Shown here one piece after another: positions 1-64,000 of a DNA stretch of 64,000 bases. Positions within the stretch are counted from its first letter, which is position 1, and each line of letters begins with the position of its first letter. The translations under genes and the position numbers were made by a program. Where the stretch lies: the NCBI GenBank assembly GCA_031275485.1, contig JAISOS010000007.1, forward strand, positions 2,618-66,617, read 5' to 3'. The notes beneath the pieces are model-generated. The model did not search any database, was not told where the DNA came from, and saw only the letters and a program-made list of their open reading frames with translations. This DNA comes from Clostridiales bacterium (GTDB taxonomy: Bacteria > Bacillota > Clostridia > Christensenellales > JAISNN01).

Positions 1-55
1 CCGCGCTCTTTGAGAGCGGTCTCTTAGTGTGCATTATTTTTCCCCTTTTTTAAGA

Positions 56-116
56 GTGCGAGGGAAACCTTTTGTTGAAAAAAGACATCCCCACGCGTCT
101 CTTTCAAAAAAATTTG
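56..116 (-). repeat. REP-like family A copy (degenerate)
   Basis: gcgagggaaaccttttgttgaaaaaag...cacgcgtctctttcaaaaaaattt. Confidence 0.7.
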
Positions 117-336
117 ATATTTTTGTATTTTAATTAAATCAAGACGCGGTCAAAAGCTCGTTTCCATAGATTAAAACGTCATACTTTTAAGGGATTTCCA
201 CGGTTTTTAAGGCGTTTTTCGAGAGCTTTCGGCTAAGCCGTCAAACGGCGATATATTCCGCTTCCCTTTCGTTTAAGACCTTTTCGCTTTTGGACTGCGG
301 ACACTATACGAAACTTTTATTTGTAACCGGAGATGC

Positions 337-496
337 GGCGTGTTCGCGTAACGAAAACGAGAGGATTTCAGGCGGGTTCCGTGTCTCTCGAGGCGTTTAA
401 CTATGCGCCGCCACGCGGGGGGGGGGGACAACGCCGAAAAGGGTCAAAATAAAGTCAAAAAACACGACGTTCACGCTTTATGTGAACACGCCCTAA
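337..496 (+). mobile_element. MITE-like family C copy
   Basis: TIR ggcgtgttcgcgtaa / ttatgtgaacacgcc; homologous to 2805-2950, 15972-16127 and 28530-28671. Confidence 0.8.
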
Positions 497-946
497 AATT
501 CGGAACTCTCAATATTTTATAATACCAACCTTATCAGCGGTAATAGTATGCGATAAAACGTAATTAATAAATATAAATACTTCATAAGTATAGCATAAAT
601 TTCCCTTTTTGTAAAGCCGTATAATGTAATTTTTAGATGATTTTTGTTTCAACACAATAGACGCGTCAGGTTACGGCCGTCATAAAACCCACATAATAAT
701 AGCCGCGCTTACGGTTTTTTGCGGCGCTTTCTTATTCGAGATTATGTTGACCTTATCCGTAATGAAGCCTGGTTTTAGACGGTTTTTGCGTCAGGCAAGA
801 CTGCGTTTTCGACAAAACGCGGACTCCGCCGCGTCGGAAAAAACAACGTAGCCTTACGCGAAAGGAAACAAAATACGACTGTCGTGATAGCGTCAACGCA
901 CGCCCGTATATACCGAGATTTTCACCATATTCTATAAAAAATTTTG

Positions 947-992
947 TATAACAAATCCCGCTCCTTTAAAAAAGGGGGCGGGATTTGTTATA
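947..992. terminator. Strong hairpin, probable terminator downstream of rbr
   Basis: tataacaaatcccgctcc / ggggcgggatttgttata inverted repeat. Confidence 0.6.
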
Positions 993-1223
993 TAATCGTT
1001 AAAATCGGGATTGCGGCGGATATAATCGCTGAATTTTCGCCGTAAGCGGCGGATTCTTTTTCGCATAAATACGCGTCTTTATCCCCGCATGTTTCAGCAA
1101 AAAGCCGCGTCCGCGTTTTGTGTCTTTAAATCCTTTAAAAACGCCGCACCGCCCGTCGCGCCTGTTTGCCGCCGCATAGCAGACTTTCACCGCGCCCTTT
1201 TCCAAAAAATTCACCGCCGAAAA

Positions 1224-1766
1224 TCAATAATTCGCGGGATTTAATTCAAAATACGCCCTCGGGTGCGAGCAGACCGGGCATTGCTCCGGCGCTTCGTCGC
1301 CGTAATGGATGTGACCGCAATTTCTGCAATGCCACGCCTTTTTTTCCTCTCTTTTAAACACCGCGCCATTTTCTATATTCGCGAAGAAACTTTCGTATCT
1401 TTTCTCATGATTTTTTTCGACCGCCGCCACGCCCGCGAACAGCTTGGCTATATCGTCAAAGCCCTCCTCTTTCGCCGTCGCGGCAAATTCCTTATACATA
1501 GTCGTCCACTCGTAGTTTTCTCCGCTCGCCGCGTCCTTCAAATTGACCGCCGTCTCGGGTACGCCGCCGCCGTGCAGCGCCTTAAACCACAGCTTTGCGT
1601 GTTCCTTTTCATTTTGGGACGTTTCGTTAAAAATTTCGGCAATCTGCTCATAGCCGTCCTTTTTGGCGCGGCTCGCGTAGTATTGGTATTTGATTGCCGC
1701 CATACTTTCTCCCGCGAAAGCGGCGGAGAGATTTGCTTCGGTTTTCGAGCCTTTCAACTCTTTCAT
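1224..1766 (-). CDS. rbr: Rubrerythrin
   Basis: N-terminus [18 protein letters not shown], di-iron ExxH motifs (EKEH, EKNH), C-terminal rubredoxin CxxC...CPxC; GGAGG RBS. Confidence 0.95.
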
Positions 1767-1913
1767 AATGGTACCTCCGTCATTTTAAAATTAAAAATAT
1801 TTATCGATATCAGACTTATCCGCATAACGCCGTAACCGGTAAGTCTGTTTTATCCTTATCGGCGCGGTAGCAGACTGTCCGCCGCAGGAATTTCAATCGG
1901 CGGCGCCCGCCGT

Positions 1914-2687
1914 TCAGCGGTACGCGATACTCTCGTCCTTAGGCGGTTCTATACCCCGCCGCCCGCACGCCTCAAGCAATTCTTTCGGTAGAAAAATCCG
2001 CATATCCGGATCGTTTAGCGAAACAAATTTATATACGTATCCGTCCGCCGTCAGAATTTTAATCGGAAGCGATTCCTTGTCTATCCAAAGGACCGATTTA
2101 CCCGAAAGCCGCGAGGTCATACGCCCAACGCGCGCCGTTTTTATTTTATATCCGCCGTCGCGCGCGGGCGAGGCTTCCATATTCCCCGTCATACGGCCGT
2201 ATCCCAATTTGGCGCTCATAAAATCGTCGCGGAAATATTCTTTTTCAATATTGCGGCGGTTGTCCACGCAAACAAGCCCGTTTCCGCCGCAGTAATAAAT
2301 CGTATATTTTTTATTGATATAAAAGACAATATTTTTACCGTTCCGTCTCAAAAGATACGCGTCGGATATATTAGTATAACGTTTAATGAGAAAAATCAAA
2401 ACGCCGCCCGCTAAAATCAAGATAAAACCGCCGGTAATCAAAGCGATAAACGAGCCGCCGCGATATCGATATTGACAGCCGTAACCGATAACGGCAAGCG
2501 CGCCGAGTATCATATACGCCAAACCGACGACGGTAACGACTGAGATTTTTTCGCTTACGACGGCGCGGCATGATCTCAGTTTCGAATACGACAGCCGGAC
2601 AAGCTCCGACGCGGAGCTTCCGCGAAACGGTTTATCCGTATGTTTTTCGTTATTTACTTTTCCCGCCGTTTCGCATCGTTTATTCAT
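1914..2687 (-). CDS. Hypothetical membrane protein (two N-terminal TM helices)
   Basis: 257-aa ORF with two hydrophobic segments and an upstream GGAG; no family recognised. Confidence 0.6.
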   Translation of the reverse strand: MNKRCETAGKVNNEKHTDKPFRGSSASELVRLSYSKLRSCRAVVSEKISVVTVVGLAYMILGALAVIGYGCQYRYRGGSFIALITGGFILILAGGVLIFLIKRYTNISDAYLLRRNGKNIVFYINKKYTIYYCGGNGLVCVDNRRNIEKEYFRDDFMSAKLGYGRMTGNMEASPARDGGYKIKTARVGRMTSRLSGKSVLWIDKESLPIKILTADGYVYKFVSLNDPDMRIFLPKELLEACGRRGIEPPKDESIAYR

Positions 2688-2804
2688 ACATGCCGCTCCG
2701 TTTCCGGCAATATCCGGATTACTTCCGTTTTCACGCCGATTATCCGCGTATCTTCCGCTCCGTTTTAAGAGCCTGTTTTCAGTAATTAAAAAAGGATTCC
2801 GAAT

Positions 2805-2950
2805 TATACGATTCGCATAAACGAAAACGATGGGATTCTATTTTGTTTCCGCGCCTTTCAAGGCGTTTAACTGCGAGACGAGATAACGGCGAAAGGGGGT
2901 AAACAAGCGCAAAAAACGCGCCGTTCACGCTTTATGTGAACACGCCTTAA
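2805..2950 (+). mobile_element. MITE-like family C copy abutting the galU stop
   Basis: aaacgaaaacga...aggcgtttaact...gttcacgctttatgtgaacacgcc. Confidence 0.8.
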
Positions 2951-3837
2951 TTATCCCCGCCGCCGCGATTGAGCTCGCTCAGATATTTTTTCAGTTCCCC
3001 GCCCGCGCGTTTATCGCGCAAACCGTATTCGATGTTGGCTATAAGAAAACCAACCCTGTCGCCTATATCGTATCTCTCGCCCTCAAATTCATAGGCATAC
3101 GCGCCAGCCTCTCTCGCGACAAGATCTATAGCATCCGTCAAAAATACCTCGTTATTTCTAAGCGCGGTGCGCTCCAGCGCGTCGAATATATCCGGCGTCA
3201 GCACAAACCGCCCGAGACTCGCAAGATTAGACGGCAGAGCGTTTATGTCCGACGGCTTCTCGACTATACCTTTTATCTCGGTGTACCGCCCCTTGACCGC
3301 GCCTTTTTTTATGACGCCGCATTTTAAGGCGGTTTTGTCGCTCACACTCTGCACGCCCACAACGGACAGCCGCGTTTTTTCGTAAGCCTCTATCAGCTGT
3401 CTTGTGCAAGGCTTGTTAGCGTTATAAATCACGTCGTCGGCGAACAGCACCGCGAACGGCTCGTCCTTCACAAAGCTCCGCGCCAATCCCACCGCCGCGC
3501 CCGACCCTCTCATCTCCTTTTGCCGGACGTATGTAAATTCGGCGTCGAGATGACTCATTAGAACGGTTTTCAGATCGTCGGTCCTGTCGAAGCGTTTCAG
3601 CAGATTTTCCAATTCGTAATTTTTATCGAAATGATCCTCGATACATCTTTTAAAGCGGTTGGCGATTATCAGGATTTCCTTTATTCCCGAATCGACCGCT
3701 TCCTCGACGATATATTGAACGGCGGGCTTATCTACAATCGGCAACATTTCTTTGGGCACGGATTTTGTAATCGGCAAAAAACGTGTCCCAAATCCGGCGG
3801 CCGGAATAACCGCCTTTCTTACGGTCAACTTATCCAT
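2947..3837 (-). CDS. galU: UTP--glucose-1-phosphate uridylyltransferase
   Basis: KAVIPAAGFGTRFLPITKSVPKEMLPIVDKP and VEKP motifs; start moved to MDKLTVRK. Confidence 0.93.
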   Translation of the reverse strand: MDKLTVRKAVIPAAGFGTRFLPITKSVPKEMLPIVDKPAVQYIVEEAVDSGIKEILIIANRFKRCIEDHFDKNYELENLLKRFDRTDDLKTVLMSHLDAEFTYVRQKEMRGSGAAVGLARSFVKDEPFAVLFADDVIYNANKPCTRQLIEAYEKTRLSVVGVQSVSDKTALKCGVIKKGAVKGRYTEIKGIVEKPSDINALPSNLASLGRFVLTPDIFDALERTALRNNEVFLTDAIDLVAREAGAYAYEFEGERYDIGDRVGFLIANIEYGLRDKRAGGELKKYLSELNRGGGDN

Positions 3838-4214
3838 ATTTCGGCTTCCTTCATACGCGTATATATTATATAACGTTTCCGTCAAATTTGCAATAGTAAA
3901 ATAATAATTTTATGTAAATTTAAAACTCAACCCGCCAGAACGCCGTAATAAAGATATATAATCCGTTTAAGTATTACGGGATTTAAGATTTTTCATAATA
4001 TATAAATAGATTATGTATTACGAAATATGACATTTTTCATAATACATAATCTGTTTATATATTGCTAAACGCAGCGTCCTGCGGAATATTCCGTATTTCC
4101 TCTCCGAATCGTTAAAGTTTTTTGAAAAGGGCGCGGTGAAAGCCTTAGGGCGACGAGGCTTTTTGCCGGAATACGTGAGGAAAATACGCGCCAGATAAGT
4201 TCGGAAAGGGCTCT

Positions 4215-5507
4215 CTATTTATCGAATATTTTCCTAAGCGGCTTTCTCGAACATTCGGCTACGCGGACTATGTCCGCGCCCAGTTCCCTCAGAGTTTCCT
4301 CAAAATTTTCATAGCCCCTGTCGATACGTTCGGCGTAATTCACTACGCTTATTCCATCGGCTTTCAGCGCGGCGACGGCAAGGGCGGCTCCGCAGCGCAG
4401 GTCATGCGCGGTTACTTCCGCGCCGCGAAGTCTATCGACGCCGCGTATCAGCGCGGTTCTGCCGTCAATATATATTTTTGCGCCCATCTTTTCCAATTCG
4501 ACGGCGTGATTAAAGCGGTTTTCAAATATCCTTTCCGTTATGCGCGTAACGCCGTCGCAGACCGCCGCAAGCGCGGTTATTTGCGGCTGTAAATCCGTAG
4601 GAAAGGACGGGTACGGATCGGTCGCTATGTCTGGCAGCGCGCCGAGCCGCCCGCCGCTCTTTATTTTTATGTAATCCGAGCCGCATTCTATATCGCAATA
4701 ATTGTTTTTCAACGCCCCGAATAACGCCGCGAGCTGATACGGGCGGCAATTTTGCACTGTCAATTCCCCTCCGCAGACTGCGGCGGCTATGACCAGCGTG
4801 CCCGCGACAATTCTGTCGGGCACGGGCGCGTATGCCGCGCCCGACAATTTTTTCACGCCCTTAACGGTTATTACGGACGTGCCCGCGCCGCTCACGTCCG
4901 CGCCCATAGCGTTCAAAAGATTTTGGAGGTCGGTTATTTCCGGCTCTTTTGCGGCATTCGATATGCGCGTCGTACCATCCGCGCAAACGGCCGCCATCAT
5001 AATATTTTGGGTCGCCCCCACGCTCGGAAAACCGAAAACTATGTCGCCGCCGCGCATCTCGGACGCATCGCACACTATGGCGTTTTGATTTTCGGCGATT
5101 TTCACGTTCAAGCTTCGCAACGCGCTAAGGTGTATATCGACGGGTCTTTCGCCGATCGCGCAGCCGCCCGGCAAATAAATCCGCGCCCTTTTAAAGCGCG
5201 ACAGCATAGGACCCAACAGCACGAATGACGATCGCAAGCTTTCGGCGAGTTTTTTCGATATATTCGTATTCAAAGCGTTTTTCGCGTTGATAAAAATATC
5301 CTCGCCGTTGTAGAGCGCCTTCGCGCCCAAGCCATTTATTATTTTCAGCTTGTTCGCGATGTCGGTGAGATCGGGGCAGTTTTTTAAAACGACGTCGTCC
5401 TCCGTAAGCACGGACGCGGCGATTAGCGCGAGAACGGAATTTTTCGCCGCTTTCAATCGGACGGAGCCGCGCAGTCGATTTCCGCCCTTTATTATATATT
5501 TGTGCAT
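4215..5507 (-). CDS. murA: UDP-N-acetylglucosamine 1-carboxyvinyltransferase
   Basis: AKNS, LPGGCAIGERPVDIH, FPTDLQPQ and IDRGYE motifs; start at MHKYIIKGG after GAGGAG. Confidence 0.95.
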   Translation of the reverse strand: MHKYIIKGGNRLRGSVRLKAAKNSVLALIAASVLTEDDVVLKNCPDLTDIANKLKIINGLGAKALYNGEDIFINAKNALNTNISKKLAESLRSSFVLLGPMLSRFKRARIYLPGGCAIGERPVDIHLSALRSLNVKIAENQNAIVCDASEMRGGDIVFGFPSVGATQNIMMAAVCADGTTRISNAAKEPEITDLQNLLNAMGADVSGAGTSVITVKGVKKLSGAAYAPVPDRIVAGTLVIAAAVCGGELTVQNCRPYQLAALFGALKNNYCDIECGSDYIKIKSGGRLGALPDIATDPYPSFPTDLQPQITALAAVCDGVTRITERIFENRFNHAVELEKMGAKIYIDGRTALIRGVDRLRGAEVTAHDLRCGAALAVAALKADGISVVNYAERIDRGYENFEETLRELGADIVRVAECSRKPLRKIFDK

Positions 5508-5795
5508 ATGTAAGCAACTCCTCGCTGTCGGATATATAATATATATGAAAAGCGGCGTCTTATTGTTAATCATGACCACGTTCATGCGGATTTGATATGG
5601 ATTTTTTATATACTTTTTATTTATTTTACTACGGTACAAAGCGCGGTAATCCCGCGATTTTTCGTTCTTCATATAATATGGAATTTTTATATATTTTTTA
5701 ATTTATTTTATGCCGTACAATATGTATAATCCACAACTTATGTCTTCCCTTGTTCAGCCGTATAGGATATAGATTTTTTATGCCTGCCGCATGAA

Positions 5796-6926
5796 CTATA
5801 TCCGCGTCCTTATTCCGCGAAGCCCGACGACCAACGGGTTTTTCCGCGCCGATATATTCATTGCCAGGCCGATCGCCGCCATATACGCAAGTAGTGAGCT
5901 ACCGCCCGCGCTCATAAACGGCAACGGCAGACCCGTAGGAGGTATCGAGCCGCTTACGACGGCTATATTTATCGCGGTCTGCACGGCGATGAGCGACGCG
6001 ACGCCCGCGGCAAGATACGCGTCGAATTTGCTTTCCGCCCGAATCGCCGCCCGCGATATCCTAGCTATCAAAAATACGAACAAAAGAATGGTAATGCACG
6101 AACCGAACAGCCCCAACTCCTCGCCGATTATGGAAAAGATAAAATCCGATTCTGAAAACGGCAAAAACAGATATTTTTGGCGCGAATTGAACAGTCCCAC
6201 TCCGAAAAAACCGCCCGAACCCAGAGCGTAATAGGATTGAATCAGCTGATAACCCTCCGCCTTAGGCGACGCCCACGGATCGAGGAACGCCGTAAGGCGG
6301 CTCATTCTGTACGGTTCCAAAACTATCATAAGAATTACGCCTGCGGCTATCGGCAAAAGTAGCAGAATAAGCGTCTTAATCTTCATGCCGCCGATGAGGA
6401 GCATAATCAGCATTACCAGCCCGACGCACATAGTAATCGACATATTCGGCTCGAGTATAATAAGCGCGCACATACATCCGCCCGCAAGGAAAACCGGAAC
6501 CGTATTTTTAAATTTATTCATATCGTGAACGGACATTTCCGCCGCCGCGTATATTATAAAGCCGAATTTGGAAATTTCGGAGGGTTGCAGCGTCGTAAAT
6601 CCCAAATTTATCCATCTCGCCGCACCGTAATTGCTTACGGAAAGACCCGGCACAAAAACCGACGCGAGCAGAATGAGAGAAAACGCGAGAACAACATAAC
6701 GGAACTTAACCAAGCGCTTTAAGTCTAAAAAACCTATCCCGAACATCACGATAAGCCCGGCGGTCAATGCGACCGCCTGTTTTTTTACATAAAAAAAGGC
6801 GTCGCCGTAGGAAAACTCCGCGCCGTAGGAGCTTGCGGAATATATCATCAAAATCCCGAACAGCGCGAGGCATACCGTTAGCGCGGGGATCCAAAAATCA
6901 CCCTTTAATTTCAAACTTTTTGTCAT
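5796..6926 (-). CDS. ftsW: SEDS family protein FtsW/SpoVE
   Basis: GAARWINLG, QPSE, GYQLIQS, LPFSESDFIF and TGLPLPFMSAGGSS motifs; could be the sporulation paralogue spoVE. Confidence 0.9.
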   Translation of the reverse strand: MTKSLKLKGDFWIPALTVCLALFGILMIYSASSYGAEFSYGDAFFYVKKQAVALTAGLIVMFGIGFLDLKRLVKFRYVVLAFSLILLASVFVPGLSVSNYGAARWINLGFTTLQPSEISKFGFIIYAAAEMSVHDMNKFKNTVPVFLAGGCMCALIILEPNMSITMCVGLVMLIMLLIGGMKIKTLILLLLPIAAGVILMIVLEPYRMSRLTAFLDPWASPKAEGYQLIQSYYALGSGGFFGVGLFNSRQKYLFLPFSESDFIFSIIGEELGLFGSCITILLFVFLIARISRAAIRAESKFDAYLAAGVASLIAVQTAINIAVVSGSIPPTGLPLPFMSAGGSSLLAYMAAIGLAMNISARKNPLVVGLRGIRTRI

Positions 6927-6958
6927 ACATAAATTCCTTTTTGAAAAAAGGAAACATT

Positions 6959-7024
6959 ATGCGCGGGAGGAAAAACCTTTCGTTAACAAAAGATACCCCG
7001 CGCTCACTTCCTAAAAACTTTAAC
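6959..7024 (-). repeat. REP-like family A copy
   Basis: Hairpin followed by a cttcctaaaaacttt tail, upstream of ftsW. Confidence 0.75.
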
Positions 7025-7256
7025 GGTTAGAATACGCGCCGCGAACTTTTTTAAGAACGGGAGCTTATCAAAGCCTCGCTCCCAAAACGCGCCGCGAAAG
7101 CCCGTTTAAAAACAAGCGGCATATATTGCGGCGAAAGAGCTTTTACCCAAAAGTTCGCGTATCGTTATATGCGAACGGGGAACGGCAAAAGCGATGCGCG
7201 CGCAAGCGACCGACGGATTGTTTTTTCTCTCCGCTCCGCAAAAAACTCCTATACGC

Positions 7257-8750
7257 TTATTCCGTCAATTCGTTTACAAGCCCTACGAAAACCTGACCTC
7301 TTTCCTCATAGTTTCTGTATCTGTCGAAACTTGCCGACGCGGGTGAAAACAATACATTCTCGGGTCTTTTTGCGTAAGCCGCGTCCACGCCCTCCTTTAA
7401 AGAATCGATCCGCTCCGTTCTTATATGCGGGAATTTTTCCGCCGCCGATAAAATCGCGGTCGCGTTTTGCCCCGTAACGAATACGGCGGAAATATTATCG
7501 GGTAGCGCCGAAAACAAATCGGCAAAGTCCTCTCCCTTGTCGCTTCCGCCTAAAATCAACGCCGTACTCCCCGTCATACTTCTCACCGCCGCCGCCGTCG
7601 CGTGAATATTCGTTCCCTTGCTGTCGTTGAAAAAACGCGTGCTCCCTATTTCCCTCACAAATTCGATCCGGTTGTGCGCGAGCTTGAAGTTTTGAAAGGC
7701 GGCGATTATATATTCGTTTTCGACGCCGTTCAACTTCGCGGCGCAGACGGCGGCCAAAGCATTTTCAAGGTTGTGTCTGCCGGAAATTTTAAGATCGGAA
7801 ACTCGGCATATTTTTTCCCTTTTTTCGCCGTCGTCAAAGAAAATTTCCCCATCCTCCGCATACGCTCCGCGCACTCTTTTTTCGGCGGAAAAATACAGTG
7901 ATTTTGAGCGTATCACGCCGCATTTTTCGCTTCTTTTTTTATCCGTTTTTTCAGTTGAAATATACGGTAAATTCGCGGGTTCCACACCGTGTTTTTCACT
8001 CCGTTTTACGTCCGTCTTTTCGGCGCAAAAACAAGGTAAATTCACGGGTTCTGCACAATGTTCTTCGACCTTTTTTCCGCTATTATTTTCGCCGCAAAAG
8101 AAGCCTCGCAAGGTTCCGTCGTCGTAATTTATCACCGCGTAATCGTCGGCGGTTTGGTTTTCAAAAATTTTCATTTTTGCCGCGAAATATTCTCCCGCGT
8201 TTTTATGCCTGTCCAGATGATCGGGGGCGAAATTCAAAAATACGGCTATATGCGGTCTGAATTTTTTGACGCTTTCAAGCTGAAAGCTGCTGACCTCCAA
8301 GACCGCCTCGTCCGTGTCCGACTTAAAAAATTCCGAAAAAGGCTTCCCGATATTGCCTAGCGCGGCGCATTTTTTACCCGCTCTTTTATATATATCTTCG
8401 ATAAGCATAACGGTCGTCGTCTTGCCGTTCGTACCCGTGACGGCGGTTATATTTCCTTGAAACGCTCTAAACGCCGCCTCGATTTCTCCGATTACCTCCA
8501 CGCCTCTTTTTTTGCATTCCGAAACTATCCCCGAATCCAAGCCGACGGACGGGCTTATAACCGCCGTATTTATGCCGTCCAAAACCGCGCCGAAATCCTT
8601 TTTTCCGCTTCTGTCCTCCTCGGCGTATTCGGGCGGCTCGGCGATTCCCGCTCTGTCGTAGACGTAAACGTTTTTTCCCAAACGCCGCATTAATTCCGCT
8701 ACGGCGACGCCGCTCCTTTTGAAACCCACGATAAGTATGTTTTCGCTCAT
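7257..8750 (-). CDS. murD: UDP-N-acetylmuramoyl-L-alanine--D-glutamate ligase with a ~60-aa repetitive insert
   Basis: VTGTNGKTTT, LEVSSFQLE, PDHLDRH, NDSKGTN and SPASASFD motifs. Confidence 0.95.
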   Translation of the reverse strand: MSENILIVGFKRSGVAVAELMRRLGKNVYVYDRAGIAEPPEYAEEDRSGKKDFGAVLDGINTAVISPSVGLDSGIVSECKKRGVEVIGEIEAAFRAFQGNITAVTGTNGKTTTVMLIEDIYKRAGKKCAALGNIGKPFSEFFKSDTDEAVLEVSSFQLESVKKFRPHIAVFLNFAPDHLDRHKNAGEYFAAKMKIFENQTADDYAVINYDDGTLRGFFCGENNSGKKVEEHCAEPVNLPCFCAEKTDVKRSEKHGVEPANLPYISTEKTDKKRSEKCGVIRSKSLYFSAEKRVRGAYAEDGEIFFDDGEKREKICRVSDLKISGRHNLENALAAVCAAKLNGVENEYIIAAFQNFKLAHNRIEFVREIGSTRFFNDSKGTNIHATAAAVRSMTGSTALILGGSDKGEDFADLFSALPDNISAVFVTGQNATAILSAAEKFPHIRTERIDSLKEGVDAAYAKRPENVLFSPASASFDRYRNYEERGQVFVGLVNELTE

Positions 8751-8819
8751 ATAAAACGCGCCTTTTGCGGAATATAAAAAATCCCCGCATAAAAATATAT
8801 GCCGGAATTTAAAAATATA

Positions 8820-8982
8820 GTCGCATAAACGAAATTACGTCTAAAATAAACGTTTATTTTTTTGCCGCAAGCCGCTTAAAGGTTCTTTTTCATATTCCGG
8901 CAATGCGAAAAAAGGTTCTTTTTGCGTCGCAAGCACGGACAAAAAAGACGGACTCAATTTTAAGCCGCTAAACTATGACCGC
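8820..8982 (+). mobile_element. MITE-like family G copy (degenerate)
   Basis: ttttttgccgcaa...aaaggttctttttcatattccggcaatgcgaaaa core shared with the other copies. Confidence 0.6.
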
Positions 8983-9099
8983 AAAAAGTCCTTTTTTTGC
9001 GTAATCACCGCATGTATTACACACGGAATTAAAAAGAACGGCGTTTTCATATTAGACTACGTTCAATTTGAAAATTTAGCCGTTTTGCTTATAAAAGCA

Positions 9100-9162
9100 T
9101 TAAAGTCTTTCGGAAAGGGGCGCGTGGGAAACCTTTTGTTCACAAAAGGTTTCCCACGTGTA
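9100..9162 (+). repeat. REP-like family A copy
   Basis: aaagtctttcggaaaggggcg-cgtgggaaacctttt gttcac aaaaggtttcccacg. Confidence 0.9.
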
Positions 9163-9219
9163 AATTTTTCAACAAAAATCTCCGCGCATACCTCACTCGA
9201 TCCTCATTTTTATATAATT

Positions 9220-10641
9220 TCATATAATAAACCTGCGGCTCTTTTTCGGCGCGCTTTCTATCTCCGCTTTTTTCGCTTCGTAGCCCTTGCGTCCGAACAG
9301 CGCGTAAGTCGCGTTCTTGCCCTCCTCGACGCCCGGTTGGTTAAAGGCGTCTATATTCAGCATTGCCCCGAGATACGCCGTTTCGATTTGAAAAAACATT
9401 ATCAGCTGCCCGACGGTATAGGCGTTAACCGACGGCATAATTATTGTGCGGTTAAGTCTTTGCGCCTTTGCGAGCGCGTATTCGGTAGCGATTCTCTCGT
9501 TTGTAATCAATTCGTTCAGCGTATGCCCGCACAAAAAGTTCACATTCGGATATTCCTCGCAGCCGTTCGCGATTTTAAAGGTTTTTCTGTATTTTTCCAC
9601 GCCGATTATCGTGACGACTTTATCAAAAGGTCCCTCCGTATACAGTTGCACCTGACTGTGCTGGTCCGTAACGCCGAGCGCCTTGACGGGCGTCTGCCCC
9701 GCGTAGACCTTGTTTCCGTCAAGGTCGTTTTCCTTGCCCAGGCTTTCGCCCCAAAGCTGGCAATACCAATCCGCCATATATTTCAGGCTGTCGGCATACG
9801 GCATCATAACCGAAATGTTTTTTCCTTTTTTGATAGCGATATACTGCGTCGCCGCGCTCATCAGCGCCGCGTTTTTAAATATATCACCGCCCGCTTCCCT
9901 CGCGGAGCCGTCGGTATATTTCGCTCCGTCAAGCAACGCGTAAACGTCTATTCCCAATACGGCGGCGGGCAGTAGACCTACGGGACACAATTCGCTGAAA
10001 CGCCCCCCCACGCCGGACGGAATAAAAAAAGTCTTGAAATTATTTTCTCTTGCCAATTTGATAAGATTTCCGTTTTCCGAATCCGTCGTGGCAATTATGT
10101 GTTCGTTCCACTTTTCGCCGACTTTTTTTTTCAAAATGTCGGAAATAATGAGATACTGACTCATCGTCTCGCTCGTTGAGCCGCTCTTTGTAATCACGTT
10201 AAACGCGGTTTTTTTTACGTCTATAACGTCCAAAAGCGCGGACATTCTCTCGGGATCGACGTTGTCCTCCACGAAAAAGCGCGGCGCGTTATTTCTGCGT
10301 CTTTTAGAGAGGTCATTGTGTCGGAGATGGCAAAGCGCGTTGAACACGGCGAAAGGTCCGAGCGCGGAGCCGCCTATCCCCAGCACGACGAAATTATCGA
10401 ATTTTTCGGATATTTCCTTAGCGGTTTTCAAAATATCCTTTACGGTTTCGTCTTGGTTATACGGCAGTTCCGTCCAGCCCATCATACCATTCCCCCGTCC
10501 GGCGTTATAAGCCTCGGCGGCGGCGAGAGCGGCTGGCTTGACCTTGTTCAATTCGCGGGCCGAAATCCCCTCTTTGCCGATAAATTCCGCCCTCATATTG
10601 TTAAAATCAACTCTTATAGGTTTTCTCCGTTCCTGTTTCAC
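9220..10641 (-). CDS. pgi: Glucose-6-phosphate isomerase
   Basis: LGIGGSALG, TKSGSTSET, VGGRFS, QLWGESLGK and FNQPGVEEGK motifs; GTG start after AAGGAG. Confidence 0.95.
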   Translation of the reverse strand: MKQERRKPIRVDFNNMRAEFIGKEGISARELNKVKPAALAAAEAYNAGRGNGMMGWTELPYNQDETVKDILKTAKEISEKFDNFVVLGIGGSALGPFAVFNALCHLRHNDLSKRRRNNAPRFFVEDNVDPERMSALLDVIDVKKTAFNVITKSGSTSETMSQYLIISDILKKKVGEKWNEHIIATTDSENGNLIKLARENNFKTFFIPSGVGGRFSELCPVGLLPAAVLGIDVYALLDGAKYTDGSAREAGGDIFKNAALMSAATQYIAIKKGKNISVMMPYADSLKYMADWYCQLWGESLGKENDLDGNKVYAGQTPVKALGVTDQHSQVQLYTEGPFDKVVTIIGVEKYRKTFKIANGCEEYPNVNFLCGHTLNELITNERIATEYALAKAQRLNRTIIMPSVNAYTVGQLIMFFQIETAYLGAMLNIDAFNQPGVEEGKNATYALFGRKGYEAKKAEIESAPKKSRRFII

Positions 10642-10678
10642 TTGCGGTAACTCCTTGTTTTTATTTTTAATTTTTAAT

Positions 10679-10738
10679 TGCGTGCGAGAACCTTTTATTT
10701 ACAAAAGGTTCTCGCACGCGCCAATTTTCCAAAAATTT
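10679..10738 (-). repeat. REP-like family A copy
   Basis: gcgtgcgagaacctttt atttac aaaaggttctcgcacgc plus tail. Confidence 0.9.
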
Positions 10739-10754
10739 CGACGTCATACTTTTA

Positions 10755-10820
10755 ATCGTTGCGCTTTCAAAGCGGCATTGCCGAATTTGAAAACGCCGTT
10801 TTTTTAAGAACGGCGCCGGC
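10755..10820 (+). repeat. Dispersed repeat family B
   Basis: tcgttgcgcttt...atttgaaaacgccgtt...aagaacggcg; inverted copy at 58455-58520 and partial copy at 12414-12446. Confidence 0.7.
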
Positions 10821-10930
10821 GATTTTCACTACCGTATAATACCGTTACCGTTTTACAAAAAAAATCTCCGCTTGTCGTAGCCGCGCTTTATACGGCGGAA
10901 AAAGTTGTCCTCAACGTTATATCCGTTCAT

Positions 10931-11725
10931 TCATTTAGCCTTTTCCAGACATTCCGCTAAAAATTCGCGACCTTTCGTTATCTCGCCGTAGTCACCGTAG
11001 TTTCCGCTGTACAGTTCCATAAGCACGGGTCCGCCGTAACCGCAGTCTTTCAGCCGCTTAAAGAAAGTCACGAAATCAAAACAGCCGCTACCGGGCACGC
11101 AAAGCCTGTCGCCGTCGTAGTCGCAGACGTGCACGTTGACCAACCTGCCGCCCATAACCTTCAAATATTCCGTATAAGGAATTTTCGACTGCATCGCCTG
11201 CTTTATATCCAGACACGCTTTCAAAGCGGGCGCCTCCCGTTTCAAATTCAAAAAGTATTCCGGCGTCGAGAAGTACGTCCAATGCACGTTTTCGTAGGCA
11301 AGCTCCGCGCCGTAGCCGCCTATAATATCGCACAAATTGCGCGTGCGCTCGCCCAGGTATTTGAAGTCGAAATTATACGCCGTACGCTTCAAAAGGGCCG
11401 GACCGTGAAAGGTATAGTACCTCGCCGAAAAGGCTTTCGCGGCATAGCAAAGTTTGCGGTAAAAAACCTCAGCGTCTCCTCTTGTGCGCGGATTGACGTT
11501 GTACAACTCAGGCTCGTAATGCTGATTTAAGGAATGAACGGAAAATGCCTCGACGCCGCTCTCCTTTCGCCGCAACTCCGCCCCGTCGACAAATTCCTTT
11601 TCGTATTCCGAAAACGTCGTCAGGAATATTTCGGTCAGATTAAATCCTAAGCTCTTCATAAGCCGGAACGAATTTTCCGTAACCTCTTTATTAAAAAACG
11701 ACGCCGTACTAATGCCGATTTCCAT
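10931..11725 (-). CDS. Sugar-phosphate isomerase/epimerase family (xylose isomerase-like TIM barrel)
   Basis: YENV, CLDIKQ, VHVCD, PGSGCFDF and GPVLMELY metal-binding pattern. Confidence 0.8.
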   Translation of the reverse strand: MEIGISTASFFNKEVTENSFRLMKSLGFNLTEIFLTTFSEYEKEFVDGAELRRKESGVEAFSVHSLNQHYEPELYNVNPRTRGDAEVFYRKLCYAAKAFSARYYTFHGPALLKRTAYNFDFKYLGERTRNLCDIIGGYGAELAYENVHWTYFSTPEYFLNLKREAPALKACLDIKQAMQSKIPYTEYLKVMGGRLVNVHVCDYDGDRLCVPGSGCFDFVTFFKRLKDCGYGGPVLMELYSGNYGDYGEITKGREFLAECLEKAK

Positions 11726-11761
11726 TTTAAATTTCCCCTTTTTTAGTAAACGGAGATTTTA

Positions 11762-12234
11762 TACGGGGAGAACCTTTTTTCACGAAAGGTCTCCTCCCCA
11801 CGCCTCTTTCCTAAAAATTTCAATGATACGTTATCCCGTTAAACTTTCAAATTACGCAACGTAATTTGAAAGCAATTTGAAGTTTGCTTCAAACTCGGCG
11901 GCCCCCCCGCTTTTTAACGCCGTCACGGTGAAAAAACCGTAAAACGCTTTGCATTTTACGGCCGCGTTATTGCGACCGTGTAAACTCTGCGAATCGCGTA
12001 ATTTAAAAGTTTATTCGCCGTATTACCGCGCAAAAAAACGCGGCGTTTATGTTTTTTTACAAGCTCCCGCAACAAAGTCCGATGCCGCCGCAAAACATCG
12101 CCGCAGTATTTCTTTAATTTTCGTAAACGCCGCCGAAACGTTCTATTTTAGCGGAACGTTAAAATATTAAAGTTTTTTGGAAAGGGATGCGCGGATGAGA
12201 TGGATCTTTTGTGAATAAAAGGTTTCACGCGCAT
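11762..12234. repeat. REPIN-like composite: inverted family A pair (11762-11823, 12167-12234) enclosing a family E element (11840-12013)
   Basis: Two family A copies with tails pointing inward; the inner element has 18-bp TIRs. Confidence 0.8.
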
Positions 12235-12582
12235 AAATTTAAAAAAAGCCGCTTACGGATATAGACCCCGAAACGGCTGAAACCTTTATATAGTGATTAC
12301 GCCTTTCAACCGCACCGCGCGCATGGTTTAAGCCGCATAAAACGCGGTTGCAAAAAGCTTTGTTTTCTGCGCGTAATCGCTTCGAACGGTGTTAAACCGG
12401 CGAGAAAACTGCCGCGCCGTTCTTAAAAAACGACGCTTCCAAATCGACCCGTTTAATCCGAAAGCTTAACGGGTATATAAAAAATGCGACCGAACGGCGT
12501 TAAAGCGCGCGTACCGCCGAGCTTCCGTTTCCGCGAAACACCTCCCCGTTATTTTTTCGGACCTAAACGGATTGACGATCCC

Positions 12583-12867
12583 TTACTCGCCCTTGAACGG
12601 CAAAAGCGCCATAATCCTCGCGCGCTTTATGGCTTCCGCCAAAATCCTCTGATGCTTAGCGCAGGTTCCCGTCATTCTTCTCGGCGTCATCTTGCCCTTT
12701 TCCGTCGTAAATTTTTTCAATTTTACGACGTCCTTATAATCGATCTCGTCGATTTTTTCCGCACAAAACGCGCATACCTTTTTTTTCGGGATGCGCTTCA
12801 ACGGACGCTTCAAGTCCTTGCCCGCTCCCGCCGCGGCGGGAGCGCCGCCGTTATTAATCTCACTCAT
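12583..12867 (-). CDS. rpsR: 30S ribosomal protein S18
   Basis: [39 protein letters not shown]. Confidence 0.97.
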
Positions 12868-13292
12868 TTAAAATCCCCTTATCTTAATAAAATTAAAACT
12901 AAAATTTATTTAAAATACGTACGCTACGATTTTTTCACTCAGCTAATGCGGATAAAAAACGGAGACCGTATTCGCCGATATAAATCCTAATTGCAAAACC
13001 GTCCTTAAAAGCGGGCGCATTACCCGCCCGCCGCGAAAACGCGCACGAAACGGGCGCTAACTCGTCTTTGCCGTAAATTATAATCAAACCGTATTCGAAA
13101 CGAATATACGACCGGTTACGCCTCTAAATCGCGCCGTATACAATGCGGCTTGCGGAAATTTTTACTTTTAATCCGCCGTAACGATATTAAACCGACGAGA
13201 AACCGCCCCGTCCCCTTAAATGTGGCGCTTTCAAACCGGACGCCGTCCGGTTCGAGGGTTTAATAATTATAGACGCCGCCGCAAACCCGCTC

Positions 13293-13715
13293 TTAAAAAG
13301 GCAGGTCGTCCTCGACCGGTCTAAGCTCGGTTTTGCGTTCGCTATGCTGCGGAGGAGGCTGCGGCGCGTCGTCGTCCGACGCCTGCTCGGCAAAGCTCTC
13401 TCTCGTGCTCAAAAACTGCACCTCGTCGGCTATAATCTCGGTCACATACCGCTTAGAGCCGTCCTGCGCGTCGTAGCTTCTGGTCTGAACCGCGCCCACG
13501 ACGGCCGCCTTGTTGCCCTTTTTGAGATACTTCGCGCAATTATCCGCTTGATTTCTCCATACTATAATCGGAAAGAAATCCGTTTCTCTTGTGCCGTCGG
13601 CGTTTTGAAAACGCCTCGTAACGGCAAGCGTGAATTTACAAAACGAAACGCCCGAGGTCGTCACGGACAATTCCGGATCCTTAGTCAAATTACCGATCAA
13701 ACAAACCTTATTCAT
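13293..13715 (-). CDS. ssb: Single-stranded DNA-binding protein
   Basis: MNKVCLIGNLTKDPEL N-terminus, DDLPF tail, rpsF-ssb-rpsR synteny. Confidence 0.96.
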   Translation of the reverse strand: MNKVCLIGNLTKDPELSVTTSGVSFCKFTLAVTRRFQNADGTRETDFFPIIVWRNQADNCAKYLKKGNKAAVVGAVQTRSYDAQDGSKRYVTEIIADEVQFLSTRESFAEQASDDDAPQPPPQHSERKTELRPVEDDLPF

Positions 13716-13904
13716 AAAGCCGTTATTCCTCCCGCTTTTTTTCACTCATTTTTCCGACGACGCCGCCCGTGCAGTCCCGAAATTTTTGTAAAACTACCGC
13801 CGAACAAGCCTTATTTAAGGCCGCTCTTTCTCTTATGTTTCTAACTTTTTAAACGCTTTTTACAAAACAGCTCTTACTCTCTTTTTAATTTTTCCGACCG
13901 TCGT

Positions 13905-14186
13905 TTACTTCTTTAAAATCATTTTTCTGACAAAGCCGTCCGTGATTTGCATCTGCCGTTCCAGCTCACGCGGAACGGACGGTTCCGATATAAAGTTCAT
14001 CAGAACATAATAGCCTTCCGTCTTGTAGCCGATAGGGTAGGCGTATTTTCTCGCCCCCCATTTATCCACAGACTCGACGATTCCGCCGGACGTTTCGACA
14101 ATCGCTTTGAATTTATCGACCAACGCCGCCTTTTGCTCGTCGCTCAGCTCGTTCTGAATAATATACAATACCTCGTACTTATTCAC
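13905..14186 (-). CDS. rpsF: 30S ribosomal protein S6
   Basis: MNKYEVLYII, WGARKYAYPI, EGYYVLMNF; GTG start after AGGAGG. Confidence 0.96.
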   Translation of the reverse strand: MNKYEVLYIIQNELSDEQKAALVDKFKAIVETSGGIVESVDKWGARKYAYPIGYKTEGYYVLMNFISEPSVPRELERQMQITDGFVRKMILKK

Positions 14187-14191
14187 CGTAA

Positions 14192-14240
14192 TACCTCCTT
14201 TTGGACTTTTGATTCGCCGCGCTAAACGGCGAATAAGGAA
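14192..14240 (-). promoter_or_regulatory. Probable S6:S18 autoregulatory leader
   Basis: Minus-strand UUCCUU-hairpin-...GUCC-AAAAGGAGG; the 5' arm can pair with the rpsF SD and a CC bulge is present, as in known S6:S18 leaders. Confidence 0.55.
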
Positions 14241-14426
14241 ATTTTTCCCGTAGCCGACCGGGAAAATAAAAAATCATTTTCGGTAATCGGACGGAGACAA
14301 GAAAATTTTACTGATATATTATATAATAACGGCTAAATAAAGTAAAGCAAAAACGCGCGGCAAAATCAAAATATTATTTTACAATAAAAAAATACAAGCG
14401 ATTTACCGATTTATACGGTAAAACTG

Positions 14427-14455
14427 TTGCATTTCTTTCGTAATAATGATAAAAT
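14427..14455 (+). promoter_or_regulatory. sigma-A promoter of rpmB
   Basis: TTGCAT-17 nt-TAAAAT with TGn extension. Confidence 0.6.
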
Positions 14456-14501
14456 AATTTGCACGCTTTTAAAAACGCGTAAAAAACGGAGGGAATTTTA
14501 T

Positions 14502-14684
14502 ATGTCGAGATTATGTAGCGTCTGCCAAAGAGGACAAATGACGGGCAATAAAGTCAGCCACAGTAACAGAAAAGCCAGAAGAGTCTGGAATGTCAACCTG
14601 CAAAAAGTTAAACTCAAAGGCGTAAACGGCAAGGTTTACGTCTGCACCAAATGTATGAAAAGCGGCAAAATCGAAAGGGCGTAA
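14502..14684 (+). CDS. rpmB: 50S ribosomal protein L28
   Basis: MSRLCSVC...GNKVSHSNRKARRVWNVNLQ...VCTKC; GGAGG RBS. Confidence 0.96.
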   Translation: MSRLCSVCQRGQMTGNKVSHSNRKARRVWNVNLQKVKLKGVNGKVYVCTKCMKSGKIERA

Positions 14685-14764
14685 ACGGTTTCGCCGTTTG
14701 CGGTAATTTTATTTTTTTATAAAAATTACGCGGAAAAATTTTTTTCTTTTTCTTTAAAAAAAAT

Positions 14765-14830
14765 TACGCGGGGGAAATCTTTTGTGAACAAAAAGATTTC
14801 CCCCGCGTCCCTTTTCAAAAAAAACTCTAA
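14765..14830 (-). repeat. REP-like family A copy
   Basis: acgcgggggaaatctttt gtgaaca aaaagatttcccccgcgt plus tail, downstream of rpmB. Confidence 0.9.
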
Positions 14831-15228
14831 TGTTTCTTATAGTTTTATATAGGTCGGGCACCGCCGTTAAGTTTTTTTTTTACGAAAGACAAATAAAGAT
14901 AAGTATCGGACCTTTTTCAAAACTTGACTGCGACCAGCCGGTACGTTTTTGAATAATCTATTATGGAAAGCGGTATCGTTTTCGGTTGTTTTGCCGTTCC
15001 AATCCCCTTTTCCGTATCGTTTTTCACGTTATTTTCGTTGTTTTTTACACTTTTTTCACGCTGTTTTATCGCTTTTTTGTTTTTCCGACGGAATATTTTT
15101 TCGTATTACGCTTATACTAATTCTAAAAATACGCCGCAAAAAACGGGTTAAATTTCAATTTATATATAAAAAACATTCCGTAAAAAACGTATAAAATTTA
15201 CGCGGAATTCGAAAAAAAAGGTGATAAT

Positions 15229-15918
15229 ATGTTTTTTTATTCTTCGGAACCGCCCATATGTAATTCGGCTTACATTTCCGATTATTTTCCCGGCGAAATC
15301 GCGGCGCGGTATTCCGCGATTTACGACCGAAATTCCGATTTTTATATTAATCCGACCGAACCCGATAGAATCGGTTTAAATCCGAATAATCCTAAGAAAA
15401 CCGACTTAAACTCCGATAAAATAAACTTAAATTCCGATAATGCGGCGGCAAGCGCGCCCGTTACGCGCGTCGTTTCGCTTAAAGATCTCAATAATCGCGC
15501 GAACGCGTCCGACGAACGCGGCATTTCGTACAAGGTAACTTACGAACAAAACGGCGTTTTGAGTTTTTACCGCGACGAATACGTCTATAAGGACGGCGAC
15601 GCTCACGGTTTAACGACGCGCACCTCGAAAACCGTCGATTTGAACGATTGCAAAACGCTGACGCTCGACGATTTTTTCAAAACCCGGAAGGAGCGCGGCG
15701 CGTTGCTCGACGCGATTACGCGGCAAGCGGAACAAAACGCAAAGTCTAATTCCGTCGTCTATTTCGAGAATTACAAGCGGCTGATAAAAGAAAAATTCAA
15801 GCCCGATAATTTCTACCTTTCCGGCGATAAAGTCGTAATATACTACCAACAATACGATATCGCGCCTTATTCGTCGGGTATAATTGAATTTTCCGTGCCG
15901 TATAAGGCGGCGCGCTAA
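15229..15918 (+). CDS. DUF3298/DUF4163 (RsiV/PdaC-like) domain protein
   Basis: GDAHG, LTLDDFF, NFYL...VIYYQQYDIAPYSSGIIEF motifs typical of DUF3298. Confidence 0.8.
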   Translation: MFFYSSEPPICNSAYISDYFPGEIAARYSAIYDRNSDFYINPTEPDRIGLNPNNPKKTDLNSDKINLNSDNAAASAPVTRVVSLKDLNNRANASDERGISYKVTYEQNGVLSFYRDEYVYKDGDAHGLTTRTSKTVDLNDCKTLTLDDFFKTRKERGALLDAITRQAEQNAKSNSVVYFENYKRLIKEKFKPDNFYLSGDKVVIYYQQYDIAPYSSGIIEFSVPYKAAR

Positions 15919-15971
15919 CCGAATAAAGCGTATTATGCTATTTTACGCGGCGCCGCATTTGAAAACATTGA

Positions 15972-16127
15972 CGTGTTCGCGCAAACGAAAACGGAAGGAT
16001 TTAGGGCGGTTCCCGCGCCTTTCGAAGCGTTCAACGACGCGCACCTCCGCATGAGGAAAAAACAACGCCGAACGGTGACAAATAAGCGTCAAAACGCGCC
16101 GTTTGCGCTTTTATGTGAACGCACCTC
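15972..16127 (+). mobile_element. MITE-like family C copy
   Basis: cgtgttcgcgcaaacgaaaacgg...ttatgtgaacgcacc. Confidence 0.8.
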
Positions 16128-16147
16128 CGCAAAAAAGCTTTCCTCCG

Positions 16148-17335
16148 TCAAAGAAATTCCGTAAGAACAGAATTTAAGACGTAGAAATACTTACCTTTGA
16201 CCGCTATGTTTTCGCCTTTAAAGCTAAAACAGCGGTCTAATTTTTTTAATGCTGCGGCGTATTTTTCGCGGAAATTTATTCCGAATTCTTTCTCGGTTTC
16301 GGATACGGAAATTCCGTCGCTAAGGCGCAGACCCAACATAATTTTCTCGAAAAGCGCGTCGTCCGCCGATATTTTCCGTCGATTTCCGGCGGCTAATAAT
16401 CCCGCGCTTACGGCGAATGGCCGTTCCGTATTTTCAGCGGCGCGCGATTCCGCGTTCACGGCGGCGGCGTATGCGTCCAAATCCGGCGGATTCTCGAACC
16501 TTTCGCCGTTCATAAAGGAATGAGCCGCCGCGCCCAGACCCAGATACTCGCCTCTTTTCCAATAGTTGAGGTTGTGCCGCGACCGATAACCGCGTTTCGC
16601 GAAATTGCTCACCTCGTAGCGTTCTATGCCGCGCTTTTTCAATTCCTTTAAAACCAGACCGTAATAACCGCTCGCCGTGTCGTCGTCGGGCAGATTCACG
16701 CGTCCCGCTACGGCGGCGGCGCAGAGGGGCGTGTTTTCCTCGATCTTCAAAGCATACGCTGAAATGTGCTTGACGCCGAAACTCGATACCGTCGCAAGCG
16801 TGCGTTCCAGATCGTCCCCGTTCTCGCCGGGCAGACCGAGCATAATGTCGGCGCTGAAATTGTCGAAAATCTCCGCGACGCGCCTCAGCGCGGCGAGATT
16901 ATCCGCCGGAGTTTGCGCCCGTCCGATTTTTTTCAGCGTGCCGCCGTTCATCGTCTGTATACCGACGCTTACGCGGTTCACGCCCTCGTCTCTCAAAAAA
17001 AGCAGTCTTTTTATATCGACGAAATCGGACGGATTGCCCTCGACGGTTATCTCCGCGCCGCCGTCTATTTTGAAATTCTTATGCAACGCCGAAAACACCC
17101 TCTCGAAATTTTCGCGGCCAAGAAGCGAGGGCGTGCCGCCGCCAAAATAAACCGTGTCGAACGCAGTATCTTTGACCGCAACGCTTTGCAATTCCGCCTC
17201 GCGCTCCAAAAGTTTCGCGTAACCGTCGAAACGTTCCGCATAATCGCCGCCGCTTTTTAGGAACGGAACAGAATAAAAACCGCAGTACGCGCATTTTTTT
17301 TTGCAAAACGGAATATGAATATAAATTCCCGGCAT
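16148..17335 (-). CDS. hemW: Radical SAM heme chaperone HemW (HemN-like)
   Basis: YIHIPFCxxxCxYC, YFGGGTPS, YEVSNF and HNLNYW motifs. Confidence 0.92.
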   Translation of the reverse strand: MPGIYIHIPFCKKKCAYCGFYSVPFLKSGGDYAERFDGYAKLLEREAELQSVAVKDTAFDTVYFGGGTPSLLGRENFERVFSALHKNFKIDGGAEITVEGNPSDFVDIKRLLFLRDEGVNRVSVGIQTMNGGTLKKIGRAQTPADNLAALRRVAEIFDNFSADIMLGLPGENGDDLERTLATVSSFGVKHISAYALKIEENTPLCAAAVAGRVNLPDDDTASGYYGLVLKELKKRGIERYEVSNFAKRGYRSRHNLNYWKRGEYLGLGAAAHSFMNGERFENPPDLDAYAAAVNAESRAAENTERPFAVSAGLLAAGNRRKISADDALFEKIMLGLRLSDGISVSETEKEFGINFREKYAAALKKLDRCFSFKGENIAVKGKYFYVLNSVLTEFL

Positions 17336-17623
17336 CTTTCTTACGCTGCCGCTCCTTTTAATTTAATCGTAAAGCCGCTTTCATTTATACGTACGGATTA
17401 TTATCCGTACGTTATTAAAACCGGCGTAGATCGCCCTCGCCGTATTTTCGACGGCGTTTCCCTGTCCGACGTTGTCGGATTTGAACGTTTAACGAGTATA
17501 AATTCGGTTTTCCCGCTATTGCGTCGCCGTATATTAAACTTTTCCGCCGCACGGTTTATTTATTGCAACCGTCATCCGCATCCGCTATTACTATCCCTCT
17601 TTCTAAAAAAACAAAAAATCCCT

Positions 17624-19924
17624 CTACCTAAGCTCCGAACGTCTTATTTTTCCGCTTATGGTTTTCGGAAGTTCCGGAACAAAATCGACGACGCGCGGGT
17701 ATTTATACGGCGCGGTATGTTTTTTCACGTATTCTTGCACCTCTTTTTTGAGCGCGTCGCTCGGCTGCGCGCCCTTAGTCAGCACGACGGAGGCTTTGAC
17801 CAACTGTCCGCGAGTGCCCTCGGGGTCGGGTATGCCCGTAACGGCGCATTCCAGAACGTAAGGCAACTCCATTATTACGCTTTCAATTTCAAAAGGTCCG
17901 ATTCTGTAACCCGAGCTTTTGATGAGATCGTCGGTTCTGCCCACGTACCAATAGTAGCCGTCCTCGTCTTTCCACGCCATATCGCCCGTATGATAGACGC
18001 CGCCGCTCCACGCCGCCGCAGTCTTTTCAGGGTCGAGATAGTAGCCGTTAAACAGCCCTATCGGCTTCGCGGCGTCAGTGCGCAACACAATCTCGCCCAC
18101 CTCGCCCACCTTTGCGGACGCGCCGTCGACGCTTATTATGTCTATGTTATACTGCGGCGTAGGCTTGCCCATCGAAGCGGGTTTGGGCTCCATACCCGCG
18201 AGCGTCGCGACCGTCAGGGTGGTCTCGGTTTGCCCGTAGCCCTCCGCAAGTTTCAAGCCCGTGGCCTTGTAGAACTGCTCGAAAACCTCGGGGTTCAACG
18301 CCTCACCCGCCGTCGTCGCGTGTTTGAGAGAGGAGAGGTCGTAGTTTTTCAAGTCCTCTTTGATGAAAAATCTGTACATAGTGGGCGGCGCGCAGAACGT
18401 CGTAATGCCGTAATTTTTGAATAGCGGCAGAATGTCCTGCGCCTCGAAGCGGTCAAAATCATAGGTAAAAACCGCAGCCTCGCACAGCCACTGCCCGTAC
18501 AGCTTGCCCCAAACGGCTTTGCCCCATCCGGTGTCGGAAATCGTGAAATGCAAGCCGTCGGGATCAACGTTGTGCCAGTATTTCGCGGTGACGAAATGCC
18601 CGAGCGCGTATGTGAACGGCTGGGCGGCTATCTTCGGATAGCCCGTCGTGCCCGACGTGAAATACATAAGCATACTGTCGTTATAGCAGTTTACGTCTCC
18701 GTCTCCGGACGGCCTTTCAAATTTAGCGGAAGCGGCGGCAAGTCCCTCGTCGTAGTCGGGAAAATTGAGCCCTTTCTTTTTTCCGCCCGAGATTACGATA
18801 TTCTCGACGGTAGGACTATTCGGGAGAGCCAAAGCCGCCTGACGCGCCGCGTCGCCGTCGCCCGTAACGACGAGTAGCTTGACTCCCGCCGCGTTAAAGC
18901 GGTACTCAAAATCCTTTCGGGTCAAAAGATCCGTCGCGGGAATCGCTGCCGCGCCTATCTTATGCAGACCCAATATCGCCGACCAGAATTGATGGCGGCG
19001 TTTCAGCACAAGCATTACCCTGTCGCCCTTCTTGACGCCCAAAGACTTAAAAAAGTTCGCGGCGCGCGCCGAGTTTTCCATCATATCGCGGAAGGTAAAC
19101 CGCCGCTCCTCCTTGTCCCCGCCCAGCCAGAGCATAGCGAGTTTGTCGGGTTTTTTTTCGCCGAGATAATCCACCACGTCGAACGCGAAATTGAAATTAT
19201 CCTTTTGTATAAACTCAATATTTTTGAGCGCGCCGTCCGCAGTTTCCTCTAACCTGACGAATTGCTCGTATACGGGCTTTTCGCCGTAACTGTATTTCGG
19301 CGTATGCTCCGCGCCGTGCGCAGTCGAAACGTGCCGCTCGACCTCGCCTATGTCCTTGCCCTTCGGCGGAATGACGACGGCTATAAACTCCGCGTCCGCG
19401 CCGTCTACGGCTATCATGCCGTGTTTTTTGCCGCTGTCGTAATAGATGCTGTCGCCCTCGTTCAAAATCTCCGTATAATTGTCGATTTGGATTTTCAGCC
19501 GCCCTTTTAGGACGTAATCGAATTCCTCGCCTTCGTGCTCTGTGACGCTTACGGGCGCGTTCTCGATAGCCTTGGAATATTTCGCCGTGACGAGATAGGG
19601 CTGCGCGATTTTTCCTTTTTTTAAGAAATTCAAATTATAATAATTGAATTCCCGCTTGGGAGGCAACGCGTCGCCCTCGCCGCGCCTAACCAATTGATAG
19701 GTGGAGAGTTTTGGCGATTCGCCTGAAATGAGGTCGGAAACGTCGATGTTGAACGCCTCCGCGCATTTAAACAGAAAGGTGAACGAAAAATCCGTTTTAC
19801 CATCCTCAGCTCTCAGATAGTCCTCAAGCGAAACGTCCGTCGCCGCCGCCATCTCCTCCGGAGACTTGCCCGTTATAAGCCTTAAATCCTTGATTCTTTC
19901 GGCAACCTGTTTGACCTTGTTCAT
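17624..19924 (-). CDS. Fusion of XRE HTH-cupin regulator domain and short/medium-chain acyl-CoA synthetase
   Basis: N-terminal IKDLR...HTH and cupin HEGEEF; C-terminal YFTSGTTGYPK, YGQTET, YHTGD, GRTDD and PKTISGKIRR. Confidence 0.9.
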   Translation of the reverse strand: MNKVKQVAERIKDLRLITGKSPEEMAAATDVSLEDYLRAEDGKTDFSFTFLFKCAEAFNIDVSDLISGESPKLSTYQLVRRGEGDALPPKREFNYYNLNFLKKGKIAQPYLVTAKYSKAIENAPVSVTEHEGEEFDYVLKGRLKIQIDNYTEILNEGDSIYYDSGKKHGMIAVDGADAEFIAVVIPPKGKDIGEVERHVSTAHGAEHTPKYSYGEKPVYEQFVRLEETADGALKNIEFIQKDNFNFAFDVVDYLGEKKPDKLAMLWLGGDKEERRFTFRDMMENSARAANFFKSLGVKKGDRVMLVLKRRHQFWSAILGLHKIGAAAIPATDLLTRKDFEYRFNAAGVKLLVVTGDGDAARQAALALPNSPTVENIVISGGKKKGLNFPDYDEGLAAASAKFERPSGDGDVNCYNDSMLMYFTSGTTGYPKIAAQPFTYALGHFVTAKYWHNVDPDGLHFTISDTGWGKAVWGKLYGQWLCEAAVFTYDFDRFEAQDILPLFKNYGITTFCAPPTMYRFFIKEDLKNYDLSSLKHATTAGEALNPEVFEQFYKATGLKLAEGYGQTETTLTVATLAGMEPKPASMGKPTPQYNIDIISVDGASAKVGEVGEIVLRTDAAKPIGLFNGYYLDPEKTAAAWSGGVYHTGDMAWKDEDGYYWYVGRTDDLIKSSGYRIGPFEIESVIMELPYVLECAVTGIPDPEGTRGQLVKASVVLTKGAQPSDALKKEVQEYVKKHTAPYKYPRVVDFVPELPKTISGKIRRSELR

Positions 19925-20027
19925 AGAAGCACCTCGATTTTTTTATTTTTTATTTTTTATTTTTATGTTATGCTTATTTCTCGTCCGCTTTGTTTTTTCA
20001 TCGTCGTTATGCGAAATGAAAACACAG

Positions 20028-20188
20028 TCGTTGCGAATCGGAATTGAGCGGAAATAAAAACTGAATTTTTTGCCGTAAAGTGAGAAAAAGGTTCTCTTTC
20101 GTATTCGGGCAATACGAAAAACGGTTATCTTTGCCGCTCGCGGCGAAAAAGGCTACAATCATCTTTTCGCGATTCCGATTCATAACGG
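20028..20188 (+). mobile_element. MITE-like family G copy
   Basis: TIR cgttgcgaatcggaatt / cgcgattccgattcataacgg; homologues at ~8820-8982 and 25275-25402. Confidence 0.75.
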
Positions 20189-20346
20189 ATATACTACCCA
20201 CGATACTTCGCTACGTTCCCTTAAAAAAGGAACTTTTACTCTAATTTTACGTTTTGCCAAAGCTCCCTTCCGAAAGTGAGCGGTCGTGCCCGCGCGGCGG
20301 AGTTTACGACAAAGGCGGCGACCGCTTTCGCGTATTTTCGCGGTAT

Positions 20347-21030
20347 AAAAAATCCCTACGCTTCTCAGAAGCATAGGGACGATTAAAAAAAATTCTAACC
20401 GCGGTACCACCCGAATTGACGCAAAAAACATGCGCCCGCTTTAAAAAGACCGGAAAACGCGCCGTATAATAAGGAACCGTTTCCGTATGCGGAAAAACCG
20501 AAAGCATACGAAATATGTATTCGCGGTAGTATACGGAACGGCACGCCGCATAAATATCCGTGCGAAACGGAAAAGCCGCACCGCAAAAAACGTCCTTATC
20601 TATACGGAAAGCGCGCCTATCACGGCGGTACGGAAAGCCCTCCCCGCAACGTGATTCTTCGCGCCGGTCTCAAGGCGTATAACGGCGCCGCCCGAAACCG
20701 CTTACTTAAAAGCCCGACTGGAATGTCCGAAGAAACGACCGCGCAAAGAGTTTAAAAATATCTCCGGCTTTTATCCTGATAAAACGCCTTTTAATATTTT
20801 GTCAACGCCCGCGCGCGACGCGTCCGACAAATATTTCCGGTTTTTTACGGTAAAAAACTGCCCGAATATTTTTCCGACGCGGCTCGTTTGTTCCTCAAAT
20901 CTCCTAAAAGACTTTGTTAGGCGGTTCTGCTAAGAAGGGATAAACGGATTTTTTTAAGCGCCGACCTTTCACCTTACGCGGCTCTCTTATGGCTTACGGC
21001 AAACCCGCCCGTGTCTTCTATTATCGCATT
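20347..21030 (-). promoter_or_regulatory. T-box riboswitch (probable Ile, AUC specifier), greatly expanded
   Basis: Stem I with AGAGA and GGUGAA motifs; stem IIA/B GCCGUUA; T-box AAUUCGGGUGGUACCGCG (20400-20417); antiterminator CGUCCC; terminator UCCCUAUGCUUC/GAAGCGUAGGGA-U6. Confidence 0.88.
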
Positions 21031-21046
21031 TATTTATATACATCAT

Positions 21047-21075
21047 ATTGTAATACAATTTTCCAATAAAGTCAA
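21047..21075 (-). promoter_or_regulatory. sigma-A promoter of the T-box leader
   Basis: TTGACT-17 nt-TACAAT just upstream of stem I. Confidence 0.75.
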
Positions 21076-21133
21076 ACGAAAATTCACCGCTTTTAAAAAA
21101 AAATTGTCAGCGTATGCGGTTTAGAAACGATCC

Positions 21134-21200
21134 GTTAAAGTTTTTTTTTGGGAAAGGGGCGCGGGAGGAACCCTTTTGTTCATAAAGGATTCCCCCCGTA
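21134..21200 (+). repeat. REP-like family A copy
   Basis: aaagtttttttttgggaaaggggcgcggg hairpin, just after the spoIVA stop. Confidence 0.85.
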
Positions 21201-21213
21201 TATTAAATAAATA

Positions 21214-22695
21214 TTAAAGCAGAATACAAACCACTCCGCCCTTGCCCTCGTTGACTATACGCGTCAACGTCCTTCGCATCTTGTTTCGCGCGTCCTCCGG
21301 CATTGCGGACAGCTTATTATGCAGTCCCTCTTTGACCATCATATTCAGGGATTTTCCGAACATATTCGTTTCCCAAATACCCTGTTTATCGTTCTCGAAC
21401 TCACTCAAAAGGTATTTTATCATATCCTCGCTTTGCTGTTCGGTGCCTATAATCGGGCTGACCTCGGCCTCCACGTCCACGCGCATAATATGCAACGACG
21501 GCGCGGAAGCCTTCAGCTTGACTCCGAATCGACCGCCTTGCTTGACTATGACGGGTTCCTCAAGACTCAGTTCCTCCATAGTCGGCGCGACGACGCCGTA
21601 GCCGGAATTTTCCGCGTCGGCAACGGCGCGGCTCAGCTTCGAGTATTCCCTGTCCGAATTTTTGAGCCGCTTTATGAGCCGCATCATAACGAATTCGTCC
21701 GAAACGTCCTCGCCCGCTATCCCGCTCAAAATATTATAAAACAGTCCTTCCTTAGGCTCGGCGGTAAAAGTTATGCTGCCTCTGCCCATATCCGTTCGAG
21801 CGTCCTTCGCGCCTTCTATAAAGCGCGCTTCGGCGAAGCATTTCAGTATTCCCTCGTCGTAATCTTTCATTTTGACAATACCGTCGGCGGCGGCGGAAAG
21901 ACAGGTCAACACCTCGCGGATAATCTCGCTGTCGCGCCCCAAAGAACGCATCCATTTCGGCAGATCGACATCCAAAATTTTGACGGGAAATTCTCTTAAA
22001 ATCGAACCGAGTATATCGTTCACGTCGTTTTTATCCATTTTTTCGACGTTTTTGGCTATGACCGCCGCGCCGTACCGCCGTTCCAGCGCGGCTTTCAGAT
22101 TCTCCGTTTCGGGACTTTCCGGATTGCGCGAATTCAGTAGTACTACGAACGGTTTGCCTATCGCCTTCAACTCGTTCACTACGCGCTCTTCGGCCGCGAG
22201 GTATTTATCCCTCTCAATGTCCGTAATACTGCCGTCTGCGGTAACGACTATGCCCACCGTCGAGTGTTCGTTTATGACCTTTTTCGTACCCATTTCGGCG
22301 GCTTTCTCGAAAGGCATTTCACTGTCGCTCCACGGCGTGACGACAAAGCGTTCTCTGCCGTTTTCGGTATGTCCTATCGCGCCGTCTACGAGATACCCTA
22401 CGCAGTCTATCAGGCGCACGTTCAATTTCACGCCCTCGGTCGGCGAAATCTCCGCCGCCTCGGCGGGAACAAACTTAGGTTGCGTAGTCATTATAGTCTT
22501 GCCGTCTGCGGATTGCGGCATTTCGTCTACGGCGCGTTGCTTCTTGTGCGGGTCGGTAATATTATCGAGCACGAACGCCTCCATAAATTTCCTTATAAAA
22601 GTAGATTTTCCCGTCCTTACCGGACCTATCACGCCGATATAAATATCCCCGTTAGTCCGCAAGGCGATGTCCTTATATAAATCGAACCTGTCCAT
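21214..22695 (-). CDS. spoIVA: Stage IV sporulation protein A
   Basis: RTNGDIYIGVIGPVRTGKSTFI, MTTQPKFVP and C-terminal NEGKGGVVCILL. Confidence 0.97.
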   Translation of the reverse strand: MDRFDLYKDIALRTNGDIYIGVIGPVRTGKSTFIRKFMEAFVLDNITDPHKKQRAVDEMPQSADGKTIMTTQPKFVPAEAAEISPTEGVKLNVRLIDCVGYLVDGAIGHTENGRERFVVTPWSDSEMPFEKAAEMGTKKVINEHSTVGIVVTADGSITDIERDKYLAAEERVVNELKAIGKPFVVLLNSRNPESPETENLKAALERRYGAAVIAKNVEKMDKNDVNDILGSILREFPVKILDVDLPKWMRSLGRDSEIIREVLTCLSAAADGIVKMKDYDEGILKCFAEARFIEGAKDARTDMGRGSITFTAEPKEGLFYNILSGIAGEDVSDEFVMMRLIKRLKNSDREYSKLSRAVADAENSGYGVVAPTMEELSLEEPVIVKQGGRFGVKLKASAPSLHIMRVDVEAEVSPIIGTEQQSEDMIKYLLSEFENDKQGIWETNMFGKSLNMMVKEGLHNKLSAMPEDARNKMRRTLTRIVNEGKGGVVCILL

Positions 22696-22924
22696 ACACA
22701 CTCCTCAAAGCCGGGAACGCCCAACACGCGCCGGCGTCCTTGCCGCTCCTTAAAATTATTGTCTGAAAGAAATATATTCGGACCGTTCTCAAAATATGCC
22801 GTAATTTCTCTCCCGTATTTTTTCTTTTTTTAAAAACGGAGCGTTTGTTGCGGCGGAAGCCTCTTGCGAACAAAGCCCGCCGTCCGCGTCGCTTGTCAAA
22901 AAATTTGTCTTTTTACATAAAAAT

Positions 22925-22970
22925 TACGCGGCGGAAAATCTTTTGTCTACAAAAGATTTTCCGCCGCGCA
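22925..22970. repeat. REP-like family A copy (hairpin only)
   Basis: cgcggcggaaaatctttt gtctac aaaagattttccgccgcg. Confidence 0.85.
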
Positions 22971-22987
22971 GTCTTTAAAATAATCCA

Positions 22988-25144
22988 TTATTTGCCCTTT
23001 TCCTCATCCCGCGCGATTTTCTTATCAAAAAAACCGCCGTCGGCATGATTGAAAACAAGCGCGCTCATCGCGCTCCAGCCCTGCATGAGCGAGCCGTCCT
23101 TATGCGCGGGGCTGAAAAACTCCACCGGAGTCAAGTTGCCCTTTTCAGTATTGTAAGAAAACCAGCGCGTGAGCGGGTATTCATAATCCATGCCGTACAT
23201 AAGCTTCGCGTAAGCATACGCGGCGGAAAGATACGGCCATTCCCCGCCGTTGTGATAGTAATACGGCAACGAGCTTTTTTGAACGACCGCATCAACGTCC
23301 TTATAAAACGGAAAGACCGACAGCACGCCGAAATCGCCGAAAACCTGCCGCTTGTTATTTTTACTCTCAAGAACCGCTTCCATATTTTCAAGCATCCGCC
23401 GTATGCGCTCCTCCGACGCGAGGCGGAAAAGCGCGACGGTCACGGTATCCGCCGAGAGATTATCCTCCGTAAACCCGCCGTTTTTATAGTTGACGAACCG
23501 CCCCCTTTCCTCGTCCCAAAGAATATCGTTTATTGATTTGACGACCTTTTCGTAGATCCGTCTGTAAAAATCCGCCTTCTCCCGAAACGTCAACGCCGAC
23601 CGCTTTTCCGATATGCCGCAGGCTATTCCGCCCCGAGGATTTGCCAAAATTCCGCCTTCGTTTTGCGCGTTTTCAGAAAGACCGACGCCGCCGATCCGCC
23701 GGTCCGCAAAAGCCGAAAAAATTTCGGAAAGACAATACAAAGCGCGGGCGTAAAGCGCCTCGTCGTACGTCACGTATCCCTCTCGGAAAACGTTGTCGCA
23801 CCAGTCGCGGCGGTTGAACCGTCCCTTTTTGACAATAAGACCCGTTTCGTCGCTCTCCCCGCGCAGGCGTTCGACGGCGGCCTCCGCGATAACGGGCAGA
23901 GTCCTTCCGCGTATTTTTTCGCGTAAAATTGAAAAGTCGCCCGTATGAGCTATGTAGTCGCGTATAAGCATAACGAAAAACGAGGGCGAATCGCAGTGAT
24001 TTCCCCAATAATTCTTAAAACTCGATTTGACTGCGGACGGACATTCGCCTTTTTTGCCTATGCCGCGAGCGAGCGTCAATATTTGACCGCGCACTATGCC
24101 CGGCCTTACGGCGATCAGCGGCAGCGAAGTCCAATAGCCGTCGCGGAAATAAGTCCGCGCCGGAAATTGATAGACTACGCCGGCGAGCAGCGCCTTAAAA
24201 TCTCCTTTTTCCTTGTAATTGGAGACCGCGCAATTCACGCAGGATACGTATAGAGCCCTTTTCAATTCGCCGTTTTCATCGTCCGCGCAGTTTGTTGTAT
24301 TCCGCGTTTTATCCGTTGCGCCCGTTATATCCGACGCATCTTCTATCGTTATTTTCTCATTGTCACCCCGCATTTTTTCAACGTTTTTGTCGTAAAAACC
24401 GTTCAGCTCCTCCGTATACGCGTCGGCATTCCTCTCCTTTTCGGCTATAACCTTAAGTAATTCCTCCGCAGACGCATCCGAAAAATCCTTGCGCGTCCCC
24501 GCCGAAACGACCAAATTTACGACGCGTCGTTCGTTTTCGCGCATTTTTACTTCCGTTTTAAACTGATTTACGAAAAAAAAGTTCCGCTCCAAAGCAGTCA
24601 GCTTATTATCCGAAGCAAAATCTATATAAAAATCACTCAAAATGTCGTTTTTAATACAAAAATCCGTGCTTTTAACATGTTTTTTCAGCGCGCCGAGAGC
24701 GATTTTCGGCAACGACGAAAGCTTGAAGCGACTCAAAAAAAGCTCGGTTAAATAAGAATTATAATTGACGCCGAAATTGATTACCGCCTTGAAATCCAAA
24801 TCCTTACGCGCGAAAACCTCTATTCGGTAAAAAACCGCGTTATCCTTGTCGGAAAGAAATTGCCGCGTCTCGATTTCCGCGCCTTCCGCATAAATTTTCG
24901 CGGTAAGCTTGCGCCCGGCCGCCGTAACGCTTTTTCGCTCCGAACCGTCAAGCGCGCGCCCGTCTAACGAAAATAAAAGATGTAAAAAACCGAACGCTTC
25001 AAATTTGTTTATAACGGCGTAGCGGCTTATGCCGCCCCTGCCGTCGAACTGCGAGTTCAAAAGAGTATTGCCGACGTCGTAAGGAGTCCCGTCGAGAGCA
25101 AGCCCTTCGACCGCCAGCGCGCCGCGCCGGTATGAAACGTTCAT
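22988..25144 (-). CDS. Six-hairpin (alpha/alpha)6 glycoside hydrolase-like protein (GDE/MGH1-like)
   Basis: RTYFRDGYW, DWCD, YHNGGEWPY and QGWS motifs typical of six-hairpin glycosidases; GH family not assignable by eye. Confidence 0.7.
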   Translation of the reverse strand: MNVSYRRGALAVEGLALDGTPYDVGNTLLNSQFDGRGGISRYAVINKFEAFGFLHLLFSLDGRALDGSERKSVTAAGRKLTAKIYAEGAEIETRQFLSDKDNAVFYRIEVFARKDLDFKAVINFGVNYNSYLTELFLSRFKLSSLPKIALGALKKHVKSTDFCIKNDILSDFYIDFASDNKLTALERNFFFVNQFKTEVKMRENERRVVNLVVSAGTRKDFSDASAEELLKVIAEKERNADAYTEELNGFYDKNVEKMRGDNEKITIEDASDITGATDKTRNTTNCADDENGELKRALYVSCVNCAVSNYKEKGDFKALLAGVVYQFPARTYFRDGYWTSLPLIAVRPGIVRGQILTLARGIGKKGECPSAVKSSFKNYWGNHCDSPSFFVMLIRDYIAHTGDFSILREKIRGRTLPVIAEAAVERLRGESDETGLIVKKGRFNRRDWCDNVFREGYVTYDEALYARALYCLSEIFSAFADRRIGGVGLSENAQNEGGILANPRGGIACGISEKRSALTFREKADFYRRIYEKVVKSINDILWDEERGRFVNYKNGGFTEDNLSADTVTVALFRLASEERIRRMLENMEAVLESKNNKRQVFGDFGVLSVFPFYKDVDAVVQKSSLPYYYHNGGEWPYLSAAYAYAKLMYGMDYEYPLTRWFSYNTEKGNLTPVEFFSPAHKDGSLMQGWSAMSALVFNHADGGFFDKKIARDEEKGK

Positions 25145-25174
25145 AAATTCACCCTCTTTTTTGTTTTTTAAATA

Positions 25175-25237
25175 TGCGGGGGAGAAACCTTTTAATACAA
25201 AAGGTTCCCCCTACGCTCCTTTCCGAAAAACTTTAAT
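25175..25237 (-). repeat. REP-like family A copy
   Basis: Hairpin plus cctttccgaaaaacttta tail. Confidence 0.8.
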
Positions 25238-25274
25238 GTTATATCACCGTATATTTACGCAAAATATTTTATAG

Positions 25275-25402
25275 CCGTTATGAATCGGAATCGCGTTAAA
25301 AATATATCGATTTTTTTGCTCCAAGCGGCTAAAAGATTCTTTTCCGTATTCGCGTAATACGGAAAACCGCTTCTTTTGCCACCCGCAGCGAAAAAGGCGA
25401 CG
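25275..25402 (+). mobile_element. MITE-like family G copy (right end lost)
   Basis: Starts ccgttatgaatcggaatcgcg, the exact reverse complement of the right end at 20168-20188. Confidence 0.75.
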
Positions 25403-25426
25403 TCCAGTAAGGACGCGCGCCGCAAA

Positions 25427-26899
25427 TTAAAAACAATCCTTTTTTATTTTTCCTATTTCGACTTCATCGTTTTCCGTCATTTCGTCCGCGCCGCCTCCGC
25501 CGCGCCTTAAAATCAACGCGCGCTCAACCAATTTACTGCGTTCCGGACTGATTTTCAATTTTGTCGAAAAGATAAAAGCCGCGGAAGTCAGCAGAATAAT
25601 CGGAATCATTATAACCAGCCTGAGCCCAAGCACCGCCTCCGCAGTCTGCGCGCTGTCGGTAACGAATCCCGTAGCGGCGTCCGTCGTCGGGACGACGAAT
25701 CCGGCAAGCTCCAAAACCCACCCCGAAACGCCTATCGCGACGGCGGCGGTCGTTTTTCTTATAAAGGTCATAATGCCGCTGAACGAGCCCGAATTACGCT
25801 TGCCGAATTTCAATTCGCCCAAATCCACTACGTCCGGAAATATGTACCACGGTAGTAGCTGGCAGCCCGACATCCCGACGCCTATCGCGGCGGCGACGAG
25901 AAACAGCGGATATTGATTCCACTCCTTAGGATAAAGACAGAGGAACACGATTCCCGCGATATAAAGCGGTATGCCCGCGCGGAAAAGCAACGCTTTAGAT
26001 TTTGTCCGCATCAGCTTGTTATGAAGGGGAATCATCGCGGCATAGGACGCCATAATCGCCGCTAAGATTAAAAACGCGCCCGACCCTCCGCCGATTTTGA
26101 ATTCCACGCCGTAGTCCATAAAGTATATTATATTCGTCGTTATGAGATCCATGCAGGTGAACGCCGAAAAGTACATGACTACCAGATATACGAACGCTTT
26201 CAGTTTCAGCGGTTTGAAAAATTCCTTTATGGAAAAAACCGTCTTTTCCATAGGCATAGGCACTCTCTCTTTCGAGAACGCCGCGCACAGCACAAGCGGC
26301 ACGGCGTAAAGCAAGCCGAAACCAAAAATCATCATCAGACTGAAAGAATCGACGGACATTTCTCGGTCGCGCAGCGTTTCGACAAGAAATATAGGAACGC
26401 CCGCGGATATCGCGCTCGACAGCATGGACACGACAAGGCGGACGGTGTTCACTCTGTTGCGCTCGTTCGGGTCGGTGGAAATTTCGCTCAAAAGCGCGGA
26501 GTACGGCACGCTTATAACCGTGGACACCGTTGAAAAAACAAGGTACGCGAATAGGTAAAAGACATAGACGAACGCTCCGTTTTTCACCTCGTACAAAGGC
26601 ATAAAAAGCAATGCGAAAGAAAGCATTACGAGCAATCCGCCCGCGAAAATATACGGGCGGCGGCGACCGTATTTGGAGCGCGTGTTATCGCTTATAACGC
26701 CCATCATCGGATCGGTTACGGCGTCCCAGATTTTCGCGATCATCACGATGGACGCCGCGCCGCCGGGGCCAAGACCGTTCATCGCCAAATAGACGACGTA
26801 AATCGTTGTGATCATACTGCCCGCGCCGCCGCCGAAAAAATCGCCTATCGCCGCAAAAAATCTTTCCTTTCCGCCTACGGCTCCGTCGTTTCTCAACAT
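25427..26899 (-). CDS. MFS glycoside-pentoside-hexuronide (GPH) symporter
   Basis: KIWDAVTDPMMGVISDNTRSKYGRRRPY, VPYSAL, about 12 hydrophobic segments. Confidence 0.9.
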   Translation of the reverse strand: MLRNDGAVGGKERFFAAIGDFFGGGAGSMITTIYVVYLAMNGLGPGGAASIVMIAKIWDAVTDPMMGVISDNTRSKYGRRRPYIFAGGLLVMLSFALLFMPLYEVKNGAFVYVFYLFAYLVFSTVSTVISVPYSALLSEISTDPNERNRVNTVRLVVSMLSSAISAGVPIFLVETLRDREMSVDSFSLMMIFGFGLLYAVPLVLCAAFSKERVPMPMEKTVFSIKEFFKPLKLKAFVYLVVMYFSAFTCMDLITTNIIYFMDYGVEFKIGGGSGAFLILAAIMASYAAMIPLHNKLMRTKSKALLFRAGIPLYIAGIVFLCLYPKEWNQYPLFLVAAAIGVGMSGCQLLPWYIFPDVVDLGELKFGKRNSGSFSGIMTFIRKTTAAVAIGVSGWVLELAGFVVPTTDAATGFVTDSAQTAEAVLGLRLVIMIPIILLTSAAFIFSTKLKISPERSKLVERALILRRGGGGADEMTENDEVEIGKIKKDCF

Positions 26900-27139
26900 A
26901 ATTTTTTCTCCTTCTCCATCGCTTTTTTAATCGCTTATTTGCTACTTTCTATCTCCTGTCCGCATCGTTTTTTATGTCTTTTTTACGGTTTTGCGCGGCG
27001 TTTTTCGTTCTTTTTCAACGCGAAATTCCGCCGTTTTTACATATCTTTTTTCGCGTTTTTTAATCGTAATTTTACCGATTCCGTATATCGGGCGTTCAAT
27101 AGTCCGCGTATTAAAACCCGCGTATATCTACTATTATTT

Positions 27140-28309
27140 TTATTGCGCCGCCGAAATTTTGCCGTTTTTTTCGCTCTCGATCCGCTTGTTCAATTCGGAC
27201 AAAAATTCGTCCTCGTCTATCGGCAGGCTTATCTCCCTGCCCGTCCAGCCCGAAAGGTACGCCGCGTTGGACAGCGTCAAACCGTTTATACCCTCCGCGC
27301 CGGGCGCGATAAGCTTTTCGCCGAAAAGAACGGCGCGACTGAAATTTCTGAAAATGTTTATATGTTGCCCGACAAGCCCGAGCCGCACGGCGTTTTGGAG
27401 CATTGTCGCGCGCTTCACCGTTCTTTCCGACGGTATGCGCGGCATAAACGCCTTGTTGGCCGCGCTGAATTCTTTCTCTCCGACTTTCAGTCTGTCGAAC
27501 ACCAGTCTTTCCGAAAGCAGATTTTGCTCGATCACCAATTTCCCGCCGTCGCCGTCGATTTCCAGACGGTTGGTTCCCGGGAAATCGTGCGTGGACGTAA
27601 CGAATATTCCGCTCGCGCCGTTCTTGTACCGCGTATAAAAGGTAACGTCGTTTTCGACGTTTATGCGTCGGTTGACGCCGACTTTAAGATAGCATTTGAG
27701 TTTTTCGGGCATACCGCCGAGCCATTGAAAAAGATCCAATTGATGGGGACATTGATTGATCAGCACGCCGCCGCCCTCGCCCTCCCACGTTCCGCGCCAG
27801 CCGCCCTGATCGTAGTAGGCCTGCGGGCGGTACCAATTGGTTATAATCCAATTGATACGTTTCAACTCGCCGAGTCCGCCGCCGTCGATTATCTCCTTCG
27901 CCTTTTTGTACAGCGGATTCGTCCGCTGATTATACATAATCCCGAACACCTGACCGCTCTTTTTTTCGGCGAGCGCGTTCAATTCGCGGACGGCTTTCGT
28001 GTACACGCCCGCAGGCTTTTCGGAGAGGGCGTGCTTGCCCGCGTTAAGCGCGTCCATAACTATTCCAGGATGCGCGTAATGCGGCGTGGCGACGACCGCC
28101 GCGTCCACCTCCGGGCAATCGAGCAAATCCTTGTAATCGGAAAAAATTTTTACGTCTTTCAGTTTTTCCTTCGCCCAATTACGCCGCTCCTCGGAAATGT
28201 CGCAGACGGCGGTCAGAACCGCGTTTCTGTCGAGACCCGCTTTGAGTCTTAAAGCGTGATTGTGCCCCATTTTGCCTATGCCGATAATGCCGTAACGAAC
28301 CTTGTTCAT
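27140..28309 (-). CDS. Gfo/Idh/MocA family oxidoreductase
   Basis: GIIGIGKMG, ATPHYAH, EKP and WEGEGGGVLINQCPHQLD motifs; start at MNKVRYG. Confidence 0.92.
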   Translation of the reverse strand: MNKVRYGIIGIGKMGHNHALRLKAGLDRNAVLTAVCDISEERRNWAKEKLKDVKIFSDYKDLLDCPEVDAAVVATPHYAHPGIVMDALNAGKHALSEKPAGVYTKAVRELNALAEKKSGQVFGIMYNQRTNPLYKKAKEIIDGGGLGELKRINWIITNWYRPQAYYDQGGWRGTWEGEGGGVLINQCPHQLDLFQWLGGMPEKLKCYLKVGVNRRINVENDVTFYTRYKNGASGIFVTSTHDFPGTNRLEIDGDGGKLVIEQNLLSERLVFDRLKVGEKEFSAANKAFMPRIPSERTVKRATMLQNAVRLGLVGQHINIFRNFSRAVLFGEKLIAPGAEGINGLTLSNAAYLSGWTGREISLPIDEDEFLSELNKRIESEKNGKISAAQ

Positions 28310-28347
28310 ATGAATACCCTCTCTTTTTTTTATTCTTCGGGAGAACT

Positions 28348-28754
28348 TACGCGGGTAAAAACCTTTTTGCGAATAGGGCTCTCCCCGTACCCCTTTCCAA
28401 AAAACTTTACTGCGCGTTTTAATAATTTTACGCGAACGGAGCGCCGTACCGCCGTCTTTCTTCAAAAGACGGCGGATCGTTATTCGCTATCCGCAAAGCG
28501 CCTAACAAAAAACGCGGACCCGGCGCCGTCTAATGCGCTTATACATAGCGCAAACGGAGCATTTTGGCGTTGTTTTTCCCCGTGCGGCTCCGCCGCGTAC
28601 CGTTAAACGCTTCGAAAAGCGCGGCGACCGCCTAAAATCTTCCCGTTTTCGTTTACGTAAACACGCCCTAATTCATATGATAAAATTTACCGGAGTTTTT
28701 GGGAAAGAGGCGCGGAGAAAAACCTTTCGTTCACAAAAGGTTTACTCCGCGTAA
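28348..28754. repeat. REPIN-like composite: inverted family A pair (28348-28409, 28692-28754) enclosing a family C element (~28530-28671)
   Basis: Outer ends TACGCGG...CCGCGTA with tails pointing inward. Confidence 0.8.
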
Positions 28755-28774
28755 TTTCTATAAAAACAAAAATT

Positions 28775-29692
28775 TCACTCGTATTTCCCGCCGACATTTT
28801 TTATGATTTTAACGAGGTTTTCGTATTGCCAAACGAATACGTCCTCGCGACTCACTGTTTCGAGAGGCTTAATTCCCGCCGCCTTGTCGATCATGCCGAA
28901 TACGCGTCCGTATCTTGTCGCGCGCAGGAAAGGAAGAATATAGAACGCCTTTTTGAGCAATGCGTATTTCGCCGTGTGCGGTTCCAGCGTCAAAAAGCCG
29001 TCGTAGCCCCGCTCGTTCAAATCCTTTATAATATCGGCTATGCGCCCGCGCCCCATACCCAGAGGCGTTTCCACGCCGTCTATGCAGTCCTTCATATGAT
29101 AATAGACCGTATATTCGCGCGTAGCCTCGTATGCCGCCCACGGATCCGCGCCGCATTGTATATAATTCGACGCGTCGTAGCAGAGTTTAAACTGCGGGTG
29201 CGACAGCTTGACATACAGCCAAAGCGCGCGCTCGGGAATGTCGCCGAAAATCTTTTTTTCGTTCTCGTGCAGGAGCGTAACGCCGCTCCCCTCCGCAAGC
29301 TCCAAAAATCCTCTCCATTTGTCGAGAACTTTGTTCCGAACGCCGTCCGTGTCCGCGCCGCCCGTGAAAAACGAAAAACAGCGGATATACTTGCAGTCCG
29401 CAAGCCCGGCTATTTTTATCAATTCGGCAAGCTTTTTTTTCTGCGCCGCGTAAGCGTCCGCGTCGTCTATATTTATCTTGCCCGCGGGCGACCCCAGCGA
29501 GGACAATCTAATCCCCGCGTCCGACAAAACGGGCAGAATATCCCGCTCGAATTCGTCGGCCGAAAAATCCGCGATATTTTTACCGTTCAAAAGACGCGGA
29601 CAAAGATATTTCCCGCCGAGTTTTTTTATCAGCGCGATTTGCTTGCCTAAATCCGCCGCCGCCTCGTCGTAAAACCCAGAAATGCGAAACAT
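28775..29692 (-). CDS. Sugar-phosphate isomerase/epimerase (AP_endonuc_2 TIM barrel)
   Basis: ISGFYDE, LLHENEK, YHMKD and LTLEPH motifs. Confidence 0.88.
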   Translation of the reverse strand: MFRISGFYDEAAADLGKQIALIKKLGGKYLCPRLLNGKNIADFSADEFERDILPVLSDAGIRLSSLGSPAGKINIDDADAYAAQKKKLAELIKIAGLADCKYIRCFSFFTGGADTDGVRNKVLDKWRGFLELAEGSGVTLLHENEKKIFGDIPERALWLYVKLSHPQFKLCYDASNYIQCGADPWAAYEATREYTVYYHMKDCIDGVETPLGMGRGRIADIIKDLNERGYDGFLTLEPHTAKYALLKKAFYILPFLRATRYGRVFGMIDKAAGIKPLETVSREDVFVWQYENLVKIIKNVGGKYE

Positions 29693-29944
29693 ATTTTACA
29701 CCTCCGAAAGCTAAATTTATGCCGTATTCCGTTGCGTTTCGTCTATATTTAAGTTCATTATAAGCGGTATAAAAGGTATGCGATATGCGGCGCGCTACCG
29801 CGATAATTCAATCGGCGATACGGCGTTTTACGCGATATGCGCGAATACGGCGCAATAATGCGATGGTGTGGCGGCGCGACAAGGCAATAAATTCAATAAC
29901 TTCGGTTATAAGCGATAACGCGGCAACGCAGTCCGCGCCGGTCC

Positions 29945-31300
29945 TTATAAAACCTTTTTTTCATTACCGGCCTTTTCGTTCAGCATCCTTTCATACCGCA
30001 AAGCGTCTATCGGAAAAGCGACCTCGCGCCCCTCCCACGCCGAAAGATATATACCGTTAATTAGGCTCAAAGCGCGTATTCCCTCTTTCGCGGGCGCAAT
30101 CAGATCCGTTCCGTTCAGGATATGCGCGGCAAAATTCGCGACGACCCGCCTCTGTTGCCCCAAAATTAAATCGGGAACGACGCGCGGTCCGTAAAAATAC
30201 CGGCGAACCCTCTTCGGCGCGCCGCCGTAACCCTTGACCGTCCGCGTATTTACCTCCGGCTCGGACGGCTCCCACGAGATATATTTCATCGAATACTTGC
30301 CCATGACAAGCCGCCCCCTGTCTCCCGCAATTTCTATGCGGTTCGCGCCGTTCAGCTCGCGCCCCGACGCCCTCAAAACGCAAACGGCGTCGTTCTTGTA
30401 GCGTAAAAGCGCCGCGACCTCGTTTTCGGCGGTAATATCGCGTCCTTTAGTGAACATTTTCGCATAAACGCTCTCGGGCAAACCTATCAGCCACTGCAAA
30501 ATATCCAGCTGATGGACGCATTGATTGATAAGTATGCCGCCGCCCTCGCCGCTCCACGAGGCTCGCCACGAATTATTTTTGTAATACGCGTCCGAGCGGT
30601 ACCAATCCGTGACGATAAAATCGGCGCGCCTGATTTCACCCAATGCCCCCGCGTCGATCAAAGCCTTCGCTTTTTTGTATACGGGGTTGGTTCGCTGATT
30701 ATACATAACCGCCGCCGCCCCGCCGCGCGCCGCCGAAAAAGCGTTGAAACGAGCGGTTCCGCGCCCGGTTTCCTCGGCGGTTTTTTCAATAGGCGACTTG
30801 CCGCGTTCGCCAAAATCGGTCGCGGTTTCGGCAATAGATTTTTCAACGGGCGGTTCGCCGCGCGCGTCCAAAAACGCGTCGAAATCCGCCGCGCCGCGCT
30901 CCGTTAAGACGACGGTTTTTTCAATATCCAATTTGCTTGGCTCATCCAAAAACGCGTTGAAATCCGCCGCCGCGCGCTCCGTTACGGCGACAGGCTTTTC
31001 GATAAGCGTGTGCTTGCCGCGTCCGATGAAAAATTTCGCGATTTCCACATGGGAATAATGCGGCACGGCGACTATTACCGCGTCGAACTTCGCGCCGTTC
31101 GCCATTTCCTTATAATCGGAAAAGACGGGTATTTTTTTTGCTCTTTTTCCGCCGCGCTTCAAAAAACGCGCCCGCGCATCCTCCGAAACGTCGCAAACGG
31201 CGGCAAGCGCGGCGTTTTTCACCAGTCCGAACAGCAAAAGCAACGCGTGCGCGCCGCCCATGCGCCCTATTCCCACTACCGCAAATTTTACTTTATTCAT
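29945..31300 (-). CDS. Gfo/Idh/MocA family oxidoreductase with internal tandem duplication
   Basis: GIGRMG, VPHYSH, EKP and WSGEGGGILINQCVHQLD motifs; start at MNKVKF. Confidence 0.9.
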   Translation of the reverse strand: MNKVKFAVVGIGRMGGAHALLLLFGLVKNAALAAVCDVSEDARARFLKRGGKRAKKIPVFSDYKEMANGAKFDAVIVAVPHYSHVEIAKFFIGRGKHTLIEKPVAVTERAAADFNAFLDEPSKLDIEKTVVLTERGAADFDAFLDARGEPPVEKSIAETATDFGERGKSPIEKTAEETGRGTARFNAFSAARGGAAAVMYNQRTNPVYKKAKALIDAGALGEIRRADFIVTDWYRSDAYYKNNSWRASWSGEGGGILINQCVHQLDILQWLIGLPESVYAKMFTKGRDITAENEVAALLRYKNDAVCVLRASGRELNGANRIEIAGDRGRLVMGKYSMKYISWEPSEPEVNTRTVKGYGGAPKRVRRYFYGPRVVPDLILGQQRRVVANFAAHILNGTDLIAPAKEGIRALSLINGIYLSAWEGREVAFPIDALRYERMLNEKAGNEKKVL

Positions 31301-31699
31301 GCCTTTTTTCTCTCTTCCGTCCGCGCGGCAACGCCGCCGGCAACACGGCGCTCCAATACTGCGGCAGCGCGCGATAACGCTTAAATTATTCCCGTAAATT
31401 ATAGTATTACCGCAGTTTTCGCGTTGCCGTACCGCGCTAATAACGCGTATAAATTGTTCTTGTAAATCTATACGTATTTCCGCCCGAGTCTTTATCGATC
31501 CGCGTAACAATGCGCAATACAGTAATTTTTAACGTATACTATCGCGGCTCTCGCATTTCTCTGCCGCGTAATAATGCGTAAATTATACGCGCAAATCTAT
31601 AAACGCGCACCGCGCATATTTGAGCCGTATCGCACCGCGCGGTAACCTTTTTACCGTTTGATTTGATTTATAGAGGCGCGTTTTTATGTTTTACGCTTA

Positions 31700-32671
31700 T
31701 TATACCCCCGAATAGGCGTTGAAGCCCCCGTCTATCGGCAGCACCACGCCGGTAACGAAGCCGCTCGCGCCGTCGTCGGACAAAAAACGAACCGCGCCGA
31801 GAAGCTCGCCAGGCTCTCCGAATCTTTTCATCGGCGTGCCGCTCAAAATCTTTTTCGCGCGCTCCGTCGGCGCGCCGTCCGCTTGGAAAAGTAACGTTCT
31901 GTTTTGGTTCGTTATAAAAAAGCCCGGCGCGAGAGCGTTGACCCTGACGCCCGCCCCCGCGAAATACACGGCGAGCCACTCGGTAAAATTGGAAACCGCC
32001 GCCTTCGCCGCCGAATACGCCGGAATTTTCGTAAGCGGCGTAAAGGCGTTCATCGACGAAATATTGATTATGTTTCCCCCGCCTCTTTCCGCCATACACT
32101 CCGCGAACACTTGCGTCGCCAAAAACGTGCCCTTAAAATTCAAATCGAACACAAAATCGACGCCCTTTTCGGTCAGGTCAAAAAAGCTCTTTTTTTTGTT
32201 CCCGTTTACGTTCGAACCCAAAAAAACCGTTTTATTTCCATCCTTATACGCGCCCGCGCTATGCGAATCCGTTTTACTTTCGTTCTTATCCGAGTAAGCT
32301 GAAACCGCCTCTTTTCCGTCCGCGCGCGCGCTAGCCAAGGACGTATCCTCGCTCATAAAAATTCCGCCGTAAAATTCCTCGTCGGTCGTCGCCGACGGAT
32401 TATTGCCGCCCGCGCCGTTTACAAGCAAATCGCACGCGCCGAAATCTGCCTCTATCCGTTCCCTCGCGCGTTCCAAATCAGCCTTGTTCAAAACGTCCGC
32501 AGCGTAAGCGTTCGCCTCGAATCCCTTTTTTCTAAAATCCTCGGCGAGCCTCTTTGCCGCATCCCCGTTTATGTCGAGCAAGGCGGTTTTGTATCCCCGC
32601 GCCGCCAAATCGGCGGCGATAACTCCGCATAAAACCCCGCCCGCGCCCGTAATAACCGCAATCTTATTCAT
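31700..32671 (-). CDS. uxuB: SDR-family D-mannonate oxidoreductase (fructuronate reductase)
   Basis: TGAGGVLC, NGAGGN, SSMNAFTPLTKIPAYSAAK and DGGFNAYSGV; adjacent to uxuA. Confidence 0.85.
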   Translation of the reverse strand: MNKIAVITGAGGVLCGVIAADLAARGYKTALLDINGDAAKRLAEDFRKKGFEANAYAADVLNKADLERARERIEADFGACDLLVNGAGGNNPSATTDEEFYGGIFMSEDTSLASARADGKEAVSAYSDKNESKTDSHSAGAYKDGNKTVFLGSNVNGNKKKSFFDLTEKGVDFVFDLNFKGTFLATQVFAECMAERGGGNIINISSMNAFTPLTKIPAYSAAKAAVSNFTEWLAVYFAGAGVRVNALAPGFFITNQNRTLLFQADGAPTERAKKILSGTPMKRFGEPGELLGAVRFLSDDGASGFVTGVVLPIDGGFNAYSGV

Positions 32672-33036
32672 AATTCATTCGACCGCCCCCCGTTTTCTTC
32701 ACGTCTTATTTTTACGCGACGCGCGGTATAAAAACCGTTTAACGCCGCCCGCTTTCGCCGCGCTCCCCTTTCCGTATGCCGCATATCAAATATCGAATGT
32801 TTCCGACGTTTGCCGAATTCGTCCTTTCCTCAAATATTTTCCGGAATATTTATTTTTACTCAACGGCGTATTATCGTGCCGTCAAATTTTTTTTACGCCT
32901 TAAATAATTCTTAATTTTCAATTTCCGGCACCGTCGCGGAAAATCCGACGGCGGATAAATTTTTGCGATCGTAAAGACCAACCGTCTTTCGATACGCCTA
33001 CGCGGCTTTGCGGTATATCATAGTATGTATCTATAC

Positions 33037-34212
33037 TCATACATTATTTATTAATTTATTAACGTTTCGGCGAACGCCGAATTTGTCCCGCTTCTTGCCC
33101 GCGTCCGCCGCGCGCTCCTTTACGTACGCCTCGTACAATCCCGCGATATAGCACGCGCCCAAAGCCCTGTCGAATAACCCGTAGCCCGGTCTGCCGTTCT
33201 CACCCCAAATCATTCTGCCGTGATCGGGGCGAACATATCCGTCAAATCCGTCGTCAAGCAGTTTTTTGAGTACGGCGTACATATCTATACCGCCGCATTC
33301 GGACGGGTGCGCGGTCTCGTGAAAATCGTGTTCTCCCGTTATTTCAATATTTCTGAGATGCAAAAAATGTACGCGTCCTTTCGCCGCGTCGGCGATTTCC
33401 TTTAAGCCGTCCGTAATCGCGCCGCCTCGAGAGCCGTTCCGCCTTTTTACGTTTTCACGCCGCGAAAGCAGACCGTTCGCGCCCGTAGCGCCGAAAGAAC
33501 CCGTACAAAACGTTATGCCGTTAGCTTCGCCCGGCGCAAGCCGCAAAAGCCTCCTTACGCTCTCCGCGCCCGTTATGATGCGCGGCAATCCGAATACGCT
33601 CCAAGGCGGATCGTCGGGGTGTATTGCCATCTTGACGCCCGACGCTTCCGCGACGGGAATAATTTCCGACAAAAACGCGCCGAGATTGTCCCACAGCCGC
33701 TCGCCGTCCACGTTTTCGTACCGCGCAAGCAACGCCCTCAAACCGTCCCTCGTATAGCTTTCGTCCCAGCCCGGAAGCGACAGCTTAGAGCGGTCGGGGT
33801 TAAGACGCAAAATATCTTTCCGCTTGTAGGACAGCGCGGACGAACCGTCCGAGAGCGCGTAATTCAGGTCGCTTCTCAGCCAGTCGAACACGGGCATAAA
33901 ATTATAGCATACGCACTTCACACCGTATTTCCCCAAACGACGAATATTTTCCTTATAGTTTTCGATATATCCCGCCGCCGACGGCAAGCCCAACTTTATA
34001 TCCTCGTGAACCGGCAAACTCTCGACAACCTCGCATTCGAGTCCGTTTTCGCGGCATACGCCCGTCAGCCGCGCTATGCTTTCCTCCGGCCAAACGCCGC
34101 CGACGGGGGTATCGTAGAGAGCGGTAACCACGCCCGTTACGACGGGAATCTGCCGTATCTTGCCCAGCGTTATTCTATCGTTTTCACCGTACCACCTAAA
34201 AGTTATTTTCAC
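33037..34212 (-). CDS. uxuA: Mannonate dehydratase
   Basis: TFRWYG, ESLPVHEDIK, CYNFMPVFDW, AIHPDDPP and RPDHGR motifs. Confidence 0.95.
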   Translation of the reverse strand: MKITFRWYGENDRITLGKIRQIPVVTGVVTALYDTPVGGVWPEESIARLTGVCRENGLECEVVESLPVHEDIKLGLPSAAGYIENYKENIRRLGKYGVKCVCYNFMPVFDWLRSDLNYALSDGSSALSYKRKDILRLNPDRSKLSLPGWDESYTRDGLRALLARYENVDGERLWDNLGAFLSEIIPVAEASGVKMAIHPDDPPWSVFGLPRIITGAESVRRLLRLAPGEANGITFCTGSFGATGANGLLSRRENVKRRNGSRGGAITDGLKEIADAAKGRVHFLHLRNIEITGEHDFHETAHPSECGGIDMYAVLKKLLDDGFDGYVRPDHGRMIWGENGRPGYGLFDRALGACYIAGLYEAYVKERAADAGKKRDKFGVRRNVNKLINNV

Positions 34213-34391
34213 GACCGAATCCCTCCTTTCGCGCCGATTTTACGGCGTATTTCACAACGGATTTACGGCGTATTTCGCGCTTATTCACGGCATATTTCGC
34301 GACGCGTCCGCGTATATTTCCGCTATACGCTCGCACCGTTTTCGCGGTGCGGTTTTAACGTTTTTCTCCGCGCATTTTCAGCATATTTTCA

Positions 34392-34511
34392 GGCTCATAT
34401 TCAACCTATCCGACGGCGCGGTTTCAGGTGAATTTTTGAGAGGATTTTAGACGGTTTTCCGCCAAAAAGATAACGAAGACGATTCCCCGTCGGATAGGTT
34501 GAATATGAGCC
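34392..34511. repeat. 120-bp element with perfect 25-bp terminal inverted repeats
   Basis: ggctcatattcaacctatccgacgg (34392-34416) and its exact reverse complement (34487-34511). Confidence 0.9.
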
Positions 34512-34781
34512 GATTTTCATTGAACTTTTTTGTTATAAGCGGCGGTATTGCTCATTATTTTTTCCGCCGGATTTTTTGCAAAACCGACGGCGTTACACCT
34601 TATTTCTCAATTTCTCACTCCGTTTTTTCATAAAAATCCGAACGCCGTTTTACGGCGGATTTCAACCGCCTTTCGCGGCATATTCTTAATACCGCGTTTA
34701 TCCGAATATGCGGCGGCGCCTCAGCCTCGTTTTCCGCCAAGTATCTTTTCCGTTCTGAAATAAGCTCTTTTTCCATCGATT

Positions 34782-36356
34782 TCAACGGCTTTTTATGACG
34801 CGTTTCATATTGAAATAAGCTATTTTTTCCGCCGTCGCCACAAGGCTCTCCTCACGATCCGAAAAGCGCGAAAGATAATCGGACAGAACCATACGGAAAT
34901 AGTCGTGCCTCGCGTATGACAAAAAGCTACGGCTGTCCGTCAGCATACCGGGTATTTTCTCTATATGCGACAGTTCGCCGATTTTGGCGAAGTATTCGTA
35001 AAGCCCGTTTCTGTGGTCGTTGAACCACCACGGCGCGCCTACGGCGATTCCCGAAAAAGAATCGGCGAGAGTTATCAGCGGATAGTAATACGAGGGGTTT
35101 AAGGTATAGAGAATAACCTTCGGCAGACCCGAAACATCCTCTTTTTGCCCGAAAAAACCGTCGGCGTTTTTTATTTTATTTAAAGCCGCGTCCATGCCGT
35201 TCGCGACCGCGTTTTCGGCGTCGCTTGAAACCACGCCGTCCGGCAGGCTAAGATACCCGCCGAACGCCGCGCCGAAGCCCGCCGCCGCGTTTAAAACCGC
35301 AATCAACGCCCGAATAGGCAGGCTCTCCGCTACGGTATCGTAACCGCCGTCCGCGCCCGAAACGAGGTACGCCGCCGCGTTTATATTCCGCAAAACGCCC
35401 GAATGCAACTGCGCGGTAAAGCCGTATCTCGCGCACGCGGCAAGCCACCACGGATAAATAAAGCCGAGATATAGCGAACGCGTCCGTCCGTCTGCACATT
35501 TGCCTCTACGGGCGTCCGAAAAAGCTCTTTCCGCGCCGCCGAAGCTTTGGTCGAGGCTCGGAAATTCTCTATTCGGCGCGGCGTTTATACCCGTTTTCTC
35601 CGGATAAATCCCGCGCGGAATATCGCTTATATCCGGAAAGCTTTCTATGCCTATATCGGCGAAAAGACAGCCCGCCGCCGCAAAGTCGGCCATACGGCGT
35701 TCTAAGGCTTTCAAAAAATCCGCGAAGCCCGTTATCGAAAGACCGCCGCAAGCGGCGGATAATTTTTCCGTATAAGCGGAAAAATCGGGCGCGGAAAGAT
35801 TAAAAGCTCTGTCGGCGCGGAAAGTCGGCGCGACTCTCGTCTTGAAATTTTTGTCGCCTCGCAATTGCAAATGAAAGGTCAAATCATCCGCCGGATCGTC
35901 CGTCGTCGCTATATATTCCACGTTAGAAGCCTCTATCAGCTTGCGCGGCGACAACCGTCTTTCCCGTATCGCGACGTCCGCCTCCGCCCGTATTTTTTCG
36001 GCGTTTCCGACGGTCAGCGGTTTCTCTATTCCGAAATATTTCGACAGCTCGAGGCGCGCCCAATCGCGCAAAGGATTGCCGTAGGCGCGTTCTGCGGCGC
36101 ACGCGAACGCCGCGAATTTTTCACCGTCCGAAGCTTCGCCCGTAATGTATTTTTCACCGATTCCGAAGCCGCGCATAAGCCGCCATTTGTAATGGTCCGC
36201 GCCAAGCCACAGCTTGGAAAGCCCATCAAATTCCGCGTCTTCAAAAATCTCGCGCGGACTCAAATGGCAATGATAATCTATTATCGGCAAAGCCTCTATG
36301 CCGCTGAAAATGCGTTCGGCTTTCGCCGTTTTTAAAATTTCAGTTTTAACGCTCAT
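34782..36356 (-). CDS. uxaC: Uronate isomerase
   Basis: PIIDYHCHLSP, WLGADHYKWRLMR, TTDDP, WWFND and MLTDSRSFLSYARHDYFR motifs. Confidence 0.93.
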   Translation of the reverse strand: MSVKTEILKTAKAERIFSGIEALPIIDYHCHLSPREIFEDAEFDGLSKLWLGADHYKWRLMRGFGIGEKYITGEASDGEKFAAFACAAERAYGNPLRDWARLELSKYFGIEKPLTVGNAEKIRAEADVAIRERRLSPRKLIEASNVEYIATTDDPADDLTFHLQLRGDKNFKTRVAPTFRADRAFNLSAPDFSAYTEKLSAACGGLSITGFADFLKALERRMADFAAAGCLFADIGIESFPDISDIPRGIYPEKTGINAAPNREFPSLDQSFGGAERAFSDARRGKCADGRTRSLYLGFIYPWWLAACARYGFTAQLHSGVLRNINAAAYLVSGADGGYDTVAESLPIRALIAVLNAAAGFGAAFGGYLSLPDGVVSSDAENAVANGMDAALNKIKNADGFFGQKEDVSGLPKVILYTLNPSYYYPLITLADSFSGIAVGAPWWFNDHRNGLYEYFAKIGELSHIEKIPGMLTDSRSFLSYARHDYFRMVLSDYLSRFSDREESLVATAEKIAYFNMKRVIKSR

Positions 36357-36792
36357 ACGCATCTCTTCCTTATAGCGCTTATACGCCTTTGCCGTTTCGA
36401 CCGGAGCGCGGAGCTTGTATTTCCGTTTTAGTTCTTGAAGCCGTCTTCTCCGTTCGTTTTCTCTTAATTCCCGCCCGCTTTATGCGGTCGGTTTTCCGCT
36501 TGCGCAACACAACAACTTTCTCGGGTTCGTTTTCTCCCGCCGCAATTCTTTTATTTCATTCGGTTTTCATTTTCAAAGCGATTTGACCTCGGAGTTTTCT
36601 TTTGTTTGAATCCGTTTTATTCCGTCGGTTCTCCGCTTCGCGGCAATTTTCTTGCGCTCGTTTTCTCCCGCCGCAAACCGTTAATTCCTAAACTTTTTTC
36701 TTTTTCAAAATCGTTTTTCGGTCTTTTTTGTTTCAACCCGTTTCGTTCCGCATATTTTCCCGCCGCACCGTCCGAAAGGATCCGTGCGACGA

Positions 36793-37818
36793 CTAACGTT
36801 GCACCCTGCCGCTCGCGTCGCCGTTCATAAGGCTTTCGACTTCGCCTTTCGAGGCGATATTAAAGTCTCCCTCCACAGTATGCTTCAAGCATGACGCGGC
36901 GGCGGCGAAATCCACGGCGTACTGAGGATGCATTTTATTGATTAACGAATAAATAAGCCCGGCTGTAAAGCTGTCGCCGGCCCCCACTCTGTCCACTATG
37001 CCGACGAGATATTCTTTTGAGCGGAAACCTCCCTCGGCCGTAGTCAAAACCCCCGCCCAACGGTTGACCGACGCGGAAACGCTGCCGCGCAGGGTAAAGG
37101 CCGTCGCTTTCAGATTACGGAACTTATCCGTCAAAACCTCCGCCAAAGCCGAATAGCCTGCGGCGTCGATAACTCCCGCGTCGATATCCGATCCTTGCGC
37201 CTCCAATCCGAAAACCTCTTTGCATTCCTCCTCGTTGGAAATCAAAACGTCCGAATAGCCTATAAGCTCCGACATAACCTCTCCCGCCTTTTGTTTGCTC
37301 CAAAGCTTTTTTCGGTAATTTAGGTCGCACGACACGGTAACGCGCCGCTTTTTCGCCTCTTTCAGCAGCGCGAGAAGCGTATCTAATACGTTTTGAGAGA
37401 GCGCGGCGGTTATGCCCGAAAAATGAAACCATTCGACGCCGGAAAAGAGCGCGTTAAAATCGATTTCATTAGACGATATTTCGTTTATACTCGAATTTTT
37501 CCTGTCGTATATAATTCTGCCGGGACGCTGCGACGCTCCCTTTTCGCTGAAATATAAGCCTAGGCGCCCGCCGCCGCGAATAATAAACCGCGTATCCACG
37601 CCGCGTTTCTTAAGCTCCGCGATACAAGCGTCGCCGAGCGCGTTCTCGGGGAGCTTTGTCAAAAACGCCGCGTCCTCGCCGAAGCCCGTTAGGGAAACCG
37701 CGACGTTAGCCTCGCCGCCGCCGAAACAGCTCTCGTACAAATCGGCCTGAAAAAACCGCTTATAGCCTACCGGCTGCAATCGCATCATTATTTCTCCGAA
37801 AGTCAAAATTCTGCCCAT
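36793..37818 (-). CDS. kdgK: 2-keto-3-deoxygluconate kinase (PfkB family)
   Basis: FGEIMMRL, GGGEANVA, DLNYRKKLW and DRVGAGDSF motifs. Confidence 0.92.
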   Translation of the reverse strand: MGRILTFGEIMMRLQPVGYKRFFQADLYESCFGGGEANVAVSLTGFGEDAAFLTKLPENALGDACIAELKKRGVDTRFIIRGGGRLGLYFSEKGASQRPGRIIYDRKNSSINEISSNEIDFNALFSGVEWFHFSGITAALSQNVLDTLLALLKEAKKRRVTVSCDLNYRKKLWSKQKAGEVMSELIGYSDVLISNEEECKEVFGLEAQGSDIDAGVIDAAGYSALAEVLTDKFRNLKATAFTLRGSVSASVNRWAGVLTTAEGGFRSKEYLVGIVDRVGAGDSFTAGLIYSLINKMHPQYAVDFAAAASCLKHTVEGDFNIASKGEVESLMNGDASGRVQR

Positions 37819-38092
37819 ACGTTCCCGTCCCCTCCCGCCGTTTGAAATTACGCTAAGCCTGCGGCGCGATACGCGTCCCCTATATGCGCCCCGACCGTTC
37901 GGCTTTTTACGCGTTTTTATATTCGTTTTACGCCGCCTCGAACGCTCGGCTTTTCATAGCTCTTTTGCGGCGTGTTTTTATAAACGTTTTTAACGTTAGC
38001 TCTTTATGCGTTTCGTATGCGTTTCACGCTTGATTTTCACGCGTTTTTACATTCGTTTTACGCGCCTCGAACGCTCGGCTTCTCATATGTTT

Positions 38093-38824
38093 TTACGCGC
38101 GCTTTTTTATTCCGGCGGCAGTTATTTTTTTAATCCATTTTTCCGCGTCGGAGGATGCGGTTAGATTGCTTCCCGCGCCGCATGCCGACGCGCCCGCAGC
38201 GAACCAATCGTCGAGATTGCGCAGGCTCACGCCGCCCGTAACCATGAATTTGACGTTCGGAAACGGCGCTCTCAACGCTTTCAAGACGGCGATGTCCGCC
38301 GGAAACAATTTCACAAAATCCGCGCCGTATTCAAGTACGGAAAGTAGCTCCGTCGCCGTGGCTATTCCGGGAAATACGGCGGCTGAATAGCGGTTGCAAA
38401 GCTTGACGACCTCCGCGCTTGCCGCGGGCGATACGACAAATTCCGCTCCCGCGAGAATCGCCGCCCTCGCGGTTTCGGCGTCCAAAACCGTGCCCGCGCC
38501 CACGATAACGCCGCCGTTATCCGTGCCGCAACCATTATCCGCAACGGTATTGTTCGCCTTATCGATACGGCTAACTATACCGAGCCTTTCCGCTCCGCCG
38601 CCGCAATTATTAACTTCGACATCGTCACGCGCGCCGCAATTATAGCGCGTCCGCAATTCCTTTATAACGTCGTCCGCGCCGCGAACCGTAAAAGTTACCT
38701 CCAAAATTCTCACGCCGCCGAGAACCAGTCTGTCGGCGGTTTTCAAGACGTCGTCCTTGCCGCCCCTTAATACCGCCGCCAATTTATTTTTTTCAAAGTA
38801 TTCGTAGACGCTTGCGCGGTTCAT
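38093..38824 (-). CDS. eda: KDPG/KHG aldolase
   Basis: AVLR, LEVTF, VGAGTVLD, VKLFPA and MVTGGV motifs. Confidence 0.92.
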   Translation of the reverse strand: MNRASVYEYFEKNKLAAVLRGGKDDVLKTADRLVLGGVRILEVTFTVRGADDVIKELRTRYNCGARDDVEVNNCGGGAERLGIVSRIDKANNTVADNGCGTDNGGVIVGAGTVLDAETARAAILAGAEFVVSPAASAEVVKLCNRYSAAVFPGIATATELLSVLEYGADFVKLFPADIAVLKALRAPFPNVKFMVTGGVSLRNLDDWFAAGASACGAGSNLTASSDAEKWIKKITAAGIKKRA

Positions 38825-39178
38825 ACTGCTCCTCCGTATATCGGCGTTTGCCTAAATTTCCAAAACCGCTATTTAGAGCCGCCGTATTTTATATTCGGCA
38901 TTATTTTTATCCGTCATAAAATTCCGGCGAATTCCGGTGCGGATTCTCTCCGTTAATCGCGGAATTTTTCAAACACGATACGCCGAAAAATTGCTCCGGC
39001 GATTTTCTTAATAAACGTAAACCCGCTTACATTAAAAACGCGGAATTTACGTAATTTGCGAAAGATTTTTGCGGCTGTTAAGAGGGTTTTTTGCCGTATC
39101 GCCGCCGCAGTTTTGAAAAACCGGCGCAAAAGAACCGCGAATACCGGCGTTTTAAGCCGCGAATACAAGGTTTTACTT

Positions 39179-39207
39179 ATTATATATTTTTTCGGCGCGG
39201 AAATCAA
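39179..39207 (-). promoter_or_regulatory. sigma-A promoter of the eda-kdgK-uxaC-uxuA cluster
   Basis: TTGATT-17 nt-TATAAT, back to back with the araC promoter. Confidence 0.65.
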
Positions 39208-39228
39208 TAGTTTTTTTAAAAAAAAATA

Positions 39229-39257
39229 TGGACAAAACGGATATTTAATGATATAAT
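39229..39257 (+). promoter_or_regulatory. sigma-A promoter of the AraC regulator
   Basis: TGGACA-17 nt-TATAAT with TGn extension. Confidence 0.65.
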
Positions 39258-39329
39258 ATCTCCGTAAAGAATGAAAACGACGGGTATTCGGAAATTTTAC
39301 GTTTTTATTCGCAGAAGGAAAACCGCAGT

Positions 39330-40070
39330 ATGGCGTCGCTTACATATATTGGAAAACAAGCCAAAACCTATCTTATTTCGATGCATAAGCATACGGATTT
39401 GGAAATAATTTATTGCACGCAGGGCGACGGCGCGCTGAAATTCGCGGACGGCGCGGTGTTGGATTACGTTCCGGGCGACATTTTGATTATTCCGCCCGAA
39501 ACGCCGCATATGAATTTTTCAGACACGGGATTCAAAAATATTCATTTAAAAATCACCGATCTTATTCCGCCCTACAAAAACCGCGCCAAAATACACGACG
39601 CGGACGGAATTGTCAAGCAGCTCTTGAAACAGCTGATTTTGGTTTCCGTTTCGGAGATGAAAAACAAAAACGCCGTCGTACAAAACTATATCGAACTGCT
39701 TTTAAACCTGCTTGCGGGACTTGCCGACGCGGAATACTATTCGGAATACGTGGAAAAAATCAAAAATAAGCTGATTGAAAATTTCGGCGACTGCTACTTC
39801 GACGTCGCCGAATATCTGGAAACTCTGCCGCACAGCCCCGAATATCTGCGCAAGCTGTTCATCAAGGAAACGGGCGTTTCCCCGATAAAATTCTTAACGA
39901 AAATACGTCTGGAAAACGCCAAAAAGCTTCTCAACTCGGCGGCGAGCGACTCGAACCGCCTCAAAATTAAGGAAATTGCCGAGATGTGCGGCTTTTCCGA
40001 TCCGTTATACTTCTCGCGTACATATAAGAAATACTACGGAATCCCGCCCGGCGGCTTTTTAAAATCTTAA
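39330..40070 (+). CDS. AraC family transcriptional regulator
   Basis: Cupin HKHTDLEI; C-terminal IKEIAEMCGFSDPLYFSRTYKKYYGIPP. Confidence 0.93.
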   Translation: MASLTYIGKQAKTYLISMHKHTDLEIIYCTQGDGALKFADGAVLDYVPGDILIIPPETPHMNFSDTGFKNIHLKITDLIPPYKNRAKIHDADGIVKQLLKQLILVSVSEMKNKNAVVQNYIELLLNLLAGLADAEYYSEYVEKIKNKLIENFGDCYFDVAEYLETLPHSPEYLRKLFIKETGVSPIKFLTKIRLENAKKLLNSAASDSNRLKIKEIAEMCGFSDPLYFSRTYKKYYGIPPGGFLKS

Positions 40071-40222
40071 ACGCAAGAGCCCGTCAGAAAAGTCAAAGAC
40101 GGCTGAAGATTCCAAACCGCTTCCGTCTTTTCATTGCCGCGAAAAAAAATTTCCCGTTAAAAAATATCTCGATCGGCTTCGAAACGGACGGCAACAAAAT
40201 ATCCGCAAAAACGCTTTTTTAT

Positions 40223-40534
40223 TCAAAGGCTTGTCTTTTCGGCGTCGGGTAAAAAGATTATCTGTCCGAAAAAAATCTCGTTTATTCCGCCGTTCAATTC
40301 GCTTATCAGGCGCGGTTCTATACCGTGTTTTTTCGCGACGGATTCTATCGTGTCGAAAGGTTCGGCATAATAGATTTTTCCGGGATTTCTGCGCACCAAA
40401 AGTCGCATCCCGCAAAAAACCGCGTCCTCCGAAAGACCGTTGTCGTTCAGTATCACGGCGGCGGGAATATTTTCGGACGCCGCTATATCCTTAATCGTTT
40501 CGCCGTTTTCCACTCTTCTAACCTTATATTCCAT
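40223..40534 (-). CDS. Double LysM domain protein
   Basis: VENGETIKDIA...N and AEPFDTIESVAKKHGI...LN...GQIIFLP. Confidence 0.8.
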   Translation of the reverse strand: MEYKVRRVENGETIKDIAASENIPAAVILNDNGLSEDAVFCGMRLLVRRNPGKIYYAEPFDTIESVAKKHGIEPRLISELNGGINEIFFGQIIFLPDAEKTSL

Positions 40535-40707
40535 CGAAAGCCTCCTTATAAGCCTCACTTTTAGGAATATTATTCCGTAAAACCCCGTTTGTTCGTGAAT
40601 ATTTTACCGCCTTAAATACTCTGTAAAAGCGTTTGTCGGGAGTATTACGACGCTAAGAATACCCGATTTATTAGGGTTATTATGACGCGAAGAATATCTC
40701 TTTTTTA

Positions 40708-40864
40708 ATAGACCTTTTTTGAAACCGTGCCGACGGTATCTTTTACGTGCCGCCACGCCGTTTTTTTACTAACATGACGGGAAATACGCGCCGTCAAAAA
40801 ATGACGTGGCGGTGCTCGAAAACCGCCTAAAAGCTATTCGCCGTCAAGTCTAAAAGATCTCTAA
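40708..40864 (-). mobile_element. MITE-like family D copy
   Basis: Reverse complement aligns with 48776-48918 (acttgacggc...tttgacggcgcgta...aaaagat.ccgt.ggc...aggtct). Confidence 0.75.
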
Positions 40865-41084
40865 TTATTAATACCTCTCAAAATACCCCTTTTGCTCAAA
40901 GTATCGTACCGCCAAAAATATCCCGTCTCTAATTAAATATGATTACGCCTCGAAAACGCCCCGCTACTCGGCGTAATATATTATATCTTTCAAAGCCTTT
41001 CGTTATTCTGAATTTCATGCATTTTATTCCGTCGTTTTTTTTAATTCTAACAAGAAAACGCTCCGTGCGGCATAAGATATTCCT

Positions 41085-42737
41085 ATGAATATAAATAAGA
41101 CCGCGCGCACAAAAAGCGCGCCCGCCGTATTCAAGGCAGTCGCCTTAGTCAGCATAATTTCGATAATCACGCGGATTTTTTCTTTCGTATTCAAGATATA
41201 CCTCTCCCGCGCTTACGGCGCGGAGGCGGTCGGGCTTTACCAAACGGGCATTTCCGTATTTTTTCTGTTCGCGGCGCTGTCCGCGTCGGGCTTGCCCCTC
41301 GTCGTGTCGCGGAAGGTCGCGGAATTTTGCGGCGACAAAACGAAAGAATTTTCGCTCGTAAGCTCGGCCATGCTGCTGGGATTGTCGGTATGCGTGTTTT
41401 TGATCGCGGCGTTCGCGCTCTTTCCCGCTCTGTTCAACCTCCTGTTCACGGATAAGCGCGTCGTACCGATTTTCAGGATTATGCTACCCGCGCTCTTTTC
41501 CACTACCGTATACTGCATAATACGCGGCTGGTTCTGGGGCAAGAAAAACTTCCTAGTATTCGGCTTCACGGAACTTTTGGAGGAAATTTTCCGCATAATT
41601 TTCTCCGTGCTTTTGGCGGGCGGAATGATCGCGTCGATAAGCGGCGCGACAGGCATCGCCGCCGCCTTTCTCATATCCGACGCGGCGTCCGCGATAACGC
41701 TTTTCGCGCTGTATTTCGCACGCGGCGGTAAATTCGTCCGTCCGAAAGACATAAAAGCCGCCGCAAAAAGCGCGCTCCCCGTTACGGCGATGCGCGTGTT
41801 CGGCAATATCATAGGCTCGCTGTCCGCAATAATAATCCCGGCGCGTCTCGTAGCCGCCGGAATGGACACGGGCGAAGCGACGGCCGAATTCGGCAGAGTT
41901 TCTGGAATGGCGATTCCGCTTCTACTCGCGCCGCTCGCCGTAATCGGCTCTATCGCGGTAGTGCTGATACCCGAACTCGCGTCCGATTCCGCCGCCGACA
42001 ACACGGCGGTTTTGAATGAAAAAATAAACAAGGCGCTGACGGCCTCGATTCTCATTTCGGGCATATTTTTGTCGGTCTATCTCCCGTTCGGACGCGAGGT
42101 CGGCACACTGCTCTACAACGACGCGGGCGCGGGTCTTTACCTCCGCTACGCCGCACTTTTGATGCTCCCCATCGGCGTAAATCAAATAAGCGCAACGGTG
42201 CTGAATTCCGTAGGCAAAGAGGGCGGCGGCTTCGTCAATTTCGTCATCGGCACGGCGGTTATGATCGTCCTCATAGTCATACTCCCCCAATACATCGGCA
42301 TATACGCCGTCGCCGTAGGAACGGGCGCGTGCTATATCGTCACGAGCGCGCTGAATATTCGCCTGCTCAAAAAAAAGACGGGTATGCGCCCGACCTTTTT
42401 TAAGCCCCTAATATTGGTTTTGGCGTTTTCCGGACCTTGCTCCTTTATCGCCGTATGGCTTAGGAACATCGCGGCAAGCCGCATCCCCGAAACCGCCGCG
42501 CTGTTTCTGTGCATAGCCGCAGCGGCGACGCTCTATCTCCTATTCCTATGGTGTTTCGACCTCGCGGACATCAGCCGATTTATGATCGTAAAAAGAAAAA
42601 AGCCCCGCGTCAAACCCGCTTTAAAGCCGAACGCCCGCTCCGCAAATACGCAACCGGAAAATGCGCAATTTGCGAAAAAACAACAAATAAACGCCAAATA
42701 CGCAAACGCGCAATCCATATTGAATTTAAACAGATAA
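41085..42737 (+). CDS. MOP-family flippase, SpoVB-like
   Basis: ITRIFSFVFKIYLSRAYGAEAVGLYQ, SGLP and IIIPARL; many TM helices. Confidence 0.8.
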   Translation: MNINKTARTKSAPAVFKAVALVSIISIITRIFSFVFKIYLSRAYGAEAVGLYQTGISVFFLFAALSASGLPLVVSRKVAEFCGDKTKEFSLVSSAMLLGLSVCVFLIAAFALFPALFNLLFTDKRVVPIFRIMLPALFSTTVYCIIRGWFWGKKNFLVFGFTELLEEIFRIIFSVLLAGGMIASISGATGIAAAFLISDAASAITLFALYFARGGKFVRPKDIKAAAKSALPVTAMRVFGNIIGSLSAIIIPARLVAAGMDTGEATAEFGRVSGMAIPLLLAPLAVIGSIAVVLIPELASDSAADNTAVLNEKINKALTASILISGIFLSVYLPFGREVGTLLYNDAGAGLYLRYAALLMLPIGVNQISATVLNSVGKEGGGFVNFVIGTAVMIVLIVILPQYIGIYAVAVGTGACYIVTSALNIRLLKKKTGMRPTFFKPLILVLAFSGPCSFIAVWLRNIAASRIPETAALFLCIAAAATLYLLFLWCFDLADISRFMIVKRKKPRVKPALKPNARSANTQPENAQFAKKQQINAKYANAQSILNLNR

Positions 42738-43468
42738 AAAACAGTTCTCAAGCCGTGAACACACAATTTGCGAAAAAACAATAAACGAACGTCAAGCGCG
42801 GAAACGCCGCCCGTCTTGAATTTAAATATAACAACAAAGCAAACGCGTAAGATAGATTTAAACTTCTTCGCTACCATGCGGTTCATATAGATTACGGATG
42901 ATTTTTGTGCGAAACAGAATGCTCGCGGCGACTCCTAAAGAGTACGCGAAAAAAACGGCAAGTCTCCGTATAAAATAAAAAGCGATAAAATATACGGCCG
43001 ACGCAGTTCAAAAAAAATCTATGATTTCTATTTTTTATATTTCGCGCTTTTATCCGTCGCTCCGCGTCCGAGCGATTTCATTTCCGCCGAAAAATCGGGC
43101 GCGGTATACGCCGGATAGCCCGGATTATCCGCCGTATAGTCCGACGCGTATTTCGGAGCCGCATCTGCGGCGACGCGCGACAGCGCGTCTATGGAATAAG
43201 CGACATGGTCACTTCTCTTCGGTTTTTTCGCCGCATTCGCAACCGCCGCGTTTTTCGCCGCCACATTAAGGACCCCGTTGATCGAAGCCAATGTGCGCGA
43301 AAATAAATAATACTCTCATCTTACATTTCTCCCAACAATAGTAATTTCGTTGCGATTATGAAATAATTGTCTAGTTGCAATGAGACTAAAATTTTCCTGA
43401 AACAATCCAAATAACCCTCATTCGGGTTTATGTGAGTGTATGAATTTTCCATGCCTTGTGTCGTCCCT

Positions 43469-44566
43469 CTATTTTTTATAGCCCTTTGCATTGTCCCGCA
43501 GTTCTTTCTCGGCGAGAAGTATCTGCTTTTCCGCCTCTAACTCGCGTATAAGCTCCGCCTCGGTGGGAAGCGTCAGCTTGTATTTGCTTGCGAAAATCTG
43601 CGAATTCCCGCCCTCGGGGAAAGTATATTTTACCACGCTTTCGCTCTTATCGGAGCAAAGAATAATCCCTATCGGCGGGTTGTCGCCCTCGTTCGTTTTC
43701 TCCCGCGTGTAGTAGTTGACGTACATCTGCATTTGCCCTATATCTTGGTGCGTGAGGTCGCCCGTTTTTAGGTCGATAAGCACGAAGCACTTCAAAATGT
43801 AATTATAGAAAACGAGGTCTATATAAAAATGCCGTCCGTCAAAGGTTATTCGCTTCTGCCGCGATTCAAACGTAAACCCTCGTCCGAGTTCAAGCAAGAA
43901 CTTTTGTATGTGATTTATGAGTGCCTGTTCAAGGTCGCTTTCTAAGTATTGGTTTCCTTGCGACAACCCTAAAAACTCTAAAACGTACGGGTCCTTTATC
44001 GTGTCAAGCGGCGTTTTGTCCGGCTCCTTGGCGAGTATATCACCCTTTGCCGCCTCACGCCCGCCCTCACGGCTTGACAACACCCGCTCGTAACAAAAGC
44101 TGTTTATCTGCCGTTCTAACTGCCGCGTGCTCCAGTTGCCCGCCGTCGTTTCCTCTAAATAATATTGCCGTGCCCGCTCGTTTTCGACGCGCATTATTAG
44201 GCGGTAATGCGTCCAAGTCAATTCGGTACGCAGTGCGTTCCGATTCTCAAACGCAATATAAAACTGCCGCATAAACCGCAGGTTTCGCTCGTCAAAGCCT
44301 TTTCCGTATTCGGCGGTAAGCTCCTTTGCAAGCCCCGTAATCAATCCGTCACCGTAATCTGCGCGTTCTGCGCCGCCCTGCTTTTCGACTATCAAACGCC
44401 CGATATTCCAGTACGCCTCGACCATAGCAAAATTGACGGCGGCGTATGCTTTGCCTCTCGCCGAATTGAGTATACTGCGGACGCTCTCGAAAAGTTCTTT
44501 ATCAAGAACAACTCCTGTTCCGCCGCTTGTTGCGGGCGTTTTTGCGTCGCCGCTTTTCTTTGCCAT
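43469..44566 (-). CDS. DUF1016/YhcG PD-(D/E)xK nuclease-domain protein
   Basis: YWNIGRLI, NLRFMRQFY, LTWTHY, KDPYVLEFL, IDLVFYN, IDLK and GQMQMY motifs. Confidence 0.93.
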   Translation of the reverse strand: MAKKSGDAKTPATSGGTGVVLDKELFESVRSILNSARGKAYAAVNFAMVEAYWNIGRLIVEKQGGAERADYGDGLITGLAKELTAEYGKGFDERNLRFMRQFYIAFENRNALRTELTWTHYRLIMRVENERARQYYLEETTAGNWSTRQLERQINSFCYERVLSSREGGREAAKGDILAKEPDKTPLDTIKDPYVLEFLGLSQGNQYLESDLEQALINHIQKFLLELGRGFTFESRQKRITFDGRHFYIDLVFYNYILKCFVLIDLKTGDLTHQDIGQMQMYVNYYTREKTNEGDNPPIGIILCSDKSESVVKYTFPEGGNSQIFASKYKLTLPTEAELIRELEAEKQILLAEKELRDNAKGYKK

Positions 44567-44567
44567 G

Positions 44568-44802
44568 TTATTCTCCTTTTTTGTCGCCCGTCGCGCTCGG
44601 CGTGTCGGGAAATATGTCCATGATGTCTGCGACGTTGCAATCCAAAACGCCGCAAATCCTCACGAGAATGTCCGTCTGCAAGTTGTCGCCTCTATTGAGC
44701 TTTGAAACCGTCTACGCGCTCAATTGGGCGGCAACCATAAGGTCGCGCTTCTTCAATATCCTTATCAATAAGTAACTTCCAAAGTTTTTTATAACTAACC
44801 AT
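44568..44802 (-). pseudogene. Cro/C1-type (HTH_26) regulator pseudogene
   Basis: MVSYKKLWKLLIDKD, then a frameshift to KKRDLMVAAQLSA*TVSKLNRGDNLQTDILVRICGVLDCNVADIMD with an in-frame TAG. Confidence 0.8.
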
Positions 44803-44829
44803 TTCACGCCTCCAAATGCGTTTTACTCT

Positions 44830-44858
44830 ATTATATCACAAAATCATTAAATATGCAA
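44830..44858 (-). promoter_or_regulatory. sigma-A promoter of the HTH-DUF1016 unit
   Basis: TTGCAT-17 nt-TATAAT with TGn extension. Confidence 0.65.
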
Positions 44859-44906
44859 GCAAAAGTTGCGCAAGTGCGAAATTTATTTGCTCTCTTTCGC
44901 AAGAAA

Positions 44907-45009
44907 GCCCGACAAATGCCCGCACGCGCCTATCGGTTGTTTGTTTCGAGTATTTGCTTGACCTGTTTGTAAAATCGAACGTGGCGCAAATGGTGGCGTT
45001 GTGGCGCGC
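44907..45009. repeat. ~100-bp imperfect direct repeat, copy 1
   Basis: cacgcgcctatcggttgttt...cgagtattt...taaaatcgaacgtggcg aligns with 47411-47510. Confidence 0.8.
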
Positions 45010-45046
45010 CCTGCCGCCACATTGCGCTTATCTGTTCTTGACTCAT

Positions 45047-46494
45047 TTATTCCTTGTAGATGTTAAGCCACTTTTTTATTTGGTTTACTTTTGCGTCTGC
45101 CGTGTCTTTGCTCCCTGGCGAATTAGATAATTGAAAGTTGTGGCTGAACGACTTATATTTGCCCTCACTATGTCCTGCGGTACTACGGTCAATAGTCCAT
45201 CCGATTTCCCTTAATTGACTTTCAGCGGAAGCGTTTATTTCGGGGCTTGCTTTCAAAATCCTTTTTATCTTTTCAAAGAGTGCTTTCCCCTCGCCGTTTA
45301 GAGGATTTGCCTCAATCAGAGCGTCCGAGACTTCTGCCGCCCTTGTGCCGTCAGACGAACTCTTTCGGTAAAGCATTAGTGCCGAAACGACAACATCGTA
45401 TTGCTCTGCGTCAAAGAACTTTTTTATGCTCGCTTCCGCTATCAGTTTATCTCTGCAATCCGGCTCCTTTTCTAATGCCGCCGTTAAAGTTTCGCACCGC
45501 GAGGTCAATGTCCGATTCGCTTGCTTTAACGCCTCAATCTCTTTGCGTAAAATCGCGTTGTCGCTTTGTAACTTGTCCATATCGGACGCGAGAATATCAA
45601 GACACTTGTCGACCTCCGCCTTTGCCGTTTCCTGCTCAATTTTCTTGTGCGCTATGCGCTCCCATTCGAGAACATCTAACGTGCCCGCGTGCTCCGCCGC
45701 TTCAAGCTGTTGCGTTCGTAAATTCCTTACCTCGTCAAATACTTTCGTTTCAAACGCCGACTGATTATCGCCCGTATTTCGTAACGATTTTGGAAATTGC
45801 ATTGCGCCGCTATATACCCCGATATAGCCGTTATATGGAAATTTCCGCCGATTTTGTTTCTCAATTCAACTGATACAGTGTTGTTTGCTTCTTCTACGAC
45901 GTGAGCTATCCCGCATAAGTCCTTTGCCATCTCCGTCGTGTTTATCTCATGACCCATACTGTCTATAATCGTGCTCACGTATATCACGGGCAACCTGCAG
46001 GTCTCCTCGCCTTTTATAAGCCGTGCTATGTAATCGAGATTGTTCAAATCCGCAACTATCGGTTGACTGCCTATCTTAAACGCTCCGTCGCCCTCAAACA
46101 GCCCCGCCTCCGCCAACGCCTGAATTATGCCTGTTCGCATTTGCCGCCGTTGGGTGCTATAACCTACGCCGTACAATGAAGACGTCGCTATATCAACCCG
46201 AACCGTCTTTTTGTCGCCGCATTCTCTGTATATAACGTCGGTTGTCCATTGCATGGCGGAACTGACCCGCGCCTCATAGCGTATGCCTAAGGTCAGCGTG
46301 TTATCGTCCTTAACGCATAGGCGCGTTAGGGTATTGTCACCGATATCCCGCGTGAAGTCTTGTCCCGTGTCAAGGTCGTTTAGTGCTTCCGCCGCTTTCG
46401 CGTCGCCGCTCTTTATCCAACGCAAGACTGCGACTGTAACCGCTTCCGCCGTTACAATCGCCCTCGCGGGCAATGCTGTCGTAAGTACTTTCAT
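45047..46494 (-). pseudogene. Frameshifted hypothetical protein (N-terminal domain, coiled coil, possibly HicA-like C-terminus)
   Basis: Two overlapping ORFs join near 45840 (KIGGN / PYNGYIGVY) if one base is restored; heptad-rich middle region. Confidence 0.7.
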
Positions 46495-46507
46495 TTTGTA
46501 CTCTCCT

Positions 46508-47149
46508 TTACCTCCGTTGGTCGATTTGTACTATGCAATACTTCTTGTCGGAATAGTCGTAATCAGCCCATTCGTCCTCGTCCGCTTTTGAAGTTTTGCG
46601 TACTTGGTATTGCTGTCCATCTATGACGAACGTCGTCTTGTCCGCCTTTTCTCTGTTCGTAAATATGTGGACGATTTGCTTGTTCTCGTCCGTATCAACT
46701 CCGCCTTTGGATAGCGGCTGTATGTGGTCTATGTCCCACCCGTATTGCGAATTCTCGTTGCGGTATGCGCTTTTAATAATCTTGTTGCCCGCAAAGTCGG
46801 TCGCTTCGGTTACGTCGCCGAACTCGCGTTCCCAAAAACTCACGCGCTTATCGCCTATCTTGTAAACACCCCGCTTGCCGCTCTCGTCTTTTTGTACTTG
46901 ATAGCGGATGCCGTCAATCGAGTAAGTTATTTTGCCGTCGCGTAAAACGTGCGCCTCGTAACTCACTATGTGTAGATTGTCATCCGCTTTCGTTCCGCCT
47001 TGGTCTAACGGCAGTATATATTCAAGCACCCACCCGTACTGCGAGCCCGCTTGATTGTATGCGGCTTTCTTTATCGTCCGCCCCGTATAGTCGTTTGCGT
47101 CCTGTGCGCCTTGTCCAAAAAACTTTACCCACCATTCGCTTGCCGTCAT
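46508..47149 (-). CDS. Tandem-duplicated HNH endonuclease-like protein
   Basis: Repeat 2 has GWDIDHIQPLSKGG...N...H..TNREK; repeat 1 is degenerate (GWVLEYILPLDQGG). Confidence 0.85.
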   Translation of the reverse strand: MTASEWWVKFFGQGAQDANDYTGRTIKKAAYNQAGSQYGWVLEYILPLDQGGTKADDNLHIVSYEAHVLRDGKITYSIDGIRYQVQKDESGKRGVYKIGDKRVSFWEREFGDVTEATDFAGNKIIKSAYRNENSQYGWDIDHIQPLSKGGVDTDENKQIVHIFTNREKADKTTFVIDGQQYQVRKTSKADEDEWADYDYSDKKYCIVQIDQRR

Positions 47150-47171
47150 TTGCCGTTATCTCCTTGAAATC

Positions 47172-47206
47172 AAAAAAACGCTCTCTCGCTATATCCGAGA
47201 GAGCGT
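47172..47206 (-). terminator. Intrinsic terminator-like hairpin in the 5' leader of the HNH gene
   Basis: 11-bp stem acgctctctcg/cgagagagcgt followed by a U-tract on the minus strand, just upstream of the RBS. Confidence 0.7.
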
Positions 47207-47353
47207 CATGTTTATATGCTACGCTTCAAAGGTTATTTTAGGCTTCCTAAAACATTTCCTTTATTCTCTCTGTTATCGGTTTAATAAGCGAGATTAAGTT
47301 GTTGTCCGAAACGCCCATATCGGCTCGCGCCTCAATGTTTATATCATGTGTAT

Positions 47354-47383
47354 AGTCTAGCATATTATGAGATATCTTGTCAA
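47354..47383 (-). promoter_or_regulatory. sigma-A promoter of the HNH cassette
   Basis: TTGACA-18 nt-TAGACT with TGn extension. Confidence 0.55.
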
Positions 47384-47410
47384 GTATTTTCGCCCCGCAA
47401 AATTAAAATT

Positions 47411-47510
47411 GCCGATAAAACGCTTCACGCGCCTATCGATTGTTTTCCCGAGTATTTAATCGGACTATTTACTAAAACCGCACGGGGCGTGTTTTGGCGC
47501 CGCCGGGCGC
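47411..47510. repeat. ~100-bp imperfect direct repeat, copy 2
   Basis: cacgcgcctatcgattgttt...cgagtattt...taaaaccgcacggggcg aligns with 44907-45009. Confidence 0.8.
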
Positions 47511-47903
47511 GTAAATTTACTTGATCTTTTGGGTTATTTATGGTATTCTATGTATGTAAATTCGGGTTGCGAGTCGACTCAAAAAGCGGTTTTATCCGTT
47601 TTGACCCACAAATACGCGGTTTGATGACTATTTTCCGCTTTAATTTTTGTCGCCAATATACGCGATTCAAATCCCGTAACAGACTTCAAAGAGCGCGGTT
47701 CAAGTCCGCGCTCTTTTTATGCCGTTTGCTGAAAACCGTTGCACACCGTGCTTTATGACTATTTTAACACTAAATACCGTTATCCGTTTCGGTGAAGCAA
47801 GCTCATCTCTTTGAATTTCGTTATACTTTTCGGTGAAGCAACATCATCAAATTTGGCGCTACTTTCCGGTGATTACAGACAAATAAAAACGCCTACAAGC
47901 GGT

Positions 47904-48599
47904 CTATGCTATTATCGTTCCGCCGGAGCGGTTTTTAACGGCTTTGACTATACTGTTTTCGGCGTTCAGGGCAAACGCTATAATCGGAATTTTATTATCC
48001 ATACACATTGTGAGCGCGGTTTTGTCCATTACGGTCAAGCCGCGGTTTATCACGTCGAGGTAAGATATGCTGTCGAATTTTTTTGCGCCGCCGTTAATTT
48101 TCGGGTCGCTGTCGTACACGCCGTCAATATTTTTAGCGAGCAACAACGCGTCGGCGTGCATTTCGCAGGCTTTGAGCGCGGCGGCGGTATCCGTCGTAAA
48201 GTAGGGGTTGCCCGTTCCGGCTCCAAATATAACCACACGGTTTTTCTCGAAATGCCGCTCGGCTTTTTTGTATATATAAGGCTCGGCGATTTTCGTAATG
48301 TCGATAGAGGTCATGACTCGGGCGCACACGCCCTTTCTTTCAAGCGCGTCGCGCAGAGCGATGGCGTTCATTACCGTCGCAAGCATTCCCATATGGTCGG
48401 CGACGGTTCTGTCCATATCCCTGCCCTGCCTGCCGCGCCAAAAGTTACCGCCGCCCACGACGACGCCTATGTCCACGCCCATTTTATTTACTTCGGCGAT
48501 TTGACTTACGACGCCGTTTACCACCGCCTCGTCCAGACCGAAACCTCCGCCCGACAACGCCTCGCCGCTGATTTTTAAAATAATTCTCTTAAATCCCAA
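47904..48599 (-). CDS. pyrH: Uridylate kinase
   Basis: [29 protein letters not shown] and [11 protein letters not shown]; TTG start after GAGGTG. Confidence 0.96.
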
Positions 48600-48775
48600 A
48601 TTTTCGCACCTCTTTTTATCAGGTTGATTTTTAAAAAATTCCTTGTATAATAGATAATTACGTTCGACGGATACGCGTACAATTTTCCACATATATTTTA
48701 ATTGCGCAAAAAGCGCGGCTTTTCGCTTTATACGACGGAACAAGCGTCTGTCGCGCAATTTAAAAAGCGGTATCG

Positions 48776-48918
48776 ACGGATCTATTTAAAACTTGACGGC
48801 AATACTTTCAGGCGTTTTTGACGGCGCGTACTTCCGCAGTATGTAGGGAAAATACAACGCGGCGGCACGCCGGATGCGGCAAAAGATGCCGTAGGCGCAA
48901 CTCCGAAAGAGGTCTTAA
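48776..48918 (+). mobile_element. MITE-like family D copy
   Basis: Homologous to 40708-40864; a partial copy lies at 4143-4217. Confidence 0.75.
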
Positions 48919-48944
48919 TATATTTACTCCAAAAACATTAAAAT

Positions 48945-48975
48945 AAAAGCAATTATTAAATTAATAATTGCTTTT
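48945..48975. terminator. AT-rich hairpin downstream of tsf
   Basis: aaaagcaattattaa/ttaataattgctttt perfect inverted repeat. Confidence 0.5.
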
Positions 48976-48981
48976 TAAAAA

Positions 48982-49647
48982 TTATTCATTATTCATTTTA
49001 TTTAATTGGTCTTGAATTTCGTCGGCGAAAGTGTCCCTCTTTTTTTCCAACCCCTCGCCCATTTCGTAGCGAACGAATCTTCTGACCGTAATTTTCTCTC
49101 CGATTTTCCCGATGCTCTCGTTAATCAAAGCCGCGACGGTTTTCGCGGGGTCTTTCACATAATCCTGTTCGAGGAGGCAGATCTCCTTATAGAACTTGGA
49201 AACGCGTCCCTCTACCATTTTGTCGATAATATCGACGGGCTTAGGCTTAGGTTCGTTCAGCGCCTGAGCCTTTAATATTTCCTTTTCCTTGGCGACAACC
49301 TCGGCGGGAATTTCCTCTTTTACGATGTACGAAGGCTTGGCGGCGGCGATATGCATCGCGATATTGTGAACCAAATCCTTAAATTCGTCCGACTTAGCGA
49401 CGAAATCGGTTTCGCAATTGACCTCTATGAGCACACCGACTTTGCCGCCCAAATGAATATAGCTGTTGACAAGCCCTTGCGAGGCGATTCTCTGCGATTT
49501 TTTCGCTGCGGAGGCTATGCCCTTTTCTCTCAAATAATCAACGGCTTTTTCCATATTTCCGTCCGTTTCGGTCAAAGCTTTTTTGCAATCCATCATACCC
49601 GCGCCGGTTTTTTGCCGCAACGCGACGACGTCCTGACTTGTAAACAT
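48982..49647 (-). CDS. tsf: Elongation factor Ts (short form)
   Basis: LRQKTGAGMMDCKKAL and EVNCETDFVA motifs. Confidence 0.97.
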   Translation of the reverse strand: MFTSQDVVALRQKTGAGMMDCKKALTETDGNMEKAVDYLREKGIASAAKKSQRIASQGLVNSYIHLGGKVGVLIEVNCETDFVAKSDEFKDLVHNIAMHIAAAKPSYIVKEEIPAEVVAKEKEILKAQALNEPKPKPVDIIDKMVEGRVSKFYKEICLLEQDYVKDPAKTVAALINESIGKIGEKITVRRFVRYEMGEGLEKKRDTFADEIQDQLNKMNNE

Positions 49648-49731
49648 ACACATATCTCCCGTTATGCTTAAATTATATTTTTTTCGTTTATCATATTTTT
49701 TCGCCGCGCATTTTATAACTGCTATGCCGGT

Positions 49732-49893
49732 CAAACTTTTGAATCGCGCGTCGCGTAATTTAAAAGAAATTTAAAGCTCGCTTCAAATTTGGCGGGAATA
49801 CCCGCTTTTTAACGCCGTCACATTAAAAAACCGTAAAACACAAAAGCCTTTTACGTCCGCGTTACAGCGCGCCGAGCGCGGTTTAAAAGTTTA
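49732..49893 (+). mobile_element. MITE-like family E copy between rpsB and tsf
   Basis: Shares cccgctttttaacgccgtcac...aaaaaaccgtaaaac and TIRs with 11840-12013. Confidence 0.8.
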
Positions 49894-50038
49894 TTCACTG
49901 TACCGCGCACTTGCCATTATTTATAAACTCCGTCGCAGATTCCCCACCCTTAACGCGGAATATCGCGGCGAATCAAACGTACCGATTTCAGCCGCCGCTC
50001 GCATTTTTTAACCCGCGCCGTCACAAAACGCCTCCAAC

Positions 50039-50854
50039 CTATTCCGCTTCCGCAGTTTCGGTCTTGATTTCCGCCTTTTCCGCGCCGGCGGCGGCTTGCG
50101 CGAAGACTATATCCTTAAAGGAAATATTCTCCTCGCCTTCAACGGACTCGGGTTTCTCCGCGAACCCCTGCTCACCCTGTTTCGCCTCTATGACCGCGTC
50201 GGCTATGACCGACGCCACAAGCTTTATAGCCCTTATAGCGTCATCGTTACCCGGTATCACATAATCGCAAAGGTCGGGGTCGCAGTTCGTGTCCACGACG
50301 CCTACGACGGGTATACCCAAAAGCTTGGCTTCCTTGATAGCGATTTCCTCTTTTTTCAAATCGACGACAAAAAGCGCGCCCGGCAGAACCCTCATATTTT
50401 TAATTCCGCCGAGGTTTTTCTCGAGCTGGTCTCTTTCCGCGCGCAATTTCAGAACCTCTTTTTTGGGAAGCAATTCAAACTCGCCTATTAATTCCATCTG
50501 ATTGATTTTGTTCAAGCGGTCTATTCTGCTGCGAATAGTTTTGAAATTCGTCATCGTTCCGCCTAGCCATCTCTGGTTGATAAAGAACATTTCGCATCTT
50601 TCCGCTTCCTGCTGAATGGCGTCCTGCGCCTGCTTTTTAGTACCCACAAAGAGGATGGATTTTCCCTCCTTTACGACCGAAACGACATAAGAATACGCCT
50701 TTTCGATCATCTCCGCGCTGAGCTGCAAATCAATTATGTGAATATTGTTCCGCGCGGCGTAGATATACTTCGCCATTTTAGGATTCCATTTCGGGGTCTG
50801 ATGACCGAAATGAACGCCCGCTTCCAAGAGTTGCTTCATGCTGACTACCGACAT
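50039..50854 (-). CDS. rpsB: 30S ribosomal protein S2
   Basis: [20 protein letters not shown] and [10 protein letters not shown] motifs. Confidence 0.98.
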
Positions 50855-51120
50855 AAATAAAAAAAACCTCCGTTTTTATACCTCCCCCACGTCTCATTTA
50901 AGCGCGCAAACGCGGAACCGAGCATAGACATAATCCGGCTTCCGTATCCGCGCCTTGCCGTCCACAATACAAAACATGAGAGAAAAGTGGCGGCTTCCCG
51001 CGTAAGGTGCGTAATAATTTTAAATTATTTTAGCATTTATAGAAAAAAAAATCAATAAAAAACATATACAAAAAATTTTTTTTCAAAAATTTTTTTCAAA
51101 AGTTTAAAAATTTAAAAAAA

Positions 51121-51166
51121 TACGCGGTGAAAAATCTTTTTGCGAACAAAAGGCTACCCTCCGCGC
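51121..51166. repeat. REP-like family A copy (degenerate hairpin)
   Basis: tacgcggtgaaaaatctttttgcgaacaaaagg...ccgcg after the rluD stop. Confidence 0.7.
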
Positions 51167-51185
51167 AAACCTTTTTTTAAATTTT

Positions 51186-52097
51186 TTATTTTATTTCCGT
51201 ATTTCCCAATTTTTTTAAAACCGCTTGAAAATAATCGGGCAGAGGCGCGTAAAACTCAAGAATCTCGCCGCTTACGGGATGCGCGACTATAAGCTTATGC
51301 GCGTGCAACAACTGCCCGTTCGTCTTGAATCTCATACTGCCGCCGTAAAGCCCGTCCCCCGTAACCGGGTGCCCGATATGCTTTGAATGTACTCTTATTT
51401 GATGCGTTCTGCCCGTTTTCAGCTCGAATTCGACGAGTGAAAATTCTCTAAATCGTTTTATCACTTTATATAGCGTAACGGCGCGCCTCCCCTCCCGCGT
51501 CACGCACATTTGCAGACGGTTTTTAGGATTTCTTCCTATAAAGGTTTCCACGATCCCCTCGTCCGCCTTGACCGCGCCGTCCAAAAGAGCGGTATAATAC
51601 CGCCGCGCCGATTTTTCGGCAATCTGCCCGCTTAACGATAAATGAGCGCGGTTATTTTTCGCGGCCAGAATTAGTCCCGACGTGTCCTTATCCAGTCTAT
51701 GAACAATTCCGGGACGCATTTCGCCGTTAAGATCGCTGAGGTTTTGCAAATTAAACAGCAGAGCGTTGACCAGCGTGCCGGACGCCGCGCCTCTCGCGGG
51801 ATGCGCTACCATACCCTGCGGTTTATTTATGACCGCAAAATCCCCGTCCTGATAGATTATGTCGAGAGGTATCGCCTCCGGCTTTACGGAAACAGAGCGG
51901 TTCTCCGTCCGCGCGTACAAAACGTCTCCCGCTTTCAATATCAGACCCGCTTTCTTTACCGCGCCGTTCACGGTCGCGCGCGCGCCGTCAATCAAGCTCT
52001 TCACGTAAGAACGCGTTGCGCCCTCTATACGCTCGGTCAAATACACGTCAAACCGCCGCCCCTCGCCCCCGTTCTCAACAATAAATTCATATTCCAT
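51186..52097 (-). CDS. rluD: RluA/RluD family pseudouridine synthase
   Basis: S4-like N-terminus, INKPQGMVAHP, GIVHRLDKDTSG and TGRTHQIRVH motifs. Confidence 0.9.
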   Translation of the reverse strand: MEYEFIVENGGEGRRFDVYLTERIEGATRSYVKSLIDGARATVNGAVKKAGLILKAGDVLYARTENRSVSVKPEAIPLDIIYQDGDFAVINKPQGMVAHPARGAASGTLVNALLFNLQNLSDLNGEMRPGIVHRLDKDTSGLILAAKNNRAHLSLSGQIAEKSARRYYTALLDGAVKADEGIVETFIGRNPKNRLQMCVTREGRRAVTLYKVIKRFREFSLVEFELKTGRTHQIRVHSKHIGHPVTGDGLYGGSMRFKTNGQLLHAHKLIVAHPVSGEILEFYAPLPDYFQAVLKKLGNTEIK

Positions 52098-52109
52098 TTG
52101 TTTTAGATT

Positions 52110-52168
52110 ATGCGGATAAAACCTTATTTAAAAAAGGTTTTATCCGCGCCCTCTTTCCAAAAAACTTC
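52110..52168 (-). repeat. REP-like family A copy
   Basis: gcggataaaacctt...aaggttttatccgc plus ctctttccaaaaaactt tail. Confidence 0.85.
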
Positions 52169-52498
52169 ATATAGACCCTATACTAAAACCCGCTAATTAA
52201 CGTAAGATCAAGATATATAAACAATACGGATTGCGCCGTTTATAACCGCAAGCATATACGTTTCGGGACAGGCTACGGATTTTATTTTAGACTGTTTTTA
52301 TGCTCGGCTCGGATTCCAATTCATGATCTAAGGCATTTTTTGAGAAAGCGCGGCGATGCCGCGTCGGAAAAAACAGCGCGGCCGGGGCGCCAAAACGGGC
52401 GAAGTACGAATATAGCGCATATTGTCAAATCCGCTCAGATGTGTTTCCATATAAAAAAACGCCGCGACCGCGTTATTTTGCCGCCGCCTATTTTCGCC

Positions 52499-53209
52499 TC
52501 ATTCCGGCGCTTGCCCGTTTTTTGTTATCTCCTTACCGCTAGTATTATCCGCAACATTAACACTATCCGTGCCGTCCGTTTCTATTATTTCCGTGTTGTC
52601 CGCACCTTTACTCGTGGCGGGCGCTACGGATACGTCCGCGTTAGCATCGCGCGCTTTTTTGTCCGCAACCTCTTTTCCATCTTTTTCTCCGCGTTCTTTT
52701 TTTCGCTCGTCGGACAATGACAAAAGAAGCGTTATAATTATGAGCGCCGCCCCCGTTACCGTACACGCGTCCGCGACGTTAAAACTCGTATAAAACACAA
52801 AATACAAAAAGTCGCGCACATATCCGTAAACGAGCCGCTCCGCGCCGTTCGCGAAACCGCCCGCGAGTATCAGCGAAAAGCCTATGCGGACGGAGGGTTT
52901 TTCATTGAGATTTTTTAGAAGATAAAGTACGATGAGACCCGAAACAAGCATAGAGAAAACGCCGAAAAAACGCGACGCGCCAGAAAACATTCCGAAAGCG
53001 ATTCCGTCGTTAGTCGCCGCCGTAAGGTAGAATATATTTTTTATCACCTCAATCGGCTCCTCACGCCGCTCCAAAACGTCGAATACCGCGAGCTTGGACA
53101 GCCAATCAAGCGCGACGAAAGCGACGAATATTACGCCTTCGGTTATCAGCCTTTTCTTTTTATCTGCAGGCAGATTTTTTAGATCGATTTTCAAATTAAA
53201 TTTCCTCAT
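52499..53209 (-). CDS. lspA: Lipoprotein signal peptidase II with a charged C-terminal extension
   Basis: LDWLSK, NDGIAFG, GGFANGAERL, VRDF and FNVAD; lspA-rluD synteny. Confidence 0.88.
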   Translation of the reverse strand: MRKFNLKIDLKNLPADKKKRLITEGVIFVAFVALDWLSKLAVFDVLERREEPIEVIKNIFYLTAATNDGIAFGMFSGASRFFGVFSMLVSGLIVLYLLKNLNEKPSVRIGFSLILAGGFANGAERLVYGYVRDFLYFVFYTSFNVADACTVTGAALIIITLLLSLSDERKKERGEKDGKEVADKKARDANADVSVAPATSKGADNTEIIETDGTDSVNVADNTSGKEITKNGQAPE

Positions 53210-53468
53210 TATAAATTTCCCCCGTGTCGGAATCCGTTTTTGTGGATTAAATTCATTCGGCAGGATTTTATAGGAATTTTTGCGGTTTTCGGGGCGTTTC
53301 CAAAAGAGTAATATCTAATCAGTTTAAGTACCGCGCGCTTCGAAGTATTCCGAACCGCGTCGTTTTTCGAAATATTCTTACCGTCAAAAATTCCCGTTTA
53401 CACACCGCTTTGCCTAAAATCAAAGTAACGCGGCATTGCGAATATAATCCATAACAACTATAACGCCG

Positions 53469-53529
53469 AAGTTTTTTGGAAAGGGGCGCGTGGAAAACCT
53501 TTTGTGAACAAAAGGTTTTCCACGCGTAA
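53469..53529 (+). repeat. REP-like family A copy (near-consensus)
   Basis: aagttttttggaaaggggcgcgtggaaaacctttt gtgaac aaaaggttttccacgcgtaa. Confidence 0.92.
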
Positions 53530-53555
53530 TCTATCTAAAAAAAGAAAAACCTCTT

Positions 53556-54191
53556 TCACACATCGTTTTTATTTTTGCCAACTGCGTCGTTCGTAACCTT
53601 TACGAAACTCGGCGTAAACAGAAACGCGCTTCCCGTAATTCTTTGCATACCGCCGTTTAAAGCGTAGATCGCGCCGCTCATGAAATCAAGCATTTTCTGC
53701 GTCGTTCCGTCGGGCAGATAGTGCAACTCGACGATAACGGCTTCCATGCGCTTAACGGAATCTATAAGGCGGATAATGTCGTCGAGCGAGCGCGGATAAT
53801 ACACATTGATATTGCTCAAATTCCCGTATTCCGCGCCTTTCCCGCGTTTGACTTCGCCGTCGAAAGACAACCCACGCCCAAACCTTACCCCGTTCGCCAA
53901 TTCGGGCGCCGCCGCGTTAAAATCGACGCGGGCGGGTGAAAGCGTCTCCCCGTACCGCCTGTACGAATCGCGCTTTTTAGGCGCGGACGTAGCGCCAAAA
54001 GCGGCGTTAGCGCCGTAAATCTCGGTCGGTAGCGGCGGGCGCGCTACATGAGTTCCATGCGGCGACGAACGCGCTACGCGGGACGGCGGCGGATTATCCG
54101 CCGCCGCGCTCGAATAAGTTCCGACGACGCGTCCTTCCTCCGCGCAATTTTCGGCGTGATAAAAATCTATAAATCGTCTGATTATTCCCAT
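53556..54191 (-). CDS. sepF: Cell division protein SepF
   Basis: C-terminal VYYPRSLDD...LDFMSGAIYALNG...FLFTP; follows yggS. Confidence 0.85.
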   Translation of the reverse strand: MGIIRRFIDFYHAENCAEEGRVVGTYSSAAADNPPPSRVARSSPHGTHVARPPLPTEIYGANAAFGATSAPKKRDSYRRYGETLSPARVDFNAAAPELANGVRFGRGLSFDGEVKRGKGAEYGNLSNINVYYPRSLDDIIRLIDSVKRMEAVIVELHYLPDGTTQKMLDFMSGAIYALNGGMQRITGSAFLFTPSFVKVTNDAVGKNKNDV

Positions 54192-54247
54192 ACCGTTCCG
54201 CCCCTTGCAGAAATTTATTATCTTCGGTATGCGAGGATCCAAAGATT

Positions 54248-54308
54248 ATGCGGAGGGCTTTTCTTGAGAGAAAAGACTTCTCCCCCCGCGCCCTTCAAAA
54301 GACCTTAA
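54248..54308 (-). repeat. REP-like family A copy (degenerate)
   Basis: Weak hairpin plus ccgcgcccttcaaaagacctt tail, upstream of sepF. Confidence 0.65.
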
Positions 54309-54588
54309 TAAATTTTTTTTCAACGCGTTCTTTCTTTAATAATGTCCCCCCGTGCCTTTTTCCGAAAATTTTCGTTAATTTAGGACATAAACGAATAAAC
54401 GCTTTACCGATGTTCGTTAACTCCTTTTTCTTGCATGTTTATTCATCGGTTCAAAACATTATTCGTTGGGTTTTCGAATGCTTTATTCCTAAAACGCGAG
54501 GTGAACACTCTTTTTTTATTTTAAAACGCATATACGTTTTACGTTGTTTTCTCGCATGCTTATTCGTTTTTATTTATCCGCCCGCCGC

Positions 54589-55272
54589 TTAGACTTCTCT
54601 TTTCCCGAATATGGCGGAGCCAAGTCTTATCATATTCGCGCCGTATTTTACGGCGGTTTTATAATCGTTAGACATTCCGGCCGAGAGATATTTGCAGTCG
54701 AGGTTACCGCCGCGCATATTCCTCACGCGCACGAACAATTCGTAAAGCGCCCGATAATACCTTTCCGTATCGGCGGCATTGTCCGACGCGGGCAGAACGC
54801 TCATCAAGCCCAAAACGCGTATGCCTCTACGCATCGCAAGCCCGTTTATAAATTCCTCCGCGCCGTCTGCGGAAGTGCCTCCCTTAGACGCCTCGTCCGC
54901 GATATTGACCTCGACGAGGCAATCGGTTATGACGGAATTTTTCAAGGATAATCTATCGATTTCCTTCGCCAGCTCCTCTCTGTCCAAGGAATGAATTAAA
55001 ACGTCCTTACCTATTAAATATTTAACCTTATTAGTTTGTAGCCGTCCGATAAAATGCCATTTAAATGGCGCGTCTTTCGCGTAATGCGCGACGAATTCCT
55101 GCACGCGGTTCTCGCCCAAATCGGAAACGCATCCCGCGACGGCGGCAATCGCGCCGCTCGTCTGTGTCTTCACGGCGGCGATAAGCGTAATTTCATCGGG
55201 ACTGCGTCCGCATTCGCGGCAGACCTCTCTTATGTCCGACCTGATTTTTTCTATATTAGCCTTGTAATCCAT
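54589..55272 (-). CDS. yggS: PLP homeostasis protein YggS
   Basis: LIAAVKT, LGENRVQE, WHFIGRLQTNKVK, SAGMSND and IRLGSAIFG motifs. Confidence 0.95.
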   Translation of the reverse strand: MDYKANIEKIRSDIREVCRECGRSPDEITLIAAVKTQTSGAIAAVAGCVSDLGENRVQEFVAHYAKDAPFKWHFIGRLQTNKVKYLIGKDVLIHSLDREELAKEIDRLSLKNSVITDCLVEVNIADEASKGGTSADGAEEFINGLAMRRGIRVLGLMSVLPASDNAADTERYYRALYELFVRVRNMRGGNLDCKYLSAGMSNDYKTAVKYGANMIRLGSAIFGKREV

Positions 55273-55553
55273 AAATTTTTCTCTTTATCGCCGCATAATC
55301 CGCCCGTTCATTACAAATCAGACTTAGTATACCATAAAGCTCGCCGAAAGTAAAGTTAAATCGTTTTTTTAACCGCGGAAAAATATTCCGATTTTGTATT
55401 TATTTTAAGTTTTTAAAAAACACAAACGGTTTTTCTCCGAAGTACCGGTAAATTTCACTCCGTCCGTAAAGCGAAAAAATATTTTTCAAGCTTCGTATAG
55501 ACATTAAAAACGCCGAGAACTTCGTCCCGAAATACGGATGCGTTTTCATTCTT

Positions 55554-56045
55554 TCAATCTAGCAAAAAACGTAACTCCTCAAACCATTTTTCATATCGGA
55601 ACGAGGGATTCGCTGGGCTTGTGGACGGCATTACAACGCAAGCCGTATCGGGATACGCGGCGATAAAAATTTCGTGCGCTTTTTTGCCGTTCAGAAGAAT
55701 TTTTTCGATATGAGCGACGCGCAGTATGCCGCTTATATCGGCGGTCTTATAGCGCGAAATTTTGCCGTCGGAGGAGCCTTCCGTTTCGCACTCCTCCGCC
55801 ATGTCGTAAAGGGCGATTCTATGTCTTTTCAAAAAGTCTTTTTTGCAAGCGGCGTCGTTCTTTATCTCCTCGCCAAAAAGCGCGGAAAGGACTTTGTAAA
55901 ACCTGTTTTGCTTGTTTCCGTAATAAAAACCGCTTTCGCGCGATTTCACGCTTGGAAAACTGCCGAGTATCAAAACCCGGCTGTCCGCGTCGAAAAACGG
56001 TTCGAAGCCTCTGCCCTTATAATATATATTTTTGCGCTCGCTCAT
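55554..56045 (-). CDS. UDG-superfamily DNA-deoxyinosine (hypoxanthine) glycosylase
   Basis: LILGSFPSVKS, FYYGNKQNRF and MPSTSPAN motifs. Confidence 0.85.
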   Translation of the reverse strand: MSERKNIYYKGRGFEPFFDADSRVLILGSFPSVKSRESGFYYGNKQNRFYKVLSALFGEEIKNDAACKKDFLKRHRIALYDMAEECETEGSSDGKISRYKTADISGILRVAHIEKILLNGKKAHEIFIAAYPDTACVVMPSTSPANPSFRYEKWFEELRFLLD

Positions 56046-56084
56046 AACGTAAATCCCGCGTGATTCTTAGCGGATTGGAACAGG

Positions 56085-56146
56085 CGTCGTTTCGGAAAAA
56101 ACCTTTCGCGAACAAAATCCCCCGCCGCCTCTTTACAAAAAACTAT
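56085..56146 (-). repeat. REP-like family A copy (degenerate)
   Basis: aaaacctttcgcgaacaaaa...cctctttacaaaaaact. Confidence 0.6.
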
Positions 56147-56240
56147 GGTATTTATACGGCACGCCGACGTCCGCAAAATCCCCGTCTGCCGTTATGCCCG
56201 CGCGGTTAGACGCGCGTTTTTTTAATTTACTTTAAGCGGA

Positions 56241-58340
56241 TTATCTCACCGTGCAACCGTCCGCAAAATCCCCGTCCGTCGTTACAATCGCTAAATTATG
56301 CTCCGCGTCCTCCGCGCACAAAATCATTCCCTCCGAAAGTACGCCTCTCAGCTTTGCGGGTCTCAAATTGGCTACGATAACGACGGTTTTTCCGACCGTT
56401 TCGTCCGGCGCGAATTTATGCGCTATGCCGCTTACTACTGTTCTCGTTTCCTCCCCGCATTTTAGGGTAAACTTCAAAAGTTTGTCGGATTTTTCCACCC
56501 TTTCGCACGCCGTAATCTTAGCGGTTTTCAGTTTTATTTTCGCGAATTCGTCTATGCTTATAAGCCCGTCGTTTCGGGTTTCGTGAGCGCCGCTTCCAAC
56601 TTCGCCGCCAGCGTTTCCGGCGGATTTATTTTTCGTTTCTATATCGCGTTTTTCAACTCCGCAGTCCGCGCTTTCCAAGCTCTTTTCCGCCCCGTTCCGC
56701 GCGGTTCTTTCGATAGTTTGCAATGCCTTTTTTTTGCCGTCTTCCGCCTCGTTTCCGTTCGGCTTATCCGTGTCCGAAATCTCCCCGTTCAAAAATTTCA
56801 ATTCCTTTTCAATATCGATTCTCGGAAATAACGGCGGAATTTTATTAACGGTAACGCCCGCCTTTATGCCGCCGAATTTTTTTATACTCCCAAAGTCCGT
56901 CCGATGTTTCGAGGACAGCGATTCAAGTATTTTCCCGGACGTTTCCGGCAAAAACGGCTCCGTCGCGACGGCTATTATTCTGATAGTCTCGGCGAGAACA
57001 TACAGCACCGTATTCAGTCTTTCCCCGTCGCCGTTTTTGTCGAGCGTCCACGGCGCGGTCTCGTCTATATATTTATTACAGCTTTGAGCCAATCCTATAA
57101 TTTCACCGAGAGCGTCGGGCGCGGACAGCCTGTCGATATGCTCCGTTATTCTCGTAAGCAAGCCCTCCGCCCGTTCTATCAGCTCTCTGTCGGCGGCGGC
57201 GTATTCTCCCGCCCCGGGCAGTACGCCGCCCGCATACCGTTCTATCATGGCGGCGGTGCGGCTGACAAGATTGCCTAGATCGTTGGCGAGATCGGCGTTT
57301 ATTCGGTTCAAAAACACGGCGTTAGTATAGTTTCCGTCCTGCCCGAACGGAATGGCGCGCAGGAGATAATATCTCACAGCGTCGGCGCCGTACCTTTCGG
57401 ACAGCGTTACCGGGTCTACGGTATTACCCTTGCTCTTGCTGATTTTGTCCCCGGAAAATGTCATCCAACCATGCGCGTAGATTTTTTTCGGGAGCGGAAG
57501 GTCGAGTGCCATAAGGAACGCGGGCCAGATAACCGCGTGAAAGCGCACGATTTCCTTCCCCATCATATGAAGGTCGGCCGGCCAATATCTGTCGAATTCC
57601 GAGCGATCGTCCGATTCGCAGCCCAGCGCGGTGATGTAATTATTGAGCGCGTCCATCCAGACGTATACGACGTGCCTATTGTCGAAAGGCACGGGTATGC
57701 CCCATTTGACCGTCGTGCGGCTGACGCACAGGTCCGAAAGACCCGGCTTTAAGAAGTTGTTAAGCATCTCGTTCACGCGGCTTTTAGGTTCCAAAAAATC
57801 GGGATTTTCCTCAAGAAATTTCATCACCTTGTCGCGGTATTTCGAAAGGCGGAAAAAATAACTTTCCTCCTTAGTCAGCTTAACTTCCCTGCCGCAATCG
57901 GGGCACTTGCCGTCTTTGAGCTGCGCCTCCGTCCAAAAGGACTCGCAAGGCACGCAATAATGCCCGCTGTATTCGCCGAGATAAATATCCCCCTTTTCGT
58001 ATAACCTGGCAAATATTTTCTGCACGGCGTCAATGTGTTCATTGTCCGTCGTCCTTATGAATTTGTCGTAGGATACGCCCAAAAGCTTCCAAAGCTCTTT
58101 CAGCTTAGCGACCTTGCCGTTTACGTATTCGATCGGCGTCATTCCGCTTTTTTTGGCGTTTGTCTCGATTTTCTGCCCGTGCTCGTCCGTACCCGTGAGA
58201 AAAAAAACGTCATAACCCCACTTTCTCTTAAACCTCGCGATACAATCGCACATAACTGTTGTGTAACAGGTTCCGAGATGCCATGCTCCGCTCGGGAAAT
58301 AAATGGGCGTGGTGATATAAAACTTCTCCGATTTTTTCAT
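56241..58340 (-). CDS. metG: Methionine--tRNA ligase with C-terminal tRNA-binding domain
   Basis: YITTPIY, HLG, LTGTDEHGQKI, Zn knuckle, KISKS and NLRPAKLRGVLSEGMIL motifs. Confidence 0.97.
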   Translation of the reverse strand: MKKSEKFYITTPIYFPSGAWHLGTCYTTVMCDCIARFKRKWGYDVFFLTGTDEHGQKIETNAKKSGMTPIEYVNGKVAKLKELWKLLGVSYDKFIRTTDNEHIDAVQKIFARLYEKGDIYLGEYSGHYCVPCESFWTEAQLKDGKCPDCGREVKLTKEESYFFRLSKYRDKVMKFLEENPDFLEPKSRVNEMLNNFLKPGLSDLCVSRTTVKWGIPVPFDNRHVVYVWMDALNNYITALGCESDDRSEFDRYWPADLHMMGKEIVRFHAVIWPAFLMALDLPLPKKIYAHGWMTFSGDKISKSKGNTVDPVTLSERYGADAVRYYLLRAIPFGQDGNYTNAVFLNRINADLANDLGNLVSRTAAMIERYAGGVLPGAGEYAAADRELIERAEGLLTRITEHIDRLSAPDALGEIIGLAQSCNKYIDETAPWTLDKNGDGERLNTVLYVLAETIRIIAVATEPFLPETSGKILESLSSKHRTDFGSIKKFGGIKAGVTVNKIPPLFPRIDIEKELKFLNGEISDTDKPNGNEAEDGKKKALQTIERTARNGAEKSLESADCGVEKRDIETKNKSAGNAGGEVGSGAHETRNDGLISIDEFAKIKLKTAKITACERVEKSDKLLKFTLKCGEETRTVVSGIAHKFAPDETVGKTVVIVANLRPAKLRGVLSEGMILCAEDAEHNLAIVTTDGDFADGCTVR

Positions 58341-58454
58341 AAATACCGAATCCCTTTATTTTATTTTTGAGAGCTCTGAATTTTTGCGATAGATAAACCT
58401 GACCGGTATTATTCTATCTATACGAACGATATTACGCGGAGAATTCTACCTCCC

Positions 58455-58520
58455 ACGCCGCTCTTTTTTGGGGAACGGCGCTTTCAAATCCGGCGGCGCC
58501 GCGTTCAAAAGCGCAACGAG
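58455..58520 (-). repeat. Dispersed repeat family B copy in the metG leader
   Basis: Reverse complement aligns with 10755-10820. Confidence 0.7.
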
Positions 58521-58534
58521 TACAACTGTTTACA

Positions 58535-58563
58535 AGTATACTACAAAATCGAAAAAATGTAAA
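58535..58563 (-). promoter_or_regulatory. sigma-A promoter of metG
   Basis: TTTACA-17 nt-TATACT. Confidence 0.55.
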
Positions 58564-59210
58564 CAAAAAAACGACGTATCCGACCCGCCTTTTCTTTTTT
58601 TATTTGAAAGTTTTTTTTGAAACGGACCTTATGCATAAGAAACCTTTTCTTAACAATCGCTATAGCTCTTATCCGCTCCGATTTTATCTCAACGTACCGC
58701 AAGACTAAGTCGTTTTGCTTTACCGCCTCAAAACATATCTCTTCGGAGTTTATTTCTTTTCAATTATATAGCTTGCTTTTTGCATAACTTCGCTTGCAAT
58801 TTTATTTCAGCCTCCGCTAACCGAAAAACCTCGTCGCGGTTAATTCCGAAAAATTCTAAAACCTTATCAGTCCGAATTGCAAATGGAACTTAACCACGTA
58901 AAAGCCAATGCGCAAGGCGAAATACCAATAAAAATCAAGAGGTCAAAGAGAGAGGTAGACGAATTTATTGCTCATAAATTACGGACAAAAACAGAAGTCC
59001 AAAAGCAAGAATATATTAATTATACCTTTTTATCCACTGCGTGTAAAGGATAAAAACAACAAGATATTGTGATTGAATATGCTGTCTAATACAATTTAAG
59101 ACGGTTTCACACACATTTTCACACATAGTGGAAAAATAAAATTAAAAAGGAGTAAAAAAACAAATCGCTGTTGTTTGTAAAATGGGCTTAACGGCTCATT
59201 TTTTATTGTC

Positions 59211-59271
59211 GGTGCGGTGCGTTTGCGTGGCGGGGACAAGCCCTCGCCACCGCAAAACGCAATACCGCACC
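59211..59271. repeat. Long GC-rich imperfect palindrome in the AT-rich island
   Basis: ggtgcggt..gcgtttgcgtggcgggg ACAAG ccctcgccaccgcaaaacgc..accgcacc. Confidence 0.75.
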
Positions 59272-59505
59272 CGCAACCGAACAATCAAAAAATGTAACGC
59301 CGTTTATACACCCCATTTTTTGCCTACGGCGTGGCTCAAAGGATAAACTTTGTCTTCTGCATAAAACTCTGGCTTTGTGTGGTTACTCCGTTTTATTGTT
59401 TATCCTTTGTCGTATTTGTGCGTTGTGCTGTTTTGTTTACAGCGACAAGGATAAATAACAAAACTAAACTTCCATAAGCAATATTTTGGACAGTATGTAA
59501 TATAA

Positions 59506-59534
59506 TTGCGAAATCTTTTGTTTTATTGTATAAT
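59506..59534 (+). promoter_or_regulatory. sigma-A promoter of the island operon
   Basis: TTGCGA-17 nt-TATAAT, then AAGGAG and ATG at 59563. Confidence 0.6.
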
Positions 59535-59562
59535 AAAAACATTTACAAAAGGAGTATAAGAA

Positions 59563-60567
59563 ATGCCACAAGCAAACATTTCACTTAATAAAGCGAAAGA
59601 AGTAAAGAACGATGAATTCTATACTCTTATGGACGATATTAAAAATGAGATATTAAAAATGAGATATTAAAATACGACCTTACACAATTAAAAGATAAAA
59701 TTGTGTATTGTAATTGCGATGACCCGACTTGGAGCAACTTTTTTAAGTTCTTTACAAAATGGGGCGTTAAACTTGGGATACGAGAAGTGCATTTTACAAA
59801 CTACGCAAACGGCAAAAGAGAGTTTAAGCAACTCACTTTATTTGATTTAGACGACTTGGTGGACAGTGCGGAAGACGATAAAAAGGGCACAGCACACCAT
59901 TGGATATACACGCCAGCAACAAATAAAACGATAAAAAGAGAGTTAAAAGGCAATGGCGATTTTGCAAGTGAAGAGTGCGTTGCAATTTTAGAGAAATGCG
60001 ATATTGTTATCACTAACCCACCATTTAGTATATTTAATGATTTTCTTGCTTTGCTTATTAAGCATAAAAAGCAATATTTAATTATCAGCGATGACAATAA
60101 ATTGTCAAATGTTGATATATTTCCACTTGTAAAAGACAACAAACTTTGGCTTGGCTATACACGAGTAAAAAAATTTTTACAACCAGACGGAAGTTATGCA
60201 GTTTTTGGCAACAAATGTTGGTATACAAATTTACAAGTATCTTATAGGAAGCAACCTATTATTTTACACCCACAAGATTTATCACAATTTAAGAAGTATG
60301 ATAATTTTGACGCAATAGAAATACTGAAAAGAACGGCAACAACCGCTGTGGATAAATTTTGACGCAATAGAAATACCAGAAACAAAATTGATACCCGATA
60401 ATTATTTTGAGCCTATGGGATTGCCCACAACTTTTTTGCATAAGTTCTGTCCAGAACAATTTGAGATAATAGGTATGTCCGGCGTTGATATAAAAATTAA
60501 AAGTGGTAGATTTTATATTGGCGGTCGCCGTTTGCAACCACGACTTGTAATAAGGAGAAAGAAATAA
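59563..60567 (+). pseudogene. EcoRI-family adenine-specific DNA methyltransferase, doubly frameshifted
   Basis: AKEVKNDEFYT, VYCNCDDP, GNGDF, IVITNPPFS and KYDNFDAIE...MGLPTTFLHKFCPEQFEIIG motifs; interrupted by a 14-bp tandem duplication and a 52-bp insertion. Confidence 0.9.
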
Positions 60568-61334
60568 TGAAATATATTTTAGACAAACGAACAATTGCCG
60601 ACTTTTTAGATGAAAAGAAATATCTAACGAATATTGATATGCAACGAGAATATATTTACAATGATATTCCGCAAGCACAATATTTACTTGATAGTATTCA
60701 GCGCGGAATTCCTACCCCTGCAATTTATTTATGGGATAACGGCGACGGCACATTTGAAGTTTTGGACGGCAAACAACGCATAACAGTTATGCGACTTTAT
60801 AAAAACCCAAGTTATCTACAAGGCACACCACACAATTTATTTTTGCTTGTTGACCACATGGACGATGACGCATTTTTAGGTTATGAAATACCTGTTATTA
60901 TATGCAAAGGCACAGAACCCGAAAAAGTTGAAACTTTTAAGCGTATAAACACAACGGCAATGCCACTTAAAAGATTTGAAATTTTGTCTGCACTATATCA
61001 AGGTATATTTTCAAAACAATTTGGCGATTGGGGCATATCACTATCGCCAACCGAAATTAAATTTTTTGGTGCTGGAAACCGTGGCGATAATTGTATTAAA
61101 GCACTTGAATTATTTTCAAAAGATATTGAAGAGTTTTTTAGGATAAATCGTGATAAAAGTTTTGTTGACGGTCTGCAAAAGAAAATAAACAATTTGGTTG
61201 CGGACACCGTAGCAATCTTTAATGATTATAATGAAGATTGGTATATACTTGCGAAAATTGTGTTAGAGACCCCAACAATAATTGCACAGTGGAAAGCGAA
61301 CAAAGAGAAGATTACTTTGCGATACTTGCAATAA
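60567..61334 (+). CDS. DUF262 (GmrSD/ParB-like) domain protein, possibly C-terminally truncated
   Basis: QREYIY, EVLDGKQR and FKRIN motifs; TAATG coupling to the methylase stop; no HNH seen at the C-terminus. Confidence 0.85.
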   Translation: MKYILDKRTIADFLDEKKYLTNIDMQREYIYNDIPQAQYLLDSIQRGIPTPAIYLWDNGDGTFEVLDGKQRITVMRLYKNPSYLQGTPHNLFLLVDHMDDDAFLGYEIPVIICKGTEPEKVETFKRINTTAMPLKRFEILSALYQGIFSKQFGDWGISLSPTEIKFFGAGNRGDNCIKALELFSKDIEEFFRINRDKSFVDGLQKKINNLVADTVAIFNDYNEDWYILAKIVLETPTIIAQWKANKEKITLRYLQ

Positions 61335-61352
61335 AATTAAGGGGGCGAGATA

Positions 61353-62924
61353 ATGGCGGTTGTAAATGTATTTAGGATAGATAGTAGTAAGGTTGACGAG
61401 TTTAATGAGCATTTGCAAACGCTTGATAACCACCCGACGCAAGCCACTTTTAACAATATTCAATGCAGTTTATATATTAGAAATGAACGAAATCCACGAG
61501 CAATTAAATGGCAGTGGGCGTTAAATGATTTTAACCGAAATGCAATAAACACTTTGACTTTACCTATTGGCATCATTGTTATATCCATTGACAACAACAA
61601 CACCTATGCGATTTCTTTTGGCAGTGCGTTTTATCATATAGATAAATTTTGCGATAAAAACTTTGCTTTTAATGTTGCAAAACGATTACATTATAAAAAG
61701 ATAAATACCACAGCACAAGCAAGCCCAAACACGAATAGAAGTAAAACAATTATATCGTATGTTAACTCTAACTATTTTGAATATGATAGTGGCGAAAGTT
61801 TTTTGAAAATTAAAGGCAAAGTGCAATTAGACGATAATTTTACCTTATTCAAAGAAAATATAGAAATTGGAACTTCTATAAAATTTGATATGACTAACCC
61901 GACTATTACACGGTGCATTGACTTATTAAACTATTTGCAAACGACAATTCTGCCGTTAGACCCTATTACACCGATACCTGTGTTTATTGCGTGTGATACA
62001 ACGGAAAGTGAACAATGTTGGACAAACTTTTTACAACAAATGCATAATAATGATTATGAAATAAGGTTCGCTGATTTTGATATAATAGGAACAGATGAAA
62101 CTTTTTATTCCGCAAATACGCAATATAGATTTAGTTATGGACGACATCACAAAAATATTGAAAATATTTCCCAACAAGAATTACAAACATTTTGCGAAGA
62201 AAACAATCTTAACTATAATGAAGTTTTATTTGATATTGTTATTACCGCTTTTGATAATGAAAGCACAGGACAAAATTATTCTATTGTTAAGTTGATAGAT
62301 TACACCGATAATGATAATAAATGTGTTTTAGTGTGTGGTAAATGGTATAAATATAATGACGATTATTTGAACGCTTTGCACGCACAGATTGCGGAAATAA
62401 ATGTTATTGAGAACGATACTTTTAATTGGAACGAACAAGCATATAGCGATTATATTACTTCTAAAATGCAAACGGAAAATTTAACACAAGAACAAGCAAA
62501 AAAAACTTATTACAATGAACGAGTGTATAACATTTTACAAGCACAAAACAATCAATATGAAAACCACGATAGAGAAATTACGAACAATATTGAGATATGC
62601 GATTTGTATAAGGACAACACAATTTATTCCGTTAAAATTGGCAATACTTCGCCTAAACTTTGTTATGCTATTGACCAAAGTTTGTCCGCAATAAGAGAAA
62701 TACGACAAGGACATTTTGATAATCATACGATTGAAACAATAGGTTTATGGTTCGTGTTAGAACGAAATACACATTTACCGCAAGTAAACGGCAGACCCGA
62801 TTTAACTTCTTCCAGAATGCTTGTATTGAAAAACAAGTTAGCAAATTGGTTAAAAGAAGTTAGACGATTTGGTTATAAAGCCGTAATCAATATTGGATAC
62901 AAAGGAGAACAAAACAATGGATAA
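61353..62924 (+). CDS. DUF6119/TIGR04141-like protein with a putative C-terminal PD-(D/E)xK nuclease
   Basis: YAISFG, DKNFAF, GKWY, YNE and IEICDLY...VKIG...L.YAIDQS pattern. Confidence 0.65.
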   Translation: MAVVNVFRIDSSKVDEFNEHLQTLDNHPTQATFNNIQCSLYIRNERNPRAIKWQWALNDFNRNAINTLTLPIGIIVISIDNNNTYAISFGSAFYHIDKFCDKNFAFNVAKRLHYKKINTTAQASPNTNRSKTIISYVNSNYFEYDSGESFLKIKGKVQLDDNFTLFKENIEIGTSIKFDMTNPTITRCIDLLNYLQTTILPLDPITPIPVFIACDTTESEQCWTNFLQQMHNNDYEIRFADFDIIGTDETFYSANTQYRFSYGRHHKNIENISQQELQTFCEENNLNYNEVLFDIVITAFDNESTGQNYSIVKLIDYTDNDNKCVLVCGKWYKYNDDYLNALHAQIAEINVIENDTFNWNEQAYSDYITSKMQTENLTQEQAKKTYYNERVYNILQAQNNQYENHDREITNNIEICDLYKDNTIYSVKIGNTSPKLCYAIDQSLSAIREIRQGHFDNHTIETIGLWFVLERNTHLPQVNGRPDLTSSRMLVLKNKLANWLKEVRRFGYKAVINIGYKGEQNNG

Positions 62925-63941
62925 AAACGAAATTTTAATTTATCAAACGGAAGACGGAAAGACGAAAGTTGAAGTTGTTTTTGACGGCGATACGGTTTGG
63001 CTTCCGCAAGATAAAATCGCAGAATTATTCGGTTGCACAAGAGCAAATGTTTCTATGCACTTAACAAATATATTTAAGGAAGATGAACTTGATAAAAATG
63101 TGGTATGTAAGAAATCCTTACATACCACTTTGCACGGTGCAATAGATAATAAGACACAAAACCATAATGTGCAGTTTTATAATCTTAATGCTATTCTTGC
63201 GGTTGGTTATCGAATAAACTCTTTGCGTGGTATTCAATTTAGAAAATGGGTAAGTGAAGTTTTAACCGAATATATGAAAAAAGGCTTTGTAATGAATGAT
63301 GAAAAGTTAAAAAATGCTGGCGGTGGCACATATTGGCACGAGTTATTAGAACGCATACGAGATATCAGAAGTAGTGAAAAAGTTTTTTATCGCCAAATTT
63401 TGGATATATACGCAACAAGTATTGATTACAACCCAAAAGCCGAACCCACCATTGAATTTTTTAAGATTATGCAAAACAAAATGCACTTTGCAAGCCACGG
63501 GCACACCGCAAGCGAATTGATTTTTGAGCGAGCGAACGCAGAACTGCCCTTTATGGGCTGACGAGTTTTGCTGGAACAAAGCCACGAGAAAATGAAATTA
63601 CGGTTGCGAAAAATTATTTAACACAAGAAGAAATTACACAATTAAACTCTGTTGTTTCGGCGTATTTAGAATTTGCGGAAAGACAAGCGTTAAAGCGAGT
63701 GCCTATGTATATGAAAGATTGGATAAAGAAGTTAGATGATTTCTTAAAATTATCTGACGATAATATTTTGACAAATGCTGGTAAAATTTCACACGAATTA
63801 GCGGTTAAACACGCCACCGAAGAATATAAAAAATATAAAGCAAAACCCATTGACGAATATACGCAAGTGGAAAAAGATTTTATAGAGCAAGTGAATAAAA
63901 CTTATAAAATGTTGAAGAAAAAGGAACGCCCGAAAAAATAA
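62917..63941 (+). pseudogene. RhuM-family protein, frameshifted
   Basis: ILIYQTEDG, TVWL, YNLNAILAVGYR and RIRDIRSSEK; a 1-base loss at ATGGGCTG (~63555) separates it from LTSF...VAKNYL...MKDW. Confidence 0.88.
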
Positions 63942-64000
63942 ATTACCACGGCAGACTGTCGTCTTCAATCGGCACTAACTCAATTTGGGTTGGTGTTTTT

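Follow-up and report, generated by a model that had tools for sequence, protein, structure and literature searches.

A palindromic repeat in about 500 intergenic gaps of an uncultured gut Clostridia bacterium: an apparently new family of small mobile element

Copies of the repeat in the window and the genome

The stretch of DNA analysed here (the window, 64,000 nucleotides) belongs to the assembly of an uncultured gut Clostridia bacterium (2.03 Mb, 90.7% complete), and its genes, among them pgi, spoIVA, sepF and those for an FtsW/RodA-family protein, a glycosidase and a pseudouridine synthase, are interspersed with copies of a repeat that occupies about 500 gaps between genes in this organism (Table 1). 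A covariance model constructed from 14 window copies (R1) detects 17 loci at E<0.01 once opposite-strand echoes of the palindrome are removed (33 matches at E<=1 before removal), and two further weak loci, at 56089 and 22844. Together with the tail-only fragments at 1184-1211 and 47108-47126, these bear out the about 17 copies plus fragments of the first-pass annotation, one fragment of which, at 4107-4179, is a full match, though a weak one. When up to 3 mismatches are allowed, the window contains 9 occurrences of the 19-nt tail motif, with 0.16 expected, and none of 100 shuffles reaches 9. Genome-wide, a profile search yielded 516 copies, one per 3.9 kb, found on all 25 largest contigs tabulated at densities of 1.4-5.0 per 10 kb. 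By R1, the window is copy-free at 28777-51099, a 22-kb gap for which about 5.7 copies would be expected from the genome density (hand calculation), and past 56153; the G+C content is clearly low only at 58-64 kb (33-38%).

Table 1. Copies and fragments of the repeat in the window
Position	Strand	Feature	Evidence
46..123	-	element copy (tail + hairpin)	R1 63.0 bits, E 5e-10
1184..1211	-	tail-only fragment fused to a different repeat having the same tail	nhmmer model positions 8-35; no hairpin
4107..4179	+	degenerate copy	R1 25.3 bits, E 0.008
6949..7028	-	element copy, hairpin adjoins start of FtsW/RodA-family gene 5796-6926	R1 56.9 bits; Pfam
9095..9171	+	element copy, hairpin adjoins pgi stop	R1 87 bits; PGI
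10670..10746	-	element copy, hairpin adjoins pgi start	R1 61.7 bits
11751..11828	-	element copy, tail-to-tail with 12162-12244	R1 72.2 bits
12162..12244	+	element copy, insertion in 5' arm	R1 71.3 bits; alignment
14756..14835	-	element copy	R1 82.6 bits
21130..21211	+	element copy, hairpin 6 nt from spoIVA stop	R1 74.5 bits
22844..22914	-	degenerate copy, weak	R1 16.9 bits, E 0.32
22916..22993	-	element copy, poor tail overlapping glycosidase-gene stop, then AATTTTT	R1 51.2 bits; top terminator-like site
25164..25241	-	element copy, hairpin 25 nt upstream of glycosidase start	R1 67.9 bits
28339..28415	-	element copy, tail-to-tail with 28685-28762	R1 61.7 bits
28685..28762	+	element copy, hairpin 16 nt from gene stop	R1 79.9 bits
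47108..47126	-	tail motif without hairpin	3 mismatches
51112..51193	-	partial copy (hairpin, poor tail) adjoining pseudouridine synthase gene stop	R1 28.3 bits, E 0.002
52100..52174	-	element copy adjoining pseudouridine synthase gene start	R1 61.2 bits
53461..53537	+	element copy, hairpin adjoins sepF stop	R1 86.6 bits
54238..54313	-	element copy, hairpin abuts sepF start	R1 53.9 bits
56089..56153	-	weak copy	R1 19.9 bits, E 0.084

The module is about 78-110 bp long, and its parts are, in order, an A-rich box, TTRAAG-T6-GGAAAGGGG, a hairpin of 18 bp with a closing CGCG, TAATTTT and an A-run. Forward-strand pairing is also possible between the T6/AAA in the tail and the TTT/A-run on the 3' side, which makes the entire module a long, imperfect palindrome; the median folding energy of the full module is -26.6 kcal/mol. 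In an alignment of 72 copies from 424 kb of the genome, fitted to the model, 91.5% of the stem cells are paired, compared to 33-68% in slid controls; 65 cells are changed on both sides, as against 19.6 +/- 3.8 in shuffles, none of 500 of which reaches 65, and compensatory change is found at 13 of the 18 stem pairs. Thus, the covariation proposed in the first-pass annotation holds well above controls, and the five stem variants quoted there are all visible. By comparison, divergence at the G sites of the unpaired tail amounts to 12-19%. The stems favor G-U over A-C (odds ratio 2.5), a strand bias that might have pointed to selection on the RNA but is mutational, since the unpaired tail has a matching, 1.5-fold C>T bias. 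Two thirds of the loops fit neither of the canonical forms, and the way in which a loop is oriented is independent of context. A comparison with Rfam, proposed at the outset, returned no matching family.

Orientation at gene ends and tail-to-tail pairs

Copies are strongly polarized with respect to the adjacent genes. The hairpin side is the closer to a gene in 415 of the 477 intergenic copies genome-wide (p 3.5e-65, with genes delineated by our own crude gene caller), in 262 of 310 single-copy spacers, and in 39 of 44 copies of the closest congener, G004; the consistent orientation noticed in the window is, accordingly, non-random across the genome. The hairpin base is mostly separated from a stop by 15-45 nt or from a start by 25-60 nt, with tight peaks, and copies before starts (218+32) and after stops (164+63) are equally frequent. 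By hand calculation, divergent spacers are depleted, with 0.41 copies per kb compared to 1.05 in tandem and 1.08 in convergent spacers. The gene names assigned at first pass were confirmed by PGI, SepF, PseudoU_synth_2 and GDE_C matches; genes flanked on both sides number 29, with 22.9 expected under independence (p 0.15).

Where neighbouring copies share a spacer in the source genome, 64 cases are tail-to-tail, 21 are tandem, and none is hairpin-to-hairpin. A distant Clostridia genome, G041, contains 13 tail-to-tail and no hairpin-to-hairpin pairs (counted by eye in the match table), and seven tail-to-tail pairs are found at the loci of another genome, G042, where the internal sequence is conserved and homology ends at the hairpin base. 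Folding of a dimer from G041 gives three hairpins, the tails being paired with each other (-63.5 kcal/mol, z -10.9). Thus, in other hosts, the complete unit is a tail-to-tail dimer with the hairpins at its outer termini and a third, central stem, the base of which is formed by the two complementary tails.

In the source genome, the distances between tail-to-tail copies range from 10 to 971 nt, copies are mostly solo, and 20% of the singles have a degenerate partner. The tail-side flanks of apparently single-copy spacers contain weak matches 2.8 times more densely than copy-free spacers; among 68 such weak matches, a tail-to-tail orientation was found for 48 (p 9e-4), 32 of them no more than 100 nt from the far gene. 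Because spacers inside tail-to-tail pairs lack conservation here (a homologous partner for 21 of 61, compared to 17 of 61 controls) and the tail-side flank bases are mostly (82%) unique, the composite, dimeric model rests on the other hosts and on the 20% of partnered singles. The genes enclosed by tail-to-tail pairs are ordinary and not paralogous. For the pair 28339..28415 and 28685..28762, at an operon-like junction, the spacer measures 474 nt in the source genome; its length is 266 nt in G005 and 35-137 nt in G001-G004.

Distribution among genomes and the search for a mobilising enzyme

The occurrence of the element is patchy. Matches were obtained for 116 of 116 scored candidates in the source genome, and numbered 110 in G004, 24 in G005 and 5 in G002; G001 and G003, two of the five congeners, had none, and neither did any of 35 other families of the order. 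By contrast, G041, in which SpoIVA is only 46% identical to that of the window (52-59% in the other Christensenellales-type genomes listed), gave 125 matches among 150 scored candidates, that is, at least 125 copies, and several other MAGs contain full-length copies (42 matches at E<=1e-5, 33 loci). Evidently, distantly related gut Clostridia have exchanged the family, and it has expanded in each of them separately.

Insertion sites are almost never common to the source genome and G004: none of 12 single-copy spacers contains a G004 copy, five two-copy spacers contain two G004 copies in total, and 13 G004 copies fall in 35 spacers that have none in the source genome. At one congener locus (L012), an equivalent of the copy downstream of spoIVA is found at the same place, in the same orientation. 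Spacers with 0, 1 and 2 copies have medians of 149, 321 and 404 nt here, compared to 42-59 nt in G003, and coding density, determined with one gene caller, is 72% in the source genome, 73% in G004 and 84% in G003. The extra spacer DNA is mostly not accounted for by the element, which makes up 8.6% of about 500 kb of intergenic sequence, with 11-17% contributed by other repeats.

No transposase could be tied to the element, and its mobilising enzyme was not found in the source assembly. The three richest hosts tested, namely, the source genome, G004 and G041, yielded no Y1 transposase match, and neither Y1_Tnp nor TnpB was present among them. RAYT-like genes are present in G005, G042, G044 and G045; however, of the five loci that gave a Y1 match (RAYT-like in four), none carries the element beside the gene (at one, a 26.9-bit hairpin lies about 370 nt away), and the RAYT-like genes whose flanks were read have their own repeats, which bear a GTAG tag in G045 and G005. 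The sole IS630-family element has unrelated ends (CAGC..., TA flanks) and merely adjoins a copy. Hence, the RAYT/IS200 or IS630 gene flanked by copies that the first-pass annotation anticipated did not materialize. IS110-family genes occur only in the source genome. No target-site duplication was detected at the copies, comparison at base resolution revealed no filled versus empty site, and the contigs of the source run showed no excision joint.

Origin of the repeat and comparison with known systems

The repeat is probably one module of a new family of non-autonomous palindromic mobile elements, akin to MITEs, REPINs or SPRITEs. The polarity at gene ends is probably intrinsic to the element: the tails would point inward because the hairpins are the outer ends and insertions fell in formerly short spacers. 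With the hairpin as the outer terminus and ancestral spacers of about 40-90 nt, each insertion would leave the hairpin tens of bases from a start or stop and the tail inward, and many units in this genome have probably lost or degraded one end subsequently, yielding solo modules. Presumably, stem pairing was kept because the palindrome is required for propagation, is self-correcting as DNA, or both, and a host RNA function would not be needed to explain it. Against this reading, the persistence of 91.5% pairing despite diverged tails could reflect host selection. Putative effects on flanking genes, via a stable stem-loop in the 5' or 3' UTR or weak forward termination, are most likely collateral.

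Unlikely, in our assessment, is the alternative put forward at first pass, namely, domesticated transcript punctuation, whereby the host would keep the hairpins as mRNA-end stabilisers, processing sites or terminators, with selection setting their position and orientation. It has in its favor the compensatory maintenance of the stems, the folding of the full module, the tight distance peaks, the depletion in divergent spacers, the same polarity in two species with independent insertion sites and, in a 20-kb scan, several forward-direction copies as the top terminator-like sites. However, insertion sites in the two closest species are non-orthologous, the element is missing from two congeners and from all 35 other families of the order, genes bracketed by copies occur at chance level, the wobble bias is mutational, and loop orientation does not follow context. 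Moreover, mRNA reads stop-adjoining copies in the reverse sense, in which the hairpin is followed by CCCCUUUCC and no U-tract, and the forward side has only 3.0-3.6 T in its first 8 nt. Intrinsic (Rho-independent) terminators resemble the element in their G+C-closed stem near gene ends, and at one congener locus (L011) an ordinary terminator with a similar GGAGAAGC...GCTTCTCC stem takes the place of the element downstream of spoIVA, but the stem of the element is twice the normal terminator length, mostly lacks a U-tract and, in stop-proximal copies, would have it on the wrong strand.

Still less probable is a true REP/REPIN system with a single-copy RAYT gene missing from incomplete assemblies, even though MAGs frequently lose repeat-flanked genes and RAYT-like genes exist in four genomes. 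As described in the parts consulted of PMC3733652, PMC3337134 and PMC3116915, REP/REPIN-RAYT systems share several features with the element, namely, extragenic palindromes in high copy number whose stem varies and which have a conserved flanking motif on one side, spaced inverted dimers without target duplication, and abundance that varies between close relatives; inverted dimers with short spacers, which define REPINs (PMC3337134, in the part consulted), are the most frequent multi-copy arrangement in both G041 and G042. However, the GTAG or CGTC tag that the same portion of PMC3733652 gives as characteristic of REPs is absent from the sequence logos of the element, no Y1 transposase is associated with it, its 18-bp stem is longer than most, and its spacers here vary widely. 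The element family is found in Clostridia; a word search of the consulted part of PMC3733652 gave no occurrence of Firmicutes or Clostridia. Thus, the REP-like character noted initially stands in the broad sense of a structured, interspersed, palindromic repeat of the REP/MITE kind, whereas membership in the REP/RAYT class is not supported.

A DNA-level role, as a protein-binding palindrome or an outward promoter of the adjacent gene (loop TTCACA, 16 nt, TAATTT), is very improbable: promoter-like matches within two copies of the window (at 9139-9166 and at 11783-11756, both with 9 of 12 positions), a hairpin-to-start distance that fits a short leader and the precedent of repeat-borne promoters in Correia elements (PMC3184786, in part) are outweighed by loops that mostly depart from the canonical forms and turn irrespective of context, the lack of a conserved -35-like signal, and the antisense firing into a gene 3' end expected of about half of the copies. 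According to the sections of PMC3184786 consulted, Correia/NEMIS, ERIC and RUP MITEs are 100-160-bp foldback repeats beside genes that can form long RNA hairpins, differ in their sites between strains, as does the element, and have known effects on mRNA stability or promoters; unlike the element, at which no duplication was detected, they are bounded by defined terminal inverted repeats and TA duplications. RUP is partnered by an IS630-type element, and the only IS630-family element found here has unrelated ends.

A further comparison is with SPRITE of Streptococcus pneumoniae (Croucher et al. 2011, PMC3049150, in the part consulted), an interspersed Firmicute repeat that has a duplex of 18 bp and simple A/T-rich ends. 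No target duplication could be demonstrated for SPRITE, and its transposase is not known; it is located near CDS ends, and a terminator role has been suggested for it. SPRITE is present in about 30 copies, has a long U-rich tract and is enriched at convergent 3' ends, whereas the element described here, which has no sequence relation to it, is far more numerous, shows no preference between starts and stops, and combines a G-rich 19-nt tail with a poor U-tract and tail-to-tail dimers. The element thus appears to represent a new family of small mobile element rather than a built-in punctuation system.

A palindromic repeat in high copy number

The repeat that the first-pass annotation had counted about 17 times was recovered by a covariance model built from 14 of the window copies, which detected 17 loci at E<0.01 and two weak loci, the E-values of this model being rough. 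Against an expectation of 0.16, the window contains 9 occurrences of the 19-nt tail motif on the 5' side of the element. In the host assembly (2.03 Mb in 92 contigs, 48% G+C, 90.7% complete), a profile built from 9 copies yielded 516 non-overlapping matches, 251 on the plus and 265 on the minus strand, 407 of them nearly full length, that is, one copy per 3.9 kb. By our own crude gene caller (1593 genes, 72% coding; stops exact, starts approximate), 477 of these copies are intergenic, 15 lie within genes and 24 at contig edges. The window contains no match to a described Rfam family at gathering scores; in E-value mode, the best match reached 26.2 bits, with 51.5 needed.

The logos of 265-365 copies show, from 5' to 3', an A/T-rich box, YR-TTRAAG-T6-GGAAAGGGG, a CGCG-closed hairpin, and TAA-tttt with an A-run. 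The hairpin consists of CGCG, a variable arm, CCTTTTG, the loop, CAAAAGG, the matching arm and CGCG; the two bases at the loop centre are found in both orientations, and two thirds of the loops are unlike either canonical form. Predicted folds join the tail's T6/AAA to the TTT/A-run at the 3' end, so that the whole module is a long imperfect palindrome, with a median folding energy of -26.6 kcal/mol in the forward and -24.6 kcal/mol in the reverse sense.

The compensatory change proposed for the stem was upheld in a set of 72 copies drawn from the window and 20 further genome stretches: in an alignment fitted to the model, of repeat copies that are mutually related, 65 cells were doubly changed, compared with 19.6 +/- 3.8 in shuffles, of which 0 of 500 reached 65. 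Overall, 91.5% of the stem cells are paired, compared with only 33-68% in slid-alignment controls, and 13 of the 18 pairs display changes on both sides. The stem pairing is real; alone, it does not show RNA function. On the strand of the neighbouring gene, G-U wobble pairs outnumber A-C pairs (odds ratio 2.5, p 4e-7), but this bias was rejected as a sign of the transcribed strand because the unpaired tail carries the same bias (on the gene sense strand, C>T 18.7% vs G>A 12.3%), so the asymmetry is mutational.

Gene-end polarity, site turnover and transcripts

The orientation of the element near gene ends is as consistent as the window copies had suggested: the hairpin side is closer to a gene in 415 of the 477 intergenic copies (p 3.5e-65), in 262 of 310 single-copy spacers and, in the closest congener, G004, in 39 of 44 copies. 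The distance from the hairpin base is mostly 15-45 nt to a stop or 25-60 nt to a start, and the tail side is separated from the opposite gene by a median of 250-350 nt. The tail faces a stop and the hairpin a start in 218 copies, with the reverse arrangement in 164; 63 copies occupy convergent and 32 divergent spacers. By hand calculation, the density per kb of spacer is 1.05 copies in tandem, 1.08 in convergent and 0.41 in divergent spacers. Genes with a copy on both sides, such as pgi and sepF, were confirmed along with others, but they are not in excess (29 vs 22.9 expected, p 0.15), so this bracketing is a by-product of copy density.

We then examined spacers between neighbouring genes whose adjacency is retained in about 375 kb of the element-free congener G003 and about 350 kb of G004. 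Spacers with medians of 42-59 nt in G003 measure 149, 321 and 404 nt in the host genome when they contain 0, 1 and 2 copies, respectively (n=81, 19 and 6). None of 12 single-copy spacers of the host has a copy in G004, whereas 5 double-copy spacers hold 2 G004 copies, and 13 G004 copies are located in 35 spacers that are empty in the host. One junction spans 474 nt in the host, where it contains a tail-to-tail pair (two inverted modules with hairpins at the outer ends) and another repeat; its length in G001-G004 is 35, 76, 74 and 137 nt, respectively, and G005, at 266 nt, has an unrelated repeat there. One site is shared: a copy 6 nt downstream of spoIVA has a counterpart of identical position and orientation at one congener locus; in another congener, an ordinary terminator occupies the site. 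With the same gene caller, coding density is 72% in the host, 73% in G004 and 84% in G003, and the median spacer is 91 nt in G003 and 323 nt in G004.

In the only public run found to contain the window stretch, a DNA run labelled termite gut metagenome that may be its source, other copies pile up on the element in the contigs and contigs break inside a copy; no joint excising a copy was present among them. About 25% of the host genome (about 500 kb) is intergenic; the element contributes 8.6% of this DNA and other detectable repeats 11-17%, and the remainder is absent from the compact congener G003. Two further repeat families recur in the window: an intergenic one of about 180 nt (AACGAAAACG..GGATTT..GGCGG..CGTTTAAC..), with 20-33 other genomic copies, and one with a TTTTTCGTATT..AATACGAAAAA hairpin, on the tail side of element copies. 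A different repeat opens with the element tail plus the initial bases of the 5' arm and continues with ..GCCTTAGG..CGGCGGCAAA..AAAGACAAAAAACGCGG in place of the hairpin; it recurs in about 8 other genomic places, so the tail is common to at least two repeat types.

Coordinates of repeats and other features (window positions unless a contig is given)
Feature	Position	Strand	Remark
About 180-nt repeat family	325-500, 2820-2872, 15984-16094, ~28480-28640		last copy sits between a tail-to-tail pair
Tail-to-tail pair of the element	28339-28762
Run of 11 G	417-428		within an about 180-nt repeat copy
Repeat family of about 110-130 nt	8839-8947, 20048-20156, 25293-25401
Different repeat with element tail	1060-1212	-	elsewhere e.g. 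C3:16951, C25:29681, C8:11212
Contig breaks, termite gut metagenome run	9129-9141		inside an element copy
Stretch without ORF over 83 aa	19925-21132		1.2 kb; no Rfam match
Strong sigma-70-like site TTGACT-17-TACAAT	21075-21047	-	points into the ORF-poor stretch
Low-G+C end of window	58000-64000		G+C 33-38% vs 47% for window; genes on opposite strand; no element copies; may be acquired DNA
IS630-family copy (L174)	G000:C30:14085-15061
RAYT-like ORF (L173)	G005:C186, 260-880	-

The idea that the element is domesticated punctuation at gene boundaries is not supported by these data, given that the sites are not inherited, the bracketing of genes is at chance and the wobble bias is mutational. An elaborate version of a domesticated role, which we regard as improbable when taken as a whole, holds that a RAYT-independent, three-hairpin REPIN-like element, horizontally spread, was co-opted as a polar gene-boundary insulator; its terminator-like forward face towards the spacer would stop or process spacer transcription before either gene, its outward hairpin would cap the neighbouring mRNA, and the element would have reshaped the genome to a coding density about 12% below that of the element-free congener. 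As regards the forward face, a mean of 3.0-3.6 T is found in the 8 nt after the stem, and a minority of forward copies qualify as predicted terminators, some of which are the top terminator-like sites in a 20-kb scan. The U-tract of an intrinsic terminator, on the transcribed strand after the stop, is mostly lacking from the element: stop-proximal copies are transcribed in the reverse sense, which yields the hairpin and then CCCCUUUCC. A difference in the U-tract between contexts was discarded as small and confounded by strand composition, and the orientation of the loop is independent of gene context. An internal or upstream promoter was rejected as well: an A-rich box is found 5-12 nt upstream of TTRAAG in all contexts, without the final T and without a -35 partner, and promoter-like matches within copies are weak and not conserved.

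Within a 5' or 3' UTR, the stem is predicted to fold at about -19 to -27 kcal/mol. By analogy with the RNA-hairpin effects on neighbouring transcripts that are described for ERIC, Correia (PMC3184786) and SPRITE (PMC3049150), it is plausible that the element affects neighbouring transcripts; we conclude that any such effects would most probably be collateral.

Hosts, dimeric unit and mobilising enzyme

The closest SpoIVA relatives of the window are MAGs labelled Clostridiales, Clostridia or Christensenellales. Among scored candidates, the model matched 116 of 116 in the host genome itself, 110 in G004, 24 in G005 and 5 in G002, and had no match in G001, G003 or one genome each from 35 other families of the order; a limited candidate set was scored, so these counts are lower bounds. 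Scanning about 186,000 species genomes for exact 23-mers added one further genome, the distant Clostridia genome G041, with at least 125 model matches among 150 scored candidates; its SpoIVA is 46% identical to that of the window, compared with 52-59% for the other families in the SpoIVA comparison. A 19-mer scan returned 34 stretches, in which 42 full-length copies were confirmed (model E<=1e-5), many of them in G042, a single MAG, and others in MAGs whose titles are of various Clostridia types; genomes with a single 19-mer hit are at chance level and were counted only where a full copy was borne out by the model. No exact 23-mer match turned up in scans of viral contigs or of metagenome contigs. 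The patchy distribution within the genus, combined with presence in distant hosts, points to horizontal spread of the element.

When two copies share a spacer in the host genome, they are arranged tail-to-tail in 64 cases, in tandem in 21 and hairpin-to-hairpin in none. In other hosts, a count by eye in G041 gave 13 tail-to-tail pairs, 42-273 nt apart, and 0 hairpin-to-hairpin pairs, and the G042 loci include 7 tail-to-tail pairs, 99-237 nt apart. In an alignment of the seven G042 units, which occur in both orientations, together with a pair each from G041 and SIG618, the G042 units proved to be conserved between their tails, and similarity ended at the base of each hairpin. As single-stranded DNA, one G041 unit is predicted to fold into three hairpins (-63.5 kcal/mol, z -10.9), the middle one closed by pairing of the two tails. 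Given this fold and the dimer layout, the tail makes up one half of a central stem, with the hairpin as outer terminus. Insertion of such a hairpin-ended unit into spacers that were originally some tens of bases long would produce the polarity at gene ends, an explanation that needs no selection.

Support for a complete dimer unit within the host genome itself is partial. A single large element with a conserved core was rejected there because neither pair spacers nor tail flanks are conserved: tail-to-tail spacers have a homologous partner in 21 of 61 cases vs 17 of 61 controls, and the tail-side flank is 82% unique. The tail-side flanks of single copies contain weak matches 2.8 times denser than those in copy-free spacers; of 68 such matches, 48 are oriented tail-to-tail (p 9e-4), and 32 of the 48 lie no more than 100 nt from the far gene.

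Neither part of the REP/RAYT label attached to the element in the first-pass annotation was supported, there being no GTAG/CGTC tag and no Y1 gene flanked by the element. Y1_Tnp (PF01797) has no match in G000 (the host), G001-G004 or G041, incomplete assemblies from which such a gene may be missing. The element is not found beside the Y1 genes of G042, G044 and G045; that of G045 is followed by classical GTAG REPs. In G005, a sub-threshold Y1 match is a RAYT-like ORF with a low-complexity NTSANASV-type insert, after which come three tandem repeats and a GTAG-tagged hairpin, a REP system unrelated to the element. TnpB had no match in five genomes, and a search of six transposase families found no cognate insertion sequence with the ends of the element.

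Among the specific candidates, the IS110-family (DEDD) transposase, with seven matches in the host (L181-L186) and none in G003, G004, G005 or G041, was rejected as mobiliser because it occurs only in the host. In locus L181, the transposase start is preceded by an element copy at a distance of about 200 nt; the IS110-family element could target the repeat. The single IS630-family copy (two ORFs of 121 and 175 aa, CAGC... inverted ends, TA on both sides) adjoins an element copy, but was rejected as the parent, the two having no end sequence in common; since its first 119 bases also open contigs C69 and C38, the assembly graph has a branch at its left end. Transposases enclosed by tail-to-tail pairs were likewise dismissed: 8 of 10 enclosed genes belong to ordinary Pfam families, one is solute-binding-protein-like and one is without a match, and none of the genes within such pairs are paralogous. 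Nor was a target-site duplication apparent in 365 copies (longest word common to left and right flank 5.86 vs 5.85 in the mismatched-pair control), a test that could miss very short duplications where flanks are A/T-rich.

Comparison with known repeat systems

As in the REP class, the element is an extragenic imperfect palindrome in more than 100 copies, with a stem of 18 pairs. The GTAG (or CGTC) tetranucleotide at one palindrome end, which is a REP criterion according to PMC3733652, does not appear in the logos, where the 5' end reads GGGG|CGCG and the 3' end CGCG|TAAT. In REPINs, the replicating unit is an inverted dimer; inverted pairs of the element are exclusively tail-to-tail, 312 of 392 occupied spacers in the host contain a single copy, and the dimer spacers of the host are not conserved. 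Like MITEs, the element is short and non-coding, has terminal inverted repeats, the termini of the dimer being inverted 78-bp modules, and varies in presence or absence at orthologous sites, as seen against G004 and the copy-free G003.

All told, the best description is that of a new repeat family in gut Clostridia that is palindromic, mobile and non-autonomous; its unit is hairpin-ended and REPIN-like, and no candidate transposase was found for it. A literature search that excluded supplementary files found no description of this family. To our knowledge, small palindromic repeats have been much studied in Proteobacteria and pneumococci and hardly in uncultured gut Clostridia. A practical warning is that such repeats break metagenome assemblies, with contig ends within copies, and inflate spacers, thus affecting operon and promoter prediction in these MAGs. 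With its high density, the drop in coding from about 84% to about 72%, hosts down to 46% SpoIVA identity and a tail-to-tail rule without a recognisable RAYT, the element is a test case for REPIN-like spread without a Y1 transposase.
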